Shown: positions 1-64,000 of the stretch, in pieces
How positions within the stretch are numbered: position 1 is the stretch's first letter
Layout of the letters: every line of letters begins with the position of its first letter
Source: an uncultured Campylobacter sp.
Lineage (GTDB): Bacteria > Campylobacterota > Campylobacteria > Campylobacterales > Campylobacteraceae
DNA: 64,000 nt
NCBI RefSeq assembly: GCF_937959485.1
Contig: NZ_CALGPY010000006.1
Span: 29,994-93,993 of the forward strand
Reading direction: 5' to 3'
The notes under the pieces: generated by a model
What the model saw: only the letters and a program-made list of their open reading frames with translations
What the model was told of the DNA's origin: nothing
The model's database searches: none
Translations under genes and position numbers: made by a program

Positions 1-552
1 CGTATTAAAAATTCTTAGCTCCCTTGCGCGCTGCATCAAAAAATCCGCGATTTTGGTAAAGCTTTCTATCTTTTTCGTAGTCTGTGAAACGAGCGCGACG
101 CGCGAGCCAAGCTTGACGTCTTGCAGTTCCTTCGTATCCATGATCACGAATACGCGCGATTTTGCGTAGGATTTCACACCCTTTACCTCGGGATGATTTT
201 TATCGCCGAAGATTACGATATCATAGCCCTCTGCGCTCATCTTTTCTACGATCTGCTGCGGCTTGGTTACGAAAGGGCAGGTAGCGTCGATGAGCTCTTT
301 ATTTTGCGCCTTTAATCTTTGCAGATCGTCTTTTTGGATACCGTGCGTGCGGATGATGAGCTTTTGCTCGTCCTTGATCTCACTAACGCCTTCTAAGGTT
401 TTGACGCCGAAATTTTGCCTTAGCCTGTTGATCTCTTCGGCGTTATGTATCAGTTCGCCGATCGTAGCGGCCTCACCGGCGCTTTCTGCGATCTTGATCG
501 CGCGCTTGACGCCGAAGCAAAAGCCGTAGCTTTTGGCCATCTCAATCTTCAA
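1..552 (-). CDS. ispH: 4-hydroxy-3-methylbut-2-enyl diphosphate reductase IspH/LytB, N-terminal part; the gene runs off the window start
   Basis: Absent from the ORF track because it is truncated. My minus-strand translation from TTG 552 (or ATG 540) reads (M)KIEMAKSYGFCFGVKRAIKIAE...IIRTHGIQKDDL...DATCPFVTKPQQIV...VIFGDKNHPEVKG...LVSQTTK, which is typical IspH. The frame stays open to position 1. The start overlaps the aroA stop by 11 nt. Confidence 0.85.
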   Translation of the reverse strand, partial: MKIEMAKSYGFCFGVKRAIKIAESAGEAATIGELIHNAEEINRLRQNFGVKTLEGVSEIKDEQKLIIRTHGIQKDDLQRLKAQNKELIDATCPFVTKPQQIVEKMSAEGYDIVIFGDKNHPEVKGVKSYAKSRVFVIMDTKELQDVKLGSRVALVSQTTKKIESFTKIADFLMQRARELRIFNT

Positions 553-1816
553 CGCCGGCCCCGATCTGTCTTAAAATCGCGGCGAAATTCGGAAACGACG
601 TCGCGATACAATCGCTATCTTCGATGATCATCCCCGATCTTAAGCCCAAAATCGCAAAGCTCATCGCGATGCGGTGATCTCCGCACGGCGTGATAATCGC
701 TGCGTTTGCCTCGCCGCCTTCGATCTGCCAGCCGTCCTGTAGCTCGCGCGCCTTGATACCGCAGGCACGAAGCCCTTCGCAGGTTACCTTTATGCGGTCG
801 CACTCCTTCACGCGCAGCTCGGCGGCATTTCTAAGCACGCTACTTCCCTGTGCACAGGCAAAGGCGATCGCAAGCGCAGGCGCTTCATCTATCAGCCACG
901 AGATATTTTCGCTCACCTCCACGGCGTGAAGCGGCGCGTAAGCAACCTCTATATCGCCGATCTGCTCGTAAATTTCGCTTGTTTTATTAAATTTTACCTC
1001 GGCGCCCATGCGTTTTAAAATTTCATACGCCTCTATGCGGGTTTTGTTTAACAGCATATTTTTTAGCACGATGCGCGAGCCTGGGATTATCGCTGCGGCG
1101 ACGGCGAAAAAAAACGCCGAGCTTGGATCATTTGGGATAAAAATTTCAAGCGGTTTAAGCGGCAAGCTAAGCGGTGCGACTTCGATCGCAAGGTCGTTTC
1201 GCGAAATTTGCGCACCCATCGCTTTTAGCATCCGCTCGCTGTGATCACGGCTAAGCTCGGGCTCGCTAAACCTGCACCCGCTGCCGCGCAAGGCCGCTAA
1301 AATTAGAGCGGTCTTTACCTGCGCGGACGCAATCTTACTCGCGTATTCAAAATACCCAAGCTTTTGCCCCAGCACCGCAATAGGCGCCTTTTCGCCGCCT
1401 TGACGCCCGTAAATTTTAGCGCCTACTTTGCAAAGCGGATCCGCAACGCGCCTCATCGGACGCTCGCTTAGATAGCGATCGCCGCATAGCACGAAAAAGC
1501 CCTCGCGTCCCGCCAAAAAGCCCATAAATAGCCGCATAGCGGTGCCCGAGTTGCCGCAATTAAGCGGGACATTCGGCTCTTTGATAACCTCCGGCGGAGT
1601 GATTAAAATTTCGCCCGCATCGCGCTGCACGCAAGCGCCCAAAAGCTCCACTATTTTTAGTGTATTTAGCGTATCCTCGGCGGCTAGATAGTTTGAAATT
1701 TTACTCGTCCCCTCCGCTAGCAGCGAAAAGATCGCCGCACGATGAGAGATCGATTTATCCGCGGCGATATTTGAAATCTCCGCCCGCAAAGGGCTTGCTT
1801 GCGCAAAAATTCTCAT
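542..1816 (-). CDS. aroA: 3-phosphoshikimate 1-carboxyvinyltransferase (EPSP synthase)
   Basis: 424 aa ORF with EPSP synthase motifs (LNCGNSGTAMRLF, SAQVKTALILAAL, DHRIAMSFAILG). Its start overlaps the pheT stop. Confidence 0.95.
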   Translation of the reverse strand: MRIFAQASPLRAEISNIAADKSISHRAAIFSLLAEGTSKISNYLAAEDTLNTLKIVELLGACVQRDAGEILITPPEVIKEPNVPLNCGNSGTAMRLFMGFLAGREGFFVLCGDRYLSERPMRRVADPLCKVGAKIYGRQGGEKAPIAVLGQKLGYFEYASKIASAQVKTALILAALRGSGCRFSEPELSRDHSERMLKAMGAQISRNDLAIEVAPLSLPLKPLEIFIPNDPSSAFFFAVAAAIIPGSRIVLKNMLLNKTRIEAYEILKRMGAEVKFNKTSEIYEQIGDIEVAYAPLHAVEVSENISWLIDEAPALAIAFACAQGSSVLRNAAELRVKECDRIKVTCEGLRACGIKARELQDGWQIEGGEANAAIITPCGDHRIAMSFAILGLRSGMIIEDSDCIATSFPNFAAILRQIGAGVED

Positions 1817-4143
1817 CGCAGTCCAAGTCCCAGCTCGCTGCTAAGCGCGGCTAAAATTTTATCGGTAAAGCCCGCGACTTCCTCGTCGCAGAGCGTTTTT
1901 TGAAGGTCTTGAAATACAAGTCTGATCGTCAGGCTCTTTGAATCGCCCAGGCTTTCGTCACTGTAAAGATCGCTCGGGATAAATTCCTTTAGCGCCTCGA
2001 TTTTAAGGGCGTCTATGCACTCTTTGATCCGCTCGAAGCGCATTCCGCTCGGCACCAAAATGCTTAGATCGCGCGATACGCTAGGGAATTTCGAATAAAC
2101 GTCCGCTACGATATTTTTAAATTTAAGCTTTGAAAAATCGATCTCGCACAGATAGCTTTTATCCAGATCGCGCCCCGCTTCTACGGCGTAATCCACGCGC
2201 CCGATAAAGCCTACTATTTCGCCGCCATGCTCAATCTGAGCTTGCTCGAATTCGCTTAAAAATTTCAAATTTTCGCCAGGCAGCCTGACGTTAAATTTAC
2301 CGATGACGCTTTGGATTAAATTTGCAAAATACAAAAAATCCACTGCGGCAGGTTTTGCACCGGCAGCGATAGAGGGTTCGGCCTTTAGCCCGCTAGCGAT
2401 GAAGCCCAGCCTTAGGCTCTGCGCGCCGCTTTCGTCAAAGACCTCTCCTAGCTCAAAAAGCTTGACGCTTCTGCGAGAATTCTTTAAATTTCGCTCAGCA
2501 GATTCCAGCAGATGATTAATTAGCGTCGGTCTTAGCGCGTCCAGCTCGCCGTTTATCGGATTTAAAATTTTAACCTTGCACGGCGCAAAGCCTAAATTCT
2601 CTAGCGCTTTTCCGTCGTCAAATACATAATGCACGCACTCGAAAAATCCTACTGCTGCCGCCTTGCTACGAAGCTTGCGTACATTACATAAGCTTACGTA
2701 GGTATCGTTTAGGCGGTTTTTTTCGTAGAAGCTTAGCGGCGCTGCGGCGATATTATCGATGCCCACGATACGCACGATCTCCTCGCACACGTCGTGGGAA
2801 TTTACGATATCGTGGCGGAAAGGCGGCACCTTGGCGGTGATGAGATCGGCTTCGACGCCCACATCAAAGCCCAGCCTTTTTAAAATTTTTACGATCTTGT
2901 CGCGTGGAATTTGCGCGCCGATCATTGAGTTTATCTCTTTTTCGCTAAAGCCCACGATAAGCGGTTCCAAAGCATTTGAAATCTTTTGTGTGCCCGCATA
3001 TAGGCTCACGGCTTTATTTTTAAGTAGCAATCTAAATAGCAGATCGAGCCCTAGCCTAAGCTTTGGCTCGCTGCCTCTACTTGAGCGATACACATGCTCG
3101 TCGCCTTTTAGGCCTTTGTTTTCGTTTACTGCTTTGGCGATAATTAGTGGCGCGGTGTAGTTTGCCTCTAATAGCACCACTTTGCTACTGCAACACGCCT
3201 TTAGCTCCGCGTCTTGGCAAATCCCTGCTACGCTAAGCAATCTCTTGCCCGCATAAACGCCGAACTCACCGTTTGGCATAGGCTTTATGTCAAGCGCTAC
3301 CTTGCCATCTGCGGAAGCGATCTTTTCAAAATCATAAGCACGCAGCAACACTCCGGTAGAATGAGTAGCGTAGTTGATGAAATTTTGCACCGCGCAGCTT
3401 TGCAAAATACCAACGCTTGCAAGACGCAAGGTCTGCTTTAAATTTAACTTCAGCTCGCCTTTGATCTCATAAGCTCGAAAAGCAAATTTAGCGCTTACCT
3501 CATCGCTTGCACGTACGCTTAAAATTCTACCGATACCAGGCGCTCCGTCGGCATCTTCAAATTCGTGCTTTTCCTTTAGCGGCAGATCAAGCGCTGCGCT
3601 TAGATCGCGCGCTACGCCTAAGATGCTAAGGCAGTCGCCGCGGTTGGGAGTAAGCTCGATCTCGATGACGTCGTCGTTAAAAATTTCATACTCGCGCAGC
3701 TCCTTGCCGAGCACGAGCTCGCCGATGCTGCTATCAAGCACCATAATGCCGTCATTTGTTTTAGCAAGCCCAAGCTCCGTTGCCGAACAGATCATGCCGA
3801 AGCTCTCCACTCCGCGAAGTTTGGCGGGCTTTATCTCAAGGCCGCTAGGCAGCACGGCGCCGATGAGGCTAACCGCGACGTATTGCCCAGCCTCGACGTT
3901 TTTCGCGCCGCAGACGATCTGCAGGCTCTGCTCGCCGACGTCCACTTCGCAGACGTTTAGATGATCGGAATTTTCGTGGCGATGCTTGCTTTTTACGAGC
4001 CCCACGACGACGCTAGCGGGAAGCGAAATTTTATCGTGCGCGTCGACTTCGAGGCCGATAGAGTTTAGCGTAGCGGCCAGCTTCTCGCTTGAAATTTCTC
4101 CTATGTCGATCCACTCTCGTAGCCAATTTCTCGTTATTATCAT
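1813..4143 (-). CDS. pheT: phenylalanine--tRNA ligase beta subunit
   Basis: 776 aa. N-terminus [14 protein letters not shown], tRNA-binding domain (VCGAKNV), and B3/4, B5 and C-terminal anticodon-binding-like regions. Overlaps the pheS stop. Confidence 0.97.
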
Positions 4144-5135
4144 TTAAACTGCTCCAATAATCTAATATCGCCTTCAAATAGCGAGCGCAGATCGGGGATG
4201 CCGTGCAGCAGCATCGCAAAGCGCTCGACGCCGAGCCCGAATGCGTATCCGCTGACGTTTTTCCAGCCCACCGCTTTAAAGACGTTAGGATCGACCACGC
4301 CGCTGCCTAGCACCTCAAGCCAGCCCGTCTGCTTACAGACGCGGCATCCATGGCCATGGCAGAAAATACAGCTGATATCGACCTCCGTACTCGGCTCCGT
4401 AAACGGAAAGAAGCTCGGACGGAAGCGGACTTGGACGCTACCGAACATATAGCGCAAAAATTCCTCCAAAACGTATTTTAAATTTGCGAAGCTCACGCGG
4501 TCTCCCTGCTCGACTACTAGACCCTCCACTTGATGAAACATCGGCGTATGGGTTAGATCCATATCGCGGCGAAAGACCGCACCCGGGGCGATCATACGCA
4601 CCGGCGGAGCTTTAAATTTCTCCATCGTGCGGATCTGAACGCCACTGGTGTGCGTGCGCAATAGCCGTCCGTCATTTAGATAAAACGTATCTTGCATATC
4701 GCGCGCCGGGTGGTATTTGGGTAAATTTAGCGCCTCGAAATTATGAAAATCGTCCTCGATGAGCGGGCCGCTTTCGACGCTGAAATTTTGCGCGATGAAG
4801 TAGTCTATGATCTTATCCATCGTCTCCATCACGGGATGCAGCGCGCCGCAGCTTACGTTTTCGTTAAAAAGCGTGACGTCGCTCGCTTCATTTTTCATCG
4901 CCTCTTTTTGCTCCGCCTCTTCCAAGCTCGCCTTTTTAGCGGCGATGAGCTCGCTGAAATAATCGCGCTTTTCATTTGCGCTTACGGCAAGCTCTTTTTT
5001 CTGCTCGGGCGCTGCGGATTTGAGCTCGGCAAAAAGCGCCGTTACGATGCCTTTTTTGCCGAAAAGCTCCAAGCGCACGGCTTCCAGCTCGCTTAGGCTC
5101 GATGCAGCGCCGATTTTTGCTTTAATCTCTTGCAA
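4140..5135 (-). CDS. pheS: phenylalanine--tRNA ligase alpha subunit
   Basis: 331 aa with class II aaRS motifs ([52 protein letters not shown]). Confidence 0.97.
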
Positions 5136-5264
5136 ATTCTATCCTTGTAGTTAAATTTAATGGCGCGATTGTAGTTAAAATTTGATAAAAGCTAGGTAAA
5201 TTTGCGTGTTTGGATTTTTTGGCTATAATCGCGGCTAAATTTCAACCTCATAAAAGGATCTAAA

Positions 5265-5621
5265 ATGAACGTCTTCGAAAAGATCGTAAACGGCGAAATC
5301 CCGTGCAACAAAGTGCTAGAGAACGATGAATTTTTGGCTTTCCACGATATCAACCCAAAAGCGCCGATCCACATCCTGGCGATCTCTAAAAAATGCTACG
5401 AAAACTTCCAAGTAACGCCACCTGAAGTGATGGCGAAGATGAGCGCTTTCATCCAAGAAGTAACTCGCAAAATGGGGCTTGATAAGAGTGGATACCGTCT
5501 CGTTTGCAACTGCGGCGAAAACGGAGGTCAAGAGGTGATGCATCTGCACTTTCATATCCTGGGCGGAATGAAGCTACCGTGGGACCGCGTCAGCGACCGC
5601 AATACCGAAGAGAATTTTTAA
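5265..5621 (+). CDS. HIT (histidine triad) family nucleotide-binding protein
   Basis: 118 aa with the histidine triad HLHFHILGG and a HinT-like N-terminus (FEKIVNGEIP). An AAAGGA ribosome-binding site lies upstream. Confidence 0.9.
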   Translation: MNVFEKIVNGEIPCNKVLENDEFLAFHDINPKAPIHILAISKKCYENFQVTPPEVMAKMSAFIQEVTRKMGLDKSGYRLVCNCGENGGQEVMHLHFHILGGMKLPWDRVSDRNTEENF

Positions 5622-6133
5622 GGCTAGAGCTCAATTCTATAAAAACTAAAATTCCGTGAAATTATAAAATTTTACGGAATTTGCGAAATTCTTTGAAATT
5701 TTTAAAATTCCGCTTCATTTATAAGCACCGAGGTTTTAAAAATAATCAAAATAGTAAAACTATAAGCTAAAATTTATCATCAGACGCTAAAAAGAAATAC
5801 AAATTTATCACAGACGATCTCTTAGCAAATACCATTCTTGAGCTGCAAAGCTTTAGCTCTTAGAATTTTTACGGCTATGAAATTTGAAATCGACAAGAAA
5901 TTTTAACGATGCGGCAAAATTTTAAATGAAACCGAGCTTTATAAAAAGAGTTATGATTTTACATGGCGAATGAGCTAGATTTCAACGATATGAAATTTAA
6001 AACCTACATGAATTTTGCTTTGAATGAGCGATTTAGCTTCAGTTTTCAAGCATAATTTAAAATTTTAGCGTGAAATTATAATCTTAGAATTTTAAAATTT
6101 CTTGAAATTTCAATATTAACTTTAATGGATTTT

Positions 6134-6150
6134 AGGGGCATGTGCCCCTA
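6134..6150 (-). terminator. GC-rich palindrome downstream of dps (AGGGGCATGTGCCCCT), possible terminator
   Basis: Perfect 7-bp stem with a 2-nt centre, 26 nt after the dps stop, flanked by A/T runs. There is no clean U-tail in the minus sense. Confidence 0.35.
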
Positions 6151-6175
6151 AAAATTTTGAAAGGATTTGCAAGGA

Positions 6176-6619
6176 TTATTTACTTAGCATTGAGCTTAGC
6201 ATCCATAGGCGTTTTTCATAATCGCCGTAGTGATCCTGCGCGATATTTGAAGTAGTATCGTCGCCCTCTGCTTCGGCTACCTCTTGAAGCTTTTTAAACT
6301 CTTTTACCAAATACTCGTAGGCTTTTTTGACGTTCTCAAGTACTTCGGTTACGCCGTAGCTGTCCTTTGCGCTGATCGGCGCGTCTTTTGAAAGCTCGAT
6401 CAGATCCTTGGTCTTAGTTACCGCCTTGCCGCCTATCATTAACGCGCGCTCGGCCATATCGTCGAAAAGCTCGCCCATCTCATCGTAGGCCTCCTCTGTG
6501 TAAGCATGAACCTGCGCGAATTGCAAGCCTTTAACATTCCAGTGATAATCGTGAAATGCGACAAAGAGCGCATGAGCGTCCGCCTGAAGTTTGTTTAATT
6601 GTTTTACTGTTTTTGACAT
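6176..6619 (-). CDS. dps: Dps family DNA-binding ferritin-like protein
   Basis: 147 aa. LNKLQADAHALFVAFHDYHWNVKG and ferroxidase-site residues (DDMAERA) are typical of Dps/NapA. Confidence 0.9.
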   Translation of the reverse strand: MSKTVKQLNKLQADAHALFVAFHDYHWNVKGLQFAQVHAYTEEAYDEMGELFDDMAERALMIGGKAVTKTKDLIELSKDAPISAKDSYGVTEVLENVKKAYEYLVKEFKKLQEVAEAEGDDTTSNIAQDHYGDYEKRLWMLSSMLSK

Positions 6620-6787
6620 TGTGTCTCCTTTATTTAAAATTGCTGTAATTATAGCAAGATTTGCTTAAATTATAATTATACTAAGTAATAAATTTTATCT
6701 TTTAGTGAAATTTTAAAATTAAATGGCTTTTAAATTTATCTACAATTTTTTTGAAATTTCAGCTATGCTGCATTATAATGCCGCATT

Positions 6788-7705
6788 ATGAAAAACAAAT
6801 TTATGATAACCATAACCGACCTTAACGGCTCTAGGAATTTTTTGCTTTCGCAAATCATCAAAAAGATCGCGTTATATCTGGTGCTATTTGTTTTTACTAT
6901 TTTCATCACGGGTGCGTTATATATCAGGTATCTGGGCTCTAAAATCGATAGCCTTTCGCGAACCAAAACCGAGCTTAACGAGCTAAATCAAAAACTTCGC
7001 GACGGTATCGCGGCAAGTCAGATGGAATTTGAAGCCATCGAGGGTAAAATTTCGGATTTGGAGCATCAGTTCGGGCTTGATCCTGAGGAGGATGAGCGCG
7101 CGATCGACCGCCTATCTCACATCAAGCCTACTTCCGAACAAGAGATCAAAGAGCGTGCGCAAAAGATCATCAACGAAAAATTCTCCGACGCACTGATCAA
7201 AGAAATTTTTATGCAGATCCCAAACGGCAGGGTCATGCGCACTCATCAACTCAGCGAGAAATTTGGCTGGCGCAACCATCCTATCTTAAAACGCAAGCAG
7301 TTTCACCCAGGCGTTGATCTACGCACTCCGCCCAAAACACCTATCTATGCGCCTGCAGATGGTATCATCCAATACAGCGGCGCGGGCGCTACTGGCTACG
7401 GCAATCTAGTCGAGATCCGCCATAACTACGGCTTTACGACACGATATGCGCATTTGGATTCAAATTTAACTCGCAAAGTAGGCGAGTTTGTAAACAAAGG
7501 TGATCTCATCGCTTTTAGCGGTAATACCGGACTTAGCACAGGACCTCATCTGCACTACGAGATTAGATTTTTGCAGCTGCCGCTAGATCCGCTAAATTTC
7601 ATCAACTGGAACGAAAAAAATTACAAAGAAATTTTTACTAAGGAGGAAGATGTCCCATGGCAATCTTTAATAAAGGCGATGCAAACACCGCTCAAACAAC
7701 AATAA
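6788..7705 (+). CDS. M23 family (LytM-type) peptidoglycan metallopeptidase with an N-terminal TM segment and coiled coil
   Basis: 305 aa with M23 motifs HPGVDL, GNLVEIRHNYGFTTRYAHL and GNTGLSTGPHLHYEIR. Confidence 0.85.
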   Translation: MKNKFMITITDLNGSRNFLLSQIIKKIALYLVLFVFTIFITGALYIRYLGSKIDSLSRTKTELNELNQKLRDGIAASQMEFEAIEGKISDLEHQFGLDPEEDERAIDRLSHIKPTSEQEIKERAQKIINEKFSDALIKEIFMQIPNGRVMRTHQLSEKFGWRNHPILKRKQFHPGVDLRTPPKTPIYAPADGIIQYSGAGATGYGNLVEIRHNYGFTTRYAHLDSNLTRKVGEFVNKGDLIAFSGNTGLSTGPHLHYEIRFLQLPLDPLNFINWNEKNYKEIFTKEEDVPWQSLIKAMQTPLKQQ

Positions 7706-8073
7706 TCTCGTCAGGCACGCTCATCAAAGGAGAGCTACACCTGTCGTGCATTTTGCATATCGACGGCAATGTCGAAGGCGACGTGATCTCCGATAATACT
7801 GTCGTCATCGGTAAAAATGGTACCGCGCGCGGCTCGATTAGGGCCAAACATATCGTAATCAGCGGCAAATTTTTCGGTAATATCGAAGCCGAGCTCGTCG
7901 AGCTACTAGGCGGCGGCGTGCTCGTGGGCGACGTGCTATCGCAAAGCTTCGGCATCGAAGTCGGCGCAAAATTTAATGGAAAAAGCGCTGTAAGTGGCGG
8001 CGATCAAGCCCTAGTCATCGACGGCAGCGCAAGCGAAGACGTCAAGCTCATCGACAAAGCTCTAGGCGAATAA
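7657..8073 (+). CDS. ccmA: bactofilin (CcmA-like polymer-forming cytoskeletal protein)
   Basis: 138 aa with beta-helical bactofilin repeats (IKGELHLSCILHIDGNVEGDV...IVISGKFFGNIEA). An AAGGAGG ribosome-binding site is present. It overlaps the 3' end of the M23 peptidase gene, the same pairing as in the Helicobacter csd/ccmA cell-shape loci. Confidence 0.85.
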   Translation: MAIFNKGDANTAQTTIISSGTLIKGELHLSCILHIDGNVEGDVISDNTVVIGKNGTARGSIRAKHIVISGKFFGNIEAELVELLGGGVLVGDVLSQSFGIEVGAKFNGKSAVSGGDQALVIDGSASEDVKLIDKALGE

Positions 8074-8683
8074 ATCGCGCATATTTGGAATTCTTGGGAT
8101 TTAAAAAAGCTTTAGCTAACGGGGTTTTAGAATCTGATTGATATTAAAATTTTAAAATTTCTAGCCTTTGGAATTCTTAGAATTTTAAAGATTTTTATAT
8201 TTGCGAGATCTTAGGGTGTCATCAATCTTAAAATTTGGAATTTTAAAAAATTCCAAATTTTAAAATCCTCACAACCAAAATTATTGAAATTTTTAAGCTT
8301 TGAAATTTTCGAAATTTTAAAGCTTAAATATGCTTAAAATTTAAGAATTACGCAGATCGTAAAACCCTAAATCCTAAAATTTTGCGCTTACATGGGATTT
8401 TGAAATTTTGCTTGTAAGCCGGATTTTAAAATTCGCGCCCAGCTGAATTTAAAATTTTAAAATTTCGCCGCAAAATAACGCATGGACGCAAAATTTCTGC
8501 TCGCACATACTTTAAAAGCTCGCGTAAGTTTTAAGTTTCGCAGAAGCTATGTAAGCAAGTATAAATTATCTACGCCGAGTGCTTTGACTCGTTATAGCTC
8601 TTTGTGCCACCAGCTTAAAATATCCGCGAGGTGATAAATTCCGCGGACTGAGCTAATTTAAGCCCATTATTAGATTAGTTATG

Positions 8684-8689
8684 TATAAT
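8684..8689 (+). promoter_or_regulatory. candidate -10 box (TATAAT, preceded by TG) for tRNA-Ser
   Basis: atgTATAATgcg lies 15 nt upstream of the mature tRNA 5' end. Confidence 0.35.
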
Positions 8690-8704
8690 GCGATTTCTTT
8701 TTGT

Positions 8705-8795
8705 GGACAGATGGGTGAGTGGCCGAAACCACACCCCTGCTAAGGGTGCAGCTTCTAACCGGGGCTCGAGGGTTCAAATCCCTCTCTGTCCGCCA
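8705..8795 (+). tRNA. tRNA-Ser (anticodon GCU)
   Basis: Hand-folded. Acceptor GGACAGA/TCTGTCC, anticodon stem CACCC/GGGTG with loop CTGCTAA, long variable arm, T-arm GAGGG-TTCAAAT-CCCTC, encoded CCA. Confidence 0.9.
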
Positions 8796-8848
8796 CCAAT
8801 TCAAAATTTTTAAATCAATAAAATTTCACTTCCGTGGTTCAGTCGATT

Positions 8849-9478
8849 CTAGCCGCCTAGGATACTGCCTAACAGCAGCACCGGCATCATTAGCGGCATT
8901 ACAATGAACCCTTGTATATCGGTATCCATTTTCGCATCGCGCTCGCTTTTGATCCCGCTATCGACCGCTATACGCGCAGGGTACTCGATCGGCACGCCTA
9001 GGCGGTGTGATCTGCGCAGCTCGTCGTGATCTTTTAGGCGCTTAAAATATTTGCCTTCGATCAGATAAGAGTAGCGAAACGTAGAGCTATACGCGGGCTC
9101 CAGCTGCTCTGGGTCGTCCATCAGCTTAGCCTGCACGGATAGCGGCAGATCGTATTTTACGAGCTCGATTTCGTGCTGGATATACGCAGCATCGCTGCCC
9201 TCGTTATATCTGTCGATCGTGAGCATACTTACGTTGCGCCTTATCGCGTCTTTATTCAGCGACGCCAGACTCGCGACCTTGGCGCGCACAGCGCTGAGAT
9301 TCGCATCAAATACGTAATCGTAAATCTCGCCGCTCATACGCAGCTGACCGCCAGATGCCGCGCTCATCGCGACGATGTGCTCGCGCCCTTGCATGTAGCC
9401 CGGCAAATTCTTACTCGCACATCCGCTAAAAATTCCACAGCATAGCGCCAAAAGCGCGCCATAAATCCAAAATTTCAT
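8849..9478 (-). CDS. putative lipoprotein, function unknown
   Basis: 209 aa. Signal peptide with lipobox (MKFWIYGALLALCCGIFSGC). Confidence 0.6.
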   Translation of the reverse strand: MKFWIYGALLALCCGIFSGCASKNLPGYMQGREHIVAMSAASGGQLRMSGEIYDYVFDANLSAVRAKVASLASLNKDAIRRNVSMLTIDRYNEGSDAAYIQHEIELVKYDLPLSVQAKLMDDPEQLEPAYSSTFRYSYLIEGKYFKRLKDHDELRRSHRLGVPIEYPARIAVDSGIKSERDAKMDTDIQGFIVMPLMMPVLLLGSILGG

Positions 9479-9847
9479 AAACTTCCTTTGTAAAATTTAA
9501 AGACGGATTGTATTAAATTTTGCCTTAACGAGAGTGGAATTTTACGGTGCGGCAGAATAGAATTCTGCGGCGGAATTCTATGGCGGCGCGTAGAATTTCG
9601 CGCGGATTTGTATAAAATTACGATGAATTTCGTAAGAGCTGAAGCCGGAATGCGCGGAAGAGGCAAAATAAGCGCAATGGCACTACCGAGATTTTAAAAT
9701 TTTAAAATCTCGAGGAAATTTCGCGGAAAGAGACGAGTCATTTGCACGTCAAAACTTAACCATCATCGCGAGCTTGCTTTTAAATTTTAAAATTTTACGA
9801 CAGGCTTTAGAATTTAAAATCCAAAGCCCTTTTTGATATGCGGCGCG

Positions 9848-11065
9848 CTACTTTCGATTTGCGTTAGCAAGCATCAGTTTTATGCGGTTTTCTTGATTTA
9901 CCGCGCTTGCGCCCGGGTCGTAATCGATCGCGGCGATGTTTGCTTGCGGGTAGTTCTGCTTGATCTTTCGGATCATTCCGCGCGCGATGATGTGGTTTGG
10001 CAGGCAGCCAAAGGGCTGCGCGCACACGACGTTTTGTATGCCGTGACGCATAAACTCGACCATCTCCGCCGTCAGCAGCCAGCCCTCACCCATCTTCACG
10101 CCGTGACCGATGTAGCCGTCGGCGGCGGCGCGAACCTCGCTAAATGGGCTCGGTGCGCGAAAGCCGAAACGCTTCATCTGCTTAATCATCATGCGCTGGA
10201 AAAATTCCACTACTTTAGCGACCGCGAGCGAGCCGTAATACGCCGCGCCGCCCTTGCCGTAGAGCTGCTTGTCGTAGACCGCATCGTAGATACAGGTAAG
10301 CACGAAGTCCATCAGCCCCGTATTTACGGGCTCGGCGTTTTCGCGGATAAGGTAGGCGTTTAGGCCGTTGTTGCCGATGGGCGAGTATTTGAGATAAATT
10401 TCGCCCACGATGCCCACTTTTACTCGCGGCTTATCGTCGCGCTCGATTTTAGCAAACTGCGAGAGGACAAATTTGAAATTTTTCTTGAGATTGAAAAATG
10501 ATCTTTGATCAGTCAAATTTTTGATCCGCTCGGCGCAGAGTTCGTAAATTTCATTCGTTTGGTTTTTGATCTTTTCGTAGGGCTTGCACTGATTATACAG
10601 CCCCATCATCAAATCGCCGTAAAATATTGCGGCGAAGAGCTTTAGAAGCGATTTTTTTCCGAGGCTAAATTCATTCTCATCTAGCGAGCCGAAATTTAAC
10701 GAGATCGCGGGGACGTAGCTAAAGCCGCTGTCCTCAAGCGCTTTGCGAAGCAAATTTATATAGTTGCTCGCTCTGCAGCCGCCGCCCGTTTGGCTGATGA
10801 GAAGCGCTACCTTGTGCGTATCGAACTCGCCACTTTTGAGCGCGTCGATGAACTGCCCGATGACGAGTAGCGCGGGGTAGCACATATCGTTGTGGACGCT
10901 GCGAAGCCCCTCCTCGACGATATTTTGACGATTTTCGCCGAGCAAGACGCTCTTATAGCCCTCGTCGCGCAGCACCCCCTGCATAAAGCGAAAGTGCGGA
11001 TCGATCATTGTGGGGATCAATATCGTGTGGGTCGCTTTCATATCTTTCGTAAATTTAGCAAACAT
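9848..11065 (-). CDS. 2-hydroxyacyl-CoA dehydratase-family / activase-related protein
   Basis: 405 aa. Its start abuts the stop of the upstream activase gene. The overall pattern is that of the dehydratase-like partner normally paired with BadF/BcrA-type activases. Assigned from memory of the family, not from a search. Confidence 0.7.
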   Translation of the reverse strand: MFAKFTKDMKATHTILIPTMIDPHFRFMQGVLRDEGYKSVLLGENRQNIVEEGLRSVHNDMCYPALLVIGQFIDALKSGEFDTHKVALLISQTGGGCRASNYINLLRKALEDSGFSYVPAISLNFGSLDENEFSLGKKSLLKLFAAIFYGDLMMGLYNQCKPYEKIKNQTNEIYELCAERIKNLTDQRSFFNLKKNFKFVLSQFAKIERDDKPRVKVGIVGEIYLKYSPIGNNGLNAYLIRENAEPVNTGLMDFVLTCIYDAVYDKQLYGKGGAAYYGSLAVAKVVEFFQRMMIKQMKRFGFRAPSPFSEVRAAADGYIGHGVKMGEGWLLTAEMVEFMRHGIQNVVCAQPFGCLPNHIIARGMIRKIKQNYPQANIAAIDYDPGASAVNQENRIKLMLANANRK

Positions 11066-14019
11066 TAGCGCGCATCCTTTCTTGCTTCTTGTTGCGCGCC
11101 TTGCCTCTCGCGCTCTAGCATGGTAGCTTTTAGACTGCGAAGGCGGATCTTGACCGCACCTAGGTTGGTGACCTCGTCGATCTTAAGCTGGGTGTAAATT
11201 TTGCCGTTTTGGCGCAGTATGTCGCGCACCTCATCGCCCGTGATCGCATCTATCCCGCAGCCGAAGCTGACTAACTGCACCAGCTGCATACGCGGGTATT
11301 TACAGACGAACCGCGCCGCACTATAAAGCCTGGCGTGGTAGGTCCATTGATTAAGGCTTTTCGTCTGCACCCTGCTAAGCGGCAGCGCGTCCTCGCTAAG
11401 CACTATAAAGCCCAAGGAATTTAGATAGCGATCGATACCGTGATTTATCGTCTTATCAATATGATACGGGCGACCCGCTAGCACGATGGCAGGCATGCCG
11501 CTTGCATTGATCTCCTTTAGGGTCTCCTCGCCTTTTATTAAAATGGTATTTTTATAATTTTGCAGCTCCTTAAGGCCTTGCAAGACGGCGTTTTTCACGG
11601 CGTCGGAATGAAATTTATACCCGGCGTCCGCTAGCTCAGCCTGCATCGTTTTGCAAAACGAATCTTGCATGTTAAGATCCACGTGCGGGTAGAGGAATTT
11701 TTTCTCCTCCAGCGCGCCTACGTTCGCGCGTATCAGTTCGGGATAGTATGCGACTACGGGGCAGTTGTAGCAGTTCTCGCTGATATTTTCATCTAGGCTG
11801 TAGCTCATACACGGATAGAAAATAAAATCGACGCTCTTGTTTAGCAGATCGTAGATGTGACCGTGCACGCTTTTAGCCGGGTAGCAGACGGTATCGCTCG
11901 GGATGCTTTGGCTTGCTAAAAACAGCGTCTCTTTTCGCGGCTTTTGCGACAGCACGACGCTCATGCCTAAATTTTCAAAAAACGCGCTCCAAAACGGGAT
12001 CATCTCAAACATATTCAAAACAAACGGAATTCCAACCCGCGGCGCATCCTGCTTCGGTGGCTTGCGATATTTTCGCAAAAGCTCGTTTTTAAACTCAAAT
12101 AAATTCGTAATGTCGTGGCGGATCTCCTTGCCCGCGCCGCGCTCGCATTTATTGCCCGAGACAAATTTAGTATCGCCGAAGTAGCTGATCGTAAGCGGAC
12201 ATTTGTTCGTACAGAGCTTGCAGACGCTAAATTCGCTGCGGTGAGTAAAGCTTTCAAGCTCTGCGCGACTGATCATATCGGTACGCTCGTTCGCGTTATT
12301 TTTGGCAAAAAGCGCCGCGCCGTATGCACCCATAAGCTCGCTTATGTCTAGACGGATCACGTCCTTGCCGAGCTCTTTTTCAAAAGCGCGCAGCACAGCG
12401 TTGTTTAAAAATGTCCCGCCCTGCACTACGATATTTTGACCTAAATCGTCGGCGTTTCGCACGCGGATAACCTTGTAAATCGCATTTTTGATGACGCTAA
12501 TAGCAAGACCTGCGCTGATGTCCTCGATCGTAGCGCCGTCCTTTTGAGCCTGCTTGACCGAAGAGTTCATAAAGACCGTGCAGCGGCTACCAAGCTTGGC
12601 GGGATGGGTTGCAAAAAGGGCTAGGTTTGCAAAATCTTTAATGTCGTAGCCCAAAGAATTTGAAAAGGTTTGCAAAAACGAGCCACAGCCCGAGCTGCAC
12701 GCCTCGTTTAGCACGATAGAATCAATATTGCCGTCTTTAATGGAGAAGCACTTGATGTCCTGCCCGCCGATGTCGATGATGAAATCGACCTTTGGATTGA
12801 AGTGGCGCGCGGCGCTATAATGCGCGATCGTCTCGACGATACCGTAATCGAAGCGAAAGGCGGTCTTAATGAGATCCTCGCCATATCCGGTAACGCCGCT
12901 GCCCTTGATCTTGATGCGACCCTCGCAAAGATCGTACAACTCCTTAAGACGCGGCAGCAGGATATCGACCGGATCGCCTTTATTGGAGGAGTAAAATTTA
13001 TAGAGCAGCTCGTAGTTTTCGCCCATCAGCACGACTTTGATCGTAGTGCTGCCGCAATCCACGCCCAAATACGCATCTCCACTGTAGGTGTGGATATCCA
13101 CCTTAGGCACGCTCGCGCGGGCATGGCGGGCGATGAACTCGTCAAATTCCGCCCTGTCTTTAAAAAGCGGCGGCTCGGCTTCCAGCGCGGTCCTATCGGG
13201 TTCCTTTTTTAAAAGCGCGATCGTTTCATCTAAATTTAGAGTCTCGCCCGTATCTTTTGCATACAGCGCGCTGCCGTAAGCCACGAAGTAAGGCGCGATG
13301 TCAGGGAATGTCGCGGTTTCGTCGGTGAGCTTTAGCACCTCTTTAAAGCGCTTCTGAAGGCCTTTTAGGAAAAACAACGGGCCGCCTAGAAACAGGATAT
13401 TGCCCTTGACCTCGCGACCTTGCGCAAGCCCAGAAATCGTCTGTTCGACGACCGCAGCGTAGATACTAGCGCAAATATCCTCTTTTCTAACGCCCTGATT
13501 TAATAACGGCTGAATGTCGCTTTTGGCGAACACGCCGCAGCGTGAGGCGATCGGGTAAATTTTATTCGCCGCAAAGCTTAAACGATCAAGCTCCGTGATA
13601 TCCAGATGCAAAAGATTGGTCATCTGATCGATAAATGCGCCTGTACCGCCCGCGCATGAGCCGTTCATACGCTCTTCAAGTCCGCCCGTGAGAAATAAAA
13701 TTTTAGCGTCCTCGCCGCCGAGCTCGATGACGACGTCGGTCTTCGGAAACATCCGTTTGACGCCGAGCGAGGTAGCGAAAACCTCTTGGACGAACGGAAT
13801 TTTGCAATTTTTGGCGATACCCATGCCCGCCGAACCTGCTATGGCGACGCTGAATTGCTCGCCTGCATAGGTTTTTTGGATTTGCAAAATTTTATCCAGC
13901 ACCAGCTCCTTGGGCTTTGCCAAATGCCGCTCGTAGCTCTTGCTTAAAATTTCATATTTATCGTTTAAAACTACCGTTTTAACAGTGGTTGATCCTACGT
14001 CAATGCCTAAAAAAATCAC
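11065..14019 (-). CDS. CoA-substrate-specific enzyme activase: tandem BadF/BadG/BcrA/BcrD-type ATPase domains plus a C-terminal dehydratase-related domain
   Basis: 984 aa. Two ASKHA ATPase starts (LGIDVGSTTVKTVVL and LGVDCGSTTIKVVLM), each followed by a CAGGTG/CSSGCG cluster-ligand region. Confidence 0.85.
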   Translation of the reverse strand: MIFLGIDVGSTTVKTVVLNDKYEILSKSYERHLAKPKELVLDKILQIQKTYAGEQFSVAIAGSAGMGIAKNCKIPFVQEVFATSLGVKRMFPKTDVVIELGGEDAKILFLTGGLEERMNGSCAGGTGAFIDQMTNLLHLDITELDRLSFAANKIYPIASRCGVFAKSDIQPLLNQGVRKEDICASIYAAVVEQTISGLAQGREVKGNILFLGGPLFFLKGLQKRFKEVLKLTDETATFPDIAPYFVAYGSALYAKDTGETLNLDETIALLKKEPDRTALEAEPPLFKDRAEFDEFIARHARASVPKVDIHTYSGDAYLGVDCGSTTIKVVLMGENYELLYKFYSSNKGDPVDILLPRLKELYDLCEGRIKIKGSGVTGYGEDLIKTAFRFDYGIVETIAHYSAARHFNPKVDFIIDIGGQDIKCFSIKDGNIDSIVLNEACSSGCGSFLQTFSNSLGYDIKDFANLALFATHPAKLGSRCTVFMNSSVKQAQKDGATIEDISAGLAISVIKNAIYKVIRVRNADDLGQNIVVQGGTFLNNAVLRAFEKELGKDVIRLDISELMGAYGAALFAKNNANERTDMISRAELESFTHRSEFSVCKLCTNKCPLTISYFGDTKFVSGNKCERGAGKEIRHDITNLFEFKNELLRKYRKPPKQDAPRVGIPFVLNMFEMIPFWSAFFENLGMSVVLSQKPRKETLFLASQSIPSDTVCYPAKSVHGHIYDLLNKSVDFIFYPCMSYSLDENISENCYNCPVVAYYPELIRANVGALEEKKFLYPHVDLNMQDSFCKTMQAELADAGYKFHSDAVKNAVLQGLKELQNYKNTILIKGEETLKEINASGMPAIVLAGRPYHIDKTINHGIDRYLNSLGFIVLSEDALPLSRVQTKSLNQWTYHARLYSAARFVCKYPRMQLVQLVSFGCGIDAITGDEVRDILRQNGKIYTQLKIDEVTNLGAVKIRLRSLKATMLERERQGAQQEARKDAR

Positions 14020-14313
14020 ATCTCGCTCTTTACTGAATAAATTTTACTCGGCCAAATTCTCAAATTTAGCGCGAGCTTTCTAAATTAAAATTTGCATTTT
14101 ATAGTAATATTTTTAAACGCAAATAAAATCAGGATATATTTTATCTTTTTCTATCGAGAAAGACGAATTTTGGGCAGTTTAAAACTAAAAATTTTAATGG
14201 AAAAGTTGTAAAATTTTAGATTTAATGCGAGTAGATTTTGCGCGAAATTTTTTAAAATCTCGCGCATTATAAAAAGAGCTTCCTTTTGAATTGGGAAGCA
14301 TAAATTTAAAGTA

Positions 14314-14670
14314 TTATTTTCGAAGCTCTTTGATTTTAGCCGCTTTACCGCGTCTATCGCGTAGGTAAAATAGCTTCGCGCGGCGAACGCGTCCTTTTCT
14401 TAGAACCTCGATGCTTTCGATGCTTTCGCTGTAGATCGGGAAAATTCTCTCTACGCCGACGCTATTTGCGCCGATCTTGCGAATAATGAAGGTCTCGCTG
14501 ACGCCGTTTCCGCGGCGCGCAATGCAGGTGCCTTCAAAATTTTGAATTCTACTCTTATCGCCCTCTTTGATCCTGATGGCTACCTTTAAGGTGTCGCCGG
14601 CACGGAAATCAGGCACACTTTTGCTTGTGATCTGAGCGTCCTCAAACGCTTGGATATACTTGTTTTTCAT
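14314..14670 (-). CDS. rplS: 50S ribosomal protein L19
   Basis: 118 aa. [26 protein letters not shown]...RRAKLFYLR. Confidence 0.97.
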
Positions 14671-15368
14671 AAATTTCCTTTATTTCTGGCGATTTTTCGG
14701 TACATATCCGGGCGGAAGAACCTCGTTTTGCATAGCGCCATTTGATTTTTTAAACTGCGCATTTTAGCGTGATTACCCTTTAAAAACTCTGAAACTATAG
14801 GTAAATTTTCAAAAACATCAGGCTTCGTAAATGCGGGCGCCTCTAAAATTCCGCCTTCAAAGCTTTCTTCGACAAGCGAGCTTTCGTTGCCCAAAACGCC
14901 CTTTATGTTGCGGCTTATCGCATCGCACATGCAAAGCGCGCCGAGCTCGCCGCCGGTAAGGATGAAATCGCCGATGCAAAAAATTTCATCTACATATCTT
15001 TCGACTATGCGCTCATCAATCCCCTCGTAGCGCCCACAGATAAAGCATAGGCTCTCTTCGCCGCTTAGGCGCTTGGCATCGTTTTGGTTAAATTTTTTAC
15101 CGGCGGGCGAGAGGTAGATAAACTTGGCGTTTTTAAATTTAGTTCTTACGTGTTCGATCGTTCCGGCAAGCGGCTCTGTGCCAATCAAAAGCCCCGCACC
15201 GCCGCCGATCATATAATCATCTACCTTTTTATACCGATTTGTCGTGAAATTTCGCGGGTTAAAAAAATGCGTCGCAATTATTTTCTTATCGACCGTGCGC
15301 TTTAAAATCGAGTCCTCAAAATACGGCGCGATAAGATTTTCAAACAGCGAAACGAAGATAAAATTCAT
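14667..15368 (-). CDS. trmD: tRNA (guanine37-N1)-methyltransferase
   Basis: 233 aa. [27 protein letters not shown]. Confidence 0.95.
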
Positions 15369-15895
15369 GAGTTTTCCAAAATCGCGCGCGCATTTTGCGT
15401 AAAAATTTTACGCTCACTAAGCAAAATTTCTTTCACATAGGCATCCACGTAGGGGATAAAAAATTCTTTCGGCAGAGCCTGTAAGATTAAGCTTTCATCC
15501 GTTTCTACCTCAAAAAGATATCCGTTTCCGATCTGCAATATGTCCTTTACGCGCCCCAAAACCGCGCCGTTTTCATGAATTTCAAGCCCGATAATATCGA
15601 AGTAAAAAAACTCGCCCTTTTGCAATTTGCAAAATTTCCGCGTGTCCTCTTTGCTTCGGTAAAGGATTTGGTTGGTTAAATTTGCCGCCGCTTCTACGCT
15701 TTCGTAATTTTTAAAAATAGCGCTAGAATTTGCGCCGCTAAAGGATAGAATTTCTAAAATTTCGCCGTTTCGTAGATAAAATTTGGCGCCTTTTTTAAAC
15801 TGAGAGGGGAAGTCGCTGCGATCGAAAATTTTAACCGCGCCCTTTAAGCCGATAGTCCGACCGAGCTTTGCGACCTCTAAAAGATCATCAGGCAT
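15365..15895 (-). CDS. rimM: 16S rRNA processing protein RimM
   Basis: 176 aa. [16 protein letters not shown]-barrel C-terminus, and operon position between the KH protein and trmD. Confidence 0.9.
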
Positions 15896-16130
15896 CTTTG
15901 GCTTTGACGGTAATTTTATAATTGATCGGATCTTTTGCTTTGTAGCCGATGATGACGGTCTTTATGGCGTTTATCATTTTGCCGTCCTTGCCGATGAGTT
16001 TGCCTGTATCGGCCTTGTCGGCATAGACGATGATCTCGGTAAAGTTTTCACCGACCCGCTTTTGCGTAGAAACGGACTGCGGATAGTCGGCGATCAACTT
16101 TGCGTATTCTTTTATAAAATTTTCTACCAT
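15888..16130 (-). CDS. KH domain RNA-binding protein (YlqC family)
   Basis: 80 aa. GKLIGKDGKMINAIKTV. Located between rpsP and rimM. Confidence 0.85.
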   Translation of the reverse strand: MVENFIKEYAKLIADYPQSVSTQKRVGENFTEIIVYADKADTGKLIGKDGKMINAIKTVIIGYKAKDPINYKITVKAKDA

Positions 16131-16131
16131 T

Positions 16132-16362
16132 TTATTTGCTTGTGATTTGGGCGACCCTATCGCTTAACTTCGCGCCTACACTCTTCCAGTATGCCAAACG
16201 CTCCGCGTCGAATTTGATATTATCGCTCTGTTTTAACGGGTTATAAAAACCGATCGTCTCGATAAAGCCGCCGTCGCGTCTTTTCCTGCTATCCGTTACC
16301 ACGATGCGGTAAAAAGGCTGCTTCTTTCTTCCGATTCTTGTAAGCCTAACAACTGTTGCCAT
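16132..16362 (-). CDS. rpsP: 30S ribosomal protein S16
   Basis: 76 aa. [22 protein letters not shown]. Confidence 0.97.
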
Positions 16363-16440
16363 TTTTTCTCCTTAAATTTTTGTAAGTTTTAGAACTTGCA
16401 GATGGCTAAAACTTAAACATCTGCAAACTCTACCGAGAGG

Positions 16441-17781
16441 CTATCTCGGTAAATTTTGCCTTTGAGCGATCGAGGCAAGCCCCTGCATACCGCCCTTGCC
16501 CGAAAATTTCTTCGCAAGCTTCGAAGCGCCCGCGAACTGCTTCAAAAAGCGGTTTACTTCCACCTGCGAAAGTCCCGCGCCGGCAGCAAGTCTGCGCTTA
16601 CGCGAATTATTTAGCAGATCGGGATTTTCGCGCTCTTTCGGCGTCATAGAATTGATCATCGCTTTGATATGAAGTATCTCTTTGGAGTTTTCCAAATCGA
16701 TATCTTTTATCTTATTCGCCATGCCGGAAAGCCCCGGGATCATGCCGATTAAATTTTTCATATTGCCGAGCTTTTTCACACTTTCTAATTGATTTACGAA
16801 ATCGTTAAAATTAAACTCGCCCTTTTTGATCTTTTTGTTTAGAGCCTTAGCTTCTCTTTCGTCGAAGACGGCGCTTGTTTTCTCGGCTAGCGTCGCTAAA
16901 TCGCCCTCGCCCATAATGCGACCTGTAATTCTATCGGGTATAAAGCCCTCCAGATCGGCCACCTTCTCGCCGGTTCCGATAAAGCGAAGCGGGATGCCAA
17001 GCTGCTGCGCGATACCGAGGGCCACGCCGCCTTTGGTATCTGCGTCAAATTTACTTAAGATCACGCCCGTAAGGCCTAAAATTTCATCAAATTTAGCGGC
17101 CGTTTTAATGCCGTCTTGACCGCTCATGGCGTCCGCTACGTAAAAAATTTCATGCGGATTTAGAGCTTTTTTCATCTCTGCAAGCTGCGCCATTAGCGCC
17201 TCATCGATCGCAAGACGTCCCGCCGTATCTACGAGCAGTACGTCATAAAGCCCGCTCTTAGCCTTGCTTAGCGCTTTTTCCGCAACCTTTAGCGGATCGC
17301 TCTCGCCCTCGATGAAAAATAGCTCAATCTCGTTTGCTTCGCAAAGCTGGCGGAGCTGTTCGACCGCGGCTAGGCGCTGCAAGTCGCACGCTGCGACCAA
17401 GACCTTTTTTTTACGAAGTTTCAGATAGTTTGCAAGTTTTATCGTGCTTGTGGATTTTCCGCTTCCTTGGAGTCCCGTCATCAAAGCTACCGTAGGAGGC
17501 GTGCCGGCAAATACAAACCCCTGACTGCTGCCCCTAGGCGCCGTTAAAATTTTAGTCAAATTTGTCTTGATGGACTGCAAAAACGGCTTCTGTCCTATCG
17601 TGCCGATACGAAGATCGGCTTCGACGAGTGCCAAAAAATCCTTTACGACTTTGTGGTGCACGTCGGCCTTTAAAAGCGCCTTTTTTAGCGTCTCCAAGGC
17701 GTTTTTTAAAGCTTTTTCGTCATCGATTGTTTTTAATTTATTGACCGCGTTTTTAAACGACTCGCTTATGATCTCAAACAC
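16441..17781 (-). CDS. ffh: signal recognition particle protein Ffh
   Basis: 446 aa. GLQGSGKSTS, DTAGRL, SKFDADTKGG, and a Met-rich M domain. Confidence 0.97.
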   Translation of the reverse strand: MFEIISESFKNAVNKLKTIDDEKALKNALETLKKALLKADVHHKVVKDFLALVEADLRIGTIGQKPFLQSIKTNLTKILTAPRGSSQGFVFAGTPPTVALMTGLQGSGKSTSTIKLANYLKLRKKKVLVAACDLQRLAAVEQLRQLCEANEIELFFIEGESDPLKVAEKALSKAKSGLYDVLLVDTAGRLAIDEALMAQLAEMKKALNPHEIFYVADAMSGQDGIKTAAKFDEILGLTGVILSKFDADTKGGVALGIAQQLGIPLRFIGTGEKVADLEGFIPDRITGRIMGEGDLATLAEKTSAVFDEREAKALNKKIKKGEFNFNDFVNQLESVKKLGNMKNLIGMIPGLSGMANKIKDIDLENSKEILHIKAMINSMTPKERENPDLLNNSRKRRLAAGAGLSQVEVNRFLKQFAGASKLAKKFSGKGGMQGLASIAQRQNLPR

Positions 17782-17847
17782 TTTGATCCCTTATAAAATT
17801 TTTAAACTTGCGATGTTACCTAAAATTAACTTAAAAGCCATTGAATA

Positions 17848-18597
17848 TCAGAGATCCTTAGAAATTTCAAAGCCGAATTCGTTGAAGCTTGTACCTAGCG
17901 GAGCTTTAAATTTAAGCCCTAAAATTTCAGTCTCGTACGAGTGCAGAAACATCCGCTTCGCGCGGCTTTTAGCGTATTTTTCATCGCCTATTACGCCATA
18001 GCCCGCGTTCGCCAGATGCACACGGATCTGATGCGTCCTACCCGTCTCGATCCGCACTTTTACGAGCGATTTTTTGCCGCTTATCATCAGCGGATAAACC
18101 TCGCTAAATGCGCTCTTGCCGTTTGGCGAAATTTTAGAAAACGCGCCGCTTCTGGTCTTTATCGTCAAAATCGGCTCGTCAAATTTCATCTCTTCGCTCA
18201 CGATCCCTTTTACGATCGCGATGTAGCTTTTCTTCACGCGCAAATTTTTAAATTCCGCAATCGCCGCTTCGCGAAATTCCTCGTTCTTATATAGCAGCAC
18301 GACGCCGCTAGTCTCCTTATCCAGGCGGTTTAGAAGCCCGAATTTGTAGATTTTTTCCAAATTTTCGCTACTCATAAAGGGCGGCTTATTGACCGCCAAA
18401 ACGTTCTCATCCTCGTAAATGATCGCGGGTTTTGCGGGCTTCATCACGCTAAATTTAGTATTTTCGCCGAGCATCTCGCGCGCTAGAGCGATCTTTGTGC
18501 CGCGCGCGCTTACAAGCCCCGCGTCGATGAGAGCCTTGGCTTCGTTGTGCGAGATGTTTTCCTGCGCCGCCAGCAGCTTGTAGGCTTTTTCTTGCAT
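17848..18597 (-). CDS. RluA-family RNA pseudouridine synthase with an N-terminal S4-like domain
   Basis: 249 aa. RLDKETSGVVLL and TGRTHQIRVHL. Confidence 0.9.
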   Translation of the reverse strand: MQEKAYKLLAAQENISHNEAKALIDAGLVSARGTKIALAREMLGENTKFSVMKPAKPAIIYEDENVLAVNKPPFMSSENLEKIYKFGLLNRLDKETSGVVLLYKNEEFREAAIAEFKNLRVKKSYIAIVKGIVSEEMKFDEPILTIKTRSGAFSKISPNGKSAFSEVYPLMISGKKSLVKVRIETGRTHQIRVHLANAGYGVIGDEKYAKSRAKRMFLHSYETEILGLKFKAPLGTSFNEFGFEISKDL

Positions 18598-19985
18598 TAA
18601 ATTCTTTCCTTAATTAAATTTTCTATCTCTTGCAGATCGCAAATTTTATCTATCCGCGTTCCCTTTAGCGGCTCTTTTAAAGCGTTTGAAATTTCGTTCG
18701 CGTCGCACAGAGCGATGTTTTGCACGAGCGCATACAGCGCCTTTTGATTATGAAAAAATCGTCCGCTGATGATCGGCACGCCGAAGCTCGCCGCCTCGAT
18801 CGGGCTATGTCCGCCGATATTGCGCAAAAAACTGCCGCCTAAGATCACGACGTTTGAAATTTTATAAAAGTTCGCTAGCTCCCCGAAGGCATCGAGCAAG
18901 ATAAAATCGCTCCCAAGCCCCGCGCCGCCGCTAAACCGCTCAAAGCTAAGCCCATGCTCGCGCGCCCAAGTCTTGCAAATTTCACGTACCTTTTCGAAGC
19001 GCTCCGGATGTCTCGGCGCCAGGATGATTTTTAGCTTTTGCGGAGCGGCGGTCGAAGCCGCCGTATTCGGTGCGGTAGAATTTAAAGACGCGCCGTTTAA
19101 AGGCGCCGTATTCGGCACGGCGGACGAAGCATCGCTTGAGCTCGCCGTATCCAAAGAAGCCGCGTTTAAATTTACCGGCTCAGTCGAGCCCGTCTCGCCG
19201 CGAAGCTCAGCCGCAGGCAAGCTCCTATCGCCATTAGAGCCCGTTGTGCGCGGGTATTTTTCGAGAGCACTCTGCGAGCCGTGAAATTTTATAAAATCGT
19301 TTAAATTTGATAAAACAAGCTCCTCTTCGCCCTCGTGAGTGTTTGAGATCGTAAGCACAAAGCTATTTGCGGACGCAGCAGAATAATCCTTCGTCGCAAC
19401 GGCGATATTCGCGCTTTTTATGTTGCCCGCGACCCTTATATTTTTTGCGCCGAGCTCCCGCAGCCGCGCCGCATCAAGCTCGCTTTGCGCAAGCACCAAA
19501 TCGATATTTTCAAACGCTTTGCGATAATAAAACTTAAAACGCAGATAACTCTCGTACGAGCGGTCGCTAATGCGCGCATTTAGCAGGATAACGTAGCTTC
19601 CGCGCGCCTTGGCGGAACGGATCAAATTTAGCCACAGCTCCGCTTCAAAGATCACCAGCACGCGGCTGCCTGCAAGCCAAAACGGAAGCCAGTTTTCAAA
19701 CGGCAGGTAGCGAGAGTTCGGCGTGAGCGCACGCGCCGCACCGAAGCCCGTCTGCGTGGTCGTGCTAAGCGCGACGCTCTCAAATTTAGAAATTAGCGGC
19801 GCGAGAGCATTTACCTCGCCCAGGCTGCAAGCGTGAAAGTGCACCGCTGCGGGGCTAAATTTGGGGTTTTTGTATAGAAAAAATCGCGCCTTCAGGCTCG
19901 TACGGTATTTTTTTTTAAAGCTTAGGATAAAAATAAAAGGCGCAGCTGCAAGCCACGCCAAAAACGCCAAGGCGGTGTAGATCAC
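18597..19985 (-). CDS. waaA: 3-deoxy-D-manno-octulosonic acid (Kdo) transferase carrying an internal low-complexity insertion
   Basis: 462 aa. HFHACSLGEV and NTHEGEE...LAPRHPERF are KdtA/WaaA motifs. About 90 aa rich in S/A/N/T (GSNGDRSLPAAELRGETGSTEPVNLNAASLDTASSSDASSAVPNTAPLNGASLNSTAPNTAASTAAPQ) sit between them. Confidence 0.85.
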   Translation of the reverse strand: MIYTALAFLAWLAAAPFIFILSFKKKYRTSLKARFFLYKNPKFSPAAVHFHACSLGEVNALAPLISKFESVALSTTTQTGFGAARALTPNSRYLPFENWLPFWLAGSRVLVIFEAELWLNLIRSAKARGSYVILLNARISDRSYESYLRFKFYYRKAFENIDLVLAQSELDAARLRELGAKNIRVAGNIKSANIAVATKDYSAASANSFVLTISNTHEGEEELVLSNLNDFIKFHGSQSALEKYPRTTGSNGDRSLPAAELRGETGSTEPVNLNAASLDTASSSDASSAVPNTAPLNGASLNSTAPNTAASTAAPQKLKIILAPRHPERFEKVREICKTWAREHGLSFERFSGGAGLGSDFILLDAFGELANFYKISNVVILGGSFLRNIGGHSPIEAASFGVPIISGRFFHNQKALYALVQNIALCDANEISNALKEPLKGTRIDKICDLQEIENLIKERI

Positions 19986-20689
19986 TCGGCTTCTTTATAT
20001 AAAATTCTGCCGCAATACGGGCAGGTTACGATGTCGTCGCTTTTGATGACCGCAGAGTAAGTCTTATCGCTTATGCGCATAAAGCAGCCGTAGCAGGCCT
20101 GTTTGCGCACCGGCGAGACCGCCGTATTGCCCGCCCACTTGCGGATCTTTTCGTAGAATGAGACGGTTTTGGGGTTCATCGTCTGCATTAGCTTGTCGCG
20201 CTTGGCGTAGATCGCGCCGCGAGCGACTTCGACCTCGCCCATCTCGGCGCTTACCTGCTCTTGCAAACTTTTTAACTCGGCTTCAAACGCCTCTTGGTTT
20301 TCGCTCTGCTCTTTTACGAGCGCTTCCTTTGCGGCTACGATCTTTTCCAGCCTTTCGATCTCCTCGTTTGTGGCTTCGAGCTGCTCTTTTGCGATGTCCT
20401 CTTCGACGCTAAGGGCTTTGATCTCCTTTTCTGTTTTTGCCGCGCCGCTTTTTTTACCCGTGCTTTTTAGTTTGGACGAAAATGCACTAAGCTGCGCGTT
20501 TGCTTGTAAAATTTGAGATTTTAGCTCGGCGATCTCCGCATTTAGAGTTTCGATCTGTTCTTTTGCGCCTGAAATTTCGCCGCTTTTTTTGCCCAGCTTC
20601 TCCTGCGCGGCCTCGATTTTAGGCTTAAATCCGTCCAGCTGCTTATCGAATTCGCAAAGCTCTACCAATTGGCTTAAATATTTGTTCAT
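19982..20689 (-). CDS. coiled-coil plus C4 zinc-ribbon protein (COG1579; HP0958-like)
   Basis: 235 aa. Long coiled coil followed by CYGCFMRIS...CPYCGRILY. Same position as Cj0706 in C. jejuni synteny. Confidence 0.75.
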   Translation of the reverse strand: MNKYLSQLVELCEFDKQLDGFKPKIEAAQEKLGKKSGEISGAKEQIETLNAEIAELKSQILQANAQLSAFSSKLKSTGKKSGAAKTEKEIKALSVEEDIAKEQLEATNEEIERLEKIVAAKEALVKEQSENQEAFEAELKSLQEQVSAEMGEVEVARGAIYAKRDKLMQTMNPKTVSFYEKIRKWAGNTAVSPVRKQACYGCFMRISDKTYSAVIKSDDIVTCPYCGRILYKEAE

Positions 20690-20698
20690 CTTTTTCCT

Positions 20699-21421
20699 TT
20701 AATAATACGTAAATGGATTTTTTTGCTCGCTTATTATAACTTCAATTTCGCTTTTTTGCAAGAAAGGTGCGAGCGCGCGCCCAAAATAGCGCTCGCTTTC
20801 AAAATGATTTATGTCGATCAAACTCACGCCGTTTTCTAAATTTTGAAGTGCGGCGTGATATTTTATGTCGCCCGTGATGAAGCAGTCCACGCCCAAGCTT
20901 TGATTTAGTTCGCTTCCGCTGCCGGTGCAAAGCGCGATATTTTGGATAAAATTTTTCGTCTTCACGGCGCGCAGATGCTCGATGCCAAGCTTGCGTTTTA
21001 TATCCGCGCACAGAGCCTCAAAGCTCAAATCTGCGCGCATGAAAACCAAAAATTCCCGCTCATCCGTAATTTCAAATTTTAAAATTTCGCGCGCTACGAA
21101 CCCGTTTAAAACGTGCTTGTCAAAGTTCGTATGCATCGCGACGAGAGAGATATTTTTGCGGATCATCTCATAGATCAAATTTGCAGGATAGAGCCGCGAA
21201 TCAAGCGATTTTAGCGGACTGAAAATCAGCGGGTGGTGCACCACGAAAAGCGAGCCCGCCTCAGCCTCGCGCACCAGCTCGCTAGTAACGTCGAGGCTTA
21301 GATAAATTTTTGAAATTTCATCATCCAAGCTTCCGAGCATTAGCCCGCTATTATCCCACGCTTCCGCGTCGCAAAAGGGCGCGGCGGCGTTTAAAATTTC
21401 ATAAATTTCGCCCGTTTTCAT
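20699..21421 (-). CDS. Nif3-like dinuclear metal centre protein
   Basis: 240 aa. WDNSGLMLG, HHPLIF and MHTNFD motifs. Confidence 0.85.
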   Translation of the reverse strand: MKTGEIYEILNAAAPFCDAEAWDNSGLMLGSLDDEISKIYLSLDVTSELVREAEAGSLFVVHHPLIFSPLKSLDSRLYPANLIYEMIRKNISLVAMHTNFDKHVLNGFVAREILKFEITDEREFLVFMRADLSFEALCADIKRKLGIEHLRAVKTKNFIQNIALCTGSGSELNQSLGVDCFITGDIKYHAALQNLENGVSLIDINHFESERYFGRALAPFLQKSEIEVIISEQKNPFTYY

Positions 21422-21426
21422 AAATC

Positions 21427-22425
21427 CTACTTTGCGCTTTCATCCGCTTTGTCTGCGGCGTTTTTCTTGCAGTGGGCGTTTTTTAAATTTACGCCTGCGG
21501 AGTTTGCGTTTGCCGCGCCGCCCTCTTTGCCGCCTTTTTTATCGATGCATGCCGTGCCGCAAAGATCGGCGACATATTTTTGCGGATCTGCGTAGCAAAG
21601 CGCGCAGTTTTTGGCAAGATCGCGGATCTTTAAAATATAATCCTGCCTCTGCGTGACCGAGATCGCTCCGCGTGCGTCAAGGACGTTGAACGTGTGAGCC
21701 GCGAGCATGCAGTAATCATACGCGGGAAGCGCCAGGCCGTGTTTTAGGATGCTTTTGCACTCGCCGAAGCAGTTTTCAAACTGATTAAAAAGCATCGCGG
21801 TATCCGCAAGCTCGAAGTTGTATTTGCTAAACTCGAACTCGCCCCTTTTATGCACGTCGCCGTAGGTTACTAGCCCCGCTTTATCGTCCCAGACGATGTC
21901 GTAAACGTCGTCTTTATTTTGCAGATACATCGCCAAGCGCTCAAGCCCGTAGGTGATCTCGCCGCTAATTAGCTCGCACGTGATGCCGCCTACTTGCTGA
22001 AAATAGGTAAACTGCGTCACCTCCATGCCGTCTAGCCAAACCTCCCAGCCAAGCCCCCAGGCTCCTAGCGTCGGGCTCTCCCAGTTGTCTTCCACGAAGC
22101 GGATATCATGACTTTTAAGATCTAACCCCAGCTTTTCCAAGCTTTTTAGATAGAGTTCTTGGATATTATCCGGGCTCGGCTTTAAGATCACCTGAAACTG
22201 ATAATACGCGCCGAGGCGGTTTGGGTTTTCGCCGTAGCGCCCATCTGTTGGGCGACGCGAGGGTGCTACGTATGCCGCGCGCCAAGGTTTGCTTCCTAGA
22301 CTGCGCAAAAAGGTAGCCTGATGATAGGTGCCTGCGCCCGCGGGCATATCGTAGGGCTGAACGAGCAAGCAGCCCTGCTCGTGCCAGTAATTTTGAAGCG
22401 TCAAAATAATCTGTGAAAACGTCAT
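21427..22425 (-). CDS. glyQ: glycine--tRNA ligase alpha subunit with a C-terminal tail of about 45-50 aa
   Basis: 332 aa. [19 protein letters not shown] and the rest are highly conserved GlyQ. The tail (...[38 protein letters not shown]) is not part of the usual GlyQ. Confidence 0.95.
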
Positions 22426-22518
22426 TTTTATCCTTTTATCGATATGTAAATTTAAATTTTATCTTCTAAGTGCTTTTCAAAGCCTGTCTCAAAGGCTCTT
22501 TGCGGCTCTAAAAATTTT

Positions 22519-22833
22519 TCAAATTTCAGCCGAGCATTCGCCCGCCCTCGTAGGCTCGTTCGCAAAATCAAAAACCGCGTAATCGTCCGCTTCGATATGT
22601 AATTTTTCGCCGGTTTCATCGCGCTCATTTTTGCAGCACTGCTTTGCGGATTTGCAAGCTTCGTCGTGGCTTTCTTTATGGTGCCGTTCCTCCGAGTAAG
22701 TGCCTATTAGCACGGAGCATTCGCCCTGCGCGCCGTTTTCATAGTCGTAATATGCGGCGTAAATTTCGTTTTTCTCGGCGCTGCTTCTGCTAGCGTTAAA
22801 TTTTAAAAACTCACCCCACAAATTTGCGATCAC
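22519..22833 (-). CDS. hypothetical protein, possibly a truncated GyrI-like effector-binding domain
   Basis: 104 aa. The LWGEFLKF...YAAYYDYE...YAVFDF pattern weakly recalls GyrI-like domains, with a charged Cys/Lys-rich insert. Confidence 0.3.
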   Translation of the reverse strand: MIANLWGEFLKFNASRSSAEKNEIYAAYYDYENGAQGECSVLIGTYSEERHHKESHDEACKSAKQCCKNERDETGEKLHIEADDYAVFDFANEPTRAGECSAEI

Positions 22834-22924
22834 CCCCTCGCCCGCTCATCTCATCTGCGTTATTCGTGCGAGTCTTTGGCTCACAAATTTCAAAGCTCTC
22901 GCGCAATTTTAAAATTTTCAAAGT

Positions 22925-23425
22925 TTAGCCCTCAAGCAGCACTTCGATCTGCTCAGAGTCCTTTTTCAGAGCCTCCGCTTTTGCGGCGCGATCCGCCTTT
23001 AGCTTCGAGCTTAGCACCTCGTCGCTTAAAGCTAAAATTTGCAACGCCAGATACGCCGCGTTTTTCGCGCCCGCCTTGCCGATCGCAAGCGTCGCGACGG
23101 GGATACCCGCAGGCATCTGCACGGTCGAATACAGCGCATCTACGCCGCTAAGCGCGCTGCCGCCGAGCGGAACGCCCAGCACCGGCTTGGTCGTATTCGC
23201 AGCGACCGCGCCCGCAAGATGCGCCGCCATGCCCGCCGCGCAGATGAAGACCTGCGCGCCCTTTTTCTCGGCGTCCGCGACGTATTTTGCCGTGCGGGCG
23301 GGGCTTCGGTGCGCCGAAGATACGATCATCTCGTACGCCGCGCCGAATTCGTTTAAAATTTTAGCCGCCTCGTAAACGACCTCGTAATCGCTCTTTGAGC
23401 CCATTATTATAGAAACAAATTTCAT
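22925..23425 (-). CDS. purE: 5-(carboxyamino)imidazole ribonucleotide mutase
   Basis: MKFVSIIMGSKSDY...SAHRSP...AGMAAHLAG. I prefer ATG 23425 over the track start 23449 because it forms an ATGA overlap with the upstream U32 stop. Confidence 0.93.
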   Translation of the reverse strand: MKFVSIIMGSKSDYEVVYEAAKILNEFGAAYEMIVSSAHRSPARTAKYVADAEKKGAQVFICAAGMAAHLAGAVAANTTKPVLGVPLGGSALSGVDALYSTVQMPAGIPVATLAIGKAGAKNAAYLALQILALSDEVLSSKLKADRAAKAEALKKDSEQIEVLLEG

Positions 23426-24690
23426 TCCATCTCCTTTCTTAAAAAGCAAAACTCCGCGAGCTTCACAGGCAGCTTAATCTCATTTAGATTGCCGCTGTGA
23501 ATCTCACTAAATTCCTTACCGCTGCGGCTTTGCAGCTTCTTAAATTTTAAATATGGCTTGCCGCTAAGCTCGTAAATTTCGCCGATTTCATTATCGCAAG
23601 CGCAAATTTTAAAGCCGCGCGGAGCAAAAATTTCATACGAAACGCCGGGTAAAATTTTATCTTTGACGCTTATAAACTCGCCGTCTTGCGAGATTGCGCA
23701 GACCTGATGCGTGCCAAGCTCGATGCTGCGGTCTAAATTTTGCGTATCCTCTCGCTCGTACGGGCGCTTTATCAAATATCCGTCGCTAAAACCGCGGTTT
23801 TTAAGCGTCGCGATCTCGCGCTCGTAAACGCCGGCCTCAAATTTATCGCTCACGGCATCGTCGATCGCCGCACGATAAGCGTTCGTGGCGCATGCGACGT
23901 AGTATTCGCTCTTGGTGCGCCCTTCGATTTTAAAGCTGTCGATCGCGCCCGTTTGCATAATCTTTTGCACGTGCGAAATGAGGCTAAGATCCTTCGCGTT
24001 CATTACGAAAGTGCCCTCCCCTTCACGCTCTTGCAAGCGGAAAAGCGCGCTGGTTTCGGGATTTTTCGCGTAAAGCTCGTAGTTAAATCTGCAGTCGTTC
24101 GCGCAGCTTCCGCGGTTGCTGAAGCGCCCGCTTTGCACCGCGCTAACAAGACAGCGCCCGCTGTATGCGAAACACATCGAGCCGTGCACGAAAATTTCAA
24201 TCTCGAGGTTCGGAATTTTTTCTTTAATCTCCACGGCGTCTTTGAGCGTCATTTCTCGCGCTGCGACGATGCGGACTGCGCCCAGCTCCGCCCAAACCTG
24301 CGCGTCGAGATAATTTAGCACGTTGGCTTGGGTGGAAACGTGAATCGGAATTTCTGGAGCTACGGCTCGCGCGAGGCTCGCAACACCCAAAGTGGCGATT
24401 AAAATTCCATCCACGCGCAGATCGCGAAGAAATTCCAAATGCCTTTCGATATTTCCTAGCTGACCGTTGGTCGCAAAGCCGTTCACGGTCGCGTAGAGCT
24501 TCTTGCCGCGCTCGTGCGCGTACGCGACGCCCTGCGCGAAGCTTTCCTTGCTAAATTCCTTCGCGCTTCGCTGGCGCAGCGAAAATGAGCCGGTGCTTGC
24601 ATACACGGCGTCCGCGCCGTAAGCCAGGGCGATTTTTAGTTTCGTTAAATTCCCCGCAGGAGCTAAGAGTTCGGGTTTTTTCAAATACAT
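23422..24690 (-). CDS. peptidase U32 family protein
   Basis: 422 aa. ELLAPAGN...FVHGSMCFAYSGRCLVS. Confidence 0.9.
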   Translation of the reverse strand: MYLKKPELLAPAGNLTKLKIALAYGADAVYASTGSFSLRQRSAKEFSKESFAQGVAYAHERGKKLYATVNGFATNGQLGNIERHLEFLRDLRVDGILIATLGVASLARAVAPEIPIHVSTQANVLNYLDAQVWAELGAVRIVAAREMTLKDAVEIKEKIPNLEIEIFVHGSMCFAYSGRCLVSAVQSGRFSNRGSCANDCRFNYELYAKNPETSALFRLQEREGEGTFVMNAKDLSLISHVQKIMQTGAIDSFKIEGRTKSEYYVACATNAYRAAIDDAVSDKFEAGVYEREIATLKNRGFSDGYLIKRPYEREDTQNLDRSIELGTHQVCAISQDGEFISVKDKILPGVSYEIFAPRGFKICACDNEIGEIYELSGKPYLKFKKLQSRSGKEFSEIHSGNLNEIKLPVKLAEFCFLRKEME

Positions 24691-24752
24691 TCCTAGTGAT
24701 TTTTTAAGCGCGATTTTACTACAATTTAGCCAAAATTTTATTTAAGGAGCAG

Positions 24753-25544
24753 TTGATGCGAGCCGATCTACACAACCACACCTATCTTTGCAACCACGCT
24801 AGCGGCGAGCCGCGACAGTATTTGGAAGCCGCGATCGCACGAGGCATAGAAATTTTCGGCTTTGCGGATCACGCGCCGATGAACTTCGATCAAAAATACC
24901 GAATGAGCTTCGAGCAGATGGAGCTTTATGAGCGGATGATTAGGGATCTGCGGGATGAGTTTAGCGGGCGGATCGACGTGCGGCTGGGATATGAGGTCGA
25001 TTTTATGACGAAAAAAGAGCTAATGGATGAGCGGATTTTCGCGCGCGAGGTTGATTATCTCATCGGTTCGGTGCATTTTTTAAACAACTGGGGCTTTGAT
25101 AACGAGGAATTTTTAGATCAGTGGAGCGGGCGCGAGATAGACGACGTTTATCGCGAATACTTTGCGCTGATCTGCGCGCTGTGCAAAAGCGGCAAATTCG
25201 ACATTTTAGGACACATGGATCTGATTAAAATTTTTAAATTTACTCCGAAAAAAGATATTAGAGTTTTGGCTGGCGGCGCGATAAATGCGATCAAAAAAAG
25301 CGGTATCGTCGTGGAGCTAAACTCCGCGGGGCTTCGCAAGCCCGCAAATGAAATTTATCCAAGCGACGCGCTTTTGGCTATGCTAGCAGATGCAGACGTG
25401 CCGATCACGCTTGGCTCGGATGCGCACTCGGTTGCCCAAGTAGCGCTAAATTACGATAAAATTTATGCCAAAGCGCGCGAGTTCGGCTACGAGCGGATCG
25501 CAGTTTTCAAAAACCGCGAGCGGCAGTTTGTAAAGCTAGCGTAA
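24753..25544 (+). CDS. PHP-domain histidinol-phosphatase family protein
   Basis: 263 aa. DLHNHT...FADHAP...GSVHF...GHMD...GSDAH metal-ligand pattern. Confidence 0.85.
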   Translation: MMRADLHNHTYLCNHASGEPRQYLEAAIARGIEIFGFADHAPMNFDQKYRMSFEQMELYERMIRDLRDEFSGRIDVRLGYEVDFMTKKELMDERIFAREVDYLIGSVHFLNNWGFDNEEFLDQWSGREIDDVYREYFALICALCKSGKFDILGHMDLIKIFKFTPKKDIRVLAGGAINAIKKSGIVVELNSAGLRKPANEIYPSDALLAMLADADVPITLGSDAHSVAQVALNYDKIYAKAREFGYERIAVFKNRERQFVKLA

Positions 25545-25773
25545 ATTTTAACGGCAGCCGCTTTTAAATTTCAAACAAGCGCGGACAGCGAGAAATTTTA
25601 AAATTTCAAAATCTTCAGTGGCGTGAAAATTTCAGATTTCAAAAGGCATGGCGGCGCAAAATTTTAAAAATCGCGGCGCGCAAAACGGCGCAGATAAAGT
25701 CGAATTTCAACTAAATAATGTTAAAATCCGCCGTTAAATTTAGCCCGAATACGGGCGGAAAAAAGGAAAAAAT

Positions 25774-27201
25774 ATGGGAAAATTTGTTAATGACGTGAAG
25801 GAATTTTTTAAATTTTGCGATGAAAACGAGGTCGAGTTCGTGGATTTTAGATTTACCGATCTAAAGGGCACCTGGCACCACGTCGCTTACAACTACAAGC
25901 GTCTGCCGAAGGACTTCGCCGACGGAATTCCATTCGACGCAAGCTCGGTAGCGGCATGGCAGCCGATCGATAAATCCGATATGATGCTAAAGCCCGACGT
26001 AGAAACGGCGTTTTTGGATCCGTTCACCGCGGACGTTACGATCATCGTCATCTGCGACGTTTACGACATCTATAAAAACGAGCTTTACGAAAAATGCCCG
26101 CGCTCGATCGCTAAAAAAGCCGAGCAGTTTCTGCAAACCACGGGCCTTGGAGATACCTGCTACTTCGGACCGGAGAATGAATTTTTCGTTTTCGACGACG
26201 TAAAGATCATCGACGATATGAACTGCGCGATGTTTAAGGTGGATACCGAAGAGGGGCATTGGAACAGCGGTAAAAACTACAAAGACGGCTTTAATAGCGG
26301 CCACCGCCCGGGCGTAAAGGGCGGCTACTTTCCCGTCCAGCCAGTCGATTCGATGGTTGATCTACGCGCCGAAATGCTAAAAGTACTCGAGCAGATCGGG
26401 CTTGAGACCTTCATCTGCCACCACGAAGTAGCGCAAGGCCAGGGTGAGATCGGCGTTAAATACGGCACCCTCGTCGAGGCCGCCGATAACGTGCAAAAAT
26501 ACAAATACGTCGTAAAGATGGTCGCGCACCTAAACGGCAAGACTGCTACCTTTATGCCAAAGCCGCTCTACGGCGACAACGGCAGCGGAATGCACGTGCA
26601 CCAATCGATCTGGAAAAAGGGCAAAAACACCTTTTATAAAAAGGGCAACTATGCAAATTTAAGCGACGCGGCGAGGTGGTATATCGGCGGTGTGCTAAAG
26701 CATGCGCGCAGCGTCGCGGCGTTTACGAACCCGAGCACCAACAGCTACAAGCGCCTGATCCCGGGCTTTGAGGCGCCATCCATTCTAACTTATTCGAGCC
26801 AAAACCGCTCGGCTTCGATCCGCATCCCTTACGGCAGCGGCGAGCACTCGGTGCGCGCGGAGATGCGCTTTCCTGATAGCACGGCGTGCCCGTATTTGGC
26901 GTTTGCAGCGATGCTGATGGCCGGTATCGACGGCATCAAAAACAAAACCGAGCCGGTCGGGCCGATGGATGAGAATTTATTCAAACTGCACCTAGATGAA
27001 ATTCGCGAGCGCGGCATCGAGCAGCTTCCGCACACGCTTCGCGGCAGCCTAGAGGCGGTGATCCGCGATAATGAGTATCTGCGCCCGATAATGAGCGAGC
27101 TTTTTATCGAGACCTATCAGCATTTTAAATTTGAAACGCAGGTTTGGCCTTACGAGGCACGCCCTACGCCGTTTGAGTTTGCGACGAATTATTCGTGCTA
27201 A
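25774..27201 (+). CDS. glnA: type I glutamine synthetase
   Basis: 475 aa. [42 protein letters not shown]. Confidence 0.97.
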
Positions 27202-27327
27202 GGCTAAATTTTATGTCGCGCCGTCCGGTTTTTATGAGGCGGTGCGGCATAGAGCCTTGGAATTTTAAAATTTCGCCGCGCGCGAACTTTTAAAGCTCTA
27301 CCGCATGCGCGAACTTAAATACCGCCC

Positions 27328-28581
27328 GTGAAGCTTCAACTCTTTTACCGTAAACGTGAAATTTTATACTTTCTGCTCATTTTGCTTGGAATTTTATCGA
27401 TAAACTTAGGCGTGAAATTTTATGAATTCAAAGAATTTCGCGCGAAAAACTACGCTTTTTACGACGCGCAAATTTTAAACGCCTACGCCAAAACGAACGA
27501 GCGCGGCCGCACCTACACGGTGCTAAAGCTCAAAACGGCGGATTTCACCCTCTACACGACTGCCGGGCTCGGGCGGGAATTTCACCGCTTCGCGCGCATA
27601 AATATCGGCATCGTGACGAAAAACGTAAAATTTTTAGATTTTTTAAAGCAGCGCTTTTACGCGCCAAATTTTAAAATCGGAGACGAGACCGCGCCCTCCG
27701 GGGCAAAATGGCGCGCTATAGAATTCATTCGCGCTCAACACGAAGATGAGATGACGGCAGATCTTTACTCCGCGCTGTATTTTGCGACCGAGATTTCAAA
27801 ACCGCTGCGCGCTAGCGTGACAAACTGGGGCATAGCGCATATCATCTCGATCAGCGGCTTTCACCTGGGCATTATCTTTAGCACGGTCTTTCTGCTCGCG
27901 ATGCCGATCTACCGCTATTTTCAGGATCGCTACTTTCCGTACCGCAGCGCTAAGCGCGATCTTAGCGTATTCGTGATCGTGCTGATGAGCGGATATCTCT
28001 TCGTGCTTGATTTTACGCCGAGCTTTCTGCGCTCGCTTGCGATGTGCTGCGTGGGGTTTTTCCTCGCGATGCGAAATTTCTACGTCGTGAAATTTGCAAA
28101 TCTCTTCTTAACGATCGCGCTTCTGCTTGCGTTTTTCCCGCACTTAGCTTTTTCGATCGGACTTTATTTCTCCTGCCTAGGCGTGCTGTATATTTTCCTC
28201 TACCTGCACCACTTCGCGCCCAAATTTAAGCTCTGGCAGAACGTCGTACTTTTTAACCTCTACGTTTGGCTCAGCATGAACGTAGCGGTCTATTATTTCT
28301 TCCCGACCGCGAGCTTGCAGCAGCTTAGCGTAATGCCGCTGGGATACGTTTTCGTGATCTTTTATCCGCTAAGCATCTTTTTGCATCTATTCGGATTCGG
28401 CGGCGCGCTCGATACGCCGCTGCTTGCGTTTTTAAATTTTACTTTGCCGAGCTTTCAAGCGCAAATTCCGCCGCTTCTTTTCGCGCTCGCAAACATCTGC
28501 GCGCTCGCTGCGATAAAGCTTCGCTACGCAGCGCTTGGCTGCGCGATAATCGGAATTTCGCCGATATTTTTTATAACGTAG
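27328..28581 (+). CDS. comEC: ComEC/Rec2 family competence membrane protein
   Basis: 417 aa, polytopic. GIAHIISISGFHLGI motif. Confidence 0.8.
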   Translation: MKLQLFYRKREILYFLLILLGILSINLGVKFYEFKEFRAKNYAFYDAQILNAYAKTNERGRTYTVLKLKTADFTLYTTAGLGREFHRFARINIGIVTKNVKFLDFLKQRFYAPNFKIGDETAPSGAKWRAIEFIRAQHEDEMTADLYSALYFATEISKPLRASVTNWGIAHIISISGFHLGIIFSTVFLLAMPIYRYFQDRYFPYRSAKRDLSVFVIVLMSGYLFVLDFTPSFLRSLAMCCVGFFLAMRNFYVVKFANLFLTIALLLAFFPHLAFSIGLYFSCLGVLYIFLYLHHFAPKFKLWQNVVLFNLYVWLSMNVAVYYFFPTASLQQLSVMPLGYVFVIFYPLSIFLHLFGFGGALDTPLLAFLNFTLPSFQAQIPPLLFALANICALAAIKLRYAALGCAIIGISPIFFIT

Positions 28582-28660
28582 CGCGCGAAAATTCCAGCAG
28601 GAATTTTATCCGTTGGAATTTTATGCTAAAATCGCGCTTCAAATCTCACAAAGGATCAAA

Positions 28661-28951
28661 ATGTTTATTGCAAACCTCACTTACGTTAAAGAAATTAGCG
28701 AAATCGATCGCTTTATCAACGAGCACAACGCGTTTTTAGACCGATTTTATGCGGCGGATAAATTTATCTGCTCTGGGCGCAAAGTCCCTCGCACGGGCGG
28801 CATCATCTTAATCAACGCCAAAGACCGCGCGGATCTTGATGAGATCATCGCGCAAGATCCGTTCTTTCAAAACGGCGTCGCAAAATACGAGATCATAGAA
28901 TTTGCGCCGACGAAATTTGCGCCCGAGTTTTGGCGACTTTTCGGCGAATAG
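28661..28951 (+). CDS. YciI family protein
   Basis: MFIANLTYVK...AQDPFFQNGVAKYEIIEF. ATG 28661 with an AAAGGA ribosome-binding site is preferred over the track start 28613. Confidence 0.8.
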   Translation: MFIANLTYVKEISEIDRFINEHNAFLDRFYAADKFICSGRKVPRTGGIILINAKDRADLDEIIAQDPFFQNGVAKYEIIEFAPTKFAPEFWRLFGE

Positions 28952-29124
28952 AGGGCTTGCGCGGGTTAAATTTTAAAATTTACGCGCTCAAACACCCCTC
29001 TGAAATTTAGCCGTTTTGCGCGCGAGATAAAATTCCCGCTAAATTTAAAAGCCGGTCGCGGCGGTAAATTTAGATAAGCTTAAAACCGAAATTATACAAA
29101 ACGGCTAAATTTAAAGGAGATTTT

Positions 29125-29889
29125 ATGCAGGTAAAACTGCGGCTCGCAACGCCGCAAGATGCGGAGGCGCTGCTTGAAATTTACGCGCCTTACGTAAAAC
29201 AAACGGCGATCAGCTTCGAATACGACGTGCCCAGCGCCGCGGAATTTGCGGAGCGCATCGAGCAAACGCTGCAAAGATACCCCTATCTGCTCGCTTACGC
29301 AAGCGACGAGGCGGCAGGCGCAAACGATGAACGGGATGAAAATTTTAAAATTTCTGCGGGCGCAGAGAGTGAAATTTCGCCCGCAGACGAAGCGCGAGAT
29401 CGCACAAACGCCGCGACGAAACAAAATGGCGCAAATTTAATCGTCGCGGCAAAGCAAAGCGGCGCAAATTTAAAACCGAATCAAATCCTCGGCTACGCCT
29501 ACGCTTCGGTTTTCAAAGAGCGGGCGGCATACGATTGGTCGGCGGAAAGCTCGGTCTATGTATCGCAAAACGTGCGCGCTCTGGGTATCGGCAGGCTGCT
29601 CTACGAGACGCTACAGCGCGCGCTCAAGGCTCAAAACATCGCAGATATGAACGCTTGCATCGCTTGCGGAGATGACAAATATCTAAACGACGCTAGCGTG
29701 CGATTTCACGAGCGTATGGGCTTTCGCTTCGTCGGCAGATTCGAGCGCTGCGCCTATAAATTCGGCCGCTGGTACGATATGGCGTGGATGCAAAAGCCGA
29801 TCGGCGAGCATCTGCAAAATCAGCCCGCAATGAAGCCTTTCGCGCGCTTTAGAGATGAAATTTGCGCGGGCGCGGGCATTAAAATTTAA
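29125..29889 (+). CDS. GNAT N-acetyltransferase (phosphinothricin acetyltransferase-like) with an internal low-complexity insertion
   Basis: 254 aa. RLATPQDAEALLEIYAPYV...GYAYAS...RALGIGRLLY...NDASVRFHERMGF. About 55 aa inserted (DEAAGANDERDENFKISAGAESEISPADEARDRTNAATKQNGANLIVAAKQSGANLKPNQ). Confidence 0.85.
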   Translation: MQVKLRLATPQDAEALLEIYAPYVKQTAISFEYDVPSAAEFAERIEQTLQRYPYLLAYASDEAAGANDERDENFKISAGAESEISPADEARDRTNAATKQNGANLIVAAKQSGANLKPNQILGYAYASVFKERAAYDWSAESSVYVSQNVRALGIGRLLYETLQRALKAQNIADMNACIACGDDKYLNDASVRFHERMGFRFVGRFERCAYKFGRWYDMAWMQKPIGEHLQNQPAMKPFARFRDEICAGAGIKI

Positions 29890-29904
29890 TTTAAAGGAAA
29901 AACT

Positions 29905-30708
29905 TTGACGCACTTTATCATAGACGACGAAAATATCGACGTCGATAATATCTTCGACGTCGTAAATCTAAAAGAGGGCGACGAGCTAAATATCGTCTCC
30001 AACACCGCTAAAAAGATCGGCGCCTTGACCCTTGCGCGCCTATCCAAGATGGGCGTTAGCATAGGCGAGGTTTTTACGATCGGTAAGCAAAGAAAGGACT
30101 TCGCCGATAAGATCATCGTGTTTTTGATGGGCAAGCTCTGCGGGCAGGAGGGCAAGATCGGCATCGTCAGCAACGACAAATTTTACGACGACGTGATAGA
30201 ATTCTTTAACAATCTAAACTACCGCAAAAATCCTAAATTTGAAAAGATCAGTCTAGCCTCGCACGCCGCAGGAGCGAGCGCAAAACAAAGCAAAGCAAGC
30301 GGCGCAGCGGAGAAAAAAGCCCAAAAAGCGGAGCCGAAGGCCGTGCAACAGGAACAAAAGGCTGCAAATTCTAAAATCGCCAAAGCAGACCTCGCCGCGG
30401 CGGAGGCGCTGATCCCGCAGTGCGTGAGCCTGCAAGCCCTCTATGCCGCGTGCGTCGCAAAGCTCGGCAGAGCCAAAGGCTGCGAAGCCTACCGCGAGAT
30501 CAAGGACGGCGCGCGGACGCGATACGCGAGCATCGCCTACGATAGCGACTTAAAAGACGGCGCCGTAAGGCGAAACGCGATCAAACTCTACCGCGAAAGC
30601 GGCGGCGATATGGCGGAATTTCACAATAAGCTGACGAGCGAATACAAACACGCGGGACCTGAAATTTATAAAGAATTTAAAGAAAAACTCGTCGGAAAGA
30701 TGATCTAG
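29905..30708 (+). CDS. hypothetical protein (N-terminal alpha/beta domain, A/K/Q-rich linker, C-terminal helical domain)
   Basis: 267 aa ORF with core-like codon composition. I recognise no motif with confidence. Confidence 0.5.
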   Translation: MTHFIIDDENIDVDNIFDVVNLKEGDELNIVSNTAKKIGALTLARLSKMGVSIGEVFTIGKQRKDFADKIIVFLMGKLCGQEGKIGIVSNDKFYDDVIEFFNNLNYRKNPKFEKISLASHAAGASAKQSKASGAAEKKAQKAEPKAVQQEQKAANSKIAKADLAAAEALIPQCVSLQALYAACVAKLGRAKGCEAYREIKDGARTRYASIAYDSDLKDGAVRRNAIKLYRESGGDMAEFHNKLTSEYKHAGPEIYKEFKEKLVGKMI

Positions 30709-30970
30709 GTGCCTCGGCGCAAGGGTTTGAGGCGCAGCGATAGTATGCGTCGCGACGTAGCGGCGAAGCGTGGCCTGGCGGCGTTAAGATGCGTCGTTGC
30801 GGCGTGCGGTATGGTACGGTGCAGCATAAGTGCGCCCGAAATAAAACTATTTGCTTGCGCGGAGTCGGTTTTATTTTGCCGTATATGACGAAGCAGAGCC
30901 CGGGCACTTAGGCATAGCAGCAGAGTAAAGATATATACGACAAATTTCATTCTGCTAGGTCTAATCCGGG

Positions 30971-31363
30971 CTAATCATAATTAAAGTTATATGGTTCGTA
31001 GCCGAAAATATGCAATGTCTTTAAAGCCAGCTCTCTGATCTCTATCCAGGATTTGTTCTGATAGACCAAGTAATAGCCATCTTCTTCCCCCTTTAATATA
31101 CTGTCATCTTCAGTGTACTTATCTATGAGCTCCTTAAGTTCTCTTAGCGCATCCCTCTCGTATGGCAGGAAGCAAAATCTAAATTGCCCTAATAAAGCAT
31201 TCTTGCATTCATCATATAGCCAATCTACTATTTCGTCTGCCAATACATAGTAGTCCTTTGTGGGATGAACGATATATTTGTCCTGATATTCCAAAGAAGC
31301 CATTCGACTTAGATGACACATAAGAGCACCTTTCTCAAATATCTCTTTTCCGTTAATTTGCAT
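30971..31363 (-). CDS. island family A protein (copy 1 of 4), candidate immunity-type protein
   Basis: 130 aa. Aligns along its length with 35044..35439 (MQINGKEIF.KG.LM..L.RMASLEYQDKY...YERDALRELK...NKSWIEIRELALKT..IFGY). Preceded by the conserved leader repeat. Confidence 0.7.
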   Translation of the reverse strand: MQINGKEIFEKGALMCHLSRMASLEYQDKYIVHPTKDYYVLADEIVDWLYDECKNALLGQFRFCFLPYERDALRELKELIDKYTEDDSILKGEEDGYYLVYQNKSWIEIRELALKTLHIFGYEPYNFNYD

Positions 31364-31781
31364 TTGGGTTTCCTTTTATTGGGATGTGGGTTTCGTTGGT
31401 TTTGGATTTTAAATCCCCGCGCTCATAAAAATCATCAAGAGTGAAACCAAGTATATTCAGTAGTTTTAATGACTTCTCCATTATCTTTTTCCAAATTTCA
31501 GACATATTATCATATATCTCATCGTAGTCATATTTGCTATAAAAATAATCGATCATTTCTTTATACTCTGCTATGGCTTTTAGTTCTGTTTCTGTAAATA
31601 GAAATTTGTATTCCGGTCTCTGGGCTATCTCTAGAGGATTATATACATATTCGACTAATTCGCCCGGTGTTGCATATTCATCGATAGTGGAATTATCTAT
31701 ATATCTAATCTGATGTTTTCTAGATGCAAGACAATATAAAGGCTCGACGATAAAAGCCTTTTGTGCATTATTTTTCTGCAT
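31353..31781 (-). CDS. island family A-related protein (divergent copy)
   Basis: 142 aa. Shares the CLAS...Y, TE.ELKAIAEYKEMI and KSLKLLNILGFTLDDF blocks with family A. Its last 12 codons are encoded by the leader repeat of the next gene. Confidence 0.65.
   Translation of the reverse strand: MQKNNAQKAFIVEPLYCLASRKHQIRYIDNSTIDEYATPGELVEYVYNPLEIAQRPEYKFLFTETELKAIAEYKEMIDYFYSKYDYDEIYDNMSEIWKKIMEKSLKLLNILGFTLDDFYERGDLKSKTNETHIPIKGNPNAN
31361..31395 (-). repeat. island leader repeat, copy 1 (CATTTGGGTTTCCTTTTATTGGGATGTGGGTTTCG on the plus strand)
   Basis: Read directly from the sequence. It covers the start codon, the ribosome-binding site and about 20 nt upstream of 30971..31363. Confidence 0.85.
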
Positions 31782-31814
31782 TTGGGTTTCCTTTTATTGG
31801 GATATGAGTTTGCC
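31779..31814 (-). repeat. island leader repeat, copy 2
   Basis: CATTTGGGTTTCCTTTTATTGGGATATGAGTTTGCC, upstream of and overlapping the start of 31353..31781. Confidence 0.85.
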
Positions 31815-31873
31815 CGCATTATATCGTAATATATTTTTAAAATTCTCGCAGAAATTATCATTTTATAAAACTA

Positions 31874-32176
31874 CTATTTTAAAAGCGCAATTTGTTTTAA
31901 AGCCTTTTTCGCGCACTCCCTCAAATCCTCTTCGCTTAATGAATCACCTACCGTATCATCACCCCTCAACTCTTCGTCCGGTTTGAATTCATCGATATCG
32001 GTAAGAAGCCTGTTTAGCGGCTCATAATATTCATCGGAAAAATTTTTATCATTAATAAATTTATCCCAATATATCTCTTCAAATTCAAATACGTCGATTC
32101 TATTTTGCAAAAATCCTATATTATTTTTATATATTCCTCTATCACAATGAGCTCCTTTTGGATGTATTTTAATCAC
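31874..32176 (-). CDS. small acidic protein, colicin-type self-immunity-like (tentative)
   Basis: 100 aa. The C-terminal pattern DEFKPDEELRGDDTVGDSLSEEDLRECAKKAL resembles colicin-like immunity domains, judged from memory only. Confidence 0.5.
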   Translation of the reverse strand: MIKIHPKGAHCDRGIYKNNIGFLQNRIDVFEFEEIYWDKFINDKNFSDEYYEPLNRLLTDIDEFKPDEELRGDDTVGDSLSEEDLRECAKKALKQIALLK

Positions 32177-32441
32177 CCGCCGCTTTAATACCTAGAACCA
32201 ACCATAAATTACTACCGATATTCACGCCTTCGCATAAATTTTTTATAATTGTTAAGTCGTTAGAAGAAATTTTTATATCATATTCATACATTTGAACTAA
32301 AAAATCTTCCAGCGCTATACCATATTCTCCAGCCTTAACCAGTTCTTCCAAATAAATTACAAAGTCGCGCCGACCGACTTCGGCAAATTCATCTTTGTAA
32401 TTACTGAATAAATTTAAAAATATCGGATCGCTGTATCTCAT
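32169..32441 (-). CDS. MafI-family-like immunity protein
   Basis: 90 aa. The core AGEYGIALEDFLVQMYEYDIKISSNDLTIIKNL matches the MafI-type motif as I remember it (GE.GLALE.L...LYEYDI.I). Confidence 0.6.
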   Translation of the reverse strand: MRYSDPIFLNLFSNYKDEFAEVGRRDFVIYLEELVKAGEYGIALEDFLVQMYEYDIKISSNDLTIIKNLCEGVNIGSNLWLVLGIKAAGD

Positions 32442-32487
32442 TCGCTTCTTTCCTTAAATTTATTTCTCGTAGCCGCTTCATAATCTT

Positions 32488-32967
32488 CTAGCTTCTAATT
32501 TCTATTTGAATATCAAGCAAGTCATCGTGATCTGGGTATTTGGCAGTCTCCGAGAGCGTAAATTTTATCACGTCTAACAACTGCCTAGCCAGATCGCTGT
32601 ATTTTTTCTTAAATGCATTAAAATTTAAGAAAATTAGCTTTAAATCGTCTCGAACGCCTTGCTTATTTTTTAAACCGTATCGTGAGTTTTCTTCTTTTTC
32701 CTCGATATATTCGCTATAGCTTTCCCACTCGTCTTTATCTTTATATTGCTCCCACTCTTCCTCTTTGTAGTCTTTCCATTCCTTAAATCGCAGAAACCAA
32801 AAGAAATCTGCGAATGCATCAGGGCCGATACGTAGCGGTAAAGACAGCTTTTCGGATAAATATGAGTATAACTTATGCTCTATTTCTTTGGGACAATAAT
32901 CATGCCACTCATCAATATATCTTCTGTCTTTTTGCAACTCATCAAAGTCAATCACTACTTCTATCAT
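32488..32967 (-). CDS. hypothetical acidic W/E/K/Y-rich protein
   Basis: 159 aa ORF inside the co-oriented array. No motif recognised. Confidence 0.55.
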   Translation of the reverse strand: MIEVVIDFDELQKDRRYIDEWHDYCPKEIEHKLYSYLSEKLSLPLRIGPDAFADFFWFLRFKEWKDYKEEEWEQYKDKDEWESYSEYIEEKEENSRYGLKNKQGVRDDLKLIFLNFNAFKKKYSDLARQLLDVIKFTLSETAKYPDHDDLLDIQIEIRS

Positions 32968-33059
32968 TTTTCCTCACCCCAACTATGCTAACACATATTT
33001 TCTTAAAATTCTAAAAATCAAACAAACGCAAATTAACGCGAACTCGCCTTTATTAAATT

Positions 33060-33620
33060 TTAGTACAAATCAGACCAAAAAGGCACATACGGGCATTTTC
33101 TAATCGGCTCAAGAGGATTTTTACTAAATTCCCTCAAAAAGTAGTCATATAAATTTTTCCCATAATAAATGACATCGGTATAGTGTATAGATAAGACCGG
33201 TGGATCCGGTAATTTAAGACACGGCATATATCTATGGGAATATACGGGTATAATCTTAGGCGCGATTTTGGCTGCCTCTAGTATAATGGCTCGCTTGCGA
33301 GATTTGTCTTCGGGCATCGGACCCCATTTTTGCGTATTCCAATAGCTCTCATTTGGAAAAATTTCATCAATAGGATCGTTTTTTAAGTACTCAAAGACGT
33401 AGTTCATGGCCTGCTTTATCTCCTTTATATTTTCATCGCTAAAGTCTCTCCAATTATAAAATTCTACCGAAATGGGCAATGTATATGATAAAAAATCTCT
33501 TAGGCTTTTTGGAAATTTAAACTCATAAATTTGCTCTATTTTGTCTATTTCGCCCTCTTTCAAACCATCGCTCAATTCTATGCCGCTCTTTTCTAGCAGC
33601 TCTTTTATTTGCTTATACAT
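33060..33620 (-). CDS. SMI1/KNR4 (SUKH superfamily) immunity-type protein
   Basis: 186 aa. N-terminal pattern LEKSGIELSDGLKEGEIDKIEQIYEFKFPKSLRDFL, plus IPVYSHRYMP...PVLSIHYTDVIYYGKNLYDYF, typical of SMI1/KNR4 proteins. Confidence 0.65.
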   Translation of the reverse strand: MYKQIKELLEKSGIELSDGLKEGEIDKIEQIYEFKFPKSLRDFLSYTLPISVEFYNWRDFSDENIKEIKQAMNYVFEYLKNDPIDEIFPNESYWNTQKWGPMPEDKSRKRAIILEAAKIAPKIIPVYSHRYMPCLKLPDPPVLSIHYTDVIYYGKNLYDYFLREFSKNPLEPIRKCPYVPFWSDLY

Positions 33621-33645
33621 ATTCTATTTTATCCTTATAAGGCTT

Positions 33646-34020
33646 TTAGTCGTAATCGAAGTCATCAAGCTCATAACCAAAAATTTGGATTGTTTTTAGA
33701 GCTAATTCGCGTAGTCCGCAAAAGGTGCTATTGTGGTATATAAAATCTTCATAGTCTGTCATAGAAGCCTCTTCCTCCCAAAATTTTGAATCACACTCCG
33801 TAAATTTATCTAGCATTTTGGCTATCGCTTTACGTTCCTCCATACTGAAATAAATTTTGTTTGATTCCGCTAGGGCTATTTTGCAAGCGCTCTCACAATC
33901 TTCTATTAAATCTATGCACAACAAATACTTATCCTTTGTGGGGTTAAGCATATATTTTTCTTGGCATTTTAATGAAGCAAGGCAGCATAATTCTCTCAAT
34001 AGCCTTTCTTTTATTGACAT
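33646..34020 (-). CDS. island family A protein (copy 3)
   Basis: 124 aa. CLASLKCQEKY...MEERKAIAKML...LRELALKTIQIFGYELDDFDYD. Confidence 0.7.
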   Translation of the reverse strand: MSIKERLLRELCCLASLKCQEKYMLNPTKDKYLLCIDLIEDCESACKIALAESNKIYFSMEERKAIAKMLDKFTECDSKFWEEEASMTDYEDFIYHNSTFCGLRELALKTIQIFGYELDDFDYD

Positions 34021-34036
34021 TTTATTCTCCTAAATT

Positions 34037-34648
34037 TTATATCCCGTACCACTTCGTTACATTTCCCTCTTCGTCGATATCGACCTCTATGTGTTCGTAT
34101 TTATTGTAGAGGCTAGGAATTAAAATTTCATCATAATATTTTTTGCCGCATTCGGTGATAAATATATACATATTATGATGGCACCACCGATTAGGCTCTT
34201 CCCAAAAAGCGCAGTCTGCGTGAGTATAATTTTTTAGAGGTTCGTATGAGCGGGCTATAAATTTATCTAAATTATAAAAGAAATTTTCTCTTAAAATTTT
34301 CCATTCTTCAAATTTTATTATATTTAAATTTATATTAGCGCTAGTTTTATATTTTATGTCGGTATCTATGAAATTATTTAGATAAAACTGCCCAAAGAGC
34401 ATTATTAAAATATCTTTTACATTCTCATCACATAAATTAAAATTATGAATTAATGTGCTGGCGATAGAGTCGGTTTCATAAACTTCGGTGCTTTCCATTA
34501 GGCTAAACGCCTCGAGCTCATAAAAATCTAGCGATCTTTTCCCGCTTGCAGCTTGGAAATCTTTAAAAATCTTAAACCTAAAATCTTCCGCTTCGCTAAA
34601 GAAATATACGTATGGATTTAAATTTAGATCAAGTGCTTTTACTCTCAT
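34037..34648 (-). CDS. hypothetical protein
   Basis: 203 aa ORF, in-array, co-oriented, AT-rich codon usage. Confidence 0.55.
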   Translation of the reverse strand: MRVKALDLNLNPYVYFFSEAEDFRFKIFKDFQAASGKRSLDFYELEAFSLMESTEVYETDSIASTLIHNFNLCDENVKDILIMLFGQFYLNNFIDTDIKYKTSANINLNIIKFEEWKILRENFFYNLDKFIARSYEPLKNYTHADCAFWEEPNRWCHHNMYIFITECGKKYYDEILIPSLYNKYEHIEVDIDEEGNVTKWYGI

Positions 34649-34680
34649 TTTATACCGTCCAAATTATTGTTTTGCGCATT

Positions 34681-35019
34681 TTAGCCTTGTTTTGCATAAT
34701 AAGCTCTTCCCTGCTCTGTTTCTGTTACGCAAAAATATTTGCTATTTACGCCGACCGGCTCATAATTTTTATCATCTCTTAAAATATTTAAAATTTCAGA
34801 TTTATCGTGTATCTCTTTCATTTCTGTATCATAACCCCAATTTGAACTAAACAATCTTATATAACCTTGCTCGTATAAGGACAATAAAATTTCTTTCGCC
34901 ACTTTAAGCGAATTGGCAACGTTAATAGAATTTAATTCCCAAACGATCTCCCATAAAGGGATATAATCGCCATCTTCAACTATTCCCGATAAAATAGTTA
35001 AAATCGTCTTTTTATTCAT
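34681..35019 (-). CDS. hypothetical small protein
   Basis: 112 aa ORF, in-array. Confidence 0.55.
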   Translation of the reverse strand: MNKKTILTILSGIVEDGDYIPLWEIVWELNSINVANSLKVAKEILLSLYEQGYIRLFSSNWGYDTEMKEIHDKSEILNILRDDKNYEPVGVNSKYFCVTETEQGRAYYAKQG

Positions 35020-35043
35020 TTAAAACCGCATTTCCGAACCAGT

Positions 35044-35439
35044 CTAATCAAAGTCATAGTTGAAGTCATCTAAATCATATCCGAAAATTTGGATTGTTTT
35101 TAAGGCTAGCTCTCTGATCTCTATCCAAGATTTATTGTGATAGACCAAATATTCATAATCATCTACGTATAATGATCTATCGTCCTTAAAGTTTTTAAGA
35201 ATAAGAGACTTAAGCTCTCTTAGTGCATCCCTTTCGTATGACAAGAAATAAAATTCAAATTCCTCCAATAGGGCATTAGCGCAGGAATCACATAAAAAAT
35301 ATACCATCTCCTTAGGATTTTCGCAATCTTCATCTGTAGTGTGCACAAGATATTTATCCTGATATTCCAAAGAAGCCATTCGCCACAGATAAAACATAAG
35401 CCCACCTTTATAGAATATCTCTTTTCCATTAATTTGCAT
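35044..35439 (-). CDS. island family A protein (copy 4)
   Basis: 131 aa. Closest paralog of 30971..31363 and preceded by the same leader repeat. Confidence 0.7.
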   Translation of the reverse strand: MQINGKEIFYKGGLMFYLWRMASLEYQDKYLVHTTDEDCENPKEMVYFLCDSCANALLEEFEFYFLSYERDALRELKSLILKNFKDDRSLYVDDYEYLVYHNKSWIEIRELALKTIQIFGYDLDDFNYDFD

Positions 35440-35473
35440 TTGGGTTTCCTTTTATTGGGATATGGGTTTCGTC
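35437..35473 (-). repeat. island leader repeat, copy 3
   Basis: CATTTGGGTTTCCTTTTATTGGGATATGGGTTTCGTC, upstream of 35044..35439. Confidence 0.85.
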
Positions 35474-35814
35474 TAGCATTCTAAACTCACATATTTTAAT
35501 AAAATTTTCGGTCTTATATACAGTTCTATCTGCACCATTATGTCTATAGCAAAATTTTGTCCTATTTCTATAAATTCGCCATCTTTATTTCTTCTGATGT
35601 TTAAGGACTCGATGCATTCGGCGGTAAATTCCACAGCTGTCTCCCTGCCTGCTTTTATAGTAATTTCCACCCATCCCTCGACTATACAATATGTAAATAT
35701 TAGCCCGTCTATTTCGAACGTATATTTTCCAATATCGCTATCTATTTCATCCGGGTAAAAACCAAAAAAATCGCTCATCTCCATCACGTCGGGATACGTT
35801 TTTATATATGTCAT
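35473..35814 (-). CDS. hypothetical small protein
   Basis: 113 aa ORF, in-array. A degenerate leader-like sequence lies upstream. Confidence 0.55.
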   Translation of the reverse strand: MTYIKTYPDVMEMSDFFGFYPDEIDSDIGKYTFEIDGLIFTYCIVEGWVEITIKAGRETAVEFTAECIESLNIRRNKDGEFIEIGQNFAIDIMVQIELYIRPKILLKYVSLEC

Positions 35815-35845
35815 TTTATGCCTTCCTTTTGGGATGATAGTTATA
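35812..35845 (-). repeat. degenerate leader-like repeat
   Basis: CATTTTATGCCTTCCTTTTGGGATGATAGTT resembles the leader repeat (CATTT..TTCCTTTT.GGGAT). It lies upstream of 35473..35814. Confidence 0.45.
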
Positions 35846-35880
35846 AATTTTATACTTTAATCATGCCGAGAAAATAAATT

Positions 35881-37044
35881 TCATACAATTACATACACCG
35901 AGCTTTGATTAAATTTAGCCTCTGAAAAATCTACGATCTTTTCATTATCTCTTAAAGTATAAAGCTCGAAATCTGCGCTCAGCTCATCGATATTATAGAA
36001 ATCCAAACATAAAGCAAATCTACTGTTCTCAATATCCATATTTTCGATCTTTTCCTTTACCAATTTCAAAAATAAAAGGCATTCTTTAATAAAATCATCT
36101 TCCTTTAAATTTGGATTTTTGATCTCCACTTCATTGATCGACCACTCAAAATCGCTTAAGCCTTGATATATTGAAGAATTAATTAAAATGTTCTCTGTTG
36201 TGGCTATTCTTTCTCTTTTAAGATTCTTGATAAAAAATATTCCTGTGTCAAGATAGATCAGGCCTTCGCGCAATAGCTGCTTTAATTGCGATATTTTCAG
36301 ATCTTTGATTGAGCCGCTAAGAGCAATAAATTTAATTAAATTCGGATCGGCATACAAAGTTCCTCTTTTTATCTCTCTTGCTTCTTGCACTCTGGAAAAT
36401 AGCTCTTCATTATTTTTAGGCAGAAGAAAAACCGCTTTGTTCAAATTAACCTCTTTTTTATCTATCGTCACTTTTGCCTTGCTGTTTTTCTCGCAAAATT
36501 TTAAAAAGTTGATTCCATATTTAATCTCGTCGTTTAGCCCTATACAGCCAAAACCCTTGCTATCATGCGGATAGACGGCTAAATTTAAACTCGGAAAAAC
36601 TATAAAACACCATTCGTTTATCGAATAATCATAGCACATTAAAAATTTAGCCAGCTCTTTTATGTCGTCCCATTTCAGAATGTCCATTCTTATGCACATA
36701 GCGGGCAACGGATATTCTTTATCTCTAGCTAGAGAAAAATACTCATTTTGTTCTTGCAAAATTCCAAGATCTTTAAATTTATCGTATAACGGCTTTACCT
36801 GCGAGATTGCTTTATATTTTTTGTATACTTTATCATCACACATTAGAGCGCTTACGATAAATACTTCATCGCTATATTTTCTAAAAAAGTTATCGAATAA
36901 TTTTATCGCTAAATTTACTCCGCTTAGCCAGCCCTTGCTTTCGATCTCAAAGAAACCGATCCAGTTTTTAGAAGCGCTGAAGCTGCTAAAATTTATATCG
37001 CTCAGCCTTAAACTACTATTTTTCAAATTTAATAACTTTTTCAT
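35881..37044 (-). CDS. hypothetical protein, the largest ORF of the array
   Basis: 387 aa. No catalytic or secretion motif recognised. Confidence 0.6.
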   Translation of the reverse strand: MKKLLNLKNSSLRLSDINFSSFSASKNWIGFFEIESKGWLSGVNLAIKLFDNFFRKYSDEVFIVSALMCDDKVYKKYKAISQVKPLYDKFKDLGILQEQNEYFSLARDKEYPLPAMCIRMDILKWDDIKELAKFLMCYDYSINEWCFIVFPSLNLAVYPHDSKGFGCIGLNDEIKYGINFLKFCEKNSKAKVTIDKKEVNLNKAVFLLPKNNEELFSRVQEAREIKRGTLYADPNLIKFIALSGSIKDLKISQLKQLLREGLIYLDTGIFFIKNLKRERIATTENILINSSIYQGLSDFEWSINEVEIKNPNLKEDDFIKECLLFLKLVKEKIENMDIENSRFALCLDFYNIDELSADFELYTLRDNEKIVDFSEAKFNQSSVYVIV

Positions 37045-37112
37045 CTTTACCCACCGTAATTTTTGCTTTTGCTAAATTATACACCTTATTTGCGAAGCAA
37101 AGATCATTTATA

Positions 37113-37508
37113 TTAATTTTCATAGAAAAATTTGATTTTATAAAAATTTTCATCCCCTGACGCAACCACTAATAATAAGCTTTTTATACGGCGAAATCTA
37201 TCGAAAATATTCGGCTTTGTATCTTCTTGATATTTATACGTTTTAAAACATTCGCTTTTTGCGTCTATATCTACGTCGCGCCAACTTCCGTTTAGAAATA
37301 TATCATTAGAGATAGAAATAATGCCTTGCATTATTTCTGGGTCCAACTCTTTGTTTTTATAATGCCGCAAAATCTTTTTTAAATCAGCTTCTAATTTCCA
37401 ATATTCATCATCGGACCATAGATTATTATCCAAAATCATACCTATAAAGGAATTTGCATCATATCTATCATCAAATGCGGTATTTCTATAAAAATTTACA
37501 AGATTCAT
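37113..37508 (-). CDS. island family B protein (copy 1 of 2)
   Basis: Aligns with 37513..37899 from MNLVNFYRN... (W.D.DYWKL...L..IL..Y.NK.L..EI...I..I.ND...IFDRF.R.K.L). Start moved to the internal ATG 37508, which removes the overlap with the upstream paralog. Confidence 0.65.
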   Translation of the reverse strand: MNLVNFYRNTAFDDRYDANSFIGMILDNNLWSDDEYWKLEADLKKILRHYKNKELDPEIMQGIISISNDIFLNGSWRDVDIDAKSECFKTYKYQEDTKPNIFDRFRRIKSLLLVVASGDENFYKIKFFYEN

Positions 37509-37512
37509 TGCA

Positions 37513-37899
37513 TCAATCCTTTGGAGCATACCAAAAACCGCTATTGTCAAGCTTTTCTTTGAATACGATGCTGTTGCACAGAACCTTTAATCTTTCAAAT
37601 CTATCATATATGCTAGGCACTACGCCGTCGCTGTTTTTCGCACACAATATATTGCTTACATAAATTTCCGATTTGTCCTCCACGCCGATAACATCATTAA
37701 ATATCGCTAGTATTGCGATGAAAATTTCTTTTGGAAGCGTTTTGTTATGATAAAAGCTCAAAATCTGCATTAAAGTTTTATCCAACTTCCAATAGTCGCA
37801 ATCCGACCAAGTTTTTTGATAGATAAATTTTCCGACAAACGAATTAATGCTGAATTTATCAGAATTCGTTGAATTTTGGTATAAAAGCTTTAAATACAT
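37513..37899 (-). CDS. island family B protein (copy 2 of 2)
   Basis: 128 aa tandem paralog of the previous gene. Confidence 0.65.
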   Translation of the reverse strand: MYLKLLYQNSTNSDKFSINSFVGKFIYQKTWSDCDYWKLDKTLMQILSFYHNKTLPKEIFIAILAIFNDVIGVEDKSEIYVSNILCAKNSDGVVPSIYDRFERLKVLCNSIVFKEKLDNSGFWYAPKD

Positions 37900-37973
37900 T
37901 AATCACCGTCCTTTTTTCATTCTTTATTAAACATTTAGCCATCTTTATGACAAATTTATATTTATAAAATTGA

Positions 37974-38309
37974 TTATTTTCTGCTTGGCAACTCTTTAGA
38001 TAAAATTTTTGAATCAGTATACAATTTTTTCAAAAATTCTATCTCTTCTTGATCTAGCTCATCTAAAACCTCTTCTGTCGGTTTTTCGCTTAAAATTTTT
38101 CCATAAACCAAACTCAGCCTTTTATATGCGCGCGGGTTACCGTTCTTTTCAAATTGCTTTATTATAGCAATTCTGCACTCTTTTGTTATTTCAGAATTGC
38201 CCATAAAAAGATCTTTTATATCGCAAGAAGCGCTTTGCTCTTTATATAGATAAAATATCCACGCAAATAATATTATAGCGGCGGCAATAAAGTAAATTTT
38301 ATTTTTCAT
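37974..38309 (-). CDS. island family C membrane-anchored protein (copy 1 of 2)
   Basis: 111 aa. N-terminal TM helix (IYFIAAAIILFAWIFYLY), then C..KD....N......C......Q......G..R.Y.RL, shared with 38318..38779. Confidence 0.6.
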   Translation of the reverse strand: MKNKIYFIAAAIILFAWIFYLYKEQSASCDIKDLFMGNSEITKECRIAIIKQFEKNGNPRAYKRLSLVYGKILSEKPTEEVLDELDQEEIEFLKKLYTDSKILSKELPSRK

Positions 38310-38317
38310 GAAATCTC

Positions 38318-38779
38318 TTATTCTTTTGGTTTTTTATCCGTGTAATATAGATGTATGACTTCATCCATGTTAATCTCTTTTTCCTTTCCGATCCGCTCGG
38401 TACACAATGTGAAATTTCCCTCCCTCAAAACGCACTTTTTTAATAAACCAACTATAAAGTCGTTATTTGTGCATAGATCTAAATTTCCAGAATGAAATTT
38501 TTTAATAAAATTTAGCTCTTCTTTGTCTAATTCTTGCTGCGCCTTTTTATCTACACAATATCTATCTAAAAAATATCGCTCATAAAAATAAAAAAGTCGC
38601 CTATGCCCCCCGCTGTTGCCATTATTAGCCCGTCGTATCAATTTTAATCTGCATTTTTGCTCCATACGATTGTAGTTTTGCCTCAACATATCGTTAATAT
38701 CACAAGGTGAAAAACTTAGCACCGAAAGAATAATATAAATATAAAGAAATATACTAATTATGATGAGAAAAAATTTCAT
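38318..38779 (-). CDS. island family C membrane-anchored protein (copy 2 of 2)
   Basis: 153 aa. N-terminal TM helix and the same Cys-spaced domain plus ELDKEELNFIKKF (compare ELDQEEIEFLKKL). Confidence 0.6.
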   Translation of the reverse strand: MKFFLIIISIFLYIYIILSVLSFSPCDINDMLRQNYNRMEQKCRLKLIRRANNGNSGGHRRLFYFYERYFLDRYCVDKKAQQELDKEELNFIKKFHSGNLDLCTNNDFIVGLLKKCVLREGNFTLCTERIGKEKEINMDEVIHLYYTDKKPKE

Positions 38780-38857
38780 TTTATATCCTTACTTATTTTT
38801 GGTTTTTTAGATATAACCGATCAATCATAGAATTTGCGATTTAATTAGTAATAAAAG

Positions 38858-38876
38858 TGGTGTCCTGCGTTGAATT
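38858..38876. repeat. partial copy of the tRNA-Lys 3' end (att-type direct repeat, distal copy)
   Basis: TGGTGTCCTGCGTTGAATT here versus TGGTGTCCTGCGTTGGATT at 42223..42241. That is 18 of 19 identical, in the same orientation. Confidence 0.8.
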
Positions 38877-40757
38877 TTTACAACCCTCAGAATTCCCCCG
38901 AACACTCGATTACAGAATATCAGTATATAGTCTTTTAAAAAACTATATAAAAATATTTGTCGTCTCTTAAGGAAACTTTAAATAATAAGCAAAAATGAGT
39001 TAAGAAGTTTCAAACCTTAAGAAATTTAGCTTAAGCCTTATAGCAGCTCAAGGTTTAAAATCTTAAAGATGTTGATTAATACATTTTCACTAAATGCCTT
39101 AAGCGCCTATCTGTAAGATGTTTGTTCTTTAAGGCAGAGAACAAATAAAAACAGATAAAAGCTTAAAGCCTTCTTCGTCCTTATGAACAAGGGGATTATA
39201 TTAGAAAGATCTTAAAAGCTTCTTAGCTCAAATTTATTAATCTCTTCTTTTACTTTCATTTGCAGATAAAAAGTCTAAAGGCTTAGAGGCTTCTTTAAAA
39301 GTATAAAGGAGGCCATGCTATTTTCTTATATAGTATTAAGATAGCCAAAGGCTTTTAAAATATGGGAGAGTGTTTAAAAAATGATGGGTTGCCACCCTTA
39401 ATACTTCATACCTAAATATCTTCAATATCCTTTAGATACTCAAGCATTCTATTAGAGCAAAGCCCAAAATATCAAAAGCAAGGCTACACATAAAAAATAT
39501 CCTTAAAATGGATAGGCTAAGAGGTTGCTCTATCTATGATAAAAGAGCTACTTTGGTAAATAATATCCCCGCAAGCGATAAAAATATATTAAGATCAAAT
39601 ACTATTTATAATATAGTACTAGGCAAAAAATACTCCTAAAAGAAATAAAAAATTTATTCTATCCACTAGATATATAAAATTCCGCCTATGCAATATAATA
39701 TCCCTACAAGGAATAATCGCAACGGCGGTAGCAGACGAGCAAATGCTCCGCTAGCGACGAGCGAGGCAAGCCCCGTAACCTTTAACGGAGGCGCTACCTC
39801 CACGCGGCTTTTCAGATAGCCCCCCTTTTTCAAATTTAATGCACTTAGGCAATAAATAAAACGAAGAAGAAGGCTATCTAGGGAAAAAACTCTAGGGGCA
39901 AAAAGACGTTACATCTTTAGAATTTAGTTAAAACAGAAGCTTTTTAGATTAATGTGCGAAGCTATAACGCACCTCTGCGATTTTTCTTATTACCCCAAAC
40001 CGCCAGCGGGGAACTAAAGATTAAGAATGCTTGATAAGCGTTTAAGCTTATCAATAAAAACATTACCGATAACGTAACCCATCGAAAAACCATAATATAT
40101 AAACTTTAAAGGCTACTTCAAAAGCCTAAAGGCTTTTTAACATATAAAACATTCTTTCTCCTTAGTAAAAACGTTATAAGATATTTCAAAAATACCTTAT
40201 GAAAACAATATAGCTGAAAAAGAAAAAAAATGGTGTGAGTTGTTTTTAAAAGACGGAGGTTATTTTAATAAACTTGGGTCTAAAGGCAATGAGGCAACCT
40301 GGTAAACCGAGCATTAAAAGATATGAAAGCTAATATGCAATATGCAAGAAATTCCTAGTAAAAAGCATAAGGCCAAAAAAGAATGGGAATGCTTCAGAAT
40401 TTATATAATCTATCGTGGCCCTATCCTCGCAAGCACTTACCTTCAGTATCAAAAGAAAGAAGACGAGTGCTCAAAAGGAGGCAATGCACTTAAAATTAGG
40501 GCGAGCGCTTAGGAAAGGAGTAGTGATGAAGTAATATACGAGAAGGGAGGGAAAGTAAGTGCTTTTTTAAGAGGATAAGGCGGCTCATACCCCAATTACG
40601 GTAAGCTGTAGAATGACAAACTGCGGATAGATTTGCTTTAACTCTCTATCTTACTGTTTTTCCGCTTATCCGGAAATTTCTAAAGTACATAAGCATATAG
40701 ACTCAAGGACGCTATCCATAGTAGGAATAATACCTTTAGCCCTCCCCCTCTCTCCCC
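38877..40757. other. ORF-free AT-rich segment inside the integrase mini-element
   Basis: The six-frame track has no ORF of 60 aa or more between 38780 and 40757. Stops are dense in all frames and the plus strand is purine-rich. Confidence 0.8.
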
Positions 40758-41990
40758 TTAAAATTTAAACCCCAGCCCCTTTAAATAACCTAGCCACCAT
40801 GTTAGAACCCTACGAGTATTCTCAACGTTCGTAGCTTTGTTATAAATCTTTTGTATCTCTCTTTGTGCATGAAAAAGGGTACGTTCAATGCTATAAGGAT
40901 CCAGCTTGTTCTCATGTATTTTTTCATATGCAAAGGTTTCTAGTATCTTTCTAAAAGAGTGAAAAACTAGTCTATTCTTAGCTATTACGGGAGCATAGGT
41001 TTTAAGCGCTTTAACTAGAGTCATATCGCTTAGTACCTCTCCTTGCGTATTGGCAAAGCATAGCAAGCAGCTGCTATTATGAGCGTGTAACCTTTGCAGC
41101 CATTGCCCTACTTCTCTAGGAAGTCCAAGATGTTCATCTCCATTGCTTTTTACCTTATTCTCATCTTGCGGGAATAGTAAGTAGTATTCTCCATCATCGC
41201 CCACTTTTAAATGCTCATGGGTTAAATTTCTTACATTTGAGCTTCTTAGCCCCGTAAGCAGTCCAAAGATCAAAGCATTCTTAACACCTATTTGATGAGG
41301 ATAGTTCATGATAAATTTAATAAGTACGGTTAAATCCAAGTCATCTTTTATATATGGGTATTCGCTATGGCGAGGTATATTATAAAAGTCCTTAAACACC
41401 TCTTCTGCAAATAATGGATTTTTGGAAATATCTCTTATGCGAGCATATCTGAATAGTCTTTTAATGAGTTTGAATAAAATTTCTAAGGAAGCGTATTTTT
41501 CATTATCGTAATAATAATCCAGTATCGGCATAATATCCTTTTTGCTTATCTTGTTTATATCTTTGTCACAAATATCCCTTAAAGCTTTAAAGCTCATATC
41601 TCGTCTTTTAGAGGTTGCTAATGCAACATTGCCGTTATGTCTGCGAAACTGTCTATAAACGCTTGCCAGAGTATTTTTAGCAGGAGTCAGCTTAGCAGAA
41701 TCATCTATCATTAAACCTTTAAGAGTTTCTTTGGCCTCGCTTAGGCTTATCTCATCTACATTACCTAAAGACTTAATCAGCTTGCCGCCTATGCAATAGT
41801 GATAGTGCCTATGGATTGTTTGCTCTCCCTTTTTAGTAGATGAGCGGTAAAATCTAACTGCTATATGCTCATCGATCATTTCCACCATAGTGTTTTTGCG
41901 ATGAGGCAGGGAGAAATTTCTGATGACTTTATCGGGATCCGTTTTAAAAGCCGGATCGTCTTTAATTTTAGAAAAAACTTTCATAACCAC
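40758..41990 (-). CDS. tyrosine-type site-specific integrase (P4-like)
   Basis: 410 aa. Catalytic region TGLRSSN (R), HSFRK (H-x-x-R), LFHAQ and IYNKA (Y). Long N-terminal arm-binding-like region. Adjacent to a tRNA gene. Confidence 0.88.
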   Translation of the reverse strand: MVMKVFSKIKDDPAFKTDPDKVIRNFSLPHRKNTMVEMIDEHIAVRFYRSSTKKGEQTIHRHYHYCIGGKLIKSLGNVDEISLSEAKETLKGLMIDDSAKLTPAKNTLASVYRQFRRHNGNVALATSKRRDMSFKALRDICDKDINKISKKDIMPILDYYYDNEKYASLEILFKLIKRLFRYARIRDISKNPLFAEEVFKDFYNIPRHSEYPYIKDDLDLTVLIKFIMNYPHQIGVKNALIFGLLTGLRSSNVRNLTHEHLKVGDDGEYYLLFPQDENKVKSNGDEHLGLPREVGQWLQRLHAHNSSCLLCFANTQGEVLSDMTLVKALKTYAPVIAKNRLVFHSFRKILETFAYEKIHENKLDPYSIERTLFHAQREIQKIYNKATNVENTRRVLTWWLGYLKGLGFKF

Positions 41991-42149
41991 TTATCCTTTA
42001 AAATTTCATATAGTTTCATAGGACAAATTATAAAAGTTTCCAAAGAGCTTAGCAAGCTTAAGAGCTACTATACATTTTTTAATATATAGTAGTTTCTCTT
42101 AAACCGCCTGTATAATCTAGCGTTTTTAACATTTGAAATTTTTTTGAAA

Positions 42150-42180
42150 AAATTTGAAAAAGCCGTAAAACAGGGCTTTT
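42150..42180 (-). terminator. candidate intrinsic terminator after the tRNA-Val/Asp/Lys cluster
   Basis: In the minus sense AAAGCC-CTGTTTTAC-GGCTTT is followed by TTCAAATTTTTT, about 45 nt downstream of tRNA-Lys. Confidence 0.45.
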
Positions 42181-42222
42181 AAAAAAATCAAAAAACTAAA
42201 AATAGGGGGGAAATTTGATAGA

Positions 42223-42241
42223 TGGTGTCCTGCGTTGGATT
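42223..42241. repeat. att-type direct repeat, tRNA-proximal copy (3' end of tRNA-Lys)
   Basis: Matches 38858..38876 at 18 of 19 positions. Confidence 0.8.
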
Positions 42242-42298
42242 CGAACCAACGACCCCCTCATTAAAAGTGAGATGCTCTACCGACTGAGCTAGCAAGAC
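42223..42298 (-). tRNA. tRNA-Lys (anticodon UUU)
   Basis: Hand-folded. Acceptor GTCTTGC/GCAGGAC, anticodon stem TCTCA/TGAGG with loop CTTTTAA, T-arm GTTGG-TTCGAAT-CCAAC, encoded CCA. Confidence 0.9.
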
Positions 42299-42310
42299 AT
42301 CGTAAGAAAG

Positions 42311-42387
42311 TGGCGCGACGAATGGGGCTCGAACCCACGACCTCCGCCGTGACAGGGCGGCATTCTAACCAGCTGAACTACCGTCGC
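42311..42387 (-). tRNA. tRNA-Asp (anticodon GUC)
   Basis: Acceptor GCGACGG/TCGTCGC, anticodon stem CCGCC/GGCGG with loop CTGTCAC, T-arm GTGGG-TTCGAGC-CCCAT, encoded CCA. Confidence 0.9.
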
Positions 42388-42447
42388 ACCAAAAATCACA
42401 CTCGCAGCGCAAGTGCTAAAGAAGTATGAAATCCAAGGATTTCAAAA

Positions 42448-42523
42448 TGGTGGTCGCTGTAGGGATCGAACCTGCGACATCCACCTTGTAAGGGTGGCGC
42501 TCTACCAGCTGAGCTAAGCGACC
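42448..42523 (-). tRNA. tRNA-Val (anticodon UAC)
   Basis: Acceptor GGTCGCT/AGCGACC, anticodon stem CCACC/GGTGG with loop CTTACAA, T-loop TTCGATC with one C-A mismatch in the T-stem, encoded CCA. Confidence 0.85.
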
Positions 42524-42651
42524 GTTTGGGTTTAAAAAAGAAATGTGATTATATATCCAATACGATTAATTTTCACTTAAACAATGATGAAAAGACTGAA
42601 ATTGTGCTATACTTGCGACATAAAATTTTATCAAAGGCTCGGTAAATTTAG

Positions 42652-43239
42652 ATGAAAAAGTTGGTTTTCGCCCTGTTTTTAGCGCTTCAAGCCCCCGCTT
42701 ACTCGCCGAACGAGATCGTAAACGCCATCGCCGCAGTAGCGCAAAACGAAGGCGTAAAGCCCGAGATCCTCTACACCATCGTCAAAATCGAAAGCGACTT
42801 CGAGCCCTTTACGATTTCGTTTTTGACGAACAAAGCAAACGCCGATTATTTCGCCGGCCTGCGCAATCAAAACGTGCAGATCAAAACGAGCAACTACAGC
42901 CTAAATTCCAGCAAATGGGTCGTTACGATAATACCGGCAAACGAAATTTACGCAGTACAGATCGCCAAGTACCTGTATGAGGACGGATTTAGCATTGACG
43001 TAGGACTCGGGCAGCTAAACGCCGTAAATTTCAGCCAAAATGAGATAGATTATATATTCAACCCGATGTATAACCTCACCAAATGCGCCAAAATCCTACG
43101 CAAATGCTGGAACGCTAAAGACAAAAATATCAAAGATACGATCGAGTGCTACAACTACGGCATGCGCAAGCGCTACTCAAACCCCTACTACAAGCGCTTT
43201 TACGAGCATTACGAAAAATTTTTCGGCAAGCCCTATTAA
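42652..43239 (+). CDS. lytic transglycosylase (SLT domain) with signal peptide
   Basis: 195 aa. ILYTIVKIESDFEPF (catalytic E-S) and DVGLGQLN. Confidence 0.85.
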   Translation: MKKLVFALFLALQAPAYSPNEIVNAIAAVAQNEGVKPEILYTIVKIESDFEPFTISFLTNKANADYFAGLRNQNVQIKTSNYSLNSSKWVVTIIPANEIYAVQIAKYLYEDGFSIDVGLGQLNAVNFSQNEIDYIFNPMYNLTKCAKILRKCWNAKDKNIKDTIECYNYGMRKRYSNPYYKRFYEHYEKFFGKPY

Positions 43240-43290
43240 GAGTTAGTAAAATTTCGCTAAAATCACGCAAATTTTAAAAAAGGATACTTC

Positions 43291-44445
43291 ATGATACTGA
43301 TCGCAGGACCCTGCGTGATCGAAAGCCGCGAGCTGATAATGCAAGTCGCGGAAAGTTTGCGCAAATTTAACGAAATAAGCGGGGTGGAATTTTACTTCAA
43401 AAGTAGCTTCGATAAAGCCAACCGCACCAGCATCTCAAGCTTCCGCGGCCCGGGGCTTGAGCGCGGCTGTGAAATTTTAGCCGAAGTAAAGGAAAAGTTC
43501 GGCTATAAAATTTTAACCGACATCCACGAAAGCTACCAAGCAGAGCCCGCCGCGCGCGTCGCCGACGTGTTGCAAATACCTGCGTTTTTGTGCCGCCAAA
43601 CCGACCTACTCGTCGCTGCAGCCAGCACGCAAGCGGTAGTAAACATCAAAAAAGGTCAGTTTTTATCGCCACAGGTGATGAAACACAGCGTCGAAAAGGT
43701 GCTGCAAACCCGCAGCGCACGGGCTTATACTCCGCAAAGCGGCGCGGCATCTAGCGATACAAAGGCCGCTCAAAACAGCGCCTGCTCCGACGATGCCAAA
43801 ATTTGCGGTGCGCCGAGCGACGCTCGAAGCAGTACAGATAGCGGATCTTTGGCGTTAGACGCGCAAAATTCTTGCGGCGCACAGTCGGGCGCACAAAATT
43901 TTATTCATACTTGCGGCACTAAAAGTGGTGCCGAAAATGCTGCTAAAGGTACGGCGACACCTTGTGCCGCGCAAAGCGATAACGAAGCGCAAAACACGCC
44001 GCAGCCAAACTTATCTCATACTTGCAACGCGCAAGACAGCTCGATAAGTGCTGCACAAAATGCCCCACAGCCAAGCGGCGAAGAGATGCACGATCTGGCA
44101 CGCCGCCACGGCGTTTGGCTCACCGAGCGTGGCAGCACCTTCGGCTACGGAAATTTGATCGTCGATATGCGCTCGCTGCCGATTATGCGCGAGTTTGCGC
44201 CGGTCATTTTCGACGCTACGCACAGCGTGCAGATGCCTAGTATCGGCGCTACGAGCGGCGGCGACTCGCGCTTCGTGCCGTACCTTGCACGAGCGGCGGC
44301 GGCCGTGGGCGTGGACGGCTTTTTTTACGAAACGCACCCAGATCCCGCCCACGCGCTTTCTGATGGACCGAATATGCTAAATTTGCAGCAGCTAGAGCGC
44401 GTCGTAGCGCAGACGCTCGCAATTCAAAAAGCGCTCGGATTTTAG
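43291..44445 (+). CDS. kdsA: 3-deoxy-8-phosphooctulonate synthase (KDO8P synthase) with a low-complexity insertion of about 130 aa
   Basis: 384 aa. [47 protein letters not shown] ... [39 protein letters not shown]. The conserved blocks are split by an S/A/Q/N-rich insert. Confidence 0.9.
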
Positions 44446-44953
44446 AGCGAGCGGCTGTAAAATTTCAAATTTAGGCTATCAAGTTTAAATTTTAATTTCG
44501 CTTCGTTGCGCACGCTAGCCGATTTTCGTACTTTGCGCTAATAAATTCTATATGCAAGGGCGTGCTTCAAGCGCAGCGAGTTTGCATATCGAGCGCTAAA
44601 AATTTAAAACGTATTGCACGGCTATAAAATTTAGCGCATTTATAAATTTACCCCGCAAGCTTCATTAAGCCTTAGGGCTTTGATAAAATTTATGCGGCAC
44701 AGGGCGATCGCCAGGCCGCGAGCGGAGCAGTTTCGCGCCGCTAAATTTAAAATTTTAAAAGCCTCGTTCGCAGAATTTTGCTATAAATTTTGCGCTGAAT
44801 TTCGCAGCCGCCCGCGTAAAATTTAATGTAAATTTACGCGCAAATCCCAATCGTCCAATCCGCCATTGCACAAGCCGCTGCCGCATAAAATTTAAGTCGA
44901 GATTAATGGGGCGGGGATATAATTCAAGCCTAAAATTCTTTTAAAGGATATTT

Positions 44954-45391
44954 ATGGGTTACGTAGAGTCTAACCTTCTAAATGGCGAAAATGTGATTGC
45001 TAAAGCCAAAATTCACCGGGCGGTTTTTATCTCCGCTATCATCATATTAATTCCCGCGATAGTTGGAATCATAAATAAAGACGATAGACTTTCATTCATA
45101 TGCTTTGGCGGTTTTATAGCGGCGCTAATTCACGGGTTTATTGTTTTAAAAACAAACGAGCTCGCTATCACAAATCAGCGTATAATCGGCAAAAAGGGTC
45201 TTATTAGTCGTGAAACGGTGGAACTGAAATATGAAAAAATCGAAAGCATATCCGTAATGCAGAGTATCTTGGGACGAATTTTAAAATTCGGCACCATAGT
45301 GGTGCGAGGTACCGGCGGCACTGCGGTTAGTTTCCAATTTATCGCTAATCCCGTAGCGTTTAAAAACAAGGCGATGGAAAAGATCGGCTAG
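44954..45391 (+). CDS. membrane protein with a bacterial PH domain (YdbS/YdbT-like)
   Basis: 145 aa. LLNGENVIAKAKIH, two TM helices, then a PH-like beta region (ITNQRIIGKKGLISRETVELKYEKIESI). Confidence 0.65.
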   Translation: MGYVESNLLNGENVIAKAKIHRAVFISAIIILIPAIVGIINKDDRLSFICFGGFIAALIHGFIVLKTNELAITNQRIIGKKGLISRETVELKYEKIESISVMQSILGRILKFGTIVVRGTGGTAVSFQFIANPVAFKNKAMEKIG

Positions 45392-45550
45392 ACTTTTTTC
45401 ATATATAAAATTTCAGCCAAATCATAAAATTTTACGTTGCAAATTTTACTCTATGCCGCGCCGGCTTTTAAATTTATAAGCGATTTGCGCTTGCACCGCC
45501 GCCGGCATTTTATCTAAAATTTTGTTTTTGTCGCTATAATGCGGTTTCTT

Positions 45551-45627
45551 GACCTTTTCGTCTAGTGGCTCAGGACGTTGCATTCTCAGTGCGAAAACGC
45601 GTGGTTCAAATCCCGCAAGGGTCGCCA
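45551..45627 (+). tRNA. tRNA-Glu-like gene, anticodon CUC, with a one-base bulge in the T-stem (possibly a pseudo-tRNA or atypical tRNA)
   Basis: Hand-folded. Acceptor GACCTTT/AAGGGTC, D-arm TCGTCTAGTGGCTCAGGAC (typical of tRNA-Glu), anticodon stem TTGCA/TGCGA with loop TTCTCAG, T-arm GCG(T)GG-TTCAAAT-CCCGC, encoded GCCA. 77 nt. Confidence 0.5.
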
Positions 45628-45682
45628 TTATGGACTTGTACAAGCCTCTTGATTTTAAACGATAAATTTATCTATGATTTTA

Positions 45683-46459
45683 TCATGGGCTTTCATATAG
45701 CCCGTTAGATTTTAAATAATAGATTTTATCCGCGATTTTATCGATGAAATTTTTATCGTGCGAAACGATGATTTCGCTTACGTCAAGCCCCGCCAAGATC
45801 CCCGCCACGCGCTCCTGCATCGCCTCATCAAGTGCCGTCGTAGGCTCGTCCAGTAGCAGTATCCTAGGCTCGCACACCAGCGCACCCGCAAGCGCCACCA
45901 GTTTTTTCTCGCCGCCGCTTAGATGAAAGGGCACTCGCTCGCGCAGATGTTCGATGCCCAAGCGCCACAGCGTCTCCAGCACCTTGCGCTCGATCTGCTC
46001 TTCACTTAAAATTTCAAGCTTTTTTAGATGATCGTTTTCGCTGCCCTGCCTTAAAATTTCCGCCTTACGACTAAAAAATTTAGAAAAAATTCCACGCCTT
46101 TGCTCCACATTTCGTGCTCGTTTTAACCGCTCATTTTGCGCACGCAGGCTAAATGCGACGTCCTCAAACACGCTCGCGCACAAAAATTGATCGTCGCTGT
46201 TTTGAAATAAAAACCCGATCTCGTGGCGAAATTTTGCAAAATCCTCCACACACTCAAGCTTCTCGCTGAAAAGCTCGATCTCACCCTCGCCCCATTGCCT
46301 TAGGCCGCCTAAAATTTGAAGCAGGCTCGTCTTGCCCTGCCCGTTCGCGCCCAAGATCGCTACTTTTTCCTTATGCCCTACGCTCAAATTTACGCCGCGA
46401 AAAATTTCTCGCTCGCCGTTTTTAGCGCTTATTCCATACGCCTTAAGCGAGCAACTCAT
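45683..46459 (-). CDS. cbiO: ECF-type Ni/Co transporter ATPase (CbiO/NikO) with an internal insert of about 40 aa
   Basis: 258 aa. GANGQGKTS (Walker A), LSGGEKK (signature), LLLDEPT (Walker B). The extra segment AQNERLKRARNVEQRRGIFSKFFSRKAEILRQGSENDHLKKLEI lies between the Q-loop and the signature. Confidence 0.88.
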   Translation of the reverse strand: MSCSLKAYGISAKNGEREIFRGVNLSVGHKEKVAILGANGQGKTSLLQILGGLRQWGEGEIELFSEKLECVEDFAKFRHEIGFLFQNSDDQFLCASVFEDVAFSLRAQNERLKRARNVEQRRGIFSKFFSRKAEILRQGSENDHLKKLEILSEEQIERKVLETLWRLGIEHLRERVPFHLSGGEKKLVALAGALVCEPRILLLDEPTTALDEAMQERVAGILAGLDVSEIIVSHDKNFIDKIADKIYYLKSNGLYESP

Positions 46460-47103
46460 AAGATAGCTCCGATTTTAATAGATACGCACGCCAGCACGAA
46501 CGCCAAAAATGACGCCTCCGAGATGCTCAAGCCCTCGCGACGTTCGTAAAATAGCCTACCGCAAAACCCTCGCGCGCTCATCACCAAGCTTAAATTCCTT
46601 GCTTGCTCAAGTGCCGAAATCGCTAAAATCCCGATCAAATTCGCATAAATTTTATAAGTGAAAATTCCGCTCGTCCCTACAAATCCGCGCATGCGCAAAA
46701 GTACTTGCAGTCTCGCGAGATCCGAGCGTAAAAAATTTACGAATCGCCCACAGCAATACACCAAAGAGCTTAGCTTTTCGCCGAGCCCGAGCCCGTAAAA
46801 TCCGCGCGCGAAAAAATATTCGTCCTTGCCGTAAAATAGCAAAATCGCAAACGCCATTATCAAATTAGCGCGCAAAAATATCACGCCCGCAAGCTCGTAG
46901 TTGCTGACTATGGCGGGGCTTAACGCGCTTAAAATAGCAAAGATATTTAATACCGCAAGCCTTGTGCAGACCGCGCGTGCAATCGAAATTTTAAGCGCAA
47001 AAAGAAGTAGCGGCGGGGCAAAAAACGCCGCATAAAGCTGCCCGCTAAGTCCGACGCCGAAGCTGAAGATGAAAAACACGAGCAGCGATACGGCAGGGCT
47101 CAT
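46456..47103 (-). CDS. cbiQ: ECF transporter T component (CbiQ/NikQ)
   Basis: Polytopic membrane protein in operon position. I prefer ATG 47103 (MSPAVSLL...), which forms an ATGA overlap with the upstream stop, over the track start 47163. Confidence 0.8.
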   Translation of the reverse strand: MSPAVSLLVFFIFSFGVGLSGQLYAAFFAPPLLLFALKISIARAVCTRLAVLNIFAILSALSPAIVSNYELAGVIFLRANLIMAFAILLFYGKDEYFFARGFYGLGLGEKLSSLVYCCGRFVNFLRSDLARLQVLLRMRGFVGTSGIFTYKIYANLIGILAISALEQARNLSLVMSARGFCGRLFYERREGLSISEASFLAFVLACVSIKIGAIL

Positions 47104-47723
47104 TTGCGCGCTCTTTTCGCTAGCCACATTAAGCCAAAAAAGCCGAAAATCAAGGCCAAACAAAGCGCGATTTTAGGCGCCTCGGCGGACTGGCTTTGAA
47201 ACGCCATGCTCCTAATATCGCTCTTAGGGCTTTCTTTCGGCGAGATGCTTTGCGAGGCTGAATTTTGCAAAGGTTTGGAAACACTTGAAATTTTATTTTC
47301 AGGCGTACTGGCTTTTGGCGCGATATTTTCGGGCGCGCTGCCTTCGGGCGCGGAATTTTTAGCGGCGTCTAAATTTTGAGGTTCAGAATTTTGCGGCGTG
47401 GAATTTTCAGGATCACCGGAATTCTGCAGCGCAAAGTCCTCGGTGCTAAATTCCATCTGCGCGCCGTGTCCTGCACCCCCGTAAATTTGAATAGTAAAAT
47501 TTTTAGCTGGAATCTTTATGCTCGCAAGTCCCTCTTTATCGGTCCTAGTGCGCAAAATTTCACGCCCGTCCGCACTGATTAAAACTTCGCACTCTATGCA
47601 AGGGGAATTTTTATAAAAATAGCTATAAATCGCTACCCTATCGCCCTCTTGCGTCGCGAAAAGATGAAGCGCATGCGAAAATGCAAAAGAGCTCAAAATC
47701 GCTAAGAAAAATAGCGCTCTCAT
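47100..47723 (-). CDS. Ni/Co transporter accessory protein: signal peptide, beta-rich domain, low-complexity linker, C-terminal TM anchor (occupies the NikL/CbiN position)
   Basis: 207 aa between cbiM and cbiQ. The S/P/E/N-rich stretch is QNSGDPENSTPQNSEPQNLDAAKNSAPEGSAPENIAPKASTPENKISSVSKPLQNSASQSISPKESPKS. Confidence 0.5.
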   Translation of the reverse strand: MRALFFLAILSSFAFSHALHLFATQEGDRVAIYSYFYKNSPCIECEVLISADGREILRTRTDKEGLASIKIPAKNFTIQIYGGAGHGAQMEFSTEDFALQNSGDPENSTPQNSEPQNLDAAKNSAPEGSAPENIAPKASTPENKISSVSKPLQNSASQSISPKESPKSDIRSMAFQSQSAEAPKIALCLALIFGFFGLMWLAKRARK

Positions 47724-48319
47724 TGTCTCTGTCCGCCGTAAAATTTCGCAATAAAGCTAAGCGCAAAAAGAGTGATAATACCTTCCAAAACAGCTAGAAT
47801 CGCGCCTTCGAGCGAGATAAGCGTCGCGATAGCAAAAAACTCCCGCCCGCTGATGAAAAGCACGAGATCAAGAAGCAGCATCGAGCAGACGATCGGCACG
47901 AAGCCCGCCAAAAATAGATAAATTTTTTGCGTGCGCGCTTTTAGCTCTTGCGCTTTTGAGGCGGCGGCAAAGAGCCCGCCCAAAACCGCTGGAAAGCCGA
48001 TGACTGCGGTATTTACGCCGAGCACGCTAAGCCCTCCGAAGCCGAAAAACACCCCTTGCAAAAAAAGCGCGACGAAAATCGCCAAGATCGCGCGCGAGCC
48101 CAAAAACGCGCCCACGAACCCGCTTAGCATCAGGTGCATGGAGCTGACGCCCACGGGCAGGTGCACGAAAGAGGCGACGAAAAACAGCGCGCTAAAACAT
48201 GCGATCCTAGGGATCTCAGACTGCCTTACGCGCCATAAAATCGCCGCTACCGCGGGCGCCGTAACCGCCCAGCCTGCGAGCAGCACGGGCGCGCTCAAAA
48301 CTCCTTCGCTAATGTGCAC
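47720..48319 (-). CDS. cbiM: Ni/Co ECF transporter substrate-specific component (CbiM/NikM)
   Basis: 199 aa. MHISEGVLS N-terminus typical of CbiM/NikM, and polytopic. Confidence 0.9.
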   Translation of the reverse strand: MHISEGVLSAPVLLAGWAVTAPAVAAILWRVRQSEIPRIACFSALFFVASFVHLPVGVSSMHLMLSGFVGAFLGSRAILAIFVALFLQGVFFGFGGLSVLGVNTAVIGFPAVLGGLFAAASKAQELKARTQKIYLFLAGFVPIVCSMLLLDLVLFISGREFFAIATLISLEGAILAVLEGIITLFALSFIAKFYGGQRQ

Positions 48320-49064
48320 GGCTCGCCTCCTTTAAATAGCCCCCGTTTTTCAGATGCGCAAAAACGCGGGATCTAGCTAAATTTGAGGCATTTGCGACCT
48401 TTGTGATAATCGCTTTGATTACTACAGGTCTTGCTTTTACGGCTTTAATCGCGGCAAAATTTGCGGCTGTAAAACTCGCGGCTTGCGTCCTATTTGCGGC
48501 GGCTATTAGCGCAAAACTCGGAGCGGTCTCGGAACCGCTTACGGAACTGGTAAATTTGATAAATTTTACGGCTCGCACGGCGCAAGAATTTTTAATTGCC
48601 GTATTTGCGGAAGCGGCAAGTAGATTTCTCGACGTAAAATTTGAGGCTCCGATCGATCTCGGTGCAACGCTCCCGCGGTAAAACAGAGCCTGCAAAATTT
48701 CAAAAAACGAAATTTTACGTGCTGGTATTTTACGCTCGTAAATCCATGGATATGAAATTTTACGACTCGAAGCTACTAAGAGCGGATTCCTACCAAGCAA
48801 AATTCCACGCAGCAGAGCTCCGTTACTTAAAATTTTACTCGGCGAAATTTTGCTCCGTAAAGTTTTAACCAAACCCCGAGACGCAGACTGTGCGCGGGTG
48901 CAAAACGACAAAATTCTACCCCGTAAAATTTCAGCCGCAGAATTCGCTGGAAATTTTACACCCAAAAGCAAAACGCGCGAAAATAAAATTTCAAAGCCCT
49001 GCCAAAGCGTAAATTTAAATTTATCCGCAGCGACGCAAATTTCGCCAGAAAAAAGAGATCTCAC
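48309..49064 (-). repeat. AAATTT-punctuated repeat DNA filling the nikK-like/cbiM gap; forms a 251-codon open frame of uncertain reality
   Basis: The region is made of irregular (A)AAATTT(T/C)AC units with GC-rich spacers. The ORF starts 12 nt after the upstream stop and ends 11 nt inside the cbiM start. Confidence 0.6.
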
Positions 49065-49076
49065 CGAGCCGCTCCC

Positions 49077-49826
49077 CTATTTTTTCAGCTCGTCTGCTTT
49101 GATCCAAAGCACGGCGCCCAGCTCATTTACGGGCTGCTCGCTTCCTTTGGCGGCTTCCTCCTCGCTAAGAGCCGCAAAGCCCCACCAGCCGGCAACCGGC
49201 ATCACGAAGCTAAACTCGCCCGCGCCGTTGGTTTTAACGACCTGCGTGACATGCGCCTCGCTAGGGGCTTTGTAGCCCTTATCGTTATATAGCTCGATCT
49301 CCACGTCCGCGCCCGGAACGGGCCTTCCGTGCAGTAAAAAAACTCCGCTAAATATCTCTCCCGCATACAGCGCATAAGGCCGCACTAGCGGCACGATCTC
49401 CGCCTCTAGCCCGAGCGGCTTATCCCAGCCTTCGCCCGCGCCGTAAGCATCGACGTAGGTTTTGGTGATATGGCGGATCATCTTGCGCTCGGCCGGCTCG
49501 GCATAGGGTTTCGGATCGAAATAAAACGCCAAAAGCGATGGCTTGTCAGCTTTAAATTCCGCCGCGAAATAGGAATTTTCACCCTTTTTCTGCTCTTTTA
49601 GGCTGCCTAGGAGCGATTTTTTCTCGCCGTCAATAAAAACGCCGAATTCTGTGGGCTTTTGTAGATTCATAGACTCCTGTAAAAACGGATGGGAGAATTC
49701 CAAATTTAGCTTTAAAGTAGCATCTTTTTGATCCTCTACGACATTTTTATCCGTCGTAAGAACGCCAAAATGCGCGAATGCAAGGCTCGCCGCGAAAATT
49801 CCTAAAAAAGCAAATTTTGCCTTCAT
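49077..49826 (-). CDS. DUF4198-type periplasmic Ni/Co uptake component (NikK-like)
   Basis: 249 aa. Signal peptide ending AHFGV and a transthyretin-like C-terminal part. It is the first gene of the Ni/Co ECF operon. Confidence 0.75.
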   Translation of the reverse strand: MKAKFAFLGIFAASLAFAHFGVLTTDKNVVEDQKDATLKLNLEFSHPFLQESMNLQKPTEFGVFIDGEKKSLLGSLKEQKKGENSYFAAEFKADKPSLLAFYFDPKPYAEPAERKMIRHITKTYVDAYGAGEGWDKPLGLEAEIVPLVRPYALYAGEIFSGVFLLHGRPVPGADVEIELYNDKGYKAPSEAHVTQVVKTNGAGEFSFVMPVAGWWGFAALSEEEAAKGSEQPVNELGAVLWIKADELKK

Positions 49827-49966
49827 GTAATACCTTTCATAATAAAATATTACGGAATTGTATCACTTTTTTTCATCCGTATTGCTTAAATGTGGGTTTA
49901 TTTTGAGTATTTAAAGCAAACTTTGGTTAAAATGTCGCAATTTAAATTACCAAAAAGAGGCAGAAA

Positions 49967-51217
49967 ATGATAAATTTAAAACTTATCGAGACGAATTTTG
50001 ACGAATTTAATAAAAAACTCATCGCCAAAAAAGTCCCGCCGCAAACTCTGCAATCGCTACTGGATGCCTACAACGAGCTAAAATCTAAAAAGACGGAGTT
50101 AGAGAATCTTCAAGCCGTGCAAAATGCAAAGAGTAAGGAGCTCGGCCTCGCCGCGCGCGAGGGCAAGGACGTAGGCACGCTAAAATCGCAGCTTGAGGAA
50201 AACAAGCAAAAGATCCAAAGCCTAAGCGAGCTCGTAAATGAGCGCGGGCAGAGCCTAGAAGCGATCGCCGCGTGCGTGCCGAATATCATCGACGACGACG
50301 TGCCGATTGGCGCGGATGAGAGCGAAAACGTCTGTATCAAAAAGGTGCTTGATCCGCGCACGTTCGACTTCGCGCCCAAGCAGCACTTCGAGCTCGGCGA
50401 GGGGCTGAGATGGCTTGATTTCGAGCGCGGCGTCAAACTCAGCGGCAGCCGCTTTACCGCGATCCGCGGGTTGGGCGCAAAACTGAATATGGCTCTCATC
50501 AATTACATGATCGAATTTAACAACTCGCGCGGCTTCGAGCTCGTAAATATGCCGTTTTTGGTGCGCGATCAGATCCTCTACGGCACGGGTCAGCTGCCTA
50601 AATTTAAAGACGACCTCTACCGCGTTGACGACGAGGAGCAAAACCTCTACCTCATCCCTACGAGCGAGGTTACGGCGACGAATCTCTTCAACGATGAAAT
50701 TTTACGCAGCGAGGAGCTGCCGATCAAGCTCACCAGCTACAGCCACTGCTTTCGCAAGGAAGCGGGCTCGGCGGGGCGCGATACGCGCGGCATGATCCGC
50801 CAACACCAGTTCGAAAAGGTCGAGCTCGTCGCAATCACGCGCCCAGAGGATAGCGCAAAGATGCTTGAGGAGATGATTTCATGCGCGAGTGATCTGCTAG
50901 CTAGCCTTGGCCTTCCACACAGACACATGCTGCTTTGCAGCGGCGATCTTGGCTTTAGCGCCGCAAAGACCGTGGATTTGGAGGTTTGGCTGCCAGGGCA
51001 GAACCAATACAGAGAGATCAGCTCGATCAGCAACTGTCGCGATTTTCAGGCGCGCAGAGCCAAGATTCGCTTCAAGGACGGCAAGAAAAATAGCCTCGTT
51101 CACACGCTAAACGGCTCCTCGCTCGCGGTCGGTCGCACGCTGATCGCGGTGATGGAAAACTACCAGCGCAAGGACGGCAGCATCGAAATCCCACGCGTTT
51201 TAGAAAAATATATGTAG
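49967..51217 (+). CDS. serS: serine--tRNA ligase
   Basis: 416 aa. N-terminal coiled-coil arm plus class II motifs ([45 protein letters not shown]). Confidence 0.97.
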
Positions 51218-51224
51218 GCGGCCC

Positions 51225-51632
51225 GTGCGAAAGCCTTACAAAAACCCAAATTCTAACGCCCGCTTCGCAACCGCTGGATTTTGCGCGATAAAATTTAGAA
51301 AGCGCGGCGTTAAATTTTATGAAGCTAGATTGCGCGAGACGGATTTTTTAACTCGCGCGGCAGAATTGTACGGCACGAAATTTCACGAGATAAAGCTCCA
51401 GACGCCAAATTCAGAGCTTAAAATGAAATTTAGCAAAGTGAAATTTGGCGGGGTAAAATTCCGCGGCGGCGCGCTTTTAAAATTTGCCGCCGCAAAAGGG
51501 CTACGACGCAGTCATAGCCTTTACGCCGCCACGCCCTTTAAATTTATCGCGCTGCAAAACGCAGGATTTTTTGCAACAAAATTTGGCGAAGCGGAATTTT
51601 GCGGCGCGAAACGGCGCGGAGCGGGCGCGTGA
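51225..51632 (+). repeat. repeat DNA filling the serS-nadD gap; forms a 135-codon open frame with 15-nt (5-codon) periodicity in part
   Basis: GTG lies 8 nt after the serS stop. The TGA overlaps the nadD GTG (GTGA). It contains AAATTTAGCAAAGTG AAATTTGGCGGGGTA AAATTCCGCGGCGGC. Confidence 0.55.
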
Positions 51633-52993
51633 AGATCGCGCTTTTCGGCGGCAGTTTCGATCCGCCGCATGCAGGACACGACGCCGCGGTGAAGGCGATC
51701 TTATCCAGCCTGAAGCCCGACTTGCTGATCATAATGCCGTCGTTTCTAAACCCGTTTAAAAAGAGTTTTTCGGCGCCTCCGCAGCTGCGGCTCAGATGGT
51801 GCCGCGCGCTGTGGAACGACGCCCCGGGCGTGGAGATAAGCGATTATGAAATTTCGCAAAACCGCCCGGTACCCACGATACAAAGCGTGAAATTTCTGCT
51901 CGAAAAATACGGCGGAAACAGCAAAATCGCGGCAGAGACGGCAGCCGCGACGAGCGAAACCCAAAGCGCGGATAAAATTTCAAGCGCCGCTTCAAGCAGA
52001 GCGTCCGGCGCCGTCATGAGAGAAATTTCAAACTCCGTCGGGGATAAAATTTCGAGCGCAAGCAAAATTCCGAGCGCTGCCCGAAATGAAATTTCAAATG
52101 CAAGCGAAATTACAGTAACAGATGAAATTTCATGTGCTGTCAGGAACGAAATTTCAGACGTTGTCAAAATTCCAGGTGCTGTCGAGAGTGAAATTTTAAA
52201 CGCCGTCACAGGCAAAATTTCAAGCTTCGTCAAAGCCTCAAGTGCCGTTGGAGACGAAATTTCAAATGTAAACAAAATTCCAAGCGGTAATGCAAATTGC
52301 ATGGCTGATACAGATGACGCGAATTTCGTGGGTAGCGCAAATAGTGCCGGTGACACAGGCGGCGTAAATGACGCGGATAATGCGAGCGGCGCAGACACCG
52401 CACCAAAGCTCTACATCGTCGTGGGTGCCGACAACATGGCCGAGCTTCATAAATGGCGAGATTTTAGCGAACTGCAGAAATTGGCGGAGTTTATCGTGCT
52501 TACGAGGCCCGGCTACGAGATCCCGCGGCAGTGGGCGGGCCTAAGGCGGATCGAGATTGCCGTAGATGCGAGCTCAAGCGGTTTTAGGCGAGATTTCAAA
52601 GGCGAAATCCCGCCCAAGATCGCAGCAGAGGTCATAAAATTTTATAAAAGGAAAGATATGCAAGATCCAAAGCAAAGGGCAGAAAAGATCGCCGAAATTT
52701 TAAACGAAAAGAAAGCCGAAGACGTCCAGATCATCGATATGGAGGGGCGCGAATATATCGCGAAATTCGTAGTTATCGCCACTATGCTGACCGCCCGCCA
52801 CGCAGCCTCGCTCATCGAGGAGCTAAAAAGCGTGCTCAAGCCGCTCGGCGAGGAGTTTTTGGCTATCGAAAGCGGCGATGAGTGGAGCGTCGTCGATCTC
52901 GGCGACATCATAGTCCATCTCATCAGCGAGGCTTACCGCGCCAAATACAATATCGAGGACTTCCTCGACAAGCTCAAAAAAGAGCAATTTTAA
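51629..52993 (+). CDS. nadD: nicotinate-nucleotide adenylyltransferase fused in frame to the ribosome silencing factor RsfS, with a repeat insertion of about 160 aa inside NadD
   Basis: VKIALFGGSFDPPHAGH (start GTG 51629) ... VPTIQSVKFL ... [insert] ... LYIVVGADNMAELHKW. Then, with no stop, MQDPKQRAEKIAEILNEKKAEDVQIIDM...WSVVDLGDIIVHL, which is RsfS-like. Confidence 0.85.
   Translation: MKIALFGGSFDPPHAGHDAAVKAILSSLKPDLLIIMPSFLNPFKKSFSAPPQLRLRWCRALWNDAPGVEISDYEISQNRPVPTIQSVKFLLEKYGGNSKIAAETAAATSETQSADKISSAASSRASGAVMREISNSVGDKISSASKIPSAARNEISNASEITVTDEISCAVRNEISDVVKIPGAVESEILNAVTGKISSFVKASSAVGDEISNVNKIPSGNANCMADTDDANFVGSANSAGDTGGVNDADNASGADTAPKLYIVVGADNMAELHKWRDFSELQKLAEFIVLTRPGYEIPRQWAGLRRIEIAVDASSSGFRRDFKGEIPPKIAAEVIKFYKRKDMQDPKQRAEKIAEILNEKKAEDVQIIDMEGREYIAKFVVIATMLTARHAASLIEELKSVLKPLGEEFLAIESGDEWSVVDLGDIIVHLISEAYRAKYNIEDFLDKLKKEQF
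52022..52290 (+). repeat. in-frame degenerate tandem repeat inside nadD, with units of 18, 24 or 42 nt each starting (G/A)AAATT(T/C/A)
   Basis: I parsed 12 consecutive units by eye. Every unit length is a multiple of 3. They encode (E/K)I(S/P)... repeats. Confidence 0.8.
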
Positions 52994-53002
52994 GGAGGGA
53001 GC

Positions 53003-54370
53003 GTGCCGAGACAGACCTGGAGCAGCAAGCTCACATATATCTTAACCGTCGCAGGCGCCACGATCGGCTTTGGCTGCACGTGGCGGTTTCCGTATTTAGT
53101 CGGGCAAAACGGCGGCGGCGCCTACGTGCTCATATTTTGCATCGCGATGATCGTGCTTGGAATCCCGATGATCTTGGTAGAAAACGTCATCGGACGCCGC
53201 GCGCTAAGAAACTGCGTCGATGCCTTCGCAGCGCCTAAAAAGGACGGCTCGCGCATAAAGCCGGCATGGAAGATCGTAGGCATCATGGGCGTAATCGGTG
53301 CGTTTGGAATTTTAGCCTACTATATGGTTCTCGGCGGCTGGGTGCTAACCTATATCGTAAACATCGTAAGCGGCAACTTCGACCTCTCCGCGCGGATCAC
53401 CGACCCCGCATTTACGCAGAAATTCTACGCAGATCACATCGAAAATAGCCCGCTTAGCGTCGGCGGCTACACGATCGTTTTCATAGCGATCAACTGGTAC
53501 ATTTTGAAAAACGGCATCATCGAGGGGATTGAAAAATTCGTAAAATTTCTAATGCCCGCGCTATTTTTATGCTTCATCGCAGTGATCCTTACAAATTTAA
53601 CGCTTGAAGGGGCAAAGGAGGGCGTGAAATTTTACCTCAGCGTTGATTTTGCAAAGATCACGCCTAAGCTTTTGATCGACGTTTTGGGACAGGTCTTTTT
53701 CGCGCTCTCGCTCGGATTCGGCGTGATGATCACGCTGTCGAGCTTCCTTAATAAAGACGAGAAGCTGATGCAAACAGCCACCATCACCGCAGTCGTAAAC
53801 ACCCTCATCGCCGTGCTTGCGGGCTTTATGATCTTCCCATCGCTCTTTAGCGCAGGGCTTGAGCCGAGCAGCGGCTCGTCGCTGGTTTTTAAAAGCCTTC
53901 CGATCGCGTTTTCGCATATGCCGTTCGGCAACGCCGTCGCGGTGGTCTTTCTCTCGATTTTACTCATCGCCGCACTTACGACATCGATCACGATCTATCA
54001 GGTCATCATAAATTTCGTCGAGGAGCGCTTCGGCTTTTCAACGTTAAAGGCGGTAAATTTAACGCTCGGCGGCGTCTTCGTGCTCGGCAACCTGCCCTGC
54101 ATACTCTCAAGCAGCGTGCTTGCGGACGTTAAAATTCTAGGGCGCTCGGTTTTCGATGCCTTCGACTTCGTAAGCGCGAACGTCTTTTTCGTGCTAACGG
54201 CGCTTCTGTGCTGCATCTACGTGGGCTGGGTGCTGAAAAAGGATGCGATCTACGAGCTCACCAACGAAGGCGATCTAAGCGCGCGGCTCGCGGGAGTTTG
54301 GTTTTTGTACGTCAAATTTATCCTGCCGCTGATCATCGCGGTGATCTTCGGATACGGGATTTTCGGCTAA
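53003..54370 (+). CDS. sodium-dependent transporter, neurotransmitter:sodium symporter (SNF/NSS) family
   Basis: 455 aa. WSSKLTYILTVAGATIGFGCTWRFPYLVGQNGGGAYV and about 11-12 TM segments. Confidence 0.9.
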   Translation: MPRQTWSSKLTYILTVAGATIGFGCTWRFPYLVGQNGGGAYVLIFCIAMIVLGIPMILVENVIGRRALRNCVDAFAAPKKDGSRIKPAWKIVGIMGVIGAFGILAYYMVLGGWVLTYIVNIVSGNFDLSARITDPAFTQKFYADHIENSPLSVGGYTIVFIAINWYILKNGIIEGIEKFVKFLMPALFLCFIAVILTNLTLEGAKEGVKFYLSVDFAKITPKLLIDVLGQVFFALSLGFGVMITLSSFLNKDEKLMQTATITAVVNTLIAVLAGFMIFPSLFSAGLEPSSGSSLVFKSLPIAFSHMPFGNAVAVVFLSILLIAALTTSITIYQVIINFVEERFGFSTLKAVNLTLGGVFVLGNLPCILSSSVLADVKILGRSVFDAFDFVSANVFFVLTALLCCIYVGWVLKKDAIYELTNEGDLSARLAGVWFLYVKFILPLIIAVIFGYGIFG

Positions 54371-54653
54371 ATTTAAAACCGCGAGAGTTTTAAATTTTAA
54401 ATTTGCCCGCGGCGGTGCGGCTCACTTCGCCGCAATATATTTTATGCCAAGGCGCGATAGAATTTTAAAATTTCATTCGTTCCGTTGCATACGCTGCGGC
54501 GTGAGCTTTTACGCAGTGCGGCACATTGTATTGAAACTTGCGGCACGGCGGTCCTGCGACTAGGTGCGAGACACTGCACCGCAGTTATAATATAAATTCA
54601 GCGCAGGCGTAGCCTGCCCCTTGTAAAGCGTCGTCGGGGGTTAGGTGGGGTTT

Positions 54654-54701
54654 GGGGCGGGAAGGGGAGCGACCTCGCAATTCAAGCCCCCTTCCCGCCC
54701 C
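54654..54701. repeat. perfect 14-bp GC-rich inverted repeat (GGGGCGGGAAGGGG ... CCCCTTCCCGCCCC) with a 20-nt loop
   Basis: Read directly from the sequence. It lies in the 524-nt intergenic region between the NSS transporter and the LysE gene, and has no U-tail. Confidence 0.8.
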
Positions 54702-54894
54702 ATAGAAAGCTTTGACGCGTCTAGCGAAGCGGACGTCAGAATTTTAAAATTTTATCTACGCGCGCCGTGCAAGCGTGATGACAAGCGCAAAAGTGCGCGG
54801 CGGAATTTTAAAATTTCACTCGCCGCGGCACCTTAAAATTTCCGCGACAGGCGCGCGATAAATTTAAAATTTAGCCGCAATTTAGAGGTTTGCA

Positions 54895-55476
54895 ATGCTT
54901 TTGTTTTTCCTTACGATCTTTCCGATATCGCTGATGCCAGGCATCAACATGACCTATGCGCTAAATCTCGGCATCGCGCGCGGCTATCTTGGGGCGCTGC
55001 CTGCGTTGCTGGCGCAGGTGCTGGGCGTTGCAGCCGTGGCGCTTGCGTGTGTATTCGGCGTCGCGGGTATTCTGCTTGCGCACCCTGCGGCGCTTAGCGC
55101 GATTAAAATTTTAGGCGGCGCGTATATTTTCTATCTGGGCGTCGCGACCTTTTTAGCGCGCGGAAATTTTAAGCTGCAAAAACAAAAACGCAGCGAAAAT
55201 ATCTTCTTCCAAGGCCTCGTAGTCGCGGTCTCAAACCCCAAGGCGTGGATATTTTTTACCGCGCTCTTTCCGCCGTTTTTGGACGCGGACAATCTTTTCG
55301 GCGCGCGCACCTTCGCCCTCGTCGCTACGCTGTGCGTAAGCGAAAGCATCTGCCTTAGCATCTACGCGCTAGGCGGAGCGGTGCTAAAAAATCTTCTGAA
55401 AACCCACCTGAAATACCTCGAAATTTTCTGCTCGGTGCTGATGTGTGCGATCGGGCTTTGGATGATTTTGGGCTAA
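54895..55476 (+). CDS. LysE/RhtB family amino-acid exporter
   Basis: 193 aa, six TM segments. PGINMTYAL...NPKAWIFF. Confidence 0.85.
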   Translation: MLLFFLTIFPISLMPGINMTYALNLGIARGYLGALPALLAQVLGVAAVALACVFGVAGILLAHPAALSAIKILGGAYIFYLGVATFLARGNFKLQKQKRSENIFFQGLVVAVSNPKAWIFFTALFPPFLDADNLFGARTFALVATLCVSESICLSIYALGGAVLKNLLKTHLKYLEIFCSVLMCAIGLWMILG

Positions 55477-55782
55477 AATTTTGATTAAATTTAGCGCTCG
55501 AGTTTTGATGAAATTTTAAATTTAAAAGATAGATTGAAAAGCGGTATTGCTACGGCTAAATCTCAAGAAAAGCTCTTAAAATTTAGCCGCTAGCTCTGAA
55601 TTAAAATTTTAAGCGATCGGTTGCGTGCAGTAAGCGCCGCAGCGATTATCGTCTAGGGTCGCTTGCGGTGCGTCTAAGCGATTTGCGGGCGATGATTCTT
55701 ATCCGCAAGCGAACGGACGTCGCGTTGGCTTTGTGAAGCATCACCGCATCCGTTCGCGCCGCATCCGCTTAAATTTTAAAAT

Positions 55783-56406
55783 TTAATCTCTGCCGTGAAG
55801 CTCGTCTATATAAAATTTCACAGAGCCGAGACCCTCTTTTTTAGCCCATTCGTAGGCGCTTGAGACGAACTCCCAGTTGATGCCTGCGTAGAATTTCTCC
55901 AGATATTTCGGGCGCGCATTGTACTCGTCGATGTAATACGCGTGCTCCCAAACGTCCACGACTAGAAGCGGCACGAGCCCTTCGGTCACCGGCGTAGCGG
56001 CATTTTGGGTCGCTTTGATGCAAAGCTTGCCCGATTTCGGATCGTAAGCGAGCCACACCCAGCCCGAGCCGAAATGCGCCGTAGCGGCAGCCAAAAACTC
56101 GCTTTTAAAATCCGCAAAATTTTCCGCTAGCGCCGATTTTAGCTCCGCAGACGGCTCGCTAGGCTTTGCGATGCAATCCCAGTAAAAATCGTGGTTGTAA
56201 ACCTGCGCTGCGTTGTTAAAAAGCCCGCCGTTAGCCGCCGTTACGATCTCGTAAAGCCCCTTGCCTGCAAACTCGCCCGATTCGGTAAGTTTATTTAAAT
56301 TTGCCACGTAAGTAGCGTGGTGCTTGCCATGGTGATAATCACAGGTTTGCTTGCTTACGACCGCGTTGTGCGCCGCATCGAACGGCAACTCTCTAAGTTT
56401 AAACAT
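55783..56406 (-). CDS. sodB: Fe superoxide dismutase
   Basis: 207 aa. HHGKHH, FNNAAQVYNHDFYW, DVWEHAYY. Confidence 0.95.
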   Translation of the reverse strand: MFKLRELPFDAAHNAVVSKQTCDYHHGKHHATYVANLNKLTESGEFAGKGLYEIVTAANGGLFNNAAQVYNHDFYWDCIAKPSEPSAELKSALAENFADFKSEFLAAATAHFGSGWVWLAYDPKSGKLCIKATQNAATPVTEGLVPLLVVDVWEHAYYIDEYNARPKYLEKFYAGINWEFVSSAYEWAKKEGLGSVKFYIDELHGRD

Positions 56407-56559
56407 CTTTCTCTCCTTGAAATGAATTTTTAAGCGATTATAACCTAAAATTTCTAAATGATTAATAAAATTTATTATTTAGGATTAATTTTAAGATGAA
56501 TTTCAATCTAAGCTCGCTCCTGTTATAATAGCGCTTCAAATTTAAAATTTAGGCGGTTT

Positions 56560-56871
56560 ATGAACACCAAAGGCTTTGTTTTCATCCTCATCGGAGCGTT
56601 TTTTGAATGCGGCTGGGCTTACGGACTTAAGCACGCTGCTAGTGCGTACGATTGGATACTAACCGCCACCTGCGTAATTGCGAGCTTTTTTATATTTATG
56701 CTTGCTTTAAAATACGTCGGCGCGGCGCTCGCATACATCCTATACACGGGGCTCGGCACGATCGGCGCTGTGATCCTAGGCGTATTCATCCACCGCGAGA
56801 AAATTTCTGCGCACAAAGCGCCCCTCTTATTTCTCATAATTTCAAGCGCCGTGATGTTTAAATTAATTTAG
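56560..56871 (+). CDS. SMR family small multidrug/guanidinium exporter (SugE/Gdx-like)
   Basis: 103 aa, four TM segments, with the conserved membrane Glu in GAFFECGWAYGLK. Confidence 0.85.
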   Translation: MNTKGFVFILIGAFFECGWAYGLKHAASAYDWILTATCVIASFFIFMLALKYVGAALAYILYTGLGTIGAVILGVFIHREKISAHKAPLLFLIISSAVMFKLI

Positions 56872-56924
56872 AATTTTGGCGAATTTAGCTAAGCTTAGCG
56901 CTAAATTTAACGCAAAGGAAAATC

Positions 56925-57395
56925 ATGAAAATCATCGAAGGCTCGCTTGCTCTTAAAGGCAGCGAAAAAATTCTAATCATCAACGCCCGCTTCAACCACA
57001 TCATCACCGATCGCCTAGTCGAAGGGGCGCACGATGCGTTTTTGCGCCACGGCGGCAAGGAGGAAAATTTAAGCCTGATGCTTGTTCCTGGCGCTTTTGA
57101 GATCCCGATCGCGCTTGAAAAGGCGCTATCTTCCAAGCTCTACGACGCCGTCGTCTGCCTAGGCGCGGTTATCCGCGGCTCTACACCACATTTTGACTAC
57201 GTAAGCGCCGAGGTAAGCAAAGGCATCGCGAGCACCATGCTAAAATACGGCGCTCCCGTAACTTTCGGCGTGCTGACTACTGATAATATCGAGCAAGCGA
57301 TCGAGCGAGCAGGCGCAAAGGCCGGTAACAAGGGCTTTGAAGCGATGAGTGGCGCGATCGAGCTTCTAAGTCTATTTCGCAACATAAAGGCTTAA
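56925..57395 (+). CDS. ribH: 6,7-dimethyl-8-ribityllumazine synthase
   Basis: 156 aa. [27 protein letters not shown]. Confidence 0.95.
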
Positions 57396-57396
57396 A

Positions 57397-58419
57397 ATGG
57401 CCACTAGACACCAAGCCAGGCTCGCTGCGATCTCGCTGCTTTACTCCCGGGATATGAACGGCGGCGGCGAGGACTTTGCGGACGAATATCTGGAGGAAAA
57501 GCGCATTCGCAACGAGCAGCGCAACTGGACGCTGGCGCTTCTGCGCGGCGCTAGCGAAAATCTCGCCACGGTCGATGCGCTGATAGACGAAAATTTAAAG
57601 GAATTCAAGCTCGCCGAAATTTCGGCTCTGGAGCGCGCGATACTGCGGCTCGGGGCGTATGAGTTGCGCTTTACAGACACGGACGCGGGCATCGTCATCA
57701 ACGAAGCGATCAACTCCGCCAAGGAGCTTGGCATCTCGCCAAGATTTATAAACGGCGTGCTGGACGCGCTAAAAGATAGCCCCGTAAACATCGCGGCGGA
57801 TAAAATTTCCAAGCCGAATACGGCGACAAGCGTAAATTCCGAGCTATCCACAGCGACAAGCGAAAATTTCAAGCCCGCTGCGGCGAAAAACTCCGCTATT
57901 TCAGACAGCAACGTTGCGGCGAAAAATTTCATCCCCGCAGATATGGACGACGAGACGAAAAATTTTACCAAGGCAAAGAGGAGCAGCACGCCGAAAAATT
58001 CTACGGCAAGCAGAAGCAGACCGTCTAAAAAGCCCGCTAATTTGAAAACTCGCAGTGCGCCCGCCAAAAAATCCGCCGCGAGCAAAAAATTTAAAACGGA
58101 GGGAAATTTCAAGACCGGAGATAAATTCAAGACGGAGAAAACGGGCAAAAATTTCAAAACGGGCAAGCGAAGTAAAAATTTTAAGGCGAGCGAACGAGGA
58201 AAAGACGCCGCGCCGAAAAGAGAGGGCGCTGATAGAAATTTCAAGGTAAGCAAAAATGCGGCGCCGAAAAAGAGTGCTTCGGGTAAAAATACTGCGCCCA
58301 AAAGTAGCGCGGGGCGCAAAAGCTCTATCGCGCCGAAAAAATCTGCGGGCGGCAGAGGCGCCGTCTCAAAAAGACCTGCGGGCAACAAAGGCGCGGTACG
58401 CAGTAAGGATAAACGGTGA
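57397..58419 (+). CDS. nusB: transcription antitermination factor NusB with a lysine-rich C-terminal tail of about 215 aa
   Basis: The N-terminal 125 aa or so are NusB ([13 protein letters not shown]...[10 protein letters not shown]...VINEAI..AKE...FINGVLD). The remainder is K/S/A/N-rich with repeated KNFK and APKKSA units. The stop overlaps the pyrF GTG. Confidence 0.85.
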
Positions 58420-59102
58420 AGCTCTGCGTCGCGCTTGATCTGGGCTCGAAGCAGCAGTGCTTACAGTTAGCGGAGGGACTTGCGGATTTTGCGGATAAAA
58501 TTTGGCTAAAAGTGGGCTTGCGAGCCTATTTGCGTGACGGAGCGGGTTTTATAGGGGAGCTAAAAAAGCTTGGAAATTTTAAAATTTTTCTCGATCTAAA
58601 GCTCTACGACATCCCAAATACGATGGCTGATGCCGCCGAGGAGATCGCCAGACTCAGCGTCGACATGATAAATGTGCATGCAAGCAGCGGCAAGCGCGCG
58701 ATGGCTACCGTGATGGAGCGACTGGACAGGCTAGCTTCGCGTCCGCTGGTGCTTGCAGTCTCTGCGCTAACTAGCTTTGACGAGATGGAATTTAGTGCGG
58801 TTTACGAGCAAAATTTAAGCGACGCCGTGCGAAAATTTGGCGTGATGAGCTACGAAGCGGGGCTTGACGGCATGGTCTGCTCGGCGTTCGAGAGCCGCCT
58901 GATAAAGGACGCCACGAGTGCAAATTTTATCACGCTCTGCCCGGGCGTACGGCCGTTTGGCGAGAGTGCGGCAGATCAAAAGCGAGTGGCGGATCTGGGC
59001 GTCGCGCGCGAGGCGGGAGCTGATTTTATCGTGGTAGGTCGGCCGATCTATCAAAGCGCCGATCCTCGCGAAATTTGCGAACGGATTTTAGGTCAAATTT
59101 AG
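58416..59102 (+). CDS. pyrF: orotidine 5'-phosphate decarboxylase
   Basis: 228 aa. [18 protein letters not shown], and VVGRPI at the C-terminus. Confidence 0.93.
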
Positions 59103-59222
59103 CGCTCGAGCCTGCGTAGAATTTGGTGAAAAATTATTTTAAACATGGTTTTAGCGCGAAAGAAATTTTAATTAAATCATCGCACAAAGGCGGCTCGGAT
59201 GACGTCGAAGCGCCGTCGTCAT

Positions 59223-59453
59223 CTTTTTACAAAATCCGTTGGGAATTGAAACATCTGTACCGCAAATTCTTGCCCTTTTACGGCGGCAAGTAGAATTCCA
59301 TCCCGTTGGGAATTGAAACGCTTTTTTGAGCTCATTTTGGGCGAAAGCGGCATGAGTAGAATTCCATCCCGTTGAAGTTCGAAACAAACGCATCAGATTT
59401 TTGCATTTGGCGCAAGGCGGAAGCGTAAATTTACTCCGTTTGGGATTAAAAAC
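59223..59453 (+). CRISPR. short decayed CRISPR-like array: 4 repeats (2 intact, 2 degenerate) and 3 spacers, with no cas genes in the window
   Basis: Repeats end at 59252, 59319, 59385 and 59453. R2 is GTAGAATTCCATCCCGTTGGGAATTGAAAC and R3 is GTAGAATTCCATCCCGTTGAAGTTCGAAAC. R1 shares only the 3' 17 nt and R4 is diverged. Spacers are 37, 36 and 39 nt and unrelated to each other. The repeat has an internal AATTCC/GGAATT stem and an ATTGAAAC 3' end. Confidence 0.6.
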
Positions 59454-59732
59454 GTTTAAACTTTACCGCGCCCAAGCTCCCTGCTAGCTTGCGGATAAAA
59501 TTTCCGATAATGAGCGCGGCGGCGGACGTCTTAACACTAAAAAGCGGCGCGCATAAGCGCAGCGGTGGCCCGGCGGCGAGATAAAATTTTAAAAATTTTT
59601 CGCACCGCGTGGATAAAATTTTAAAATTTGCCTCACAAGAGTGAAATTTTGAAATTCCGCACTCTCAAGGGGTTTTAAAATTTTATCCAAATGGCGAGCC
59701 TGGCGAAATTTGAATGAAGATCGGAGTAAAAT

Positions 59733-59985
59733 TTGAGTAAAGGCGCGAGTGATTTTAAGAAAATCCCATATGTCGGCGAGGCGACCGAATCAGATCTGTT
59801 GGCGCTAGGCTACGAGGGCATCGCTTCGCTAAAGGGCGCGGATCCGGACGAGATGTTTGAACGCACAAAGGCCCTCGGGCGCGGCAACGACAGGTGCATC
59901 CTCTATGTTTACCGAGGCCAGCTACTACGCCAGCACGCCTCGTCCCGACAAAGCCAAGCTGAAATGGTGGCTTTGGAAGGACTAA
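59733..59985 (+). pseudogene. small helix-hairpin-helix protein (Cdd1 / pathogenicity-locus family), frameshifted
   Basis: Frame 1 gives KKIPYVGEATESDLLALGYEGIASLKGADPDEMFERT...RCILYVYR and then unrelated residues. The conserved family C-terminus EASYYASTPRPDKAKLKWWLWKD-stop is encoded in another frame from about 59912 to 59985. Confidence 0.6.
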
Positions 59986-60120
59986 ATTTTCAAATTTAAC
60001 CCGCGCGAGCCGTTTGAATTTGGGCGGATTTGCTAACGATCGACGTGCTGTATTTGCGGCACGAAACGGCGCCTCACGGAAGCGCAAGCTAGCAAGCGCA
60101 ATGAACGGCGTAAATTTTAT

Positions 60121-60180
60121 GCGCGAGCTTTACGAACACAATGCGATAAAGCGGCGCGCAGAGCGTAAATTTAACGGGCG
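60121..60180. repeat. 60-nt direct repeat, copy 1
   Basis: GCGCGAGCTTTACGAACACAATGCGATAAAGCGGCGCGCAGAGCGTAAATTTAACGGGCG matches 60496..60555 with 4 mismatches. Confidence 0.85.
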
Positions 60181-60495
60181 CGGCGTAGCAGCTAGCGCAA
60201 AGTACAAACATAGCCGCAATATGAAATTTTGATTTTATTCACAGGCACGCTTTGCGACTAAGCGGCCTGTACGAAATATAAAATCGTCCGATTTCTGGCA
60301 AGCGCGCGCCGAGCCGTATATGCGTCGTAAATATAAAAGCGGCGACAGTCGGTGTCTTTAGGCGGGCACGGCGCGGCCTTTCACGACGGCAAGGAGTGGC
60401 AGTTGATATTCAATAATCACGCTATGGAGAAAATGAAATAGGCGGCGCGAGTTTTGCTTTTTATGGTAAATTTTACAAACGCGGCGCAGATTCCC

Positions 60496-60555
60496 GCGCG
60501 AGCTTTGCGAGCACAATGCGATAAAGCGGCGCAAAGAGCGTAAATTTAACGGGCG
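60496..60555. repeat. 60-nt direct repeat, copy 2
   Basis: GCGCGAGCTTTGCGAGCACAATGCGATAAAGCGGCGCAAAGAGCGTAAATTTAACGGGCG, about 40 nt upstream of the DUF3108-like gene. Confidence 0.85.
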
Positions 60556-60595
60556 TCATATAATTGGAGCGCCGCAAAGCGAAAGGACGATAGGG

Positions 60596-61453
60596 ATGAA
60601 ATTTTTTGCTACTTTGATTTTGTGCGCGAGCGCGCTTTTGGGCGAGACGATCAGCGCGAAATATGAGATTTCGTTTGGCGTTTTCGGCGCAGTCGGCAGC
60701 GCAAATACGCGGCTCGTGCGGCAGGGCGATCGCTACGAGATCGTGATGGACGCCGTTGCGCAGGGCGTCGCAGGCAGCCTGAGCGGACAAAGGCGCGAGA
60801 GCTTCCGCTCGAAGGGGCGCGTCGTGGCGGGGCTTTTGATGCCCGATCTCTATGTCCACGAGGTTTCGCGCAAAAAGGGCAAAACGACGAAAAACGAGCG
60901 CAAAACTTACGCCTTCGACTATGCGCGCAAAACGATAAAATTTCAAAAGTTCAAGGGCGCGGGCGGCGAGCTGCAGCTCGTAAGCGATGAAATTTTGCCC
61001 TATTTTGCGACGAATGACCTGCTGAGTTTGTTTTTCAATTTCTCTAAAATCCCGCACTCGGGCGATAAATTTTTCGTCCGAGCCGCGGGCGCAAAAGGCG
61101 CCGACGGAAGGATCGACATCGAAAGGCCGCGCGGAAGCGCCGCCGCAAATATCGCGAGCGAGCTTGGCGTCGCGCTGCCTAGCGAGACGGATACAAACTC
61201 CGGCGCAGCAGCAAGCGCAAGCTCTAGCGGAGCAGATACGAAAACCGGCACAACGGACGTAAATTTTAAAGGGCACGGCGCGGGCGCAGATAAGCAGGCT
61301 GCAGCGATCTACGTGGTTTTCATCAACCAGCCGATATTCTCGAGCAGCCGAGGCGAGCTGCACCTGAGCCTAAACGAGCGTGGTTACGCCGATCGCGCCG
61401 TTTTGAAGGACGTGCTGCTCTTCGGCGACATCCGCGCGCGGCTCGTGGAATGA
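60596..61453 (+). CDS. secreted DUF3108-like protein with an internal low-complexity insert
   Basis: 285 aa. Signal peptide MKFFATLILCASALLG and a beta-rich body. Preferred over the antisense ORF 60473..61363, whose translation is Arg/Ala-rich junk. Confidence 0.65.
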   Translation: MKFFATLILCASALLGETISAKYEISFGVFGAVGSANTRLVRQGDRYEIVMDAVAQGVAGSLSGQRRESFRSKGRVVAGLLMPDLYVHEVSRKKGKTTKNERKTYAFDYARKTIKFQKFKGAGGELQLVSDEILPYFATNDLLSLFFNFSKIPHSGDKFFVRAAGAKGADGRIDIERPRGSAAANIASELGVALPSETDTNSGAAASASSSGADTKTGTTDVNFKGHGAGADKQAAAIYVVFINQPIFSSSRGELHLSLNERGYADRAVLKDVLLFGDIRARLVE

Positions 61454-61481
61454 GACTTCGTAAATTCGAAAAATGCCTGAG

Positions 61482-62498
61482 TTAAAAATTTTTAACTCTT
61501 AAAAGATAATTCGGCGCGTCTAGGTCTTTATTAAATTTTGATTTCATATATTTTTTAAGCTCGTTATATTCTTTATTAGTGGGTATAAATATAAAAAATT
61601 TATTGTAAAGCGCGTCTATAATTAAAGCATCGACAAACCTACATGAAAATAAGCCGCCCTTAAATAGATGAAAAATCATTTGCGGTATAAAAAGAAAGAT
61701 GACCGCTCCCATGCAGCAGAATAACATTATGAAAACTATCATGGAGTCATCAAATATCGCACCATAAATATAAGCGAGTATGTATATGGCAAGACAGGTT
61801 TTTCCTATAATTCTTTCCGTTTCCGTATATTTTCGTGTCTCGCTTTCATAAACAAGTGCGAAAGTCTTTTTAAAATATAAAATATCATCAAATTTCATTA
61901 CAAGCTGCTCGCCTGATTTTATACATTTTATGCTTGAGTTTAAAAATATAAATTTCCTTCCGTAATGCTGCGAAAAACCCTTAAGAGCCCTAGCAACCAA
62001 AGGTGCAGTGAGCAAAATATTTGCAACTTTTCTATCATAGGGGATGTTAGATACTAAATTTATAAACATGGCAAAACAAAGCAACGCTACTATAGCTATA
62101 ATATTTACGATCGGCATATAGTCTTTGATGACCAACGGCTCTTTATCGTAATCTCGAGTTTTAGCGCCCCGCGATGAAACACCGCCCGGGTTTAAATTTT
62201 GAAATTTTACCTCGGCTTGTGAGTTTAAATTCGTGCTTTTTAAATTTGTATCTCGAAAATTTGCGCCGCAAAGATAATCGGCTTGCGGTTTGGGATCTGT
62301 TTGATCAAAATTCGTATTTTTAAAGTTTTTGCTACTCAAATTTGCATCGTTTAAATTTAATGATCTGCGATCCGTTGCATCGCTTAAATCCGCATTGTCA
62401 AAGATGTCGGCGCTAGCGCCTTTTCGAAGCTTTTGCTTGAAAGCCCGACGTCGTTCATTTAGAGGCTTTTTAGATTCCTCAAGCAGCACTTTATCCAA
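61482..62498 (-). CDS. membrane protein with an N-terminal pentapeptide-repeat-like region
   Basis: 338 aa in an AT-rich islet. ADLSDATDRRSLNLNDANLSSKNFKNTNFDQ...GANFRDTNLKSTNLNS, followed by several TM helices. Confidence 0.55.
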   Translation of the reverse strand: MDKVLLEESKKPLNERRRAFKQKLRKGASADIFDNADLSDATDRRSLNLNDANLSSKNFKNTNFDQTDPKPQADYLCGANFRDTNLKSTNLNSQAEVKFQNLNPGGVSSRGAKTRDYDKEPLVIKDYMPIVNIIAIVALLCFAMFINLVSNIPYDRKVANILLTAPLVARALKGFSQHYGRKFIFLNSSIKCIKSGEQLVMKFDDILYFKKTFALVYESETRKYTETERIIGKTCLAIYILAYIYGAIFDDSMIVFIMLFCCMGAVIFLFIPQMIFHLFKGGLFSCRFVDALIIDALYNKFFIFIPTNKEYNELKKYMKSKFNKDLDAPNYLLRVKNF

Positions 62499-62676
62499 AA
62501 AATATCCTTAAGCTTAAACGCTCGTATTTTATAACTTTAGGCTTAAATCGCAATAAATCGCGCTTGTTTCGCGCATTTTTGATTTTATTTAAAATGTGTT
62601 TTGCATCGCGCCGCATACAGTGCAATTACGGCAGCAATGGCGCGGCAACGGAAACAAACCGCGTTTTTGGATCGAT

Positions 62677-63903
62677 TCATTTCTTAAATTTTCTTATGAA
62701 ATCGCTCGCGTCCCGCGCAGCCATCGCAGAGCTCATAACGGCGATCCTGTCGGCTCCCGCGCGTAGAACGACGGCAAAATTGCGCAGCGTTATGCCGCCG
62801 AGCGCGTAAATCTCGCCGTCGTAAAACCCACGCACGGCGCGGATCAAATTTAGCCCCTTCGGCGCGAGCCCCGCCTTGCAATCGGTCGCGAAGATGTGGC
62901 TCAGGCAGATCGCGTTCGCGCCCAGCTCCAGCGCCTCGCGCGCCTCCGCCTCGCTGTGGCAGGAAGCGACCAATTTTTTGAAATTTGCGCGCAAAAACTC
63001 CGTGCCGCGCACCGCGCTGAAGCTCCGCAAAACCCCGAGCGGCAGCCATAAATTTCTCTCGCCCGCCCGCAGTGCAAAATCTGCAAAATTATGCACAAAG
63101 ATCGCAGGCAGACGCCTTGCACTCTCTGTGCTCTGCGCGCCCTTCGCACTCTGCGAGTTTTCCGCCTCTTTCACGCTCTGTGAATTTTCTACGCCCTCTA
63201 TACTTTCCGAGCTTTCCGTGTACTGCGCGCTCCACGCACTCCCCGCATTTTTTGCACTATGCACATCATTCGCATTTTCTTTACTTTGCGCACTCCGCAT
63301 ACTTTCCGCATTTTCTGCGCTCCGTACGCTTTCTGCCGCTAGTTTTGTTTCGCTTGCAGCGCCGCGAAGCGAAATTTCACTAGGCGCGCTATCATTCGCG
63401 CGATTTGCAGCGCCGGTAAAATTTTTAGATGAAATTTCCTCTAAAACACAAGCTAAATTTTTAGACTGGATTTTATCCGTAGCGGCGTGCTTGCAGGCCG
63501 TATCCGCGCAAAGCTCGCTTTTGCTTCCGCCTAAATGGAGCTTTTTTAATAAAATTTTGTCCTCGTTGCGCTCGTAGAGCGAAATTTTATCCGCGTAGGC
63601 CGCGCTTACGTCTAATCCGTCCGCAAAAGCTTGGGTTTCACTAAATTTAGCGGCACGAGCCTCATCTGCAAAAATCCCGCCCGCACAAGCTGTATCCGCA
63701 CAAAACCCGCTCTTGCAGGCGAGTAAAATTTTACCAAACAGCGTCGCATAGGCCGCTTCGTCTAAATCCTTTTCGCGCACGACGATCTCGCCTACGCCTG
63801 CCGCAGCAAAATCCGCTATGCGCGCAAGCAGCGCCGCCTCGCCACCGCAGAGCGCGCGATTTGTGATGATCGTAATGCGCGAAGCAAGCTCTAAATCTAG
63901 CAT
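62677..63903 (-). CDS. thiE: thiamine-phosphate synthase (ThiE/TenI family) with a repeat insertion of about 200 aa
   Basis: 408 aa. N-terminal ITIITNRAL...GVGEIVVREKDL and C-terminal VASCHSEAEAREALELGANAICLSHIFATDCK...IYALGGIT...GADRIAVMSS are ThiE-like. The middle is S/A/E/N-rich repeats (SAENAESMRSAQSKENANDVHSAKNAGSAWSAQ...). Confidence 0.75.
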   Translation of the reverse strand: MLDLELASRITIITNRALCGGEAALLARIADFAAAGVGEIVVREKDLDEAAYATLFGKILLACKSGFCADTACAGGIFADEARAAKFSETQAFADGLDVSAAYADKISLYERNEDKILLKKLHLGGSKSELCADTACKHAATDKIQSKNLACVLEEISSKNFTGAANRANDSAPSEISLRGAASETKLAAESVRSAENAESMRSAQSKENANDVHSAKNAGSAWSAQYTESSESIEGVENSQSVKEAENSQSAKGAQSTESARRLPAIFVHNFADFALRAGERNLWLPLGVLRSFSAVRGTEFLRANFKKLVASCHSEAEAREALELGANAICLSHIFATDCKAGLAPKGLNLIRAVRGFYDGEIYALGGITLRNFAVVLRAGADRIAVMSSAMAARDASDFIRKFKK

Positions 63904-64000
63904 CCGCCCGCTCCTTTAGGCCCAATATCCGTGCGCCGCGCTCAAATTTAAAATTTTGCCTGCGATACTAGGGATTAAAATTTTACTTGCTAGGGCGAGC

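Follow-up and report, generated by a model that had tools for sequence, protein, structure and literature searches.

Long low-complexity segments in conserved proteins of an uncultured Campylobacter clade as probable lineage-specific, near-neutral expansions

A 64-kb stretch of DNA (the window) from an uncultured Campylobacter clade (genome approximately 49% GC), of which C. concisus is a relative, was found to carry long in-frame segments within genes that are otherwise well conserved. With a probability of roughly 0.7, we regard these segments as lineage-specific, intrinsically disordered, near-neutral low-complexity expansions that arose by slippage and local duplication in permissive sites. 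In this one clade, short coding stretches would have been duplicated and then re-duplicated, likely by replication slippage and recombination between short repeats, at sites that are structurally permissive: loops between secondary-structure elements, domain linkers, and C-termini. The segments would be translated within the host protein, presumably be retained in the mature form, and protrude from the folded core. Both sequence and length would drift almost neutrally, with selection chiefly barring stops and frameshifts and holding hydrophobic residues low. A point against this proposal is that it leaves the restriction to the clade (present here, absent in C. concisus) without explanation.

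Frequency and position of the segments

By one uniform criterion, we counted polar low-complexity stretches that were 40 aa or longer. Such a stretch was present in 11 of the 53 ORFs of the window and in 3–5 ORFs per locus of the sister clade, but in none of the 77 ORFs from loci of C. concisus and other Campylobacter. About 20% of the genes in the 64 kb are affected, an unusually high density for a bacterium. The segments comprise 36–215 aa, are polar and rich in A, S, K, N, G, E, and D, which is a composition typical of disordered regions, and occur in proteins that are functionally unrelated to each other. No Pfam domain was found when the inserts alone were searched.

A preliminary description of the window had reported extra in-frame segments in at least ten essential housekeeping genes. 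The ten that it named were all recovered at about the reported positions (Table 1), eight of them by comparison with Pfam, solved structures, or C. concisus orthologs, and those of the Ni/Co accessory protein and the DUF3108-like gene by comparison within the clade only. The word essential is not appropriate for several of these genes, since PAT and the DUF3108-like gene are not essential. Beyond the ten, similar segments were detected in orf29905 and orf61482.

Table 1. Extra segments and intergenic filler DNA in the window
Feature	Position	Strand	Gene or ORF	Residues	Remarks
WaaA insert	19038..19283	-	18597-19985	~235-316	S/A/T/N/P-rich
GlyQ C-terminal tail	21430..21585	-	21427-22425	281-332	
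PAT (phosphinothricin-type acetyltransferase) insert	29299..29472	+	29125-29889	59-116	
orf29905 internal segment	30205..30423	+	29905-30708	~101-173	A/K/Q/S-rich; polar low-complexity scan
KdsA insert	43714..44088	+	43291-44445	142-266	absent in C. concisus and 4z1a
CbiO/EcfA-like ATPase insert	46010..46129	-	45683-46459	~111-150	charged
Ni/Co transporter accessory protein linker	47202..47447	-	47100-47723	~93-174	polar low-complexity scan
Filler DNA, cbiM/DUF4198 gene	48320..49064	.			non-coding, AAATTT-punctuated; AAATTT 21.5/kb, GC 0.45
Filler DNA, serS/nadD	51225..51598	.			non-coding, AAATTT-punctuated; translations rich in K-F (=AAATTT)
NadD insert	51917..52405	+	51599-52993 (NadD-RsfS fusion)	~107-269	cryptic tandem repeat
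NusB C-terminal tail	57772..58416	+	57397-58419	126-340	basic, K/S/A/N-rich
DUF3108-like gene segment	61127..61330	+	60596-61453	~178-245	S/A/T/G/D-rich
orf61482 N-terminal polar region	62139..62498	-	61482-62498	1-120	N/D/K/S-rich; membrane protein
ThiE insert	63100..63717	-	62677-63903	63-268	

When mapped onto structures, the inserts fall in loops between conserved blocks or at termini. In WaaA, the chain of 2xci jumps from 222 to 225 while the query goes from 234 to 317 (polar low-complexity flag at residues 245–321). The PAT insert lies between residues 60 and 61 of 5jtf (chain 5–60 corresponds to query 3–58, and 61–168 to 117–229), and the NadD insert between residues 103 and 105 of 1kam (5–103 corresponds to query 9–106, and 105–175 to 270–340). 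In CbiO, approximately 36 aa are added where 3gfo goes from residue ~111 to 115 (chain 115–220 corresponds to query 151–252), and the Pfam ABC_tran match spreads 188 residues over a 137-position profile. Solved ThiE/TenI structures align to residues 303–406 of ThiE only, and a segment of about 200 aa, the C-terminal half of which is an S/A/E/N/Q-rich repeat region, parts the N-terminal strand-helix from the remainder.

At the termini, the Pfam tRNA-synt_2e match of GlyQ stops at residue 280 of 332 (profile position 275 of 278), and residues 289–332 were flagged as polar low-complexity. The Pfam match of NusB covers residues 5–125 of 340, and the tail ends in a GTGA overlap with the start of pyrF; C. 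concisus NusB consists of residues 1–126 only, lacks the tail, and is directly followed by pyrF. The linker of the Ni/Co accessory protein joins the N-terminal domain to a C-terminal membrane anchor. The DUF3108-like gene shows a weak Pfam DUF3108 match restricted to residues 22–149, and in orf61482 the low-complexity flag covers residues 34–74.

The preliminary description had taken the segments to be insertions and named two alternatives, assembly or sequencing artefacts and ancestral domains lost elsewhere, for which no support was found. Hundreds of protein clusters, built from assemblies in ENA, Logan, NCBI, and JGI and in part from contigs of 250–390 kb, contain the same inserts, which are therefore not artefacts. 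Ancestry is contradicted by their absence from C. concisus, from solved references such as KdsA 4z1a and B. subtilis NadD, and from 74 of 77 KdsA representatives. With both alternatives refuted by independent assemblies and by the relatives and references, we put their probability close to zero; the sequence comparisons support the view that inserts and tails are derived and lineage-specific.

The KdsA insert is predicted to be disordered and varies in length

In the alignment of KdsA to the solved structure 4z1a, query residues 2–148 and 267–380 correspond to chain residues 12–158 and 160–274, so that about 118 aa occupy the place of one reference residue. The AF2 model places the insert between helix 127–145 and helix 263–272 with a pLDDT of 39–48 (residues ~146–262), compared to 94–98 in the core, and contains no secondary structure inside the insert except for one short helix (250–256). 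The model thus predicts that the KdsA insert is disordered. Among the best 150 KdsA representatives, drawn from 1.8 billion clusters, the query's own clade alone aligned across the insert, and an extra loop of any kind was seen in 1–3 of the 77 cleanly aligned representatives outside the clade.

The lengths of the inserts proved to be hypervariable across numerous independent assemblies, ranging from ~27 to 129 aa in KdsA (289–388 aa for natural proteins) and from 182 to 250 aa in ThiE. The best 120 full-length KdsA matches and the query display at least 25 insert lengths (63–129 aa) and at least 40 gap patterns, but essentially one gap pattern in the core; pairwise identity among these 120 matches falls from 97.8% in the core to 76% in the insert. 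The ThiE insert was present in all of the 120 homologs listed, with 23 gap patterns and a pairwise identity of 78%, compared to 92% in the core. The PAT insert is shorter in one sister locus (L081), and the NadD insert differs from that of another (L001) by about 60 aa, the DNA not being alignable. Conserved signature indels are short, of fixed length, and used as phylogenetic markers. The segments described here resemble them in being specific to a lineage and inserted at constant positions of conserved proteins, but they are long and hypervariable within the clade.

The shortest KdsA alleles retain about 27 aa of the insert and are deletions between AAQ repeats; a 114-bp indel has AGTG..TGC microhomology at its ends. 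Neither of the two lists of the 120 best-scoring clusters included an insert-free allele, and the insert is conserved at both ends ([10 protein letters not shown]... and ...APQPSG). Part of the insert may be functional, or clean deletion may be hard.

Substitution rates and the possibility of function

The dN of the inserts was 2–14 times that of the cores. This applies to the NusB tail (0.06–0.09 against a core value of 0.011), to orf29905 compared with L081 (0.058 against 0.010, with 21 gap columns), and, within the clade, to the Ni/Co accessory linker (0.08–0.14 against 0.02, with 5–6 gap columns) and the DUF3108-like segment compared with L085 (0.068 against 0.012). Omega was 0.17–0.76 in the inserts and 0.04–0.23 in the cores, and the overall divergence of the inserts was similar to that of non-coding filler DNA. 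In the annotated frame the inserts gave an omega of 0.41, the lowest of the six frames, which is consistent with their translation. An omega below 1 that is lowest in the sense frame indicates that the peptides are under some selection. The same crude estimator, however, yielded 0.34–1.2 on non-coding filler, so the signal is weak either way. The opposite strand had been described as often open across the inserts. It is indeed open, but in one antisense frame only and for a compositional reason, as the segments contain little Tyr or His and the sense strand has a low T content; the coding signal of the antisense frame was no better than that of the sense frame.

Functional disordered domains under selection, for instance a basic RNA- or DNA-binding NusB tail, flexible linkers or spacers, 'entropic bristles' that enhance solubility, or condensate-forming regions, would account for the low omega in the sense frame and for the conserved ends of the KdsA insert in the absence of an insert-free allele among the listed clusters. 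The NusB tail fits this idea as well, being strongly basic, with an omega of 0.27–0.34 and a protein length steady at 340–345 aa, as do the short, charged CbiO insert, which shows no length variation or indels among the sister loci, and the first half of the ThiE segment, which is fairly conserved (majority-residue fraction 0.8–0.9). We nevertheless consider function unlikely as a general explanation: natural KdsA alleles dispense with about 100 of the 125 aa, half of the KdsA insert columns are variable, the segments contain no recognisable domain, the host proteins share no function, and the closest cultured relatives do without the segments. In addition, GC3 is 0.48 in the inserts compared to 0.62 in the cores, indicating weak codon adaptation.

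Internal repeats and the search for a shared element

Compared to codon shuffles, 8 of the 12 inserts contain an excess of repeated 8-mers (z 4–11.7; 5.8 in WaaA and 4.4 in orf61482), which is mostly not the case for size-matched core pieces. Tandem arrays were identified by TRF in the Ni/Co accessory protein (47294–47359, period 30/15) and in nusB. Since the repeats of the inserts are degenerate (60–77% identity), we infer slippage from such traces rather than having caught the process happening.

The preliminary description had compared the segments to Rickettsia palindromic elements. An in-frame mobile element of this or the MITE type would explain why the inserts are in-frame, placed in loops, and found in many unrelated genes, and the PAT insert shares 71% identity with an intergenic sequence over a single stretch of 45 nt (family D5). 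However, an all-vs-all BLAST of the 12 inserts revealed no shared DNA consensus, the longest words common to different inserts being 10–16 nt, and no dispersed repeat family covered more than one insert, AAATTT-rich short words aside. When AATT-containing words were masked, k-mer sharing between inserts and intergenic DNA was barely above that of core controls. The inserts showed no excess of secondary structure over shuffled sequences (z = -0.75, -1.9, and +1.75). Rickettsia palindromic elements likewise add in-frame peptides to many unrelated conserved genes and are tolerated as they lie outside the folded core, but they are fixed-size copies of an identifiable palindromic consensus (PMC1779305; PMC10969869); the Campylobacter inserts have neither consensus nor palindromic structure, and their lengths are continuous, with no element-sized units. 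Without a consensus and with folding no better than in shuffles, the analogy fails as a mechanism, and a mobile repeat element, largely refuted within the 64 kb, is very improbable.

By analogy, the best reading of the segments is that they are low-complexity expansions of the kind known from Plasmodium, which would be new for bacteria. In ordinary enzymes of Plasmodium falciparum and further eukaryotic parasites, conserved blocks are likewise separated by long segments that are hydrophilic and biased in composition. These segments form predicted non-globular surface loops with cryptic repeats, evolve fast, and vary in length from strain to strain; they are thought to be largely neutral products of slippage or unequal recombination (PMC5762703). 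In contrast to Plasmodium, the segments described here belong to a bacterium whose compact genome is not extremely AT-rich and is saturated with AAATTT, and they are composed of A/S/K/N/G/E instead of being dominated by Asn and Lys. Prokaryotic low-complexity regions are also compositionally biased, and slippage, recombination, and repair have been proposed as their sources (PMC6821194, PMC8004648). Surveys characterise them as uncommon in bacteria (PMC8004648) and, in many cases, as strongly conserved and functional (PMC6821194), whereas the segments of the window are very long, frequent, and among the least conserved parts of their proteins.

AAATTT motifs and intergenic filler DNA

AAATTT is the commonest hexamer of the window (28 times the zero-order expectation), and its density rises from 6.0/kb in coding cores to 12.4/kb in inserts and 16.3/kb in intergenic DNA. 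This twofold difference between inserts and cores may indicate that something besides simple slippage acts at the level of the DNA. Uptake motifs (USS/DUS) shape coding sequence in Pasteurellaceae and Neisseria. In C. jejuni, DNA uptake is restricted to RAATTY-methylated DNA (PMC10046745). As with these motifs, a short word is strongly over-represented, becomes more frequent where the protein is weakly constrained, and dictates some residues (E-I-S, K-F, N-F): 56% of the Ile and Phe residues in inserts are encoded inside RAATTY, compared to 13% in cores. The inserts and the filler could thus be one self-propagating RAATTY minisatellite, putative alleles rich in methylated RAATTY being favoured in uptake and recombination during natural transformation. 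Expansion would then be a DNA-level process, active at any site where the protein can accommodate it.

The NadD insert matches this description best, as it is a cryptic tandem repeat (family D2) of 24/42-nt units with a RAAATTTC core in each (AAATTT spacings of 48, 24, 42, 36, 24, 42, 24, and 42). AAATTT sites in inserts and filler are also conserved at 73–87%, compared to 43–60% for other hexamers, but other all-AT hexamers are conserved equally, so this conservation is not motif-specific. Moreover, the enrichment is window-wide, and C. concisus loci have an equal density (6.7–7.4/kb) and no inserts. With about 8 sites per kb everywhere, further sites should hardly raise uptake. We therefore consider this explanation quite improbable. 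The resemblance of the inserts to AAATTT-punctuated intergenic DNA, as noted in the preliminary description, holds for AAATTT density and for nadD, nusB, and PAT (27.6/kb in the PAT insert), which resemble the local filler; it does not extend to kdsA, waaA, and DUF3108 (AAATTT 5–8/kb, GC 0.56–0.60) or to the masked k-mers.

Under the expansion reading, the same genome would expand its AAATTT-rich intergenic filler as well. The filler at 48320–49064 contains a spurious 251-aa open frame; at approximately 13% divergence, frame-specific constraint was found in none of its six frames. The serS-nadD filler showed no frame-specific constraint either, and its length varies, with a 408 bp ORF here and 726–795 bp in sister loci.

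Polar Segments Lie Outside the Folded Cores of Housekeeping Proteins

The preliminary description named ten genes with extra in-frame segments, and this was borne out: Pfam matches were shortened in all of them save the Ni/Co accessory protein, for which no Pfam match was obtained. Similar segments were found in two further genes, orf29905 and orf61482. When the proteins were aligned to solved structures, the inserts of KdsA, NadD, WaaA, PAT and CbiO fell between neighbouring reference residues, outside the folded core (Table). For KdsA, we also predicted the structure with AF2. The informative run used 71 diverse sequences, while 34 near-identical homologs gave a mean pLDDT of only 31.7. The barrel was modelled with a pLDDT of 94–98, whereas residues ~146–262, between helix 127–145 and helix 263–272, reached 39–48 and had almost no secondary structure. 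According to PDB and Pfam alignments, and for KdsA alone structure prediction, the segments have no fold of their own and are placed between conserved blocks. When the insert peptides were searched alone, no Pfam family was detected, and tRNAs were the sole matches in an Rfam search. Inteins, which would carry a Hint/intein splicing domain and conserved junction residues, were also considered, but the inserts contain no Pfam family and their junctions and lengths are hypervariable, which rules this reading out. Furthermore, nadD is fused to rsfS (the gene for ribosomal silencing factor) in one continuous ORF, and this fusion is also present in three sister-clade loci (L001, L081 and L085).

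Table. Placement of the inserts and coordinates of other features in the window
Feature	Window position (strand)	Description	Basis
KdsA insert		~118 aa between residues 158 and 160 of 4z1a	PDB alignment
NadD insert		~163 aa between residues 103 and 105 of 1kam	PDB alignment
WaaA insert		~82 aa between residues 222 and 225 of 2xci	PDB alignment
PAT (phosphinothricin-type acetyltransferase) insert		~58 aa between residues 60 and 61 of 5jtf	PDB alignment
CbiO insert		~36 aa in helical subdomain relative to 3gfo	PDB alignment
ThiE		C-terminal 104 residues only alignable to solved structures	PDB alignment
GlyQ tail		52 aa past Pfam domain	Pfam
NusB tail		215 aa past Pfam domain	Pfam
nadD-rsfS	51599-52993 (+)	continuous ORF	
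Filler DNA	48320-49064	open, unconstrained	
Filler DNA	51225-51598	open, unconstrained	
Filler open frame	48309-49064 (-)	251 aa	
Filler open frame	51225-51632 (+)	135 aa	
orf61482	61482-62498 (-)	polar N-terminal region, C-terminal membrane part	
Low-GC island	30970-42523	array of small immunity-type genes, GC 0.30-0.36	
SUKH-1 gene	33060-33620	weak match, in low-GC island	
Two Imm41 genes	37113-37899	in low-GC island	
Tyrosine integrase	40758-41990	adjoins low-GC island	
tRNA-Lys/Asp/Val cluster	42223-42523	adjoins low-GC island	
CRISPR-like array	~59222-59470 (+)	3-4 copies	
Small ORF	59733-59985 (+)	in long pyrF-DUF3108 intergenic region	

Composition and Open Antisense Frames

The inserts have a biased, hydrophilic composition and are depleted of hydrophobic and aromatic residues. 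Compared to the cores, they are enriched in Ala (17.0% versus 10.6%), Ser (13.6% versus 5.9%), Lys (9.5% versus 6.5%) and Asn (7.9% versus 3.7%), and poor in Leu (4.1% versus 10.8%), Ile (3.7% versus 7.5%) and Tyr (0.8% versus 3.7%). They are also rich in Gly, Glu and Asp, and contain few Phe, Trp, Met and His residues. The GC3 value is 0.48 in the inserts and 0.62 in the cores.

It had been noticed that the opposite strand is often open across the inserts. This applies to one antisense frame, in which we counted 1.2 stops per 100 codons in the inserts compared to 3.7 in the cores; the other antisense frames are not depleted of stops. Stops in the open frame require Tyr or His/Gln codon contexts on the sense strand, and these are scarce in the inserts. 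The long antisense open frames are thus shadow ORFs.

The Segments Are Frequent in One Clade and Restricted to It

The window derives from an uncultured Campylobacter. Its seryl-tRNA synthetase is 97% identical to that of L001, which belongs to a metagenome-assembled Campylobacter genome, but only 70–74% identical to those of C. concisus and other Campylobacter. At the DNA level, the window and L001 share ~91–93% identity where they can be aligned. The GC content of the window is ~49%, except for a low-GC island at 31–42 kb.

All ORFs were screened with a uniform criterion (stretches of 40 aa or longer, low in entropy, hydrophobic residues not exceeding 15%). Polar low-complexity stretches were detected in 11 of the 53 ORFs of the window and in 3–5 ORFs per 20-kb sister locus, but in none of the 77 ORFs from loci of C. 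concisus and other Campylobacter, a comparison set without C. rectus, C. showae, C. gracilis and C. curvus.

Alignment of orthologs with C. concisus confirmed that the KdsA insert and the NusB tail are lineage-specific: KdsA of C. concisus has no such insert, and the NusB of this species ends immediately 5' of pyrF. When the best 150 KdsA representatives out of 1.8 billion clusters were compared, the insert could be aligned only within the clade of the query, and 1–3 of 77 cleanly aligned representatives outside it have any extra loop at this site. The segments are therefore not ancestral domains, since they are missing from C. concisus KdsA and NusB and from nearly all other KdsA representatives. 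Within the clade, the insert was present in all of the best 120 KdsA protein clusters, which originate from independent ENA, Logan, NCBI and JGI assemblies and are annotated no finer than Campylobacter sp.; the ThiE matches listed were likewise all insert-bearing and from independent assemblies. This recurrence excludes an assembly or sequencing artefact. A search with the KdsA core alone revealed no insert-less allele among the best 120 matches, the shortest protein having 289 aa. Our literature search revealed neither a description of the phenomenon in Campylobacter nor a paper dealing with this uncultured clade.

Insert Length and Sequence Change Rapidly

Comparison across strains revealed that insert length is hypervariable in KdsA, ThiE and NadD. 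KdsA proteins are 289–388 aa long. Among the best 120 matches of the full-length search and the query, the KdsA insert occurs in 25 lengths and 40 gap patterns at a pairwise identity of 76%, while the core shows essentially one pattern and 97.8% identity. Overall, this insert spans ~27–129 aa; the shortest alleles are deletions between AAQ repeats and retain ~27 aa of it. The ThiE insert varies between 182 and 250 aa with 23 gap patterns. The NadD insert differs from that of L001 by ~60 aa and cannot be aligned as DNA, although its flanks share ~97% protein identity. In-frame indels between sister loci were found in NadD, the Ni/Co protein, PAT and orf29905, whereas CbiO, the DUF3108-like protein and the NusB tail have few or none. 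The NusB tail is basic and length-stable, and its 214 codons are maintained without a stop in three genomes.

Relative to three or four sister genomes, dN in the inserts was 2–14 times that of the cores, and omega was 0.17–0.76 in the inserts compared to 0.04–0.23 in the cores. Of the six frames, the annotated one had the lowest omega (0.41). As the same estimator yields 0.34–1.2 for non-coding filler, omega lends only mild support to translation of the inserts. Further indirect signs of translation are the uninterrupted ORFs and the stop-free NusB tail.

Two orthologs differ in other ways. The PAT ortholog of L081 (2045–2741 of that locus) has a stop codon in the core, outside the insert, and was called as two ORFs; it is likely a pseudogene. 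When orf61482 was compared with its counterpart in L085 (11419–12408), the N-terminal polar region was conserved (dN 0.05), and the C-terminal membrane part was essentially replaced (dN ~0.75, 44 gap columns), which looks like an allelic, cassette-like swap.

The Inserts Point to Local Duplication and Slippage

The inserts had been likened to Rickettsia palindromic elements (RPE). In-frame placement agrees with this analogy, but two defining features of RPE were lacking, namely a shared consensus, as tested within 64 kb, and a palindromic hairpin, as tested for three inserts. An all-against-all BLAST of the 12 inserts revealed shared words of at most 10–16 nt, and no dispersed repeat family spanning several inserts was found in the 64 kb. 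Folding z-scores against shuffled sequences were −0.75 for kdsA, −1.94 for nadD and +1.75 for nusB, indicating no stable hairpin. The likeness to RPE (PMC1779305, PMC10969869) is thus limited to the outcome, namely in-frame segments in surface loops.

Instead, 8 of the 12 inserts contain more repeated 8-mers than their codon-shuffled versions (z 4–11.7), which mostly does not apply to matched pieces of the cores. The nadD insert consists of 24/42-nt units in a degenerate tandem arrangement, and TRF detected arrays in the Ni/Co protein gene and nusB. In kdsA, the two ends of a 114-bp indel share AGTG..TGC microhomology, and the loop motif QSGA/PSGE, present in C. concisus as a single copy (VSGDG), is repeated in the insert. 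Judged from these repeats and from the absence of a shared element, the inserts point to an origin by local duplication and slippage and not from imported DNA. Their closest match in behaviour is found in housekeeping proteins of Plasmodium, whose low-complexity inserts (PMC5762703) agree with them in composition, location, length polymorphism, cryptic repeats or microhomology, and fast evolution.

AAATTT Is a Group-Wide Signature

AAATTT is the top hexamer of the window, with 500 matches on both strands compared to 106 expected from shuffles (8.1/kb, 28 times the zero-order expectation). The motif is denser where constraint is weak: 6.0/kb in the cores, 12.4/kb in the inserts and 16.3/kb in intergenic DNA. 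Of the Ile and Phe residues in the inserts, 56% are encoded within RAATTY, compared to 13% in the cores. GCGCGC-type words are ~9-fold over-represented, and AT words alternate with GC-rich spacers.

The resemblance of the inserts to intergenic repeat DNA, as first described, holds for AAATTT density and for the nadD and nusB inserts, which look like two stretches of filler, the AAATTT-punctuated intergenic DNA (Table). Masking AATT, however, removed most of the k-mer resemblance and left sharing near the control level. Within this filler are two long open frames whose homologues carry gene calls in public assemblies. They are probably not genes, as indicated by ~13% divergence, variable length and no frame-specific constraint.

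Two C. concisus loci (L005 and L007) have 6.7–7.4 AAATTT/kb, yet no inserts, indicating that the enrichment is a group-wide signature and not peculiar to the insert-bearing lineage. Together with the effect of masking and the absence of enrichment from the kdsA, waaA and DUF3108-like inserts, this disfavours a specific, causal link between AAATTT and the inserts. AAATTT sites in the inserts were conserved at 73–87%, compared to 43–60% for other hexamers. This is not motif-specific, because the remaining all-AT hexamers are equally conserved (73–88% including AAATTT, for inserts and filler of the window versus L001, L081 and L083). GC-rich spacers therefore change faster than AT words, and the conservation of the latter could be due to mutation bias or constraint.

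In C. jejuni, methylated RAATTY is the motif needed for DNA uptake (PMC10046745), and a connection of the AAATTT signature with RAATTY methylation and uptake of DNA is plausible. It is improbable, in our estimation, that the clade harbours a self-expanding minisatellite filler with an AAATTT (RAATTY) core, growing both intergenically and in frame within genes and favoured by transformation. A drive at the DNA level would then use protein-coding loops as places to land and grow; transformation is proposed to favour the spread since Campylobacter DNA uptake, as known for C. jejuni, depends on methylated RAATTY. Such a transformation-linked drive is conceivable but unsupported. If true, it would be a counterpart, in bacteria and without transposition, of selfish in-frame elements.

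Low-Complexity Segments in a Compact Genome

Long disordered low-complexity regions are usually said to be scarce in bacterial proteomes. Surveys describe bacterial low-complexity regions as uncommon (PMC8004648), and in many cases as conserved and functional (PMC6821194). In contrast, the Campylobacter segments are long, hypervariable and present in about one fifth of the genes, and are in this respect new. A host-associated bacterial clade thus carries hypervariable segments of 36–215 aa, predicted to be disordered, in proteins such as enzymes that act in LPS, NAD, thiamine and tRNA metabolism, whose cores are under strong purifying selection. This provides a natural bacterial system for the tolerance of junk polypeptide by a compact genome, for permissive loops of well-known folds, and for the mutational or drive process that starts expansions. 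In practice, gene lengths are inflated, domain models are split into two matches, and public annotations list as genes long ORFs that are spurious, lying antisense or in filler. As highly polymorphic markers, the inserts also lend themselves to typing strains of an uncultured Campylobacter.

Other Features of the Window

The gene content of the low-GC island varies among sister genomes (L081 and L083). From its genes and flanks (Table), it resembles an island of polymorphic-toxin immunity genes that occupies a tRNA integration site. A small orphan CRISPR-like array has a ~30-nt repeat ending in CCGTTGGGAATTGAAAC and ~36-nt spacers, its last copies being degenerate. The window contains no cas genes, and the repeat was not found in the sister loci L085 and L001. 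The small ORF between pyrF and the DUF3108-like gene has a counterpart in L085 with a match to Cdd1 (PF11731), indicating that this intergenic region is not entirely non-coding.

Follow-up and report, generated by a model that had tools for sequence, protein, structure and literature searches.

A candidate heterogeneous polyimmunity locus of sixteen small genes beside a tRNA-Val-Asp-Lys cluster in an uncultured Campylobacter

Organization of the array

The 64,000-nucleotide contig stretch analysed here (the window), from an uncultured gut or oral Campylobacter sp., comprises at positions 30971-38779 sixteen ORFs of 90-387 aa, all on the minus strand, as the sequence-only reading had described (Table 1). 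O01-O16 are numbered by rising coordinate, the reading order on the minus strand being O16 to O01. Coding sequence accounts for ~93% of the 7.8-kb stretch (arithmetic from the ORF coordinates), with AGGA/GGAG, Shine-Dalgarno-like motifs 5' of most start codons; neighbouring ORFs overlap by as much as 38 nt or stand up to 92 nt apart. The 38-nt value arises because O13 is taken with a TTG start, although translation probably begins at an ATG further downstream; the other overlaps do not exceed 11 nt, the figure given in the sequence-only reading. A promoter scan of the array performed no better than chance.

Table 1. Features of the array and of the adjoining tRNA-Lys locus (window coordinates)
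Feature	Position	Strand	Basis
Array, 16 co-oriented small ORFs O01-O16	30971-38779	-	ORF list, coding density, GC, dN/dS
O01, family A paralogue, 130 aa, pI 4.7	30971-31363	-	blastp
O02, family A paralogue, 142 aa	31353-31781	-	blastp
O03, colicin-type immunity domain, 100 aa	31874-32176	-	Pfam PF09204
O04, MafI-like, 90 aa, below cut-off	32169-32441	-	NCBIfam NF033691
O05, unclassified acidic protein, 159 aa	32488-32967	-	no family match
O06, possible SUKH/SMI1_KNR4, weak, 186 aa	33060-33620	-	PF09346, PF14567, both sub-cut-off
O07, family A paralogue, 124 aa	33646-34020	-	blastp
O08, unclassified, 203 aa	34037-34648	-	plasmid homologues
O09, unclassified, 112 aa	34681-35019	-	no family match
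O10, family A paralogue, 131 aa	35044-35439	-	blastp
O11, unclassified, 113 aa	35473-35814	-	no family match
O12, Campylobacter-restricted protein, 387 aa	35881-37044	-	homologue search
O13, Imm41 immunity protein, 145 aa	37113-37550	-	PF15592
O14, Imm41 immunity protein, 128 aa	37513-37899	-	PF15592
O15, family C, 111 aa, basic pI	37974-38309	-	ORF list, blastp
O16, family C, 153 aa, N-terminal architecture as O15	38318-38779	-	ORF list, blastp
attR of the integrase element, TTCAACGCAGGACACCA, element/array boundary	38858-38874	-	17-nt repeat
Highly conserved ORF-less core of the integrase element, outside the array	39705-40246	.	
Tyrosine integrase of the separate 3.36-kb element	40758-41990	-	PF00589
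tRNA-Lys(UUU)	42223-42298	-	3' 17 nt (42223-42239) = attL; attB where site empty

The composition of the array departs sharply from that of its surroundings, in agreement with the AT-richness noted before: overall GC is about 32% against ~50% in the flanks, and individual genes range from 0.30 to 0.37 against about 0.47-0.53, while both GC skew and AT skew take strongly negative values, consistent with coding on the minus strand. The products are mostly small and acidic, as also anticipated, with a pI below 6 in 13 of the 16 and neutral to basic values in O14-O16. The eight ORFs previously placed in three paralogue families were recovered by blastp as family A (O01, O02, O07 and O10; E 1e-11 to 9e-50), family B (O13 and O14; E 6e-20) and family C (O15 and O16; E 2e-10).

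Immunity families and unclassified members

Three products belong to immunity families by Pfam, namely (i) O03, matching PF09204 (Colicin_immun; E 1.5e-7, 32.3 bits, cut-off 22) and named colicin immunity domain-containing protein in RefSeq; (ii) O13, matching PF15592 (Imm41; E 1.4e-11, 44.8 bits, cut-off 26.9); and (iii) O14, matching the same family (E 1.2e-9, 38.7 bits, cut-off 26.9). The count reaches five with the sub-threshold O04 and O06. O04 resembles MafI (NCBIfam NF033691, E 3.6e-6), its 26.7 bits lying just under the cut-off of 31, and O06 weakly resembles SMI1_KNR4 in Pfam (PF09346, E 0.003, 18.5 bits, cut-off 25.4; PF14567, E 0.015, under the cut-off), a PDB sequence search with O06 giving no match. 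Of the three signatures read from the letters alone, the colicin-type one exceeds its Pfam cut-off, and the MafI-like and SUKH ones persist as resemblances below curated thresholds. Family B, unrecognised in that reading, is Imm41; homologues of O13 are annotated as Imm41 in Acinetobacter, with more matches in Neisseria gonorrhoeae, whose chromosomes carry Imm41 homologues of O13 at five places.

The other eleven ORFs display no recognisable immunity domain in Pfam or NCBIfam, and the ten unclassified ORFs scanned against the anti-phage (PADLOC) and phage (PHROGs) libraries gave no match. Family A, the most numerous, has no Pfam, significant NCBIfam or PDB fold match; this includes O01, whose AlphaFold2 model (pLDDT 90) is a helical bundle. 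The C-terminal tail of O02 corresponds to the leader, here translated, of the family A gene that follows, and the two distant family A homologues with readable context lie after uvrC and between serS and surE. O05 found nothing in Pfam, NCBIfam, PADLOC, PHROGs or plasmids, and O09 and O11 had no match in the first four of these. Homologues of O08 (31-36% identity) occur on C. jejuni and C. coli plasmids, one of them named pT6SS; on pPF065-186 the homologue directly follows a 1434-aa protein with a Lipase_3 domain, an ambiguous context. O12 has only four homologue clusters among 5.8 billion proteins and an unusable AlphaFold2 model (pLDDT 41). O15 comprises a hydrophobic N-terminal helix followed by a Cys, features of its sequence from which it is probably membrane-anchored or periplasmic.

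Toxin context

The earlier statement that neither toxin-like nor secretion genes accompany the array was borne out in the window. Pfam places no toxin domain in any array ORF, and the spacers, all ≤92 nt, hold no toxin pseudogene fragments. Of the ten largest ORFs in the rest of the window, nine fall in Pfam housekeeping families (PheT, EPSP synthase, Ffh, KdtA, DAHP synthase, SerS and others) and the remaining one (9848-11065) has no Pfam match; judged from these ten, the 30 kb upstream and the 25 kb downstream of the array hold no toxin. Evidence of toxin-immunity pairing comes from another genome, that of C. majalis, where (i) an Ntox21 C-terminal fragment (E 2e-15) lies directly 5' of two Imm41 genes and (ii) an O12 homologue (55% identity) begins 29 nt ahead of the stop codon of a large preceding ORF, itself cut by the contig end.

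The integrase element at the tRNA-Lys gene

The genes for tRNA-Lys, tRNA-Asp and tRNA-Val occupy 42223-42523, and the 3.36-kb element carrying the tyrosine integrase is bounded on either side by the 3'-terminal 17 nt of the tRNA-Lys gene (42223-42239 and 38858-38874). The end coordinate previously given for the array, 38857, is the exact edge of the attR repeat. In five related contigs the site is empty, the array directly abutting tRNA-Lys with neither integrase nor 1.9-kb spacer, and the junction is exactly the attB predicted from attL and attR. Integrase copies 93-98% identical occur in many Campylobacter MAGs with differing downstream cargo: other genomes carry restriction-modification or RTX genes, not immunity genes, after the same integrase, and sister genomes carry there, at the tRNA-Lys locus, AT-rich giant RTX proteins of 2000-2400 aa, accompanied by 137-aa and 298-aa genes without homology to any array member. 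The integrase element is independent of the array. An integrase forming part of the array was rejected, because it has its own attL and attR and the array is present without the element in the five contigs; the recombinase thereby loses the role of hallmark partner that the sequence-only reading had given it. The element inserted into the tRNA-Lys 3' end later than the array.

Variation among strains and selection

Gene content at the tRNA locus differs at every locus compared: each of ~15 related Campylobacter loci carries a different subset of O01-O16. The repertoire is essentially closed, comprising O01-O16 and extra family A copies, and nothing in these loci indicates that further cassettes are still being acquired. 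Most loci hold 9-16 intact genes, block deletions are frequent, and some strains encode shortened forms of O12 (320 aa), O08 (153-172 aa), O14 (85-90 aa), O03 (72-82 aa) and O01 (85 aa). In three loci (L001, L002 and L012) the deletion junction falls inside O10 and O07, both members of family A. For all 13 genes whose orthologues were usable, dN/dS is 0.08-0.36, similar to the integrase (0.09) and ComEC (0.11), which indicates purifying selection on maintained genes.

Comparison with known systems

The polyimmunity concept was first introduced for SUKH arrays (Zhang et al. 2011, PMC3113570). The accessible text of Zhang et al. 2012 describes heterogeneous polyimmunity loci in proteobacteria and lists Imm41 for epsilon-proteobacteria and polyimmunity loci, its only mention of Campylobacter concerning a phage (PMC3482391). 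As described there, such loci are tandem, co-oriented and tightly spaced, combine several unrelated immunity families without toxin genes between them, vary in content among close strains and sometimes adjoin a recombinase (PMC3482391). The present array fits these features and therefore belongs to an already known kind of locus; it is not new as a kind. It differs in that 11 of its 16 members match none of the immunity families described so far, its neighbouring recombinase arrived later and independently, and the array directly abuts a tRNA operon.

The rAID-1 islands of Bacteroidales (Ross et al. 2019, 10.1101/471110) likewise consist of low-GC predicted immunity genes that all point one way and follow a tyrosine recombinase, toxin-free and strain-variable, in host-associated bacteria. 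Nevertheless, the 5' component of rAID-1, integral to the island, is a conserved XerD-like recombinase, and its intergenic sequences are repetitive and integron-like (10.1101/471110), whereas here the recombinase is separable and absent in sister strains, and the spacers lack integron-like or rAID-like repeats. Members of rAID-1 are homologues of Bacteroidales T6SS immunity genes; the recognisable families here point to CDI, Maf or colicin-type RNase toxins. In Firmicutes, the T7SS immunity arrays (esaG, tsaI) are reported to shift copy number via paralogue recombination (10.1101/2022.01.07.475358). They are strings of non-identical immunity paralogues, a likeness extended by the family A junctions in the three loci above, but homogeneous and beside a T7SS toxin locus, whereas the present array is heterogeneous with no toxin nearby.

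Neisseria maf islands comprise MafB toxins, MafI immunity genes and orphan cassettes, sharing MafI-like and Imm41 genes with the present array. Their immunity genes are interspersed with full-length MafB toxins and with alternative cassettes for toxin C termini; the present array has neither.

Interpretation

The frequent block deletions and the shortened O12, O08, O14, O03 and O01 would suit a decaying polymorphic-toxin locus whose toxins were lost and whose leftover immunity genes drift without function, an improbable history in view of the dN/dS of the 13 measurable genes, near that of the integrase and ComEC, the 9-16 intact genes kept in most loci and the spacers devoid of toxin pseudogenes. 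Recombinase-driven capture, with cassettes inserted beside the recombinase in rAID-1 or integron fashion, is already contradicted and hardly tenable: an integrase does lie 2 kb upstream in the same orientation, and low GC and co-directional downstream genes agree with two of the three criteria by which Ross et al. define rAID-1 operationally, yet that integrase sits within its own attL-attR element, five related contigs keep the array without integrase or 1.9-kb spacer, the same integrase precedes restriction-modification or RTX genes elsewhere, repeated intergenic recombination sites are absent and the gene set is closed across loci.

Alternatively, the array may not be orphan but a reserve or cognate immunity store for polymorphic toxins elsewhere in the same genome, of hemagglutinin/CDI or RTX type, and would then serve protection of self and kin, not acquired cross-species defence; this is possible, if doubtful. 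The C. gracilis type-strain genome is reported to encode hemagglutinins, toxins and immunity proteins (PMC4574385), giant RTX proteins occupy the tRNA-Lys locus of sister genomes, Zhang et al. 2012 propose that polyimmunity loci extend to own or future toxins as well (PMC3482391), and the view of this genome spans 64 kb; against it stand the toxin-free surroundings judged from the ten largest flanking ORFs, the lack of kinship between array members and the genes beside RTX, and array content that varies independently of visible neighbours. Rather unlikely is a mixed accessory island at a common foreign-DNA hot spot, with only four or five recognisable immunity genes and eleven others acting as regulators, DNA mimics, anti-defence factors or unknown stress proteins. 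The eleven ORFs without family match, the distant family A relatives in housekeeping operons and the evident hot-spot character of tRNA-Lys, with its restriction-modification and RTX cargo in relatives, speak for it; the unclassified genes are, however, scattered among recognised immunity genes within a single compact co-oriented array, in C. majalis the O12 homologue comes after a large, toxin-like ORF, PADLOC and PHROGs gave no matches for the ten unclassified ORFs scanned, and many validated immunity families were first defined from such context (Zhang et al. 2012, PMC3482391).

On balance, 30971-38779 is likely a heterogeneous polyimmunity locus, horizontally acquired, probably polycistronic and encoding small proteins. 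The immunity island proposed before is favoured by the co-oriented, toxin-free, strain-variable arrangement, the foreign composition and three genes above curated cut-offs; for 11 of the 16 ORFs the evidence for immunity consists of their neighbours. These eleven would also act in immunity, with the array co-transcribed and its products conferring actual protection. The array lies immediately downstream of the tRNA-Val-Asp-Lys cluster in the same orientation, independent of the integrase. Its gene content would change from strain to strain through block deletions, duplications and exchanges, some of them produced by homologous recombination between dispersed family A paralogues. The products, mostly acidic and presumably cytoplasmic with two predicted to be membrane-anchored, would each bind and neutralise one toxin domain from other bacteria or kin. 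From family knowledge, likely pairs would be Imm41 (O13, O14) with Ntox21- or Ntox29-type RNases the colicin-D-type domain (O03) with ColD-like tRNases, and MafI-like O04 and SUKH-like O06 with MafB-type or nuclease toxins.

Architecture and gene content of the array

The array comprises 16 ORFs of 90-387 aa, all on the minus strand, with a coding share of about 93% of 7.8 kb and per-gene GC contents of 0.30-0.37, compared with about 0.47-0.53 in the flanks, in agreement with the sequence-only reading, which had described 16 small, co-oriented and AT-rich minus-strand ORFs; the paralogue families proposed there, A (O01, O02, O07, O10), B (O13, O14) and C (O15, O16), are recovered by blastp. 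The inter-ORF spacing runs from -38 to +92 nt, so that the upper end of the range first proposed (an 11-nt overlap to about 90 nt) stands, but the widest overlap reaches 38 nt if the doubtful TTG start of O13, on which it rests, is true. Ribosome-binding sites of the AGGA/GGAG type precede most of the starts, 13 of the 16 products have a pI below 6, and the GC and AT skews are both negative, as expected for minus-strand genes. A scan for promoters and terminators returned matches at chance level only. The 13 array genes with usable orthologues in related loci display dN/dS values of 0.08-0.36 (comparators: integrase, 0.09; ComEC, 0.11; SLT gene, 0.04; GlnA, 0.007) and are real, maintained genes.

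Profile searches place three genes above cut-off in immunity families, namely O03 (colicin-type) and the Imm41 pair O13 and O14, and two further genes below it, the MafI-like O04 and the SUKH-type O06, whereas the remaining 11 of the 16 ORFs have no significant match in Pfam or NCBIfam. Among the signatures named from the sequence, only the colicin-type one is thus upheld above cut-off. As judged from profile matches, the certain immunity content comprises three genes of two families, and likely five genes of four. O13 is also similar to a protein annotated as Imm41 in Acinetobacter and to five chromosomal sites in Neisseria gonorrhoeae, PDB sequence searches with O03 and O06 yielded nothing useful, and O01, O05 and O16 have no tblastn match among plasmids. 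At the N-terminus, the family C products O15 and O16 share a hydrophobic helix, after which come a conserved Cys and, 20 residues on, another one; both products are predicted to be membrane-anchored or periplasmic. The RefSeq names looked up for the array proteins read hypothetical, with the exception of O03; public annotation as a whole carries this label for nearly all of them.

Features of the tRNA-Lys locus and of the loci compared with it (window coordinates unless a locus is named)
Feature	Location	Strand	Description
254-aa ORF	29125-29889		between YCII-like and PIN7-like genes
Array	30971-38779	-	ORFs O01-O16, numbered by rising coordinate, reading order O16 to O01
130-aa family A protein	30971-31363		named "phytanoyl-CoA dioxygenase" by NCBI and JGI
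O03			Colicin_immun PF09204, 32.3 bits, cut-off 22
O04			MafI NF033691, E 3.6e-6, 26.7 bits, cut-off 31 (below)
O06			SMI1_KNR4 (SUKH), E 0.003, below cut-off
O13, O14			Imm41 PF15592, 44.8 and 38.7 bits, cut-off 26.9
ORF-less DNA	38780-40757		2 kb
attR	38858-38874		TTCAACGCAGGACACCA
Integrative element	38858-42222		3.36 kb; tyrosine integrase and 1.9 kb of ORF-less DNA
Conserved ORF-less segment	39705-40246		core at 39854-40103
Integrase	40758-41990	-
attL	42223-42239		TCCAACGCAGGACACCA; tRNA-Lys 3' end
Restriction-modification cargo	L016:10225-15339, L021:5743-10854		BpuSI-like type IIS restriction enzyme, C5 and N6 DNA methylases, right after the conserved core
RTX cargo	L006:5648-14427, L009:12738-21195, L017, L019, L022, L014, L023	opposite to integrase	conserved 298-aa gene, 137-aa gene, giant RTX proteins
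C. majalis toxin-like locus	L049:1-4846 (JBOEHM010000018)		truncated large ORF, O12 homologue, DUF7336 protein, DUF6980 fragment, Ntox21 fragment, two Imm41, three small ORFs
Plasmid pPF065-186	L062:7461-16463		O08 homologue (248 aa) between two hypothetical proteins of about 1300-1430 aa
Plasmid pT6SS_BCH-10155	L063		same arrangement

Toxins in the window and beside homologues elsewhere

No toxin domain was detected by profile searches in any array ORF, and the spacers, all of 92 nt or less, are too short to hide toxin cassettes. Outside the array, nine of the window's ten largest ORFs match housekeeping families, the remaining one being without a match; tblastn searches of the window with an Ntox21 fragment of Campylobacter majalis and with the upstream toxin-like ORF of that species found nothing. 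The locus is toxin-less within the 64-kb window, as the sequence-only reading had held. [quoted passage not shown]

O12 is confined to Campylobacter, with four clusters among 5.8 billion proteins, and a metagenome scan retrieved it almost exclusively from the same clade; its PDB sequence search gave noise and its AlphaFold2 model, built from four sequences, is unusable (pLDDT 41). In C. majalis, the start of a homologue with 55% identity lies 29 nt ahead of the stop codon of a large upstream ORF, itself cut off by the contig end, the 256-aa toxin-like fragment of which has no Pfam, NCBIfam or PDB match. Farther downstream, two Imm41 genes come directly after a C-terminal Ntox21 fragment (PF15526, E 2e-15), a pairing tabulated by Zhang et al. 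2012 (PMC3482391). This locus is polymorphic-toxin-like, and the Ntox21-Imm41 arrangement shows that toxins of the Ntox21 type occur in the genus.

Plasmids of C. jejuni and C. coli, among them one with the name pT6SS, carry homologues of O08 at 31-36% identity. On the C. jejuni plasmid pPF065-186, where four places match O08, the homologue lies directly after a 1434-aa protein with a Lipase_3 domain; one of the two large proteins flanking O08 homologues carries a Lipase_3 / PGAP1-like domain. Conjugation genes in the same region make this context ambiguous, and the plasmid homologues are only suggestive of type VI secretion immunity.

An integrase element inserted between tRNA-Lys and the array

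The integrase of the window resides in an element of its own. The attL and attR repeats are identical at 16 of 17 nt, against 0.03 matches expected by chance, and three contigs (L051, L054 and L061) join the left flank of attL exactly to the right flank of attR, as an empty site; L053 and L056 show the same joining with a slightly different downstream junction. These repeats and empty sites define a 3.36-kb integrative element. The marks by which tRNA-integrated genomic islands are recognized, namely an integrase, the tRNA 3' end repeated directly at the two borders and an empty site in relatives, are found for this element and not for the array, and there is no third att repeat at the far end of the array. 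The 17-nt core was recognized only via the empty-site contigs, the initial search with queries of 30 and 18 nt taken from the end of tRNA-Lys, at up to 3 mismatches, having returned nothing.

The five empty-site contigs lack the integrase and keep the array, which directly abuts tRNA-Lys in contigs from the O12 metagenome scan. The integrase element hence is an insertion between the tRNA and a pre-existing array, and the contig comparison, at the level of sequence, shows array and integrase as independent tenants of one tRNA hot spot. The tyrosine recombinase, taken in the sequence-only reading as the hallmark partner of the immunity genes, loses that role, a caution for genome scanning: an integrase beside such an array is no evidence of recombinase-driven capture.

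A scan with one genome per species recovered 43 integrase loci, all in Campylobacter MAGs, including C. gracilis, bar one weak match in Sulfurimonas. Copies with 93-98% identity precede three different cargos: (i) the array; (ii) a restriction-modification set; and (iii) a set of RTX proteins of 2000-2400 aa with HemolysinCabind and HCBP_related domains. The GC content of about 36% in all genes of the RTX cargo marks them as foreign; no attR was found at these loci inside the sequence range examined. A second, paralogous integrase (55-72% identity; L031-L044) occurs in the same MAGs beside a sequence resembling the tRNA-Lys end, with a small different cargo that includes a conserved 221-aa gene and holds neither array genes nor the conserved core.

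The ORF-less DNA of the element contains a segment with 98% mean pairwise identity across 14 loci, occurring only next to this integrase, and its conservation exceeds that of the integrase codon positions 1-2 (96-97%) and 3 (87%). The variable sites of the segment either lie in predicted loops or are changes from U-G to U-A by which pairing on the integrase-sense strand is preserved; RNAalifold detected no compensatory changes. The ORF-less 2 kb has no match in Rfam, nor by blastn among plasmids and phages, and no ORF conserved across loci, single-nucleotide indels breaking every candidate frame; core and integrase are absent from IMG/VR. The segment may encode a non-coding RNA or act in cis as a site of the integrase element.

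Variation among related loci

Comparison of the tRNA-Lys locus across strains, proposed from the sequence as a check, discloses an array content that differs at every related locus, not a uniform core. Each of about 15 loci carries a different subset of the 16 genes, plus extra family A copies, the variable units being O12-O10, O09-O08, O07-O06, O05-O03 and O16, together with the number of family A copies. No gene outside the O01-O16 set, apart from these extra copies, was found in any related locus examined. The deletion junction of L001, L002 and L012 falls within the family A paralogues O10 and O07, which share a 57-nt stretch, 82% identical, at the 3' end. A leader of about 33-42 nt, common to three family A genes (repeat family D6), is the sole intergenic repeat, the other spacers being unrelated. 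At synonymous sites, the array genes have diverged by 0.05-0.25, no more than the flanks (0.2-0.34). We infer a single old acquisition, after which genes were differentially lost, duplicated, and exchanged between strains via homologous recombination, rather than an ongoing uptake of new cassettes. In the flank, the 254-aa ORF is missing from the syntenic L001 sequence, a second small presence/absence difference beside the array.

Family A

At 50% identity, family A falls into about 160 clusters among 1.84 billion representatives. Its AlphaFold2 model (pLDDT 90) is a helical bundle, for which Foldseek retrieved only generic helical bundles from the PDB, none significant (best E 0.08), and a PDB profile search gave only noise. 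Among 51 members, NCBIfam has no match and Pfam a single one, to a DUF7919 fusion; a weak match to NCBIfam "SCO4402" (E 0.004) is absent in all 51 and was discarded, as was a 135-aa ORF after serS in the window, which is unrelated. The two distant members with a readable neighbourhood both lie in housekeeping operons. Given these relatives and the absence of a family or fold match, it is only the neighbours in the array that suggest an immunity role. The name "phytanoyl-CoA dioxygenase", also attached to homologues P0011, P0025, P0042 and others, finds no support in Pfam, NCBIfam or the predicted structure and is probably a propagated misannotation.

Comparison with known systems

Heterogeneous polyimmunity loci, as described by Zhang et al. 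2012 (PMC3482391), comprise (i) at least four tandem genes of at least two unrelated immunity families, under which the array is counted, its strictly certain part being three genes of two families; (ii) no interrupting toxin genes or cassettes; (iii) short spacers and one orientation, presumed to reflect a polycistron; and (iv) a number and type of genes that vary between close strains. The array, as read from its sequence, displays all these structural features, and we lean towards regarding it as a polyimmunity locus in the sense of these authors. The sequence-only reading had entertained a possible novelty of such an island; the kind of locus is, on these features, already known. A mention of Campylobacter in that article concerns a phage.

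Capture by a recombinase, as in rAID-1 clusters (Ross et al. 2019, 10.1101/471110) or integrons, would agree with the presence of at least two co-directional downstream genes of skewed low GC. However, the recombinase integral to rAID-1 is here a separate att-bounded insertion, and the array lacks their repetitive, integron-site-like intergenic sequences; integrons combine intI, attI and attC-flanked cassettes, whereas this integrase has a phage-type tRNA att site and no attC-like inverted repeats lie between the array genes. With a separable integrase, no integron-like spacers and no further repeat at the far end, a rAID- or integron-like origin is rejected. An anti-phage defence island was considered for the 10 unclassified ORFs and set aside, PADLOC giving nothing better than E 0.02 and PHROGs no match; the array as a prophage remnant was also rejected. 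Type II toxin-antitoxin pairs were likewise rejected, the partners in each overlapping pair looking like immunity or family A proteins: O14/O13 are Imm41 proteins, O02/O01 belong to family A, and O04/O03 pair a MafI-like with a colicin-type immunity protein.

Proposed mechanism and significance

As a polyimmunity locus, the array would encode small binding proteins, each blocking a single toxin domain, whether incoming or self-made. The best-supported targets would be RNase toxins of the Ntox21, Ntox29 and ColD types, and the membrane-anchored family C proteins would deal with toxins that act in the periplasm or membrane. The array probably forms a single operon. In empty-site strains its start lies about 80 nt downstream of tRNA-Lys, which has the same orientation, and this makes read-through from the tRNA operon possible, as a speculation.

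A wider reading, which we put forward tentatively and consider unlikely, is that the array functions as an acquired interbacterial defence in Campylobacterota, expressed by read-through from the tRNA-Val-Asp-Lys operon, in which family A (4-5 copies per locus), O12 and other unclassified ORFs are new immunity families against undescribed Campylobacter toxins; separately, the integrase-only element could be a minimal mobile element relying on a non-coding RNA or cis-acting site.

The main value of the array lies in its candidate new immunity families, including family A, O05, O08, O09, O11, O12 and family C, and in two leads to cognate toxins in C. majalis: Ntox21 with Imm41, and the large truncated ORF that precedes the O12 homologue. 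If the array is functional, gut or oral Campylobacter of the C. gracilis group would stockpile immunity genes against contact-dependent toxins, and the concept of polyimmunity and acquired interbacterial defence would extend to Campylobacterota.

Follow-up and report, generated by a model that had tools for sequence, protein, structure and literature searches.

The 64,000-nucleotide stretch of Campylobacter DNA analysed here (hereafter, the window) contains a 3.38-kb element (38858-42237), which is probably still functional and is integrated in the 3' end of a tRNA-Lys gene. It holds a single integrase gene alongside 1.9 kb of non-coding sequence, and no other open reading frame (ORF) of at least 60 aa is listed for it. 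The 1.9 kb is a mosaic of three kinds of sequence, namely a neutral spacer, a conserved core of ~0.5 kb and a CTTAAG-containing arm next to the attachment site. The core (39700-40200, minus strand), a candidate structured RNA or single-stranded cis element, is under strong purifying selection; it is too conserved and too strongly folding for junk, and is therefore probably either a new structured RNA or a DNA signal for transfer or replication. We have very little doubt about the reality of the element and the mosaic structure of its non-coding DNA taken together, and consider it very likely that the core is functional.

The element is delimited by a 15-mer, TGGTGTCCTGCGTTG, of which the window has only two exact copies, at 38858 and 42223. 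The latter copy (42223-42237) constitutes the 3' terminal 15 nt of the tRNA-Lys(UUU) gene (42223-42298, minus strand) and forms the attL core, and the former (38858-38872) is the attR core and outer boundary of the element, so that the insertion in the tRNA-Lys 3' end is flanked by exact 15-bp direct repeats of that end. In the metagenome loci L044-L047, these repeats enclose a different element, an int-rep one of 5.3 kb, and the loci become homologous to the window again exactly at 38873, which identifies this position as the true outer boundary. Together, the two copies of the 15-mer and the boundary in the sibling loci bear out the original prediction that non-coding DNA is the sole cargo of an integrase element. 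The tyrosine integrase (40758-41990, minus strand; 410 aa) is intact, matches PF00589 and contains the complete R-K-H-R-H/W-Y catalytic set (R249, K, H344-x-x-R347, H374 and Y383), with dN/dS values of 0.07-0.14 against 10 of 13 loci. Across loci, the same integrase adjoins tRNA-Lys(UUU), tRNA-Lys(CUU) or tRNA-Arg(CCU), which have the 3' end GGACACCA in common. The region upstream of the integrase, including the tRNA-proximal arm (41991-42222), is conserved, with a divergence of 0.026-0.07. The element does not encode an excisionase. A vacant attB site is expected to consist of tRNA-Lys followed by CTTTTATTACTAATT (empty-site pattern, GGTTCGAATCCAACGCAGGACACCACTTTTATT); no empty site was found among the retrieved loci, and none of the 64 loci yielded a circular-junction contig corresponding to the excised form. 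The host genes flanking the element are 92-93% identical between copies.

Related integrases are found in sibling elements with a richer gene content. The L044 element encodes an HUH Rep (PF23343, E = 6.6e-6; HUH-like motif PHIHAIV), and the L048 element encodes a Rep and a relaxase-like protein (PF03432, E = 0.001); the window element has lost, or never had, rep and relaxase genes. ORFs of 298 and 137 aa located after the integrase in other loci were rejected as element genes on the evidence of L051, where a giant RTX operon terminates with them, although homologues do occur in the L044 element, within its att repeats.

As originally predicted, the interval 38780-40757 is devoid of ORFs of at least 60 aa, the longest closed one being 56 aa, and stop codons are dense in all six frames (38-58 per frame in ~659 codons). 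A quarter (25%) of mononucleotide shuffles of the same composition (34% GC) likewise lack such an ORF, so in DNA this rich in A and T chance could account for the missing ORFs; the oddity is rather that a bacterial genome should leave 1.9 kb non-coding in the first place. The prediction also held for the AT-rich composition and for the absence of the repeat typical of the long intergenic regions: AAATTTTAAAATTT, a host repeat with 24 occurrences at no more than one mismatch (0.6 expected), is missing between 29353 and 54460. The purine richness ascribed to the plus strand is correct in direction but mild in extent, at 53.8% (A 736 vs T 568). On reading the sequence, we found all three reported hairpins (38924-38949, 39122-39144 and 40031-40054) and the 18-mer pair at 39273 and 40278, the members of which are identical at 14 of 18 positions.

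The arm adjacent to attR (38873-39150) is conserved in 6 loci and contains, besides the first two hairpins, CTTAAG at 38966, 39016, 39030 and 39098 as well as variants of this motif. The enrichment of CTTAAG noted earlier around 38965-39105 is genuine, with 4 of the 17 sites in the window falling within 38966-39103; a fifth site of the element, at 42057, is located in the opposite, tRNA-proximal arm. A homologous CTTAAG-rich arm adjoins attR of the L044 element (nhmmer E = 4.4e-6), and similar CTTAAG-type motifs are present near attR of L048. The att-proximal arm probably holds candidate arm-type sites for the integrase or an accessory protein, and the CTTAAG motifs are most likely putative binding sites of the recombinase. 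The rest of segment C (39151-39559) is found only in copies retaining attR, with a divergence of 3-5%, and contains AAAGGCT-type repeats that include one member of the 18-mer pair. It is followed by segment B (39560-39699), a variable junction where the backbone shared with other loci ends and beyond which those loci continue with different DNA, either an RTX operon or a restriction-modification system. Between the core and the integrase stop, spacer A (40201-40757) is neutral and indel-rich, with a divergence of 0.14-0.29, 40-480 gapped columns per pair and, in most copies, a 180-bp insertion. The pyrimidine tract described as abutting the integrase stop is indeed present at the integrase end of this spacer (40741-40758), in a form that differs from copy to copy.

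The core was found in all 28 copies recovered, 25 of which, from different species-level genomes and metagenomes, make up our core alignment (A3). Its divergence is 0.013-0.032, versus 0.13-0.45 for integrase dS and 0.14-0.29 for the neighbouring spacer, which puts conservation of the core 6-15 times above that of synonymous sites. Conservation is highest in a near-invariant heart (39878-40036, minus strand; A3 columns ~172-330), which over the 25 copies has accumulated only 3 single-sequence substitutions and one 1-nt deletion, the latter in 3 copies. About a third of the loci with this integrase lack the core, which is thus dispensable for keeping the integrase; conversely, the core is retained in loci without any attR within 6-13 kb. 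No divergent homologues were detected, a degenerate core-pattern scan of metagenomes returning only copies of the window type. Paralogous integrases at tRNA-Leu were also considered, and these have neither a long ORF-free region nor a core and are often truncated.

Several small ORFs can be drawn within the core. The most conspicuous is a hydrophobic ORF of 43 aa (39962-40093, minus strand; MVFRWVTLSVMFLLISLNAYQAFLIFSSPLAVWGNKKNRRGAL), which overlaps the 40031-40054 hairpin and can be opened from an ATG in 23 of the 25 copies (33-43 aa), being broken in L019 and L014. No synonymous bias is apparent in its variable part, where 2 synonymous changes stand against 4 non-synonymous ones, one nonsense change and one frameshift. 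The ORF has no Shine-Dalgarno (SD) sequence of its own and no homologues outside this element family, and nucleotide conservation extends ~250 nt past it. As the sole cause of the conservation it is ruled out, given the absence of homologues and the invariance of the nucleotides in the two copies where it is broken. Two others, a 55-aa ORF (39666-39833, minus strand) and one of 43 aa on the plus strand of the GC-rich part, were discarded as gene candidates owing to single-base indels in many copies. More generally, ORFs in the core are disrupted by single-base indels, an ATG-to-ACG change, a nonsense mutation and a 2-nt deletion, and the nucleotides downstream of these lesions nevertheless stay invariant; hence, the core cannot be protein-coding.

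Predicted folding of the core is strong, with z scores of -5.8 for the minus (integrase) strand and -3.8 for the plus strand under RNA parameters, and of -4.4 and -3.3, respectively, under DNA parameters; spacer A, which served as control, gave -0.73. RNAalifold predicts three invariant long-range helices of 11-13 bp from the 25 copies, and consensus helix 3 is invariant or wobble-compatible throughout. The helices considered in A3 pair positions 38-55 with 178-195, 197-211 with 398-411 and 212-223 with 302-313. Where stem positions vary, the minus strand mostly retains G-U compatibility, with 28 further pair types versus 8-13 when the partners are slid. Neither RNAalifold nor pair counts revealed compensatory double substitutions in the 25 copies, and pairing in the core copies is no better than in shuffles; covariation is uninformative for the core because the copies are at least 95% identical. 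In one of the predicted long-range helices, the 5' strand (40166-40149) encompasses an SD-like sequence and start region and pairs with 40030-40013. The SD-like AAGGAG (40163-40158) is followed by a mini-ORF of 8 codons beginning with the ATG at 40152 (40126-40163 together, minus strand), the length of which varies from 8 to 13 codons by copy. A comparable arrangement is predicted for the L044 element, where a 12-bp perfect helix sequesters an SD sequence and a leader ORF, which in turn overlaps a second SD sequence and a 28-aa hydrophobic ORF; the non-coding part of L044 also contains a weak collinear homologue of the 5' half of the core (E = 0.0027 when the search is confined to that region). 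No significant similarity links the core to L048. No canonical terminator or convincing promoter was found for the core, the -10-like box reading TATAAC in the window, as against TATAAT in about 16 of the 25 copies. On the plus strand, the core contains no conserved promoter-like site, the nearest such sites being at 39536-39617 in segment B, where many copies have different DNA, and no antisense RNA gene was identified at the core.

Database searches did not connect the region to known RNAs, genes or replicons. Rfam scans of the window, the element and the core alone, at both gathering and permissive thresholds, returned no RNA family; the best scores in the region were below 19 bits (E ~1 or more), and SIB_RNA was dismissed as a chance-level match, with 16 bits versus a gathering score of 56. 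The search for gene remnants was equally negative: a six-frame Pfam scan of the 1.9 kb recovered nothing, toxin families included, and tblastn with proteins of the sibling elements (Rep, the 304/298-aa and 137-aa proteins and those of L048) gave nothing better than E = 0.09. Similarly, there was no match to the 1.9 kb in PLSDB plasmids and phages by blastn or in viral contigs by exact-pattern scans.

What, then, does the core do? The suggestion that the payload consists of non-coding RNAs or protein-binding sites has gained substance through the conserved folding core and through the CTTAAG cluster recurring in sibling elements. The core may be a non-coding RNA; that it acts as an RNA is a reading we hold tentatively, with a slightly less than even chance of being correct. 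The core would then be a folded transcript of the integrase (minus) strand, possibly an mRNA of the hok/aapA kind, in which the 5' ribosome-binding site and start codon (40163-40150) would be locked by the long-range helix to 40030-40013 and which would also encode the small hydrophobic ORF (33-43 aa). Such a toxin module could stabilise the element in its host, that is, have an addiction function. There is precedent in Helicobacter pylori, where control of the aapA1 toxin mRNA of the aapA1/IsoA1 pair by folding is established (PMC5416894). For the core, a type I toxin-like module specifically appears quite unlikely, and we infer each of its ingredients: transcription, the active strand, toxicity of the peptide and any antisense partner.

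The core might alternatively be cis-acting DNA, either an oriT or a rolling-circle origin (double- or single-strand), through which a relaxase or Rep from a co-resident element would move or replicate this integrase-only element in trans; the window element would then be a minimal hitcher of the 'iOriT' type. We regard this, the main rival reading, as unlikely. It accords with the Rep and relaxase-like genes of the L044 and L048 siblings, with a gene content in which the integrase, beside its att sites, is joined by no gene for a relaxase, mating pore or Rep (ORF list, six-frame Pfam), and with the significant folding under DNA parameters, which favours the strand expected to be displaced were Rep co-oriented with int. 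The core also contains a GGAGG-TAGCG-CCTCC hairpin, the loop of which is reminiscent of the CS-6 loop (TAGCGT) of ssoA origins. Moreover, integrative elements with just an integrase and oriT are reportedly common and outnumber their helpers (bioRxiv 10.64898/2026.01.13.699239). However, the core resembles no plasmid or phage record, shows no significant similarity to L048 and has only the weak homologue in L044. The sibling-element Rep (Rep369) is an orphan, with no relatives in the protein database, plasmids, phages or viral contigs. The nick-like CTTGATA at 40031 is altered in 3 of the 25 copies amid invariant bases and, being among the variable spots of the core, was ruled out as a pC194/phiX174-type nick site. 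Furthermore, both element types are predicted to sequester an SD sequence together with a start codon, a trait that points to translation control and that a DNA origin could do without, and an invariant block of 160 nt exceeds the usual needs of known origins.

It is improbable that the whole stretch is recombination architecture, i.e., an extended attP-type arm with candidate sites for the integrase, a bending protein and a directionality factor, in which folding would be incidental. The CTTAAG clusters at attR and in the tRNA-proximal arm, recurring in two sibling element types, fit this explanation, as does the over-representation of AAGGCT/AGCCTT (8 occurrences vs 0.66 expected, spread over 39033-40131); since no excisionase is encoded, extra cis sites could matter. 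Yet known arm sites of tyrosine integrases fall within about 250 bp of the crossover, whereas the distance from the core, which is set back behind a neutral spacer, is 850-1350 bp to attR and 2000 bp to attL. The core also persists in loci devoid of a nearby attR, and repeats cannot account for base-by-base invariance over 160 nt. Decayed cargo, the frameshifted and drifting remains of former element genes, was the other option raised originally and is very improbable for the region as a whole. The neutral rate and large indels of the spacer, the genes at the equivalent position of sibling elements and the ease with which random sequences of this composition lack ORFs are all compatible with decay. 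However, no remnants or plasmid and phage matches were recovered, and for the core decay is refuted by a divergence far below the synonymous one, the opposite of drift; it fits only the 0.56-kb spacer. Equally remote is the idea of a large structured RNA partnering the tyrosine integrase that is always its companion, as an RNA directionality or regulatory factor replacing the missing excisionase or as a chooser among the three tRNA targets ending in GGACACCA; if true, a tyrosine recombinase would here be carrying out site-specific integration as a ribonucleoprotein.

Comparison with known systems places the element among tRNA-targeting tyrosine-integrase islands and integrative mobilizable elements, including the relaxase-less 'iOriT' type (bioRxiv 10.64898/2026.01.13.699239). 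The integrase adjoins a tRNA gene, the far boundary is a direct repeat of the tRNA 3' end, one site receives different elements in different genomes, and conjugation and relaxase genes are absent. Unlike these islands, the window element has no protein-coding cargo, excisionase or recognisable oriT, and its only conserved payload is a 0.5-kb non-coding block without a match in a helper element. With type I toxin-antitoxin systems, such as hok/sok of plasmid R1 and aapA1/IsoA1 of H. pylori (PMC5416894), the core shares a putative small hydrophobic ORF whose C-terminal end is basic, an SD sequence and start codon near the 5' end that are held in a predicted long-range helix, a leader ORF (overlapping the hydrophobic ORF in the L044 sibling), high conservation at the nucleotide level and a location on a mobile element, where addiction makes sense. 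Points of difference are the lack of an identified antisense RNA gene, a hydrophobic ORF that is interrupted in 2 of the 25 copies and not preceded by an SD sequence of its own, the absence of any resemblance in sequence to known toxin or antitoxin families, and a conserved block (~500 nt) longer than aapA1-type loci.

Two further groups offer partial parallels. GOLLD and ROOL exemplify the large, structured non-coding RNAs of mobile elements and tRNA neighbourhoods; like them, the core spans hundreds of nucleotides, has strong predicted structure, resides on a mobile element beside tRNA genes and has no known function, but it has no Rfam model match or covariation support and is confined to one Campylobacter clade. 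The ssoA-type single-strand origins and the intergenic origin regions of rolling-circle plasmids and filamentous phages are non-coding, orientation-dependent, heavily hairpinned and a few hundred nucleotides long. The core has all of these traits as well as the TAGCG loop, and siblings of the element encode G2P/HUH-type Rep proteins; it differs from these origins in having no Rep gene in cis, conserved nick site or similarity to a known origin.

If the core is an RNA, it would constitute a new and unusually constrained non-coding gene as the sole payload of a mobile element. The element would then be a clean natural case of selfish DNA reduced to a recombinase, its sites and one RNA, and a tractable system for learning whether that RNA acts in addiction, regulation of excision or to the benefit of the host. 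Should the core turn out to be an origin used in trans, the element would be near the minimal size for a hitch-hiking genomic island and would bring Campylobacterota into the 'integrase plus origin only' class. In both cases, long ORF-free DNA beside integrases needs a conservation test before it is called decay.

We regard it as established that the region forms the backbone of a minimal integrative element that evolution has maintained. The 15-nt 3' end of the tRNA-Lys(UUU) gene (42223-42298), TGGTGTCCTGCGTTG, has exactly one further copy in the window, at 38858, and 232 bp separate the integrase gene (PF00589; minus strand, 40758-41990) from the tRNA gene. A scan for the integrase with one genome per species yielded 43 loci, nearly all of them in MAGs belonging to the Campylobacter gracilis group. 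Loci L044-L047 carry, in the same tRNA-Lys gene and between the same two 15-mers, a different 5.3-kb element comprising an integrase (P0003) 48% identical to that of the window, a 369-aa HUH/G2P-like Rep, 304-aa and 137-aa proteins, and 1.2 kb of ORF-free DNA. Since homology of these loci to the window restarts exactly at 38873, the window element spans 38858-42237; this comparison is the decisive evidence for the boundary. The non-coding DNA was rightly described in the original prediction as the only cargo, with the immunity-gene array on the left falling outside the element. The integrase retains a complete set of catalytic residues and, with a dN/dS of 0.07-0.14 against 10 of 13 loci, is judged to be alive. 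Furthermore, one integrase allele adjoins tRNA-Lys(UUU), tRNA-Lys(CUU) and tRNA-Arg(CCU), all of which have the 3' end GGACACCA in common, and thus the element has moved between sites. The CTTAAG arm beside attR (the far repeat, 38858-38872) recurs in three integrase subfamilies, which is most simply explained if the arm consists of putative recombinase-binding sites.

As predicted, no ORF of at least 60 aa occurs in any of the six frames between 38779 (stop of a 153-aa ORF) and 40758 (the integrase stop); no closed ORF exceeds 56 aa, and stop codons number 38-58 per frame. This absence alone is unremarkable at 34% GC, because 25% of shuffles of the stretch likewise lack an ORF of at least 60 aa; the true oddity is that 1.9 kb of a bacterial genome is non-coding. 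The hairpins, 18-mer pair and pyrimidine tract originally reported were all found in place, and CTTAAG is strongly clustered, with 4 of the 17 window sites inside 138 bp (38966-39103). The plus strand is purine-biased, but only mildly (53.8%). The repeat of the other long intergenic regions is indeed missing here: the palindrome AAATTTTAAAATTT has 24 copies in the window (at most 1 mismatch) versus 0.6 expected, and none between 29353 and 54460. This genome-specific repeated motif is found exclusively in host-type DNA (e.g., at 8147, 8452, 9782, 21074, 25593, 28968, 29340, 55771, 58574, and 59616). AAGGCT/AGCCTT-type motifs (AAAGGCTT), a set that includes the 18-mer pair, number 8 in 38873-40757 versus 0.66 expected, about 7 times the density of the remaining window (positions include 39033, 39166, 39278, 39348, 40109, and 40129), and may represent protein-binding repeats.

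To quantify conservation, we aligned the window with 13 loci segment by segment, taking integrase synonymous sites (0.13-0.45) and flanking host genes (92-93% identical) as the neutral yardstick. Spacer A (40201-40757) is neutral-like, with a divergence of 0.14-0.29, numerous indels and a 180-bp insertion in most copies. The core (~39700-40200) differs by 0.013-0.032 and is the same in every locus, including one with an integrase of only 84% identity. Segment C (38873-39559), with a divergence of 0.03-0.05, is confined to the six loci retaining attR; in the others, the shared sequence ends at ~39560-39690, attR is absent within 6-13 kb, and the DNA beyond belongs either to the terminal part of a giant RTX operon or to a BpuSI-like restriction-modification system. 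In some loci, the integrase is present without spacer A or core. A metagenome scan recovered 15 additional copies, all of the same type. In a 25-copy alignment, the only changes at positions 39878-40036 are three substitutions, each in a single sequence, and a 1-nt deletion shared by 3 copies. Because spacer A, lying between integrase and core, diverged freely, recent spread cannot account for the invariance of the core, which on this comparative evidence reflects selection. The decayed cargo considered in the original prediction thus fits spacer A only and is excluded for the core, the divergence of which is below neutral; judged from its conservation, the 0.5-kb core is established as functional at the nucleotide level.

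The core is neither a protein gene nor a gene remnant. Six-frame Pfam searches and tblastn with every sibling-element protein revealed no remnants. No Rfam family matches the core, nor was a match found among plasmids, phages and viral contigs. A 55-aa ORF in the GC-rich part was ruled out as a protein gene, single-base indels disrupting it in many copies. A 43-aa hydrophobic ORF (39962-40093, minus strand) has ACG in place of its ATG in 16/25 copies and an internal T-run of 4 or 5 bases; the frame is reachable from an in-frame ATG in 23/25 copies, the exceptions being L019, with a stop codon, and L014, with a deletion of 2 nt. Its variable part shows 4 non-synonymous versus 2 synonymous changes, and no relatives of the peptide were found outside the element.

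The segment 39650-40200 folds strongly, most of all as RNA of the integrase (minus) strand (z = -5.8, MFE -172 kcal/mol; plus strand, z = -3.8), with DNA parameters giving z = -4.4 and -3.3 for the minus and plus strands, respectively. Spacer A as control (minus strand, RNA parameters) gave z = -0.73, and sliding windows across the integrase gene gave no folding signal. The predicted consensus fold contains three long-range helices (11-13 bp) that are invariant, as well as a helix pairing ACUAAGGA..AAGAAUGU (40166-40149), including a Shine-Dalgarno-like AAGGAG and an AUG, with GCAUUCUU..UCUUUAGU (40030-40013). Variable stem positions on the minus strand are mostly wobble-compatible. There are no compensatory double changes, and pairing equals that of the shuffled control; hence, the predicted secondary structure is only plausible.

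When the non-coding 1.2 kb of the L044 element was searched, on the same strand only, with a profile built from the window-type non-coding DNA, two collinear matches emerged, to the CTTAAG-rich arm by attR (E = 4.4e-6) and the 5' half of the core (E = 0.0027). The L044 region carries a Shine-Dalgarno sequence and a 13-codon leader ORF, which overlaps another Shine-Dalgarno sequence as well as a hydrophobic ORF of 28 aa (MAFLKLRLDFILSVVFTLLAIFCIYGIG); the first Shine-Dalgarno sequence is predicted to be locked by a helix of 12 perfectly paired bp (AAGGGGAAUAAA / UUUAUUCCCCUU). This layout is akin to that of type I toxin mRNAs (hok/mok, aapA1; PMC5416894).

We tentatively infer that the core acts as a transcript from the integrase strand, for which a hok/aapA-like addiction module would be the most concrete version, albeit an unlikely one. 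Such a transcript is favored because predicted Shine-Dalgarno sequestration occurs in two divergent element types, because small hydrophobic ORFs are present, and because a stabilizing function makes sense on an element without other cargo. The main rival, a cis-acting transfer or replication origin that would be used in trans, is somewhat unlikely: genes for Rep and relaxase-like proteins are present in sibling elements, and islands of integrase and oriT only are now described as common (bioRxiv 10.64898/2026.01.13.699239), yet no similarity of the core to any helper or origin was found and its sole nick-like motif varies among copies.

Other loci illustrate the range of related elements and junctions. 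In Campylobacter geochelonis (CP053844; L048 5691-11577), a 5.9-kb element with ends marked by a 14-bp repeat of the 3' end of tRNA-Arg(CCU) encodes an integrase (35% identical), a Rep-like protein of 436 aa, a 68-aa ORF and a relaxase-like protein of 590 aa; it represents this element family in fuller form. A paralogous integrase (55-72% identical) beside tRNA-Leu(GAG) in the same genomes (L029-L042) is usually cut to ~325 aa or split and lacks the non-coding core, indicative of decaying remnants. In L001 and L008, the integrase (attL) adjoins tRNA-Arg(CCU), and the far repeat, an attR remnant, is a tRNA-Lys(UUU)-type 15-mer (at 9345 and 9310, respectively) followed by the immunity array; these hybrid configurations imply recombination between two element copies or chromosomal rearrangement. 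Many assemblies break at the integrase stop with its polypurine/polypyrimidine tract (40741-40758), or close to it, with contigs ending at the stop (L005, L013, L018, L024, L025) or beginning in the last 25-160 bp of the gene (L051, L052, L054, L059, L060, L062), which suggests that this junction is a recombination hotspot or differs among strains. One low-coverage metagenome contig (L057 1660-2107) has core and spacer, ~400 bp of other sequence and then an inverted tRNA-proximal arm preceded by GGCTACCACC, with no integrase; it could represent a nested or inverted element, insertion at a secondary site, or a chimera.

Just outside the element, a low-GC (30-35%) array of ~15 small minus-strand ORFs (30970-38780) includes two Imm41 immunity proteins and several internally duplicated genes (repeat families at 31000-31400, 33650-34000 and 35050-35470), and resembles an island of orphan immunity genes from a polymorphic-toxin locus; its position in other genomes is taken by an operon with a 2730-aa RTX protein (L051). 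At the tRNA end, 42111-42260 (plus strand) has a full-length, sub-threshold Rfam match to the H. pylori antisense RNA HPnc0260 (40 bits versus a gathering score of 59; E = 0.04), overlapping both the tRNA-proximal arm and the sequence complementary to the 3' half of tRNA-Lys. Further on, a KdsA-like (DAHP_synth_1) ORF of 384 aa (43291-44445) contains a ~100-aa low-complexity insertion mid-protein, rich in A, Q, S, and N, coinciding with a GC peak of 55-60%.

Integrase islands inserted in tRNA genes are a known kind of element. What is new is a copy with, as its sole payload, an ultra-conserved, strongly folding non-coding block without a database match, a candidate new RNA or origin family restricted to one Campylobacter clade.
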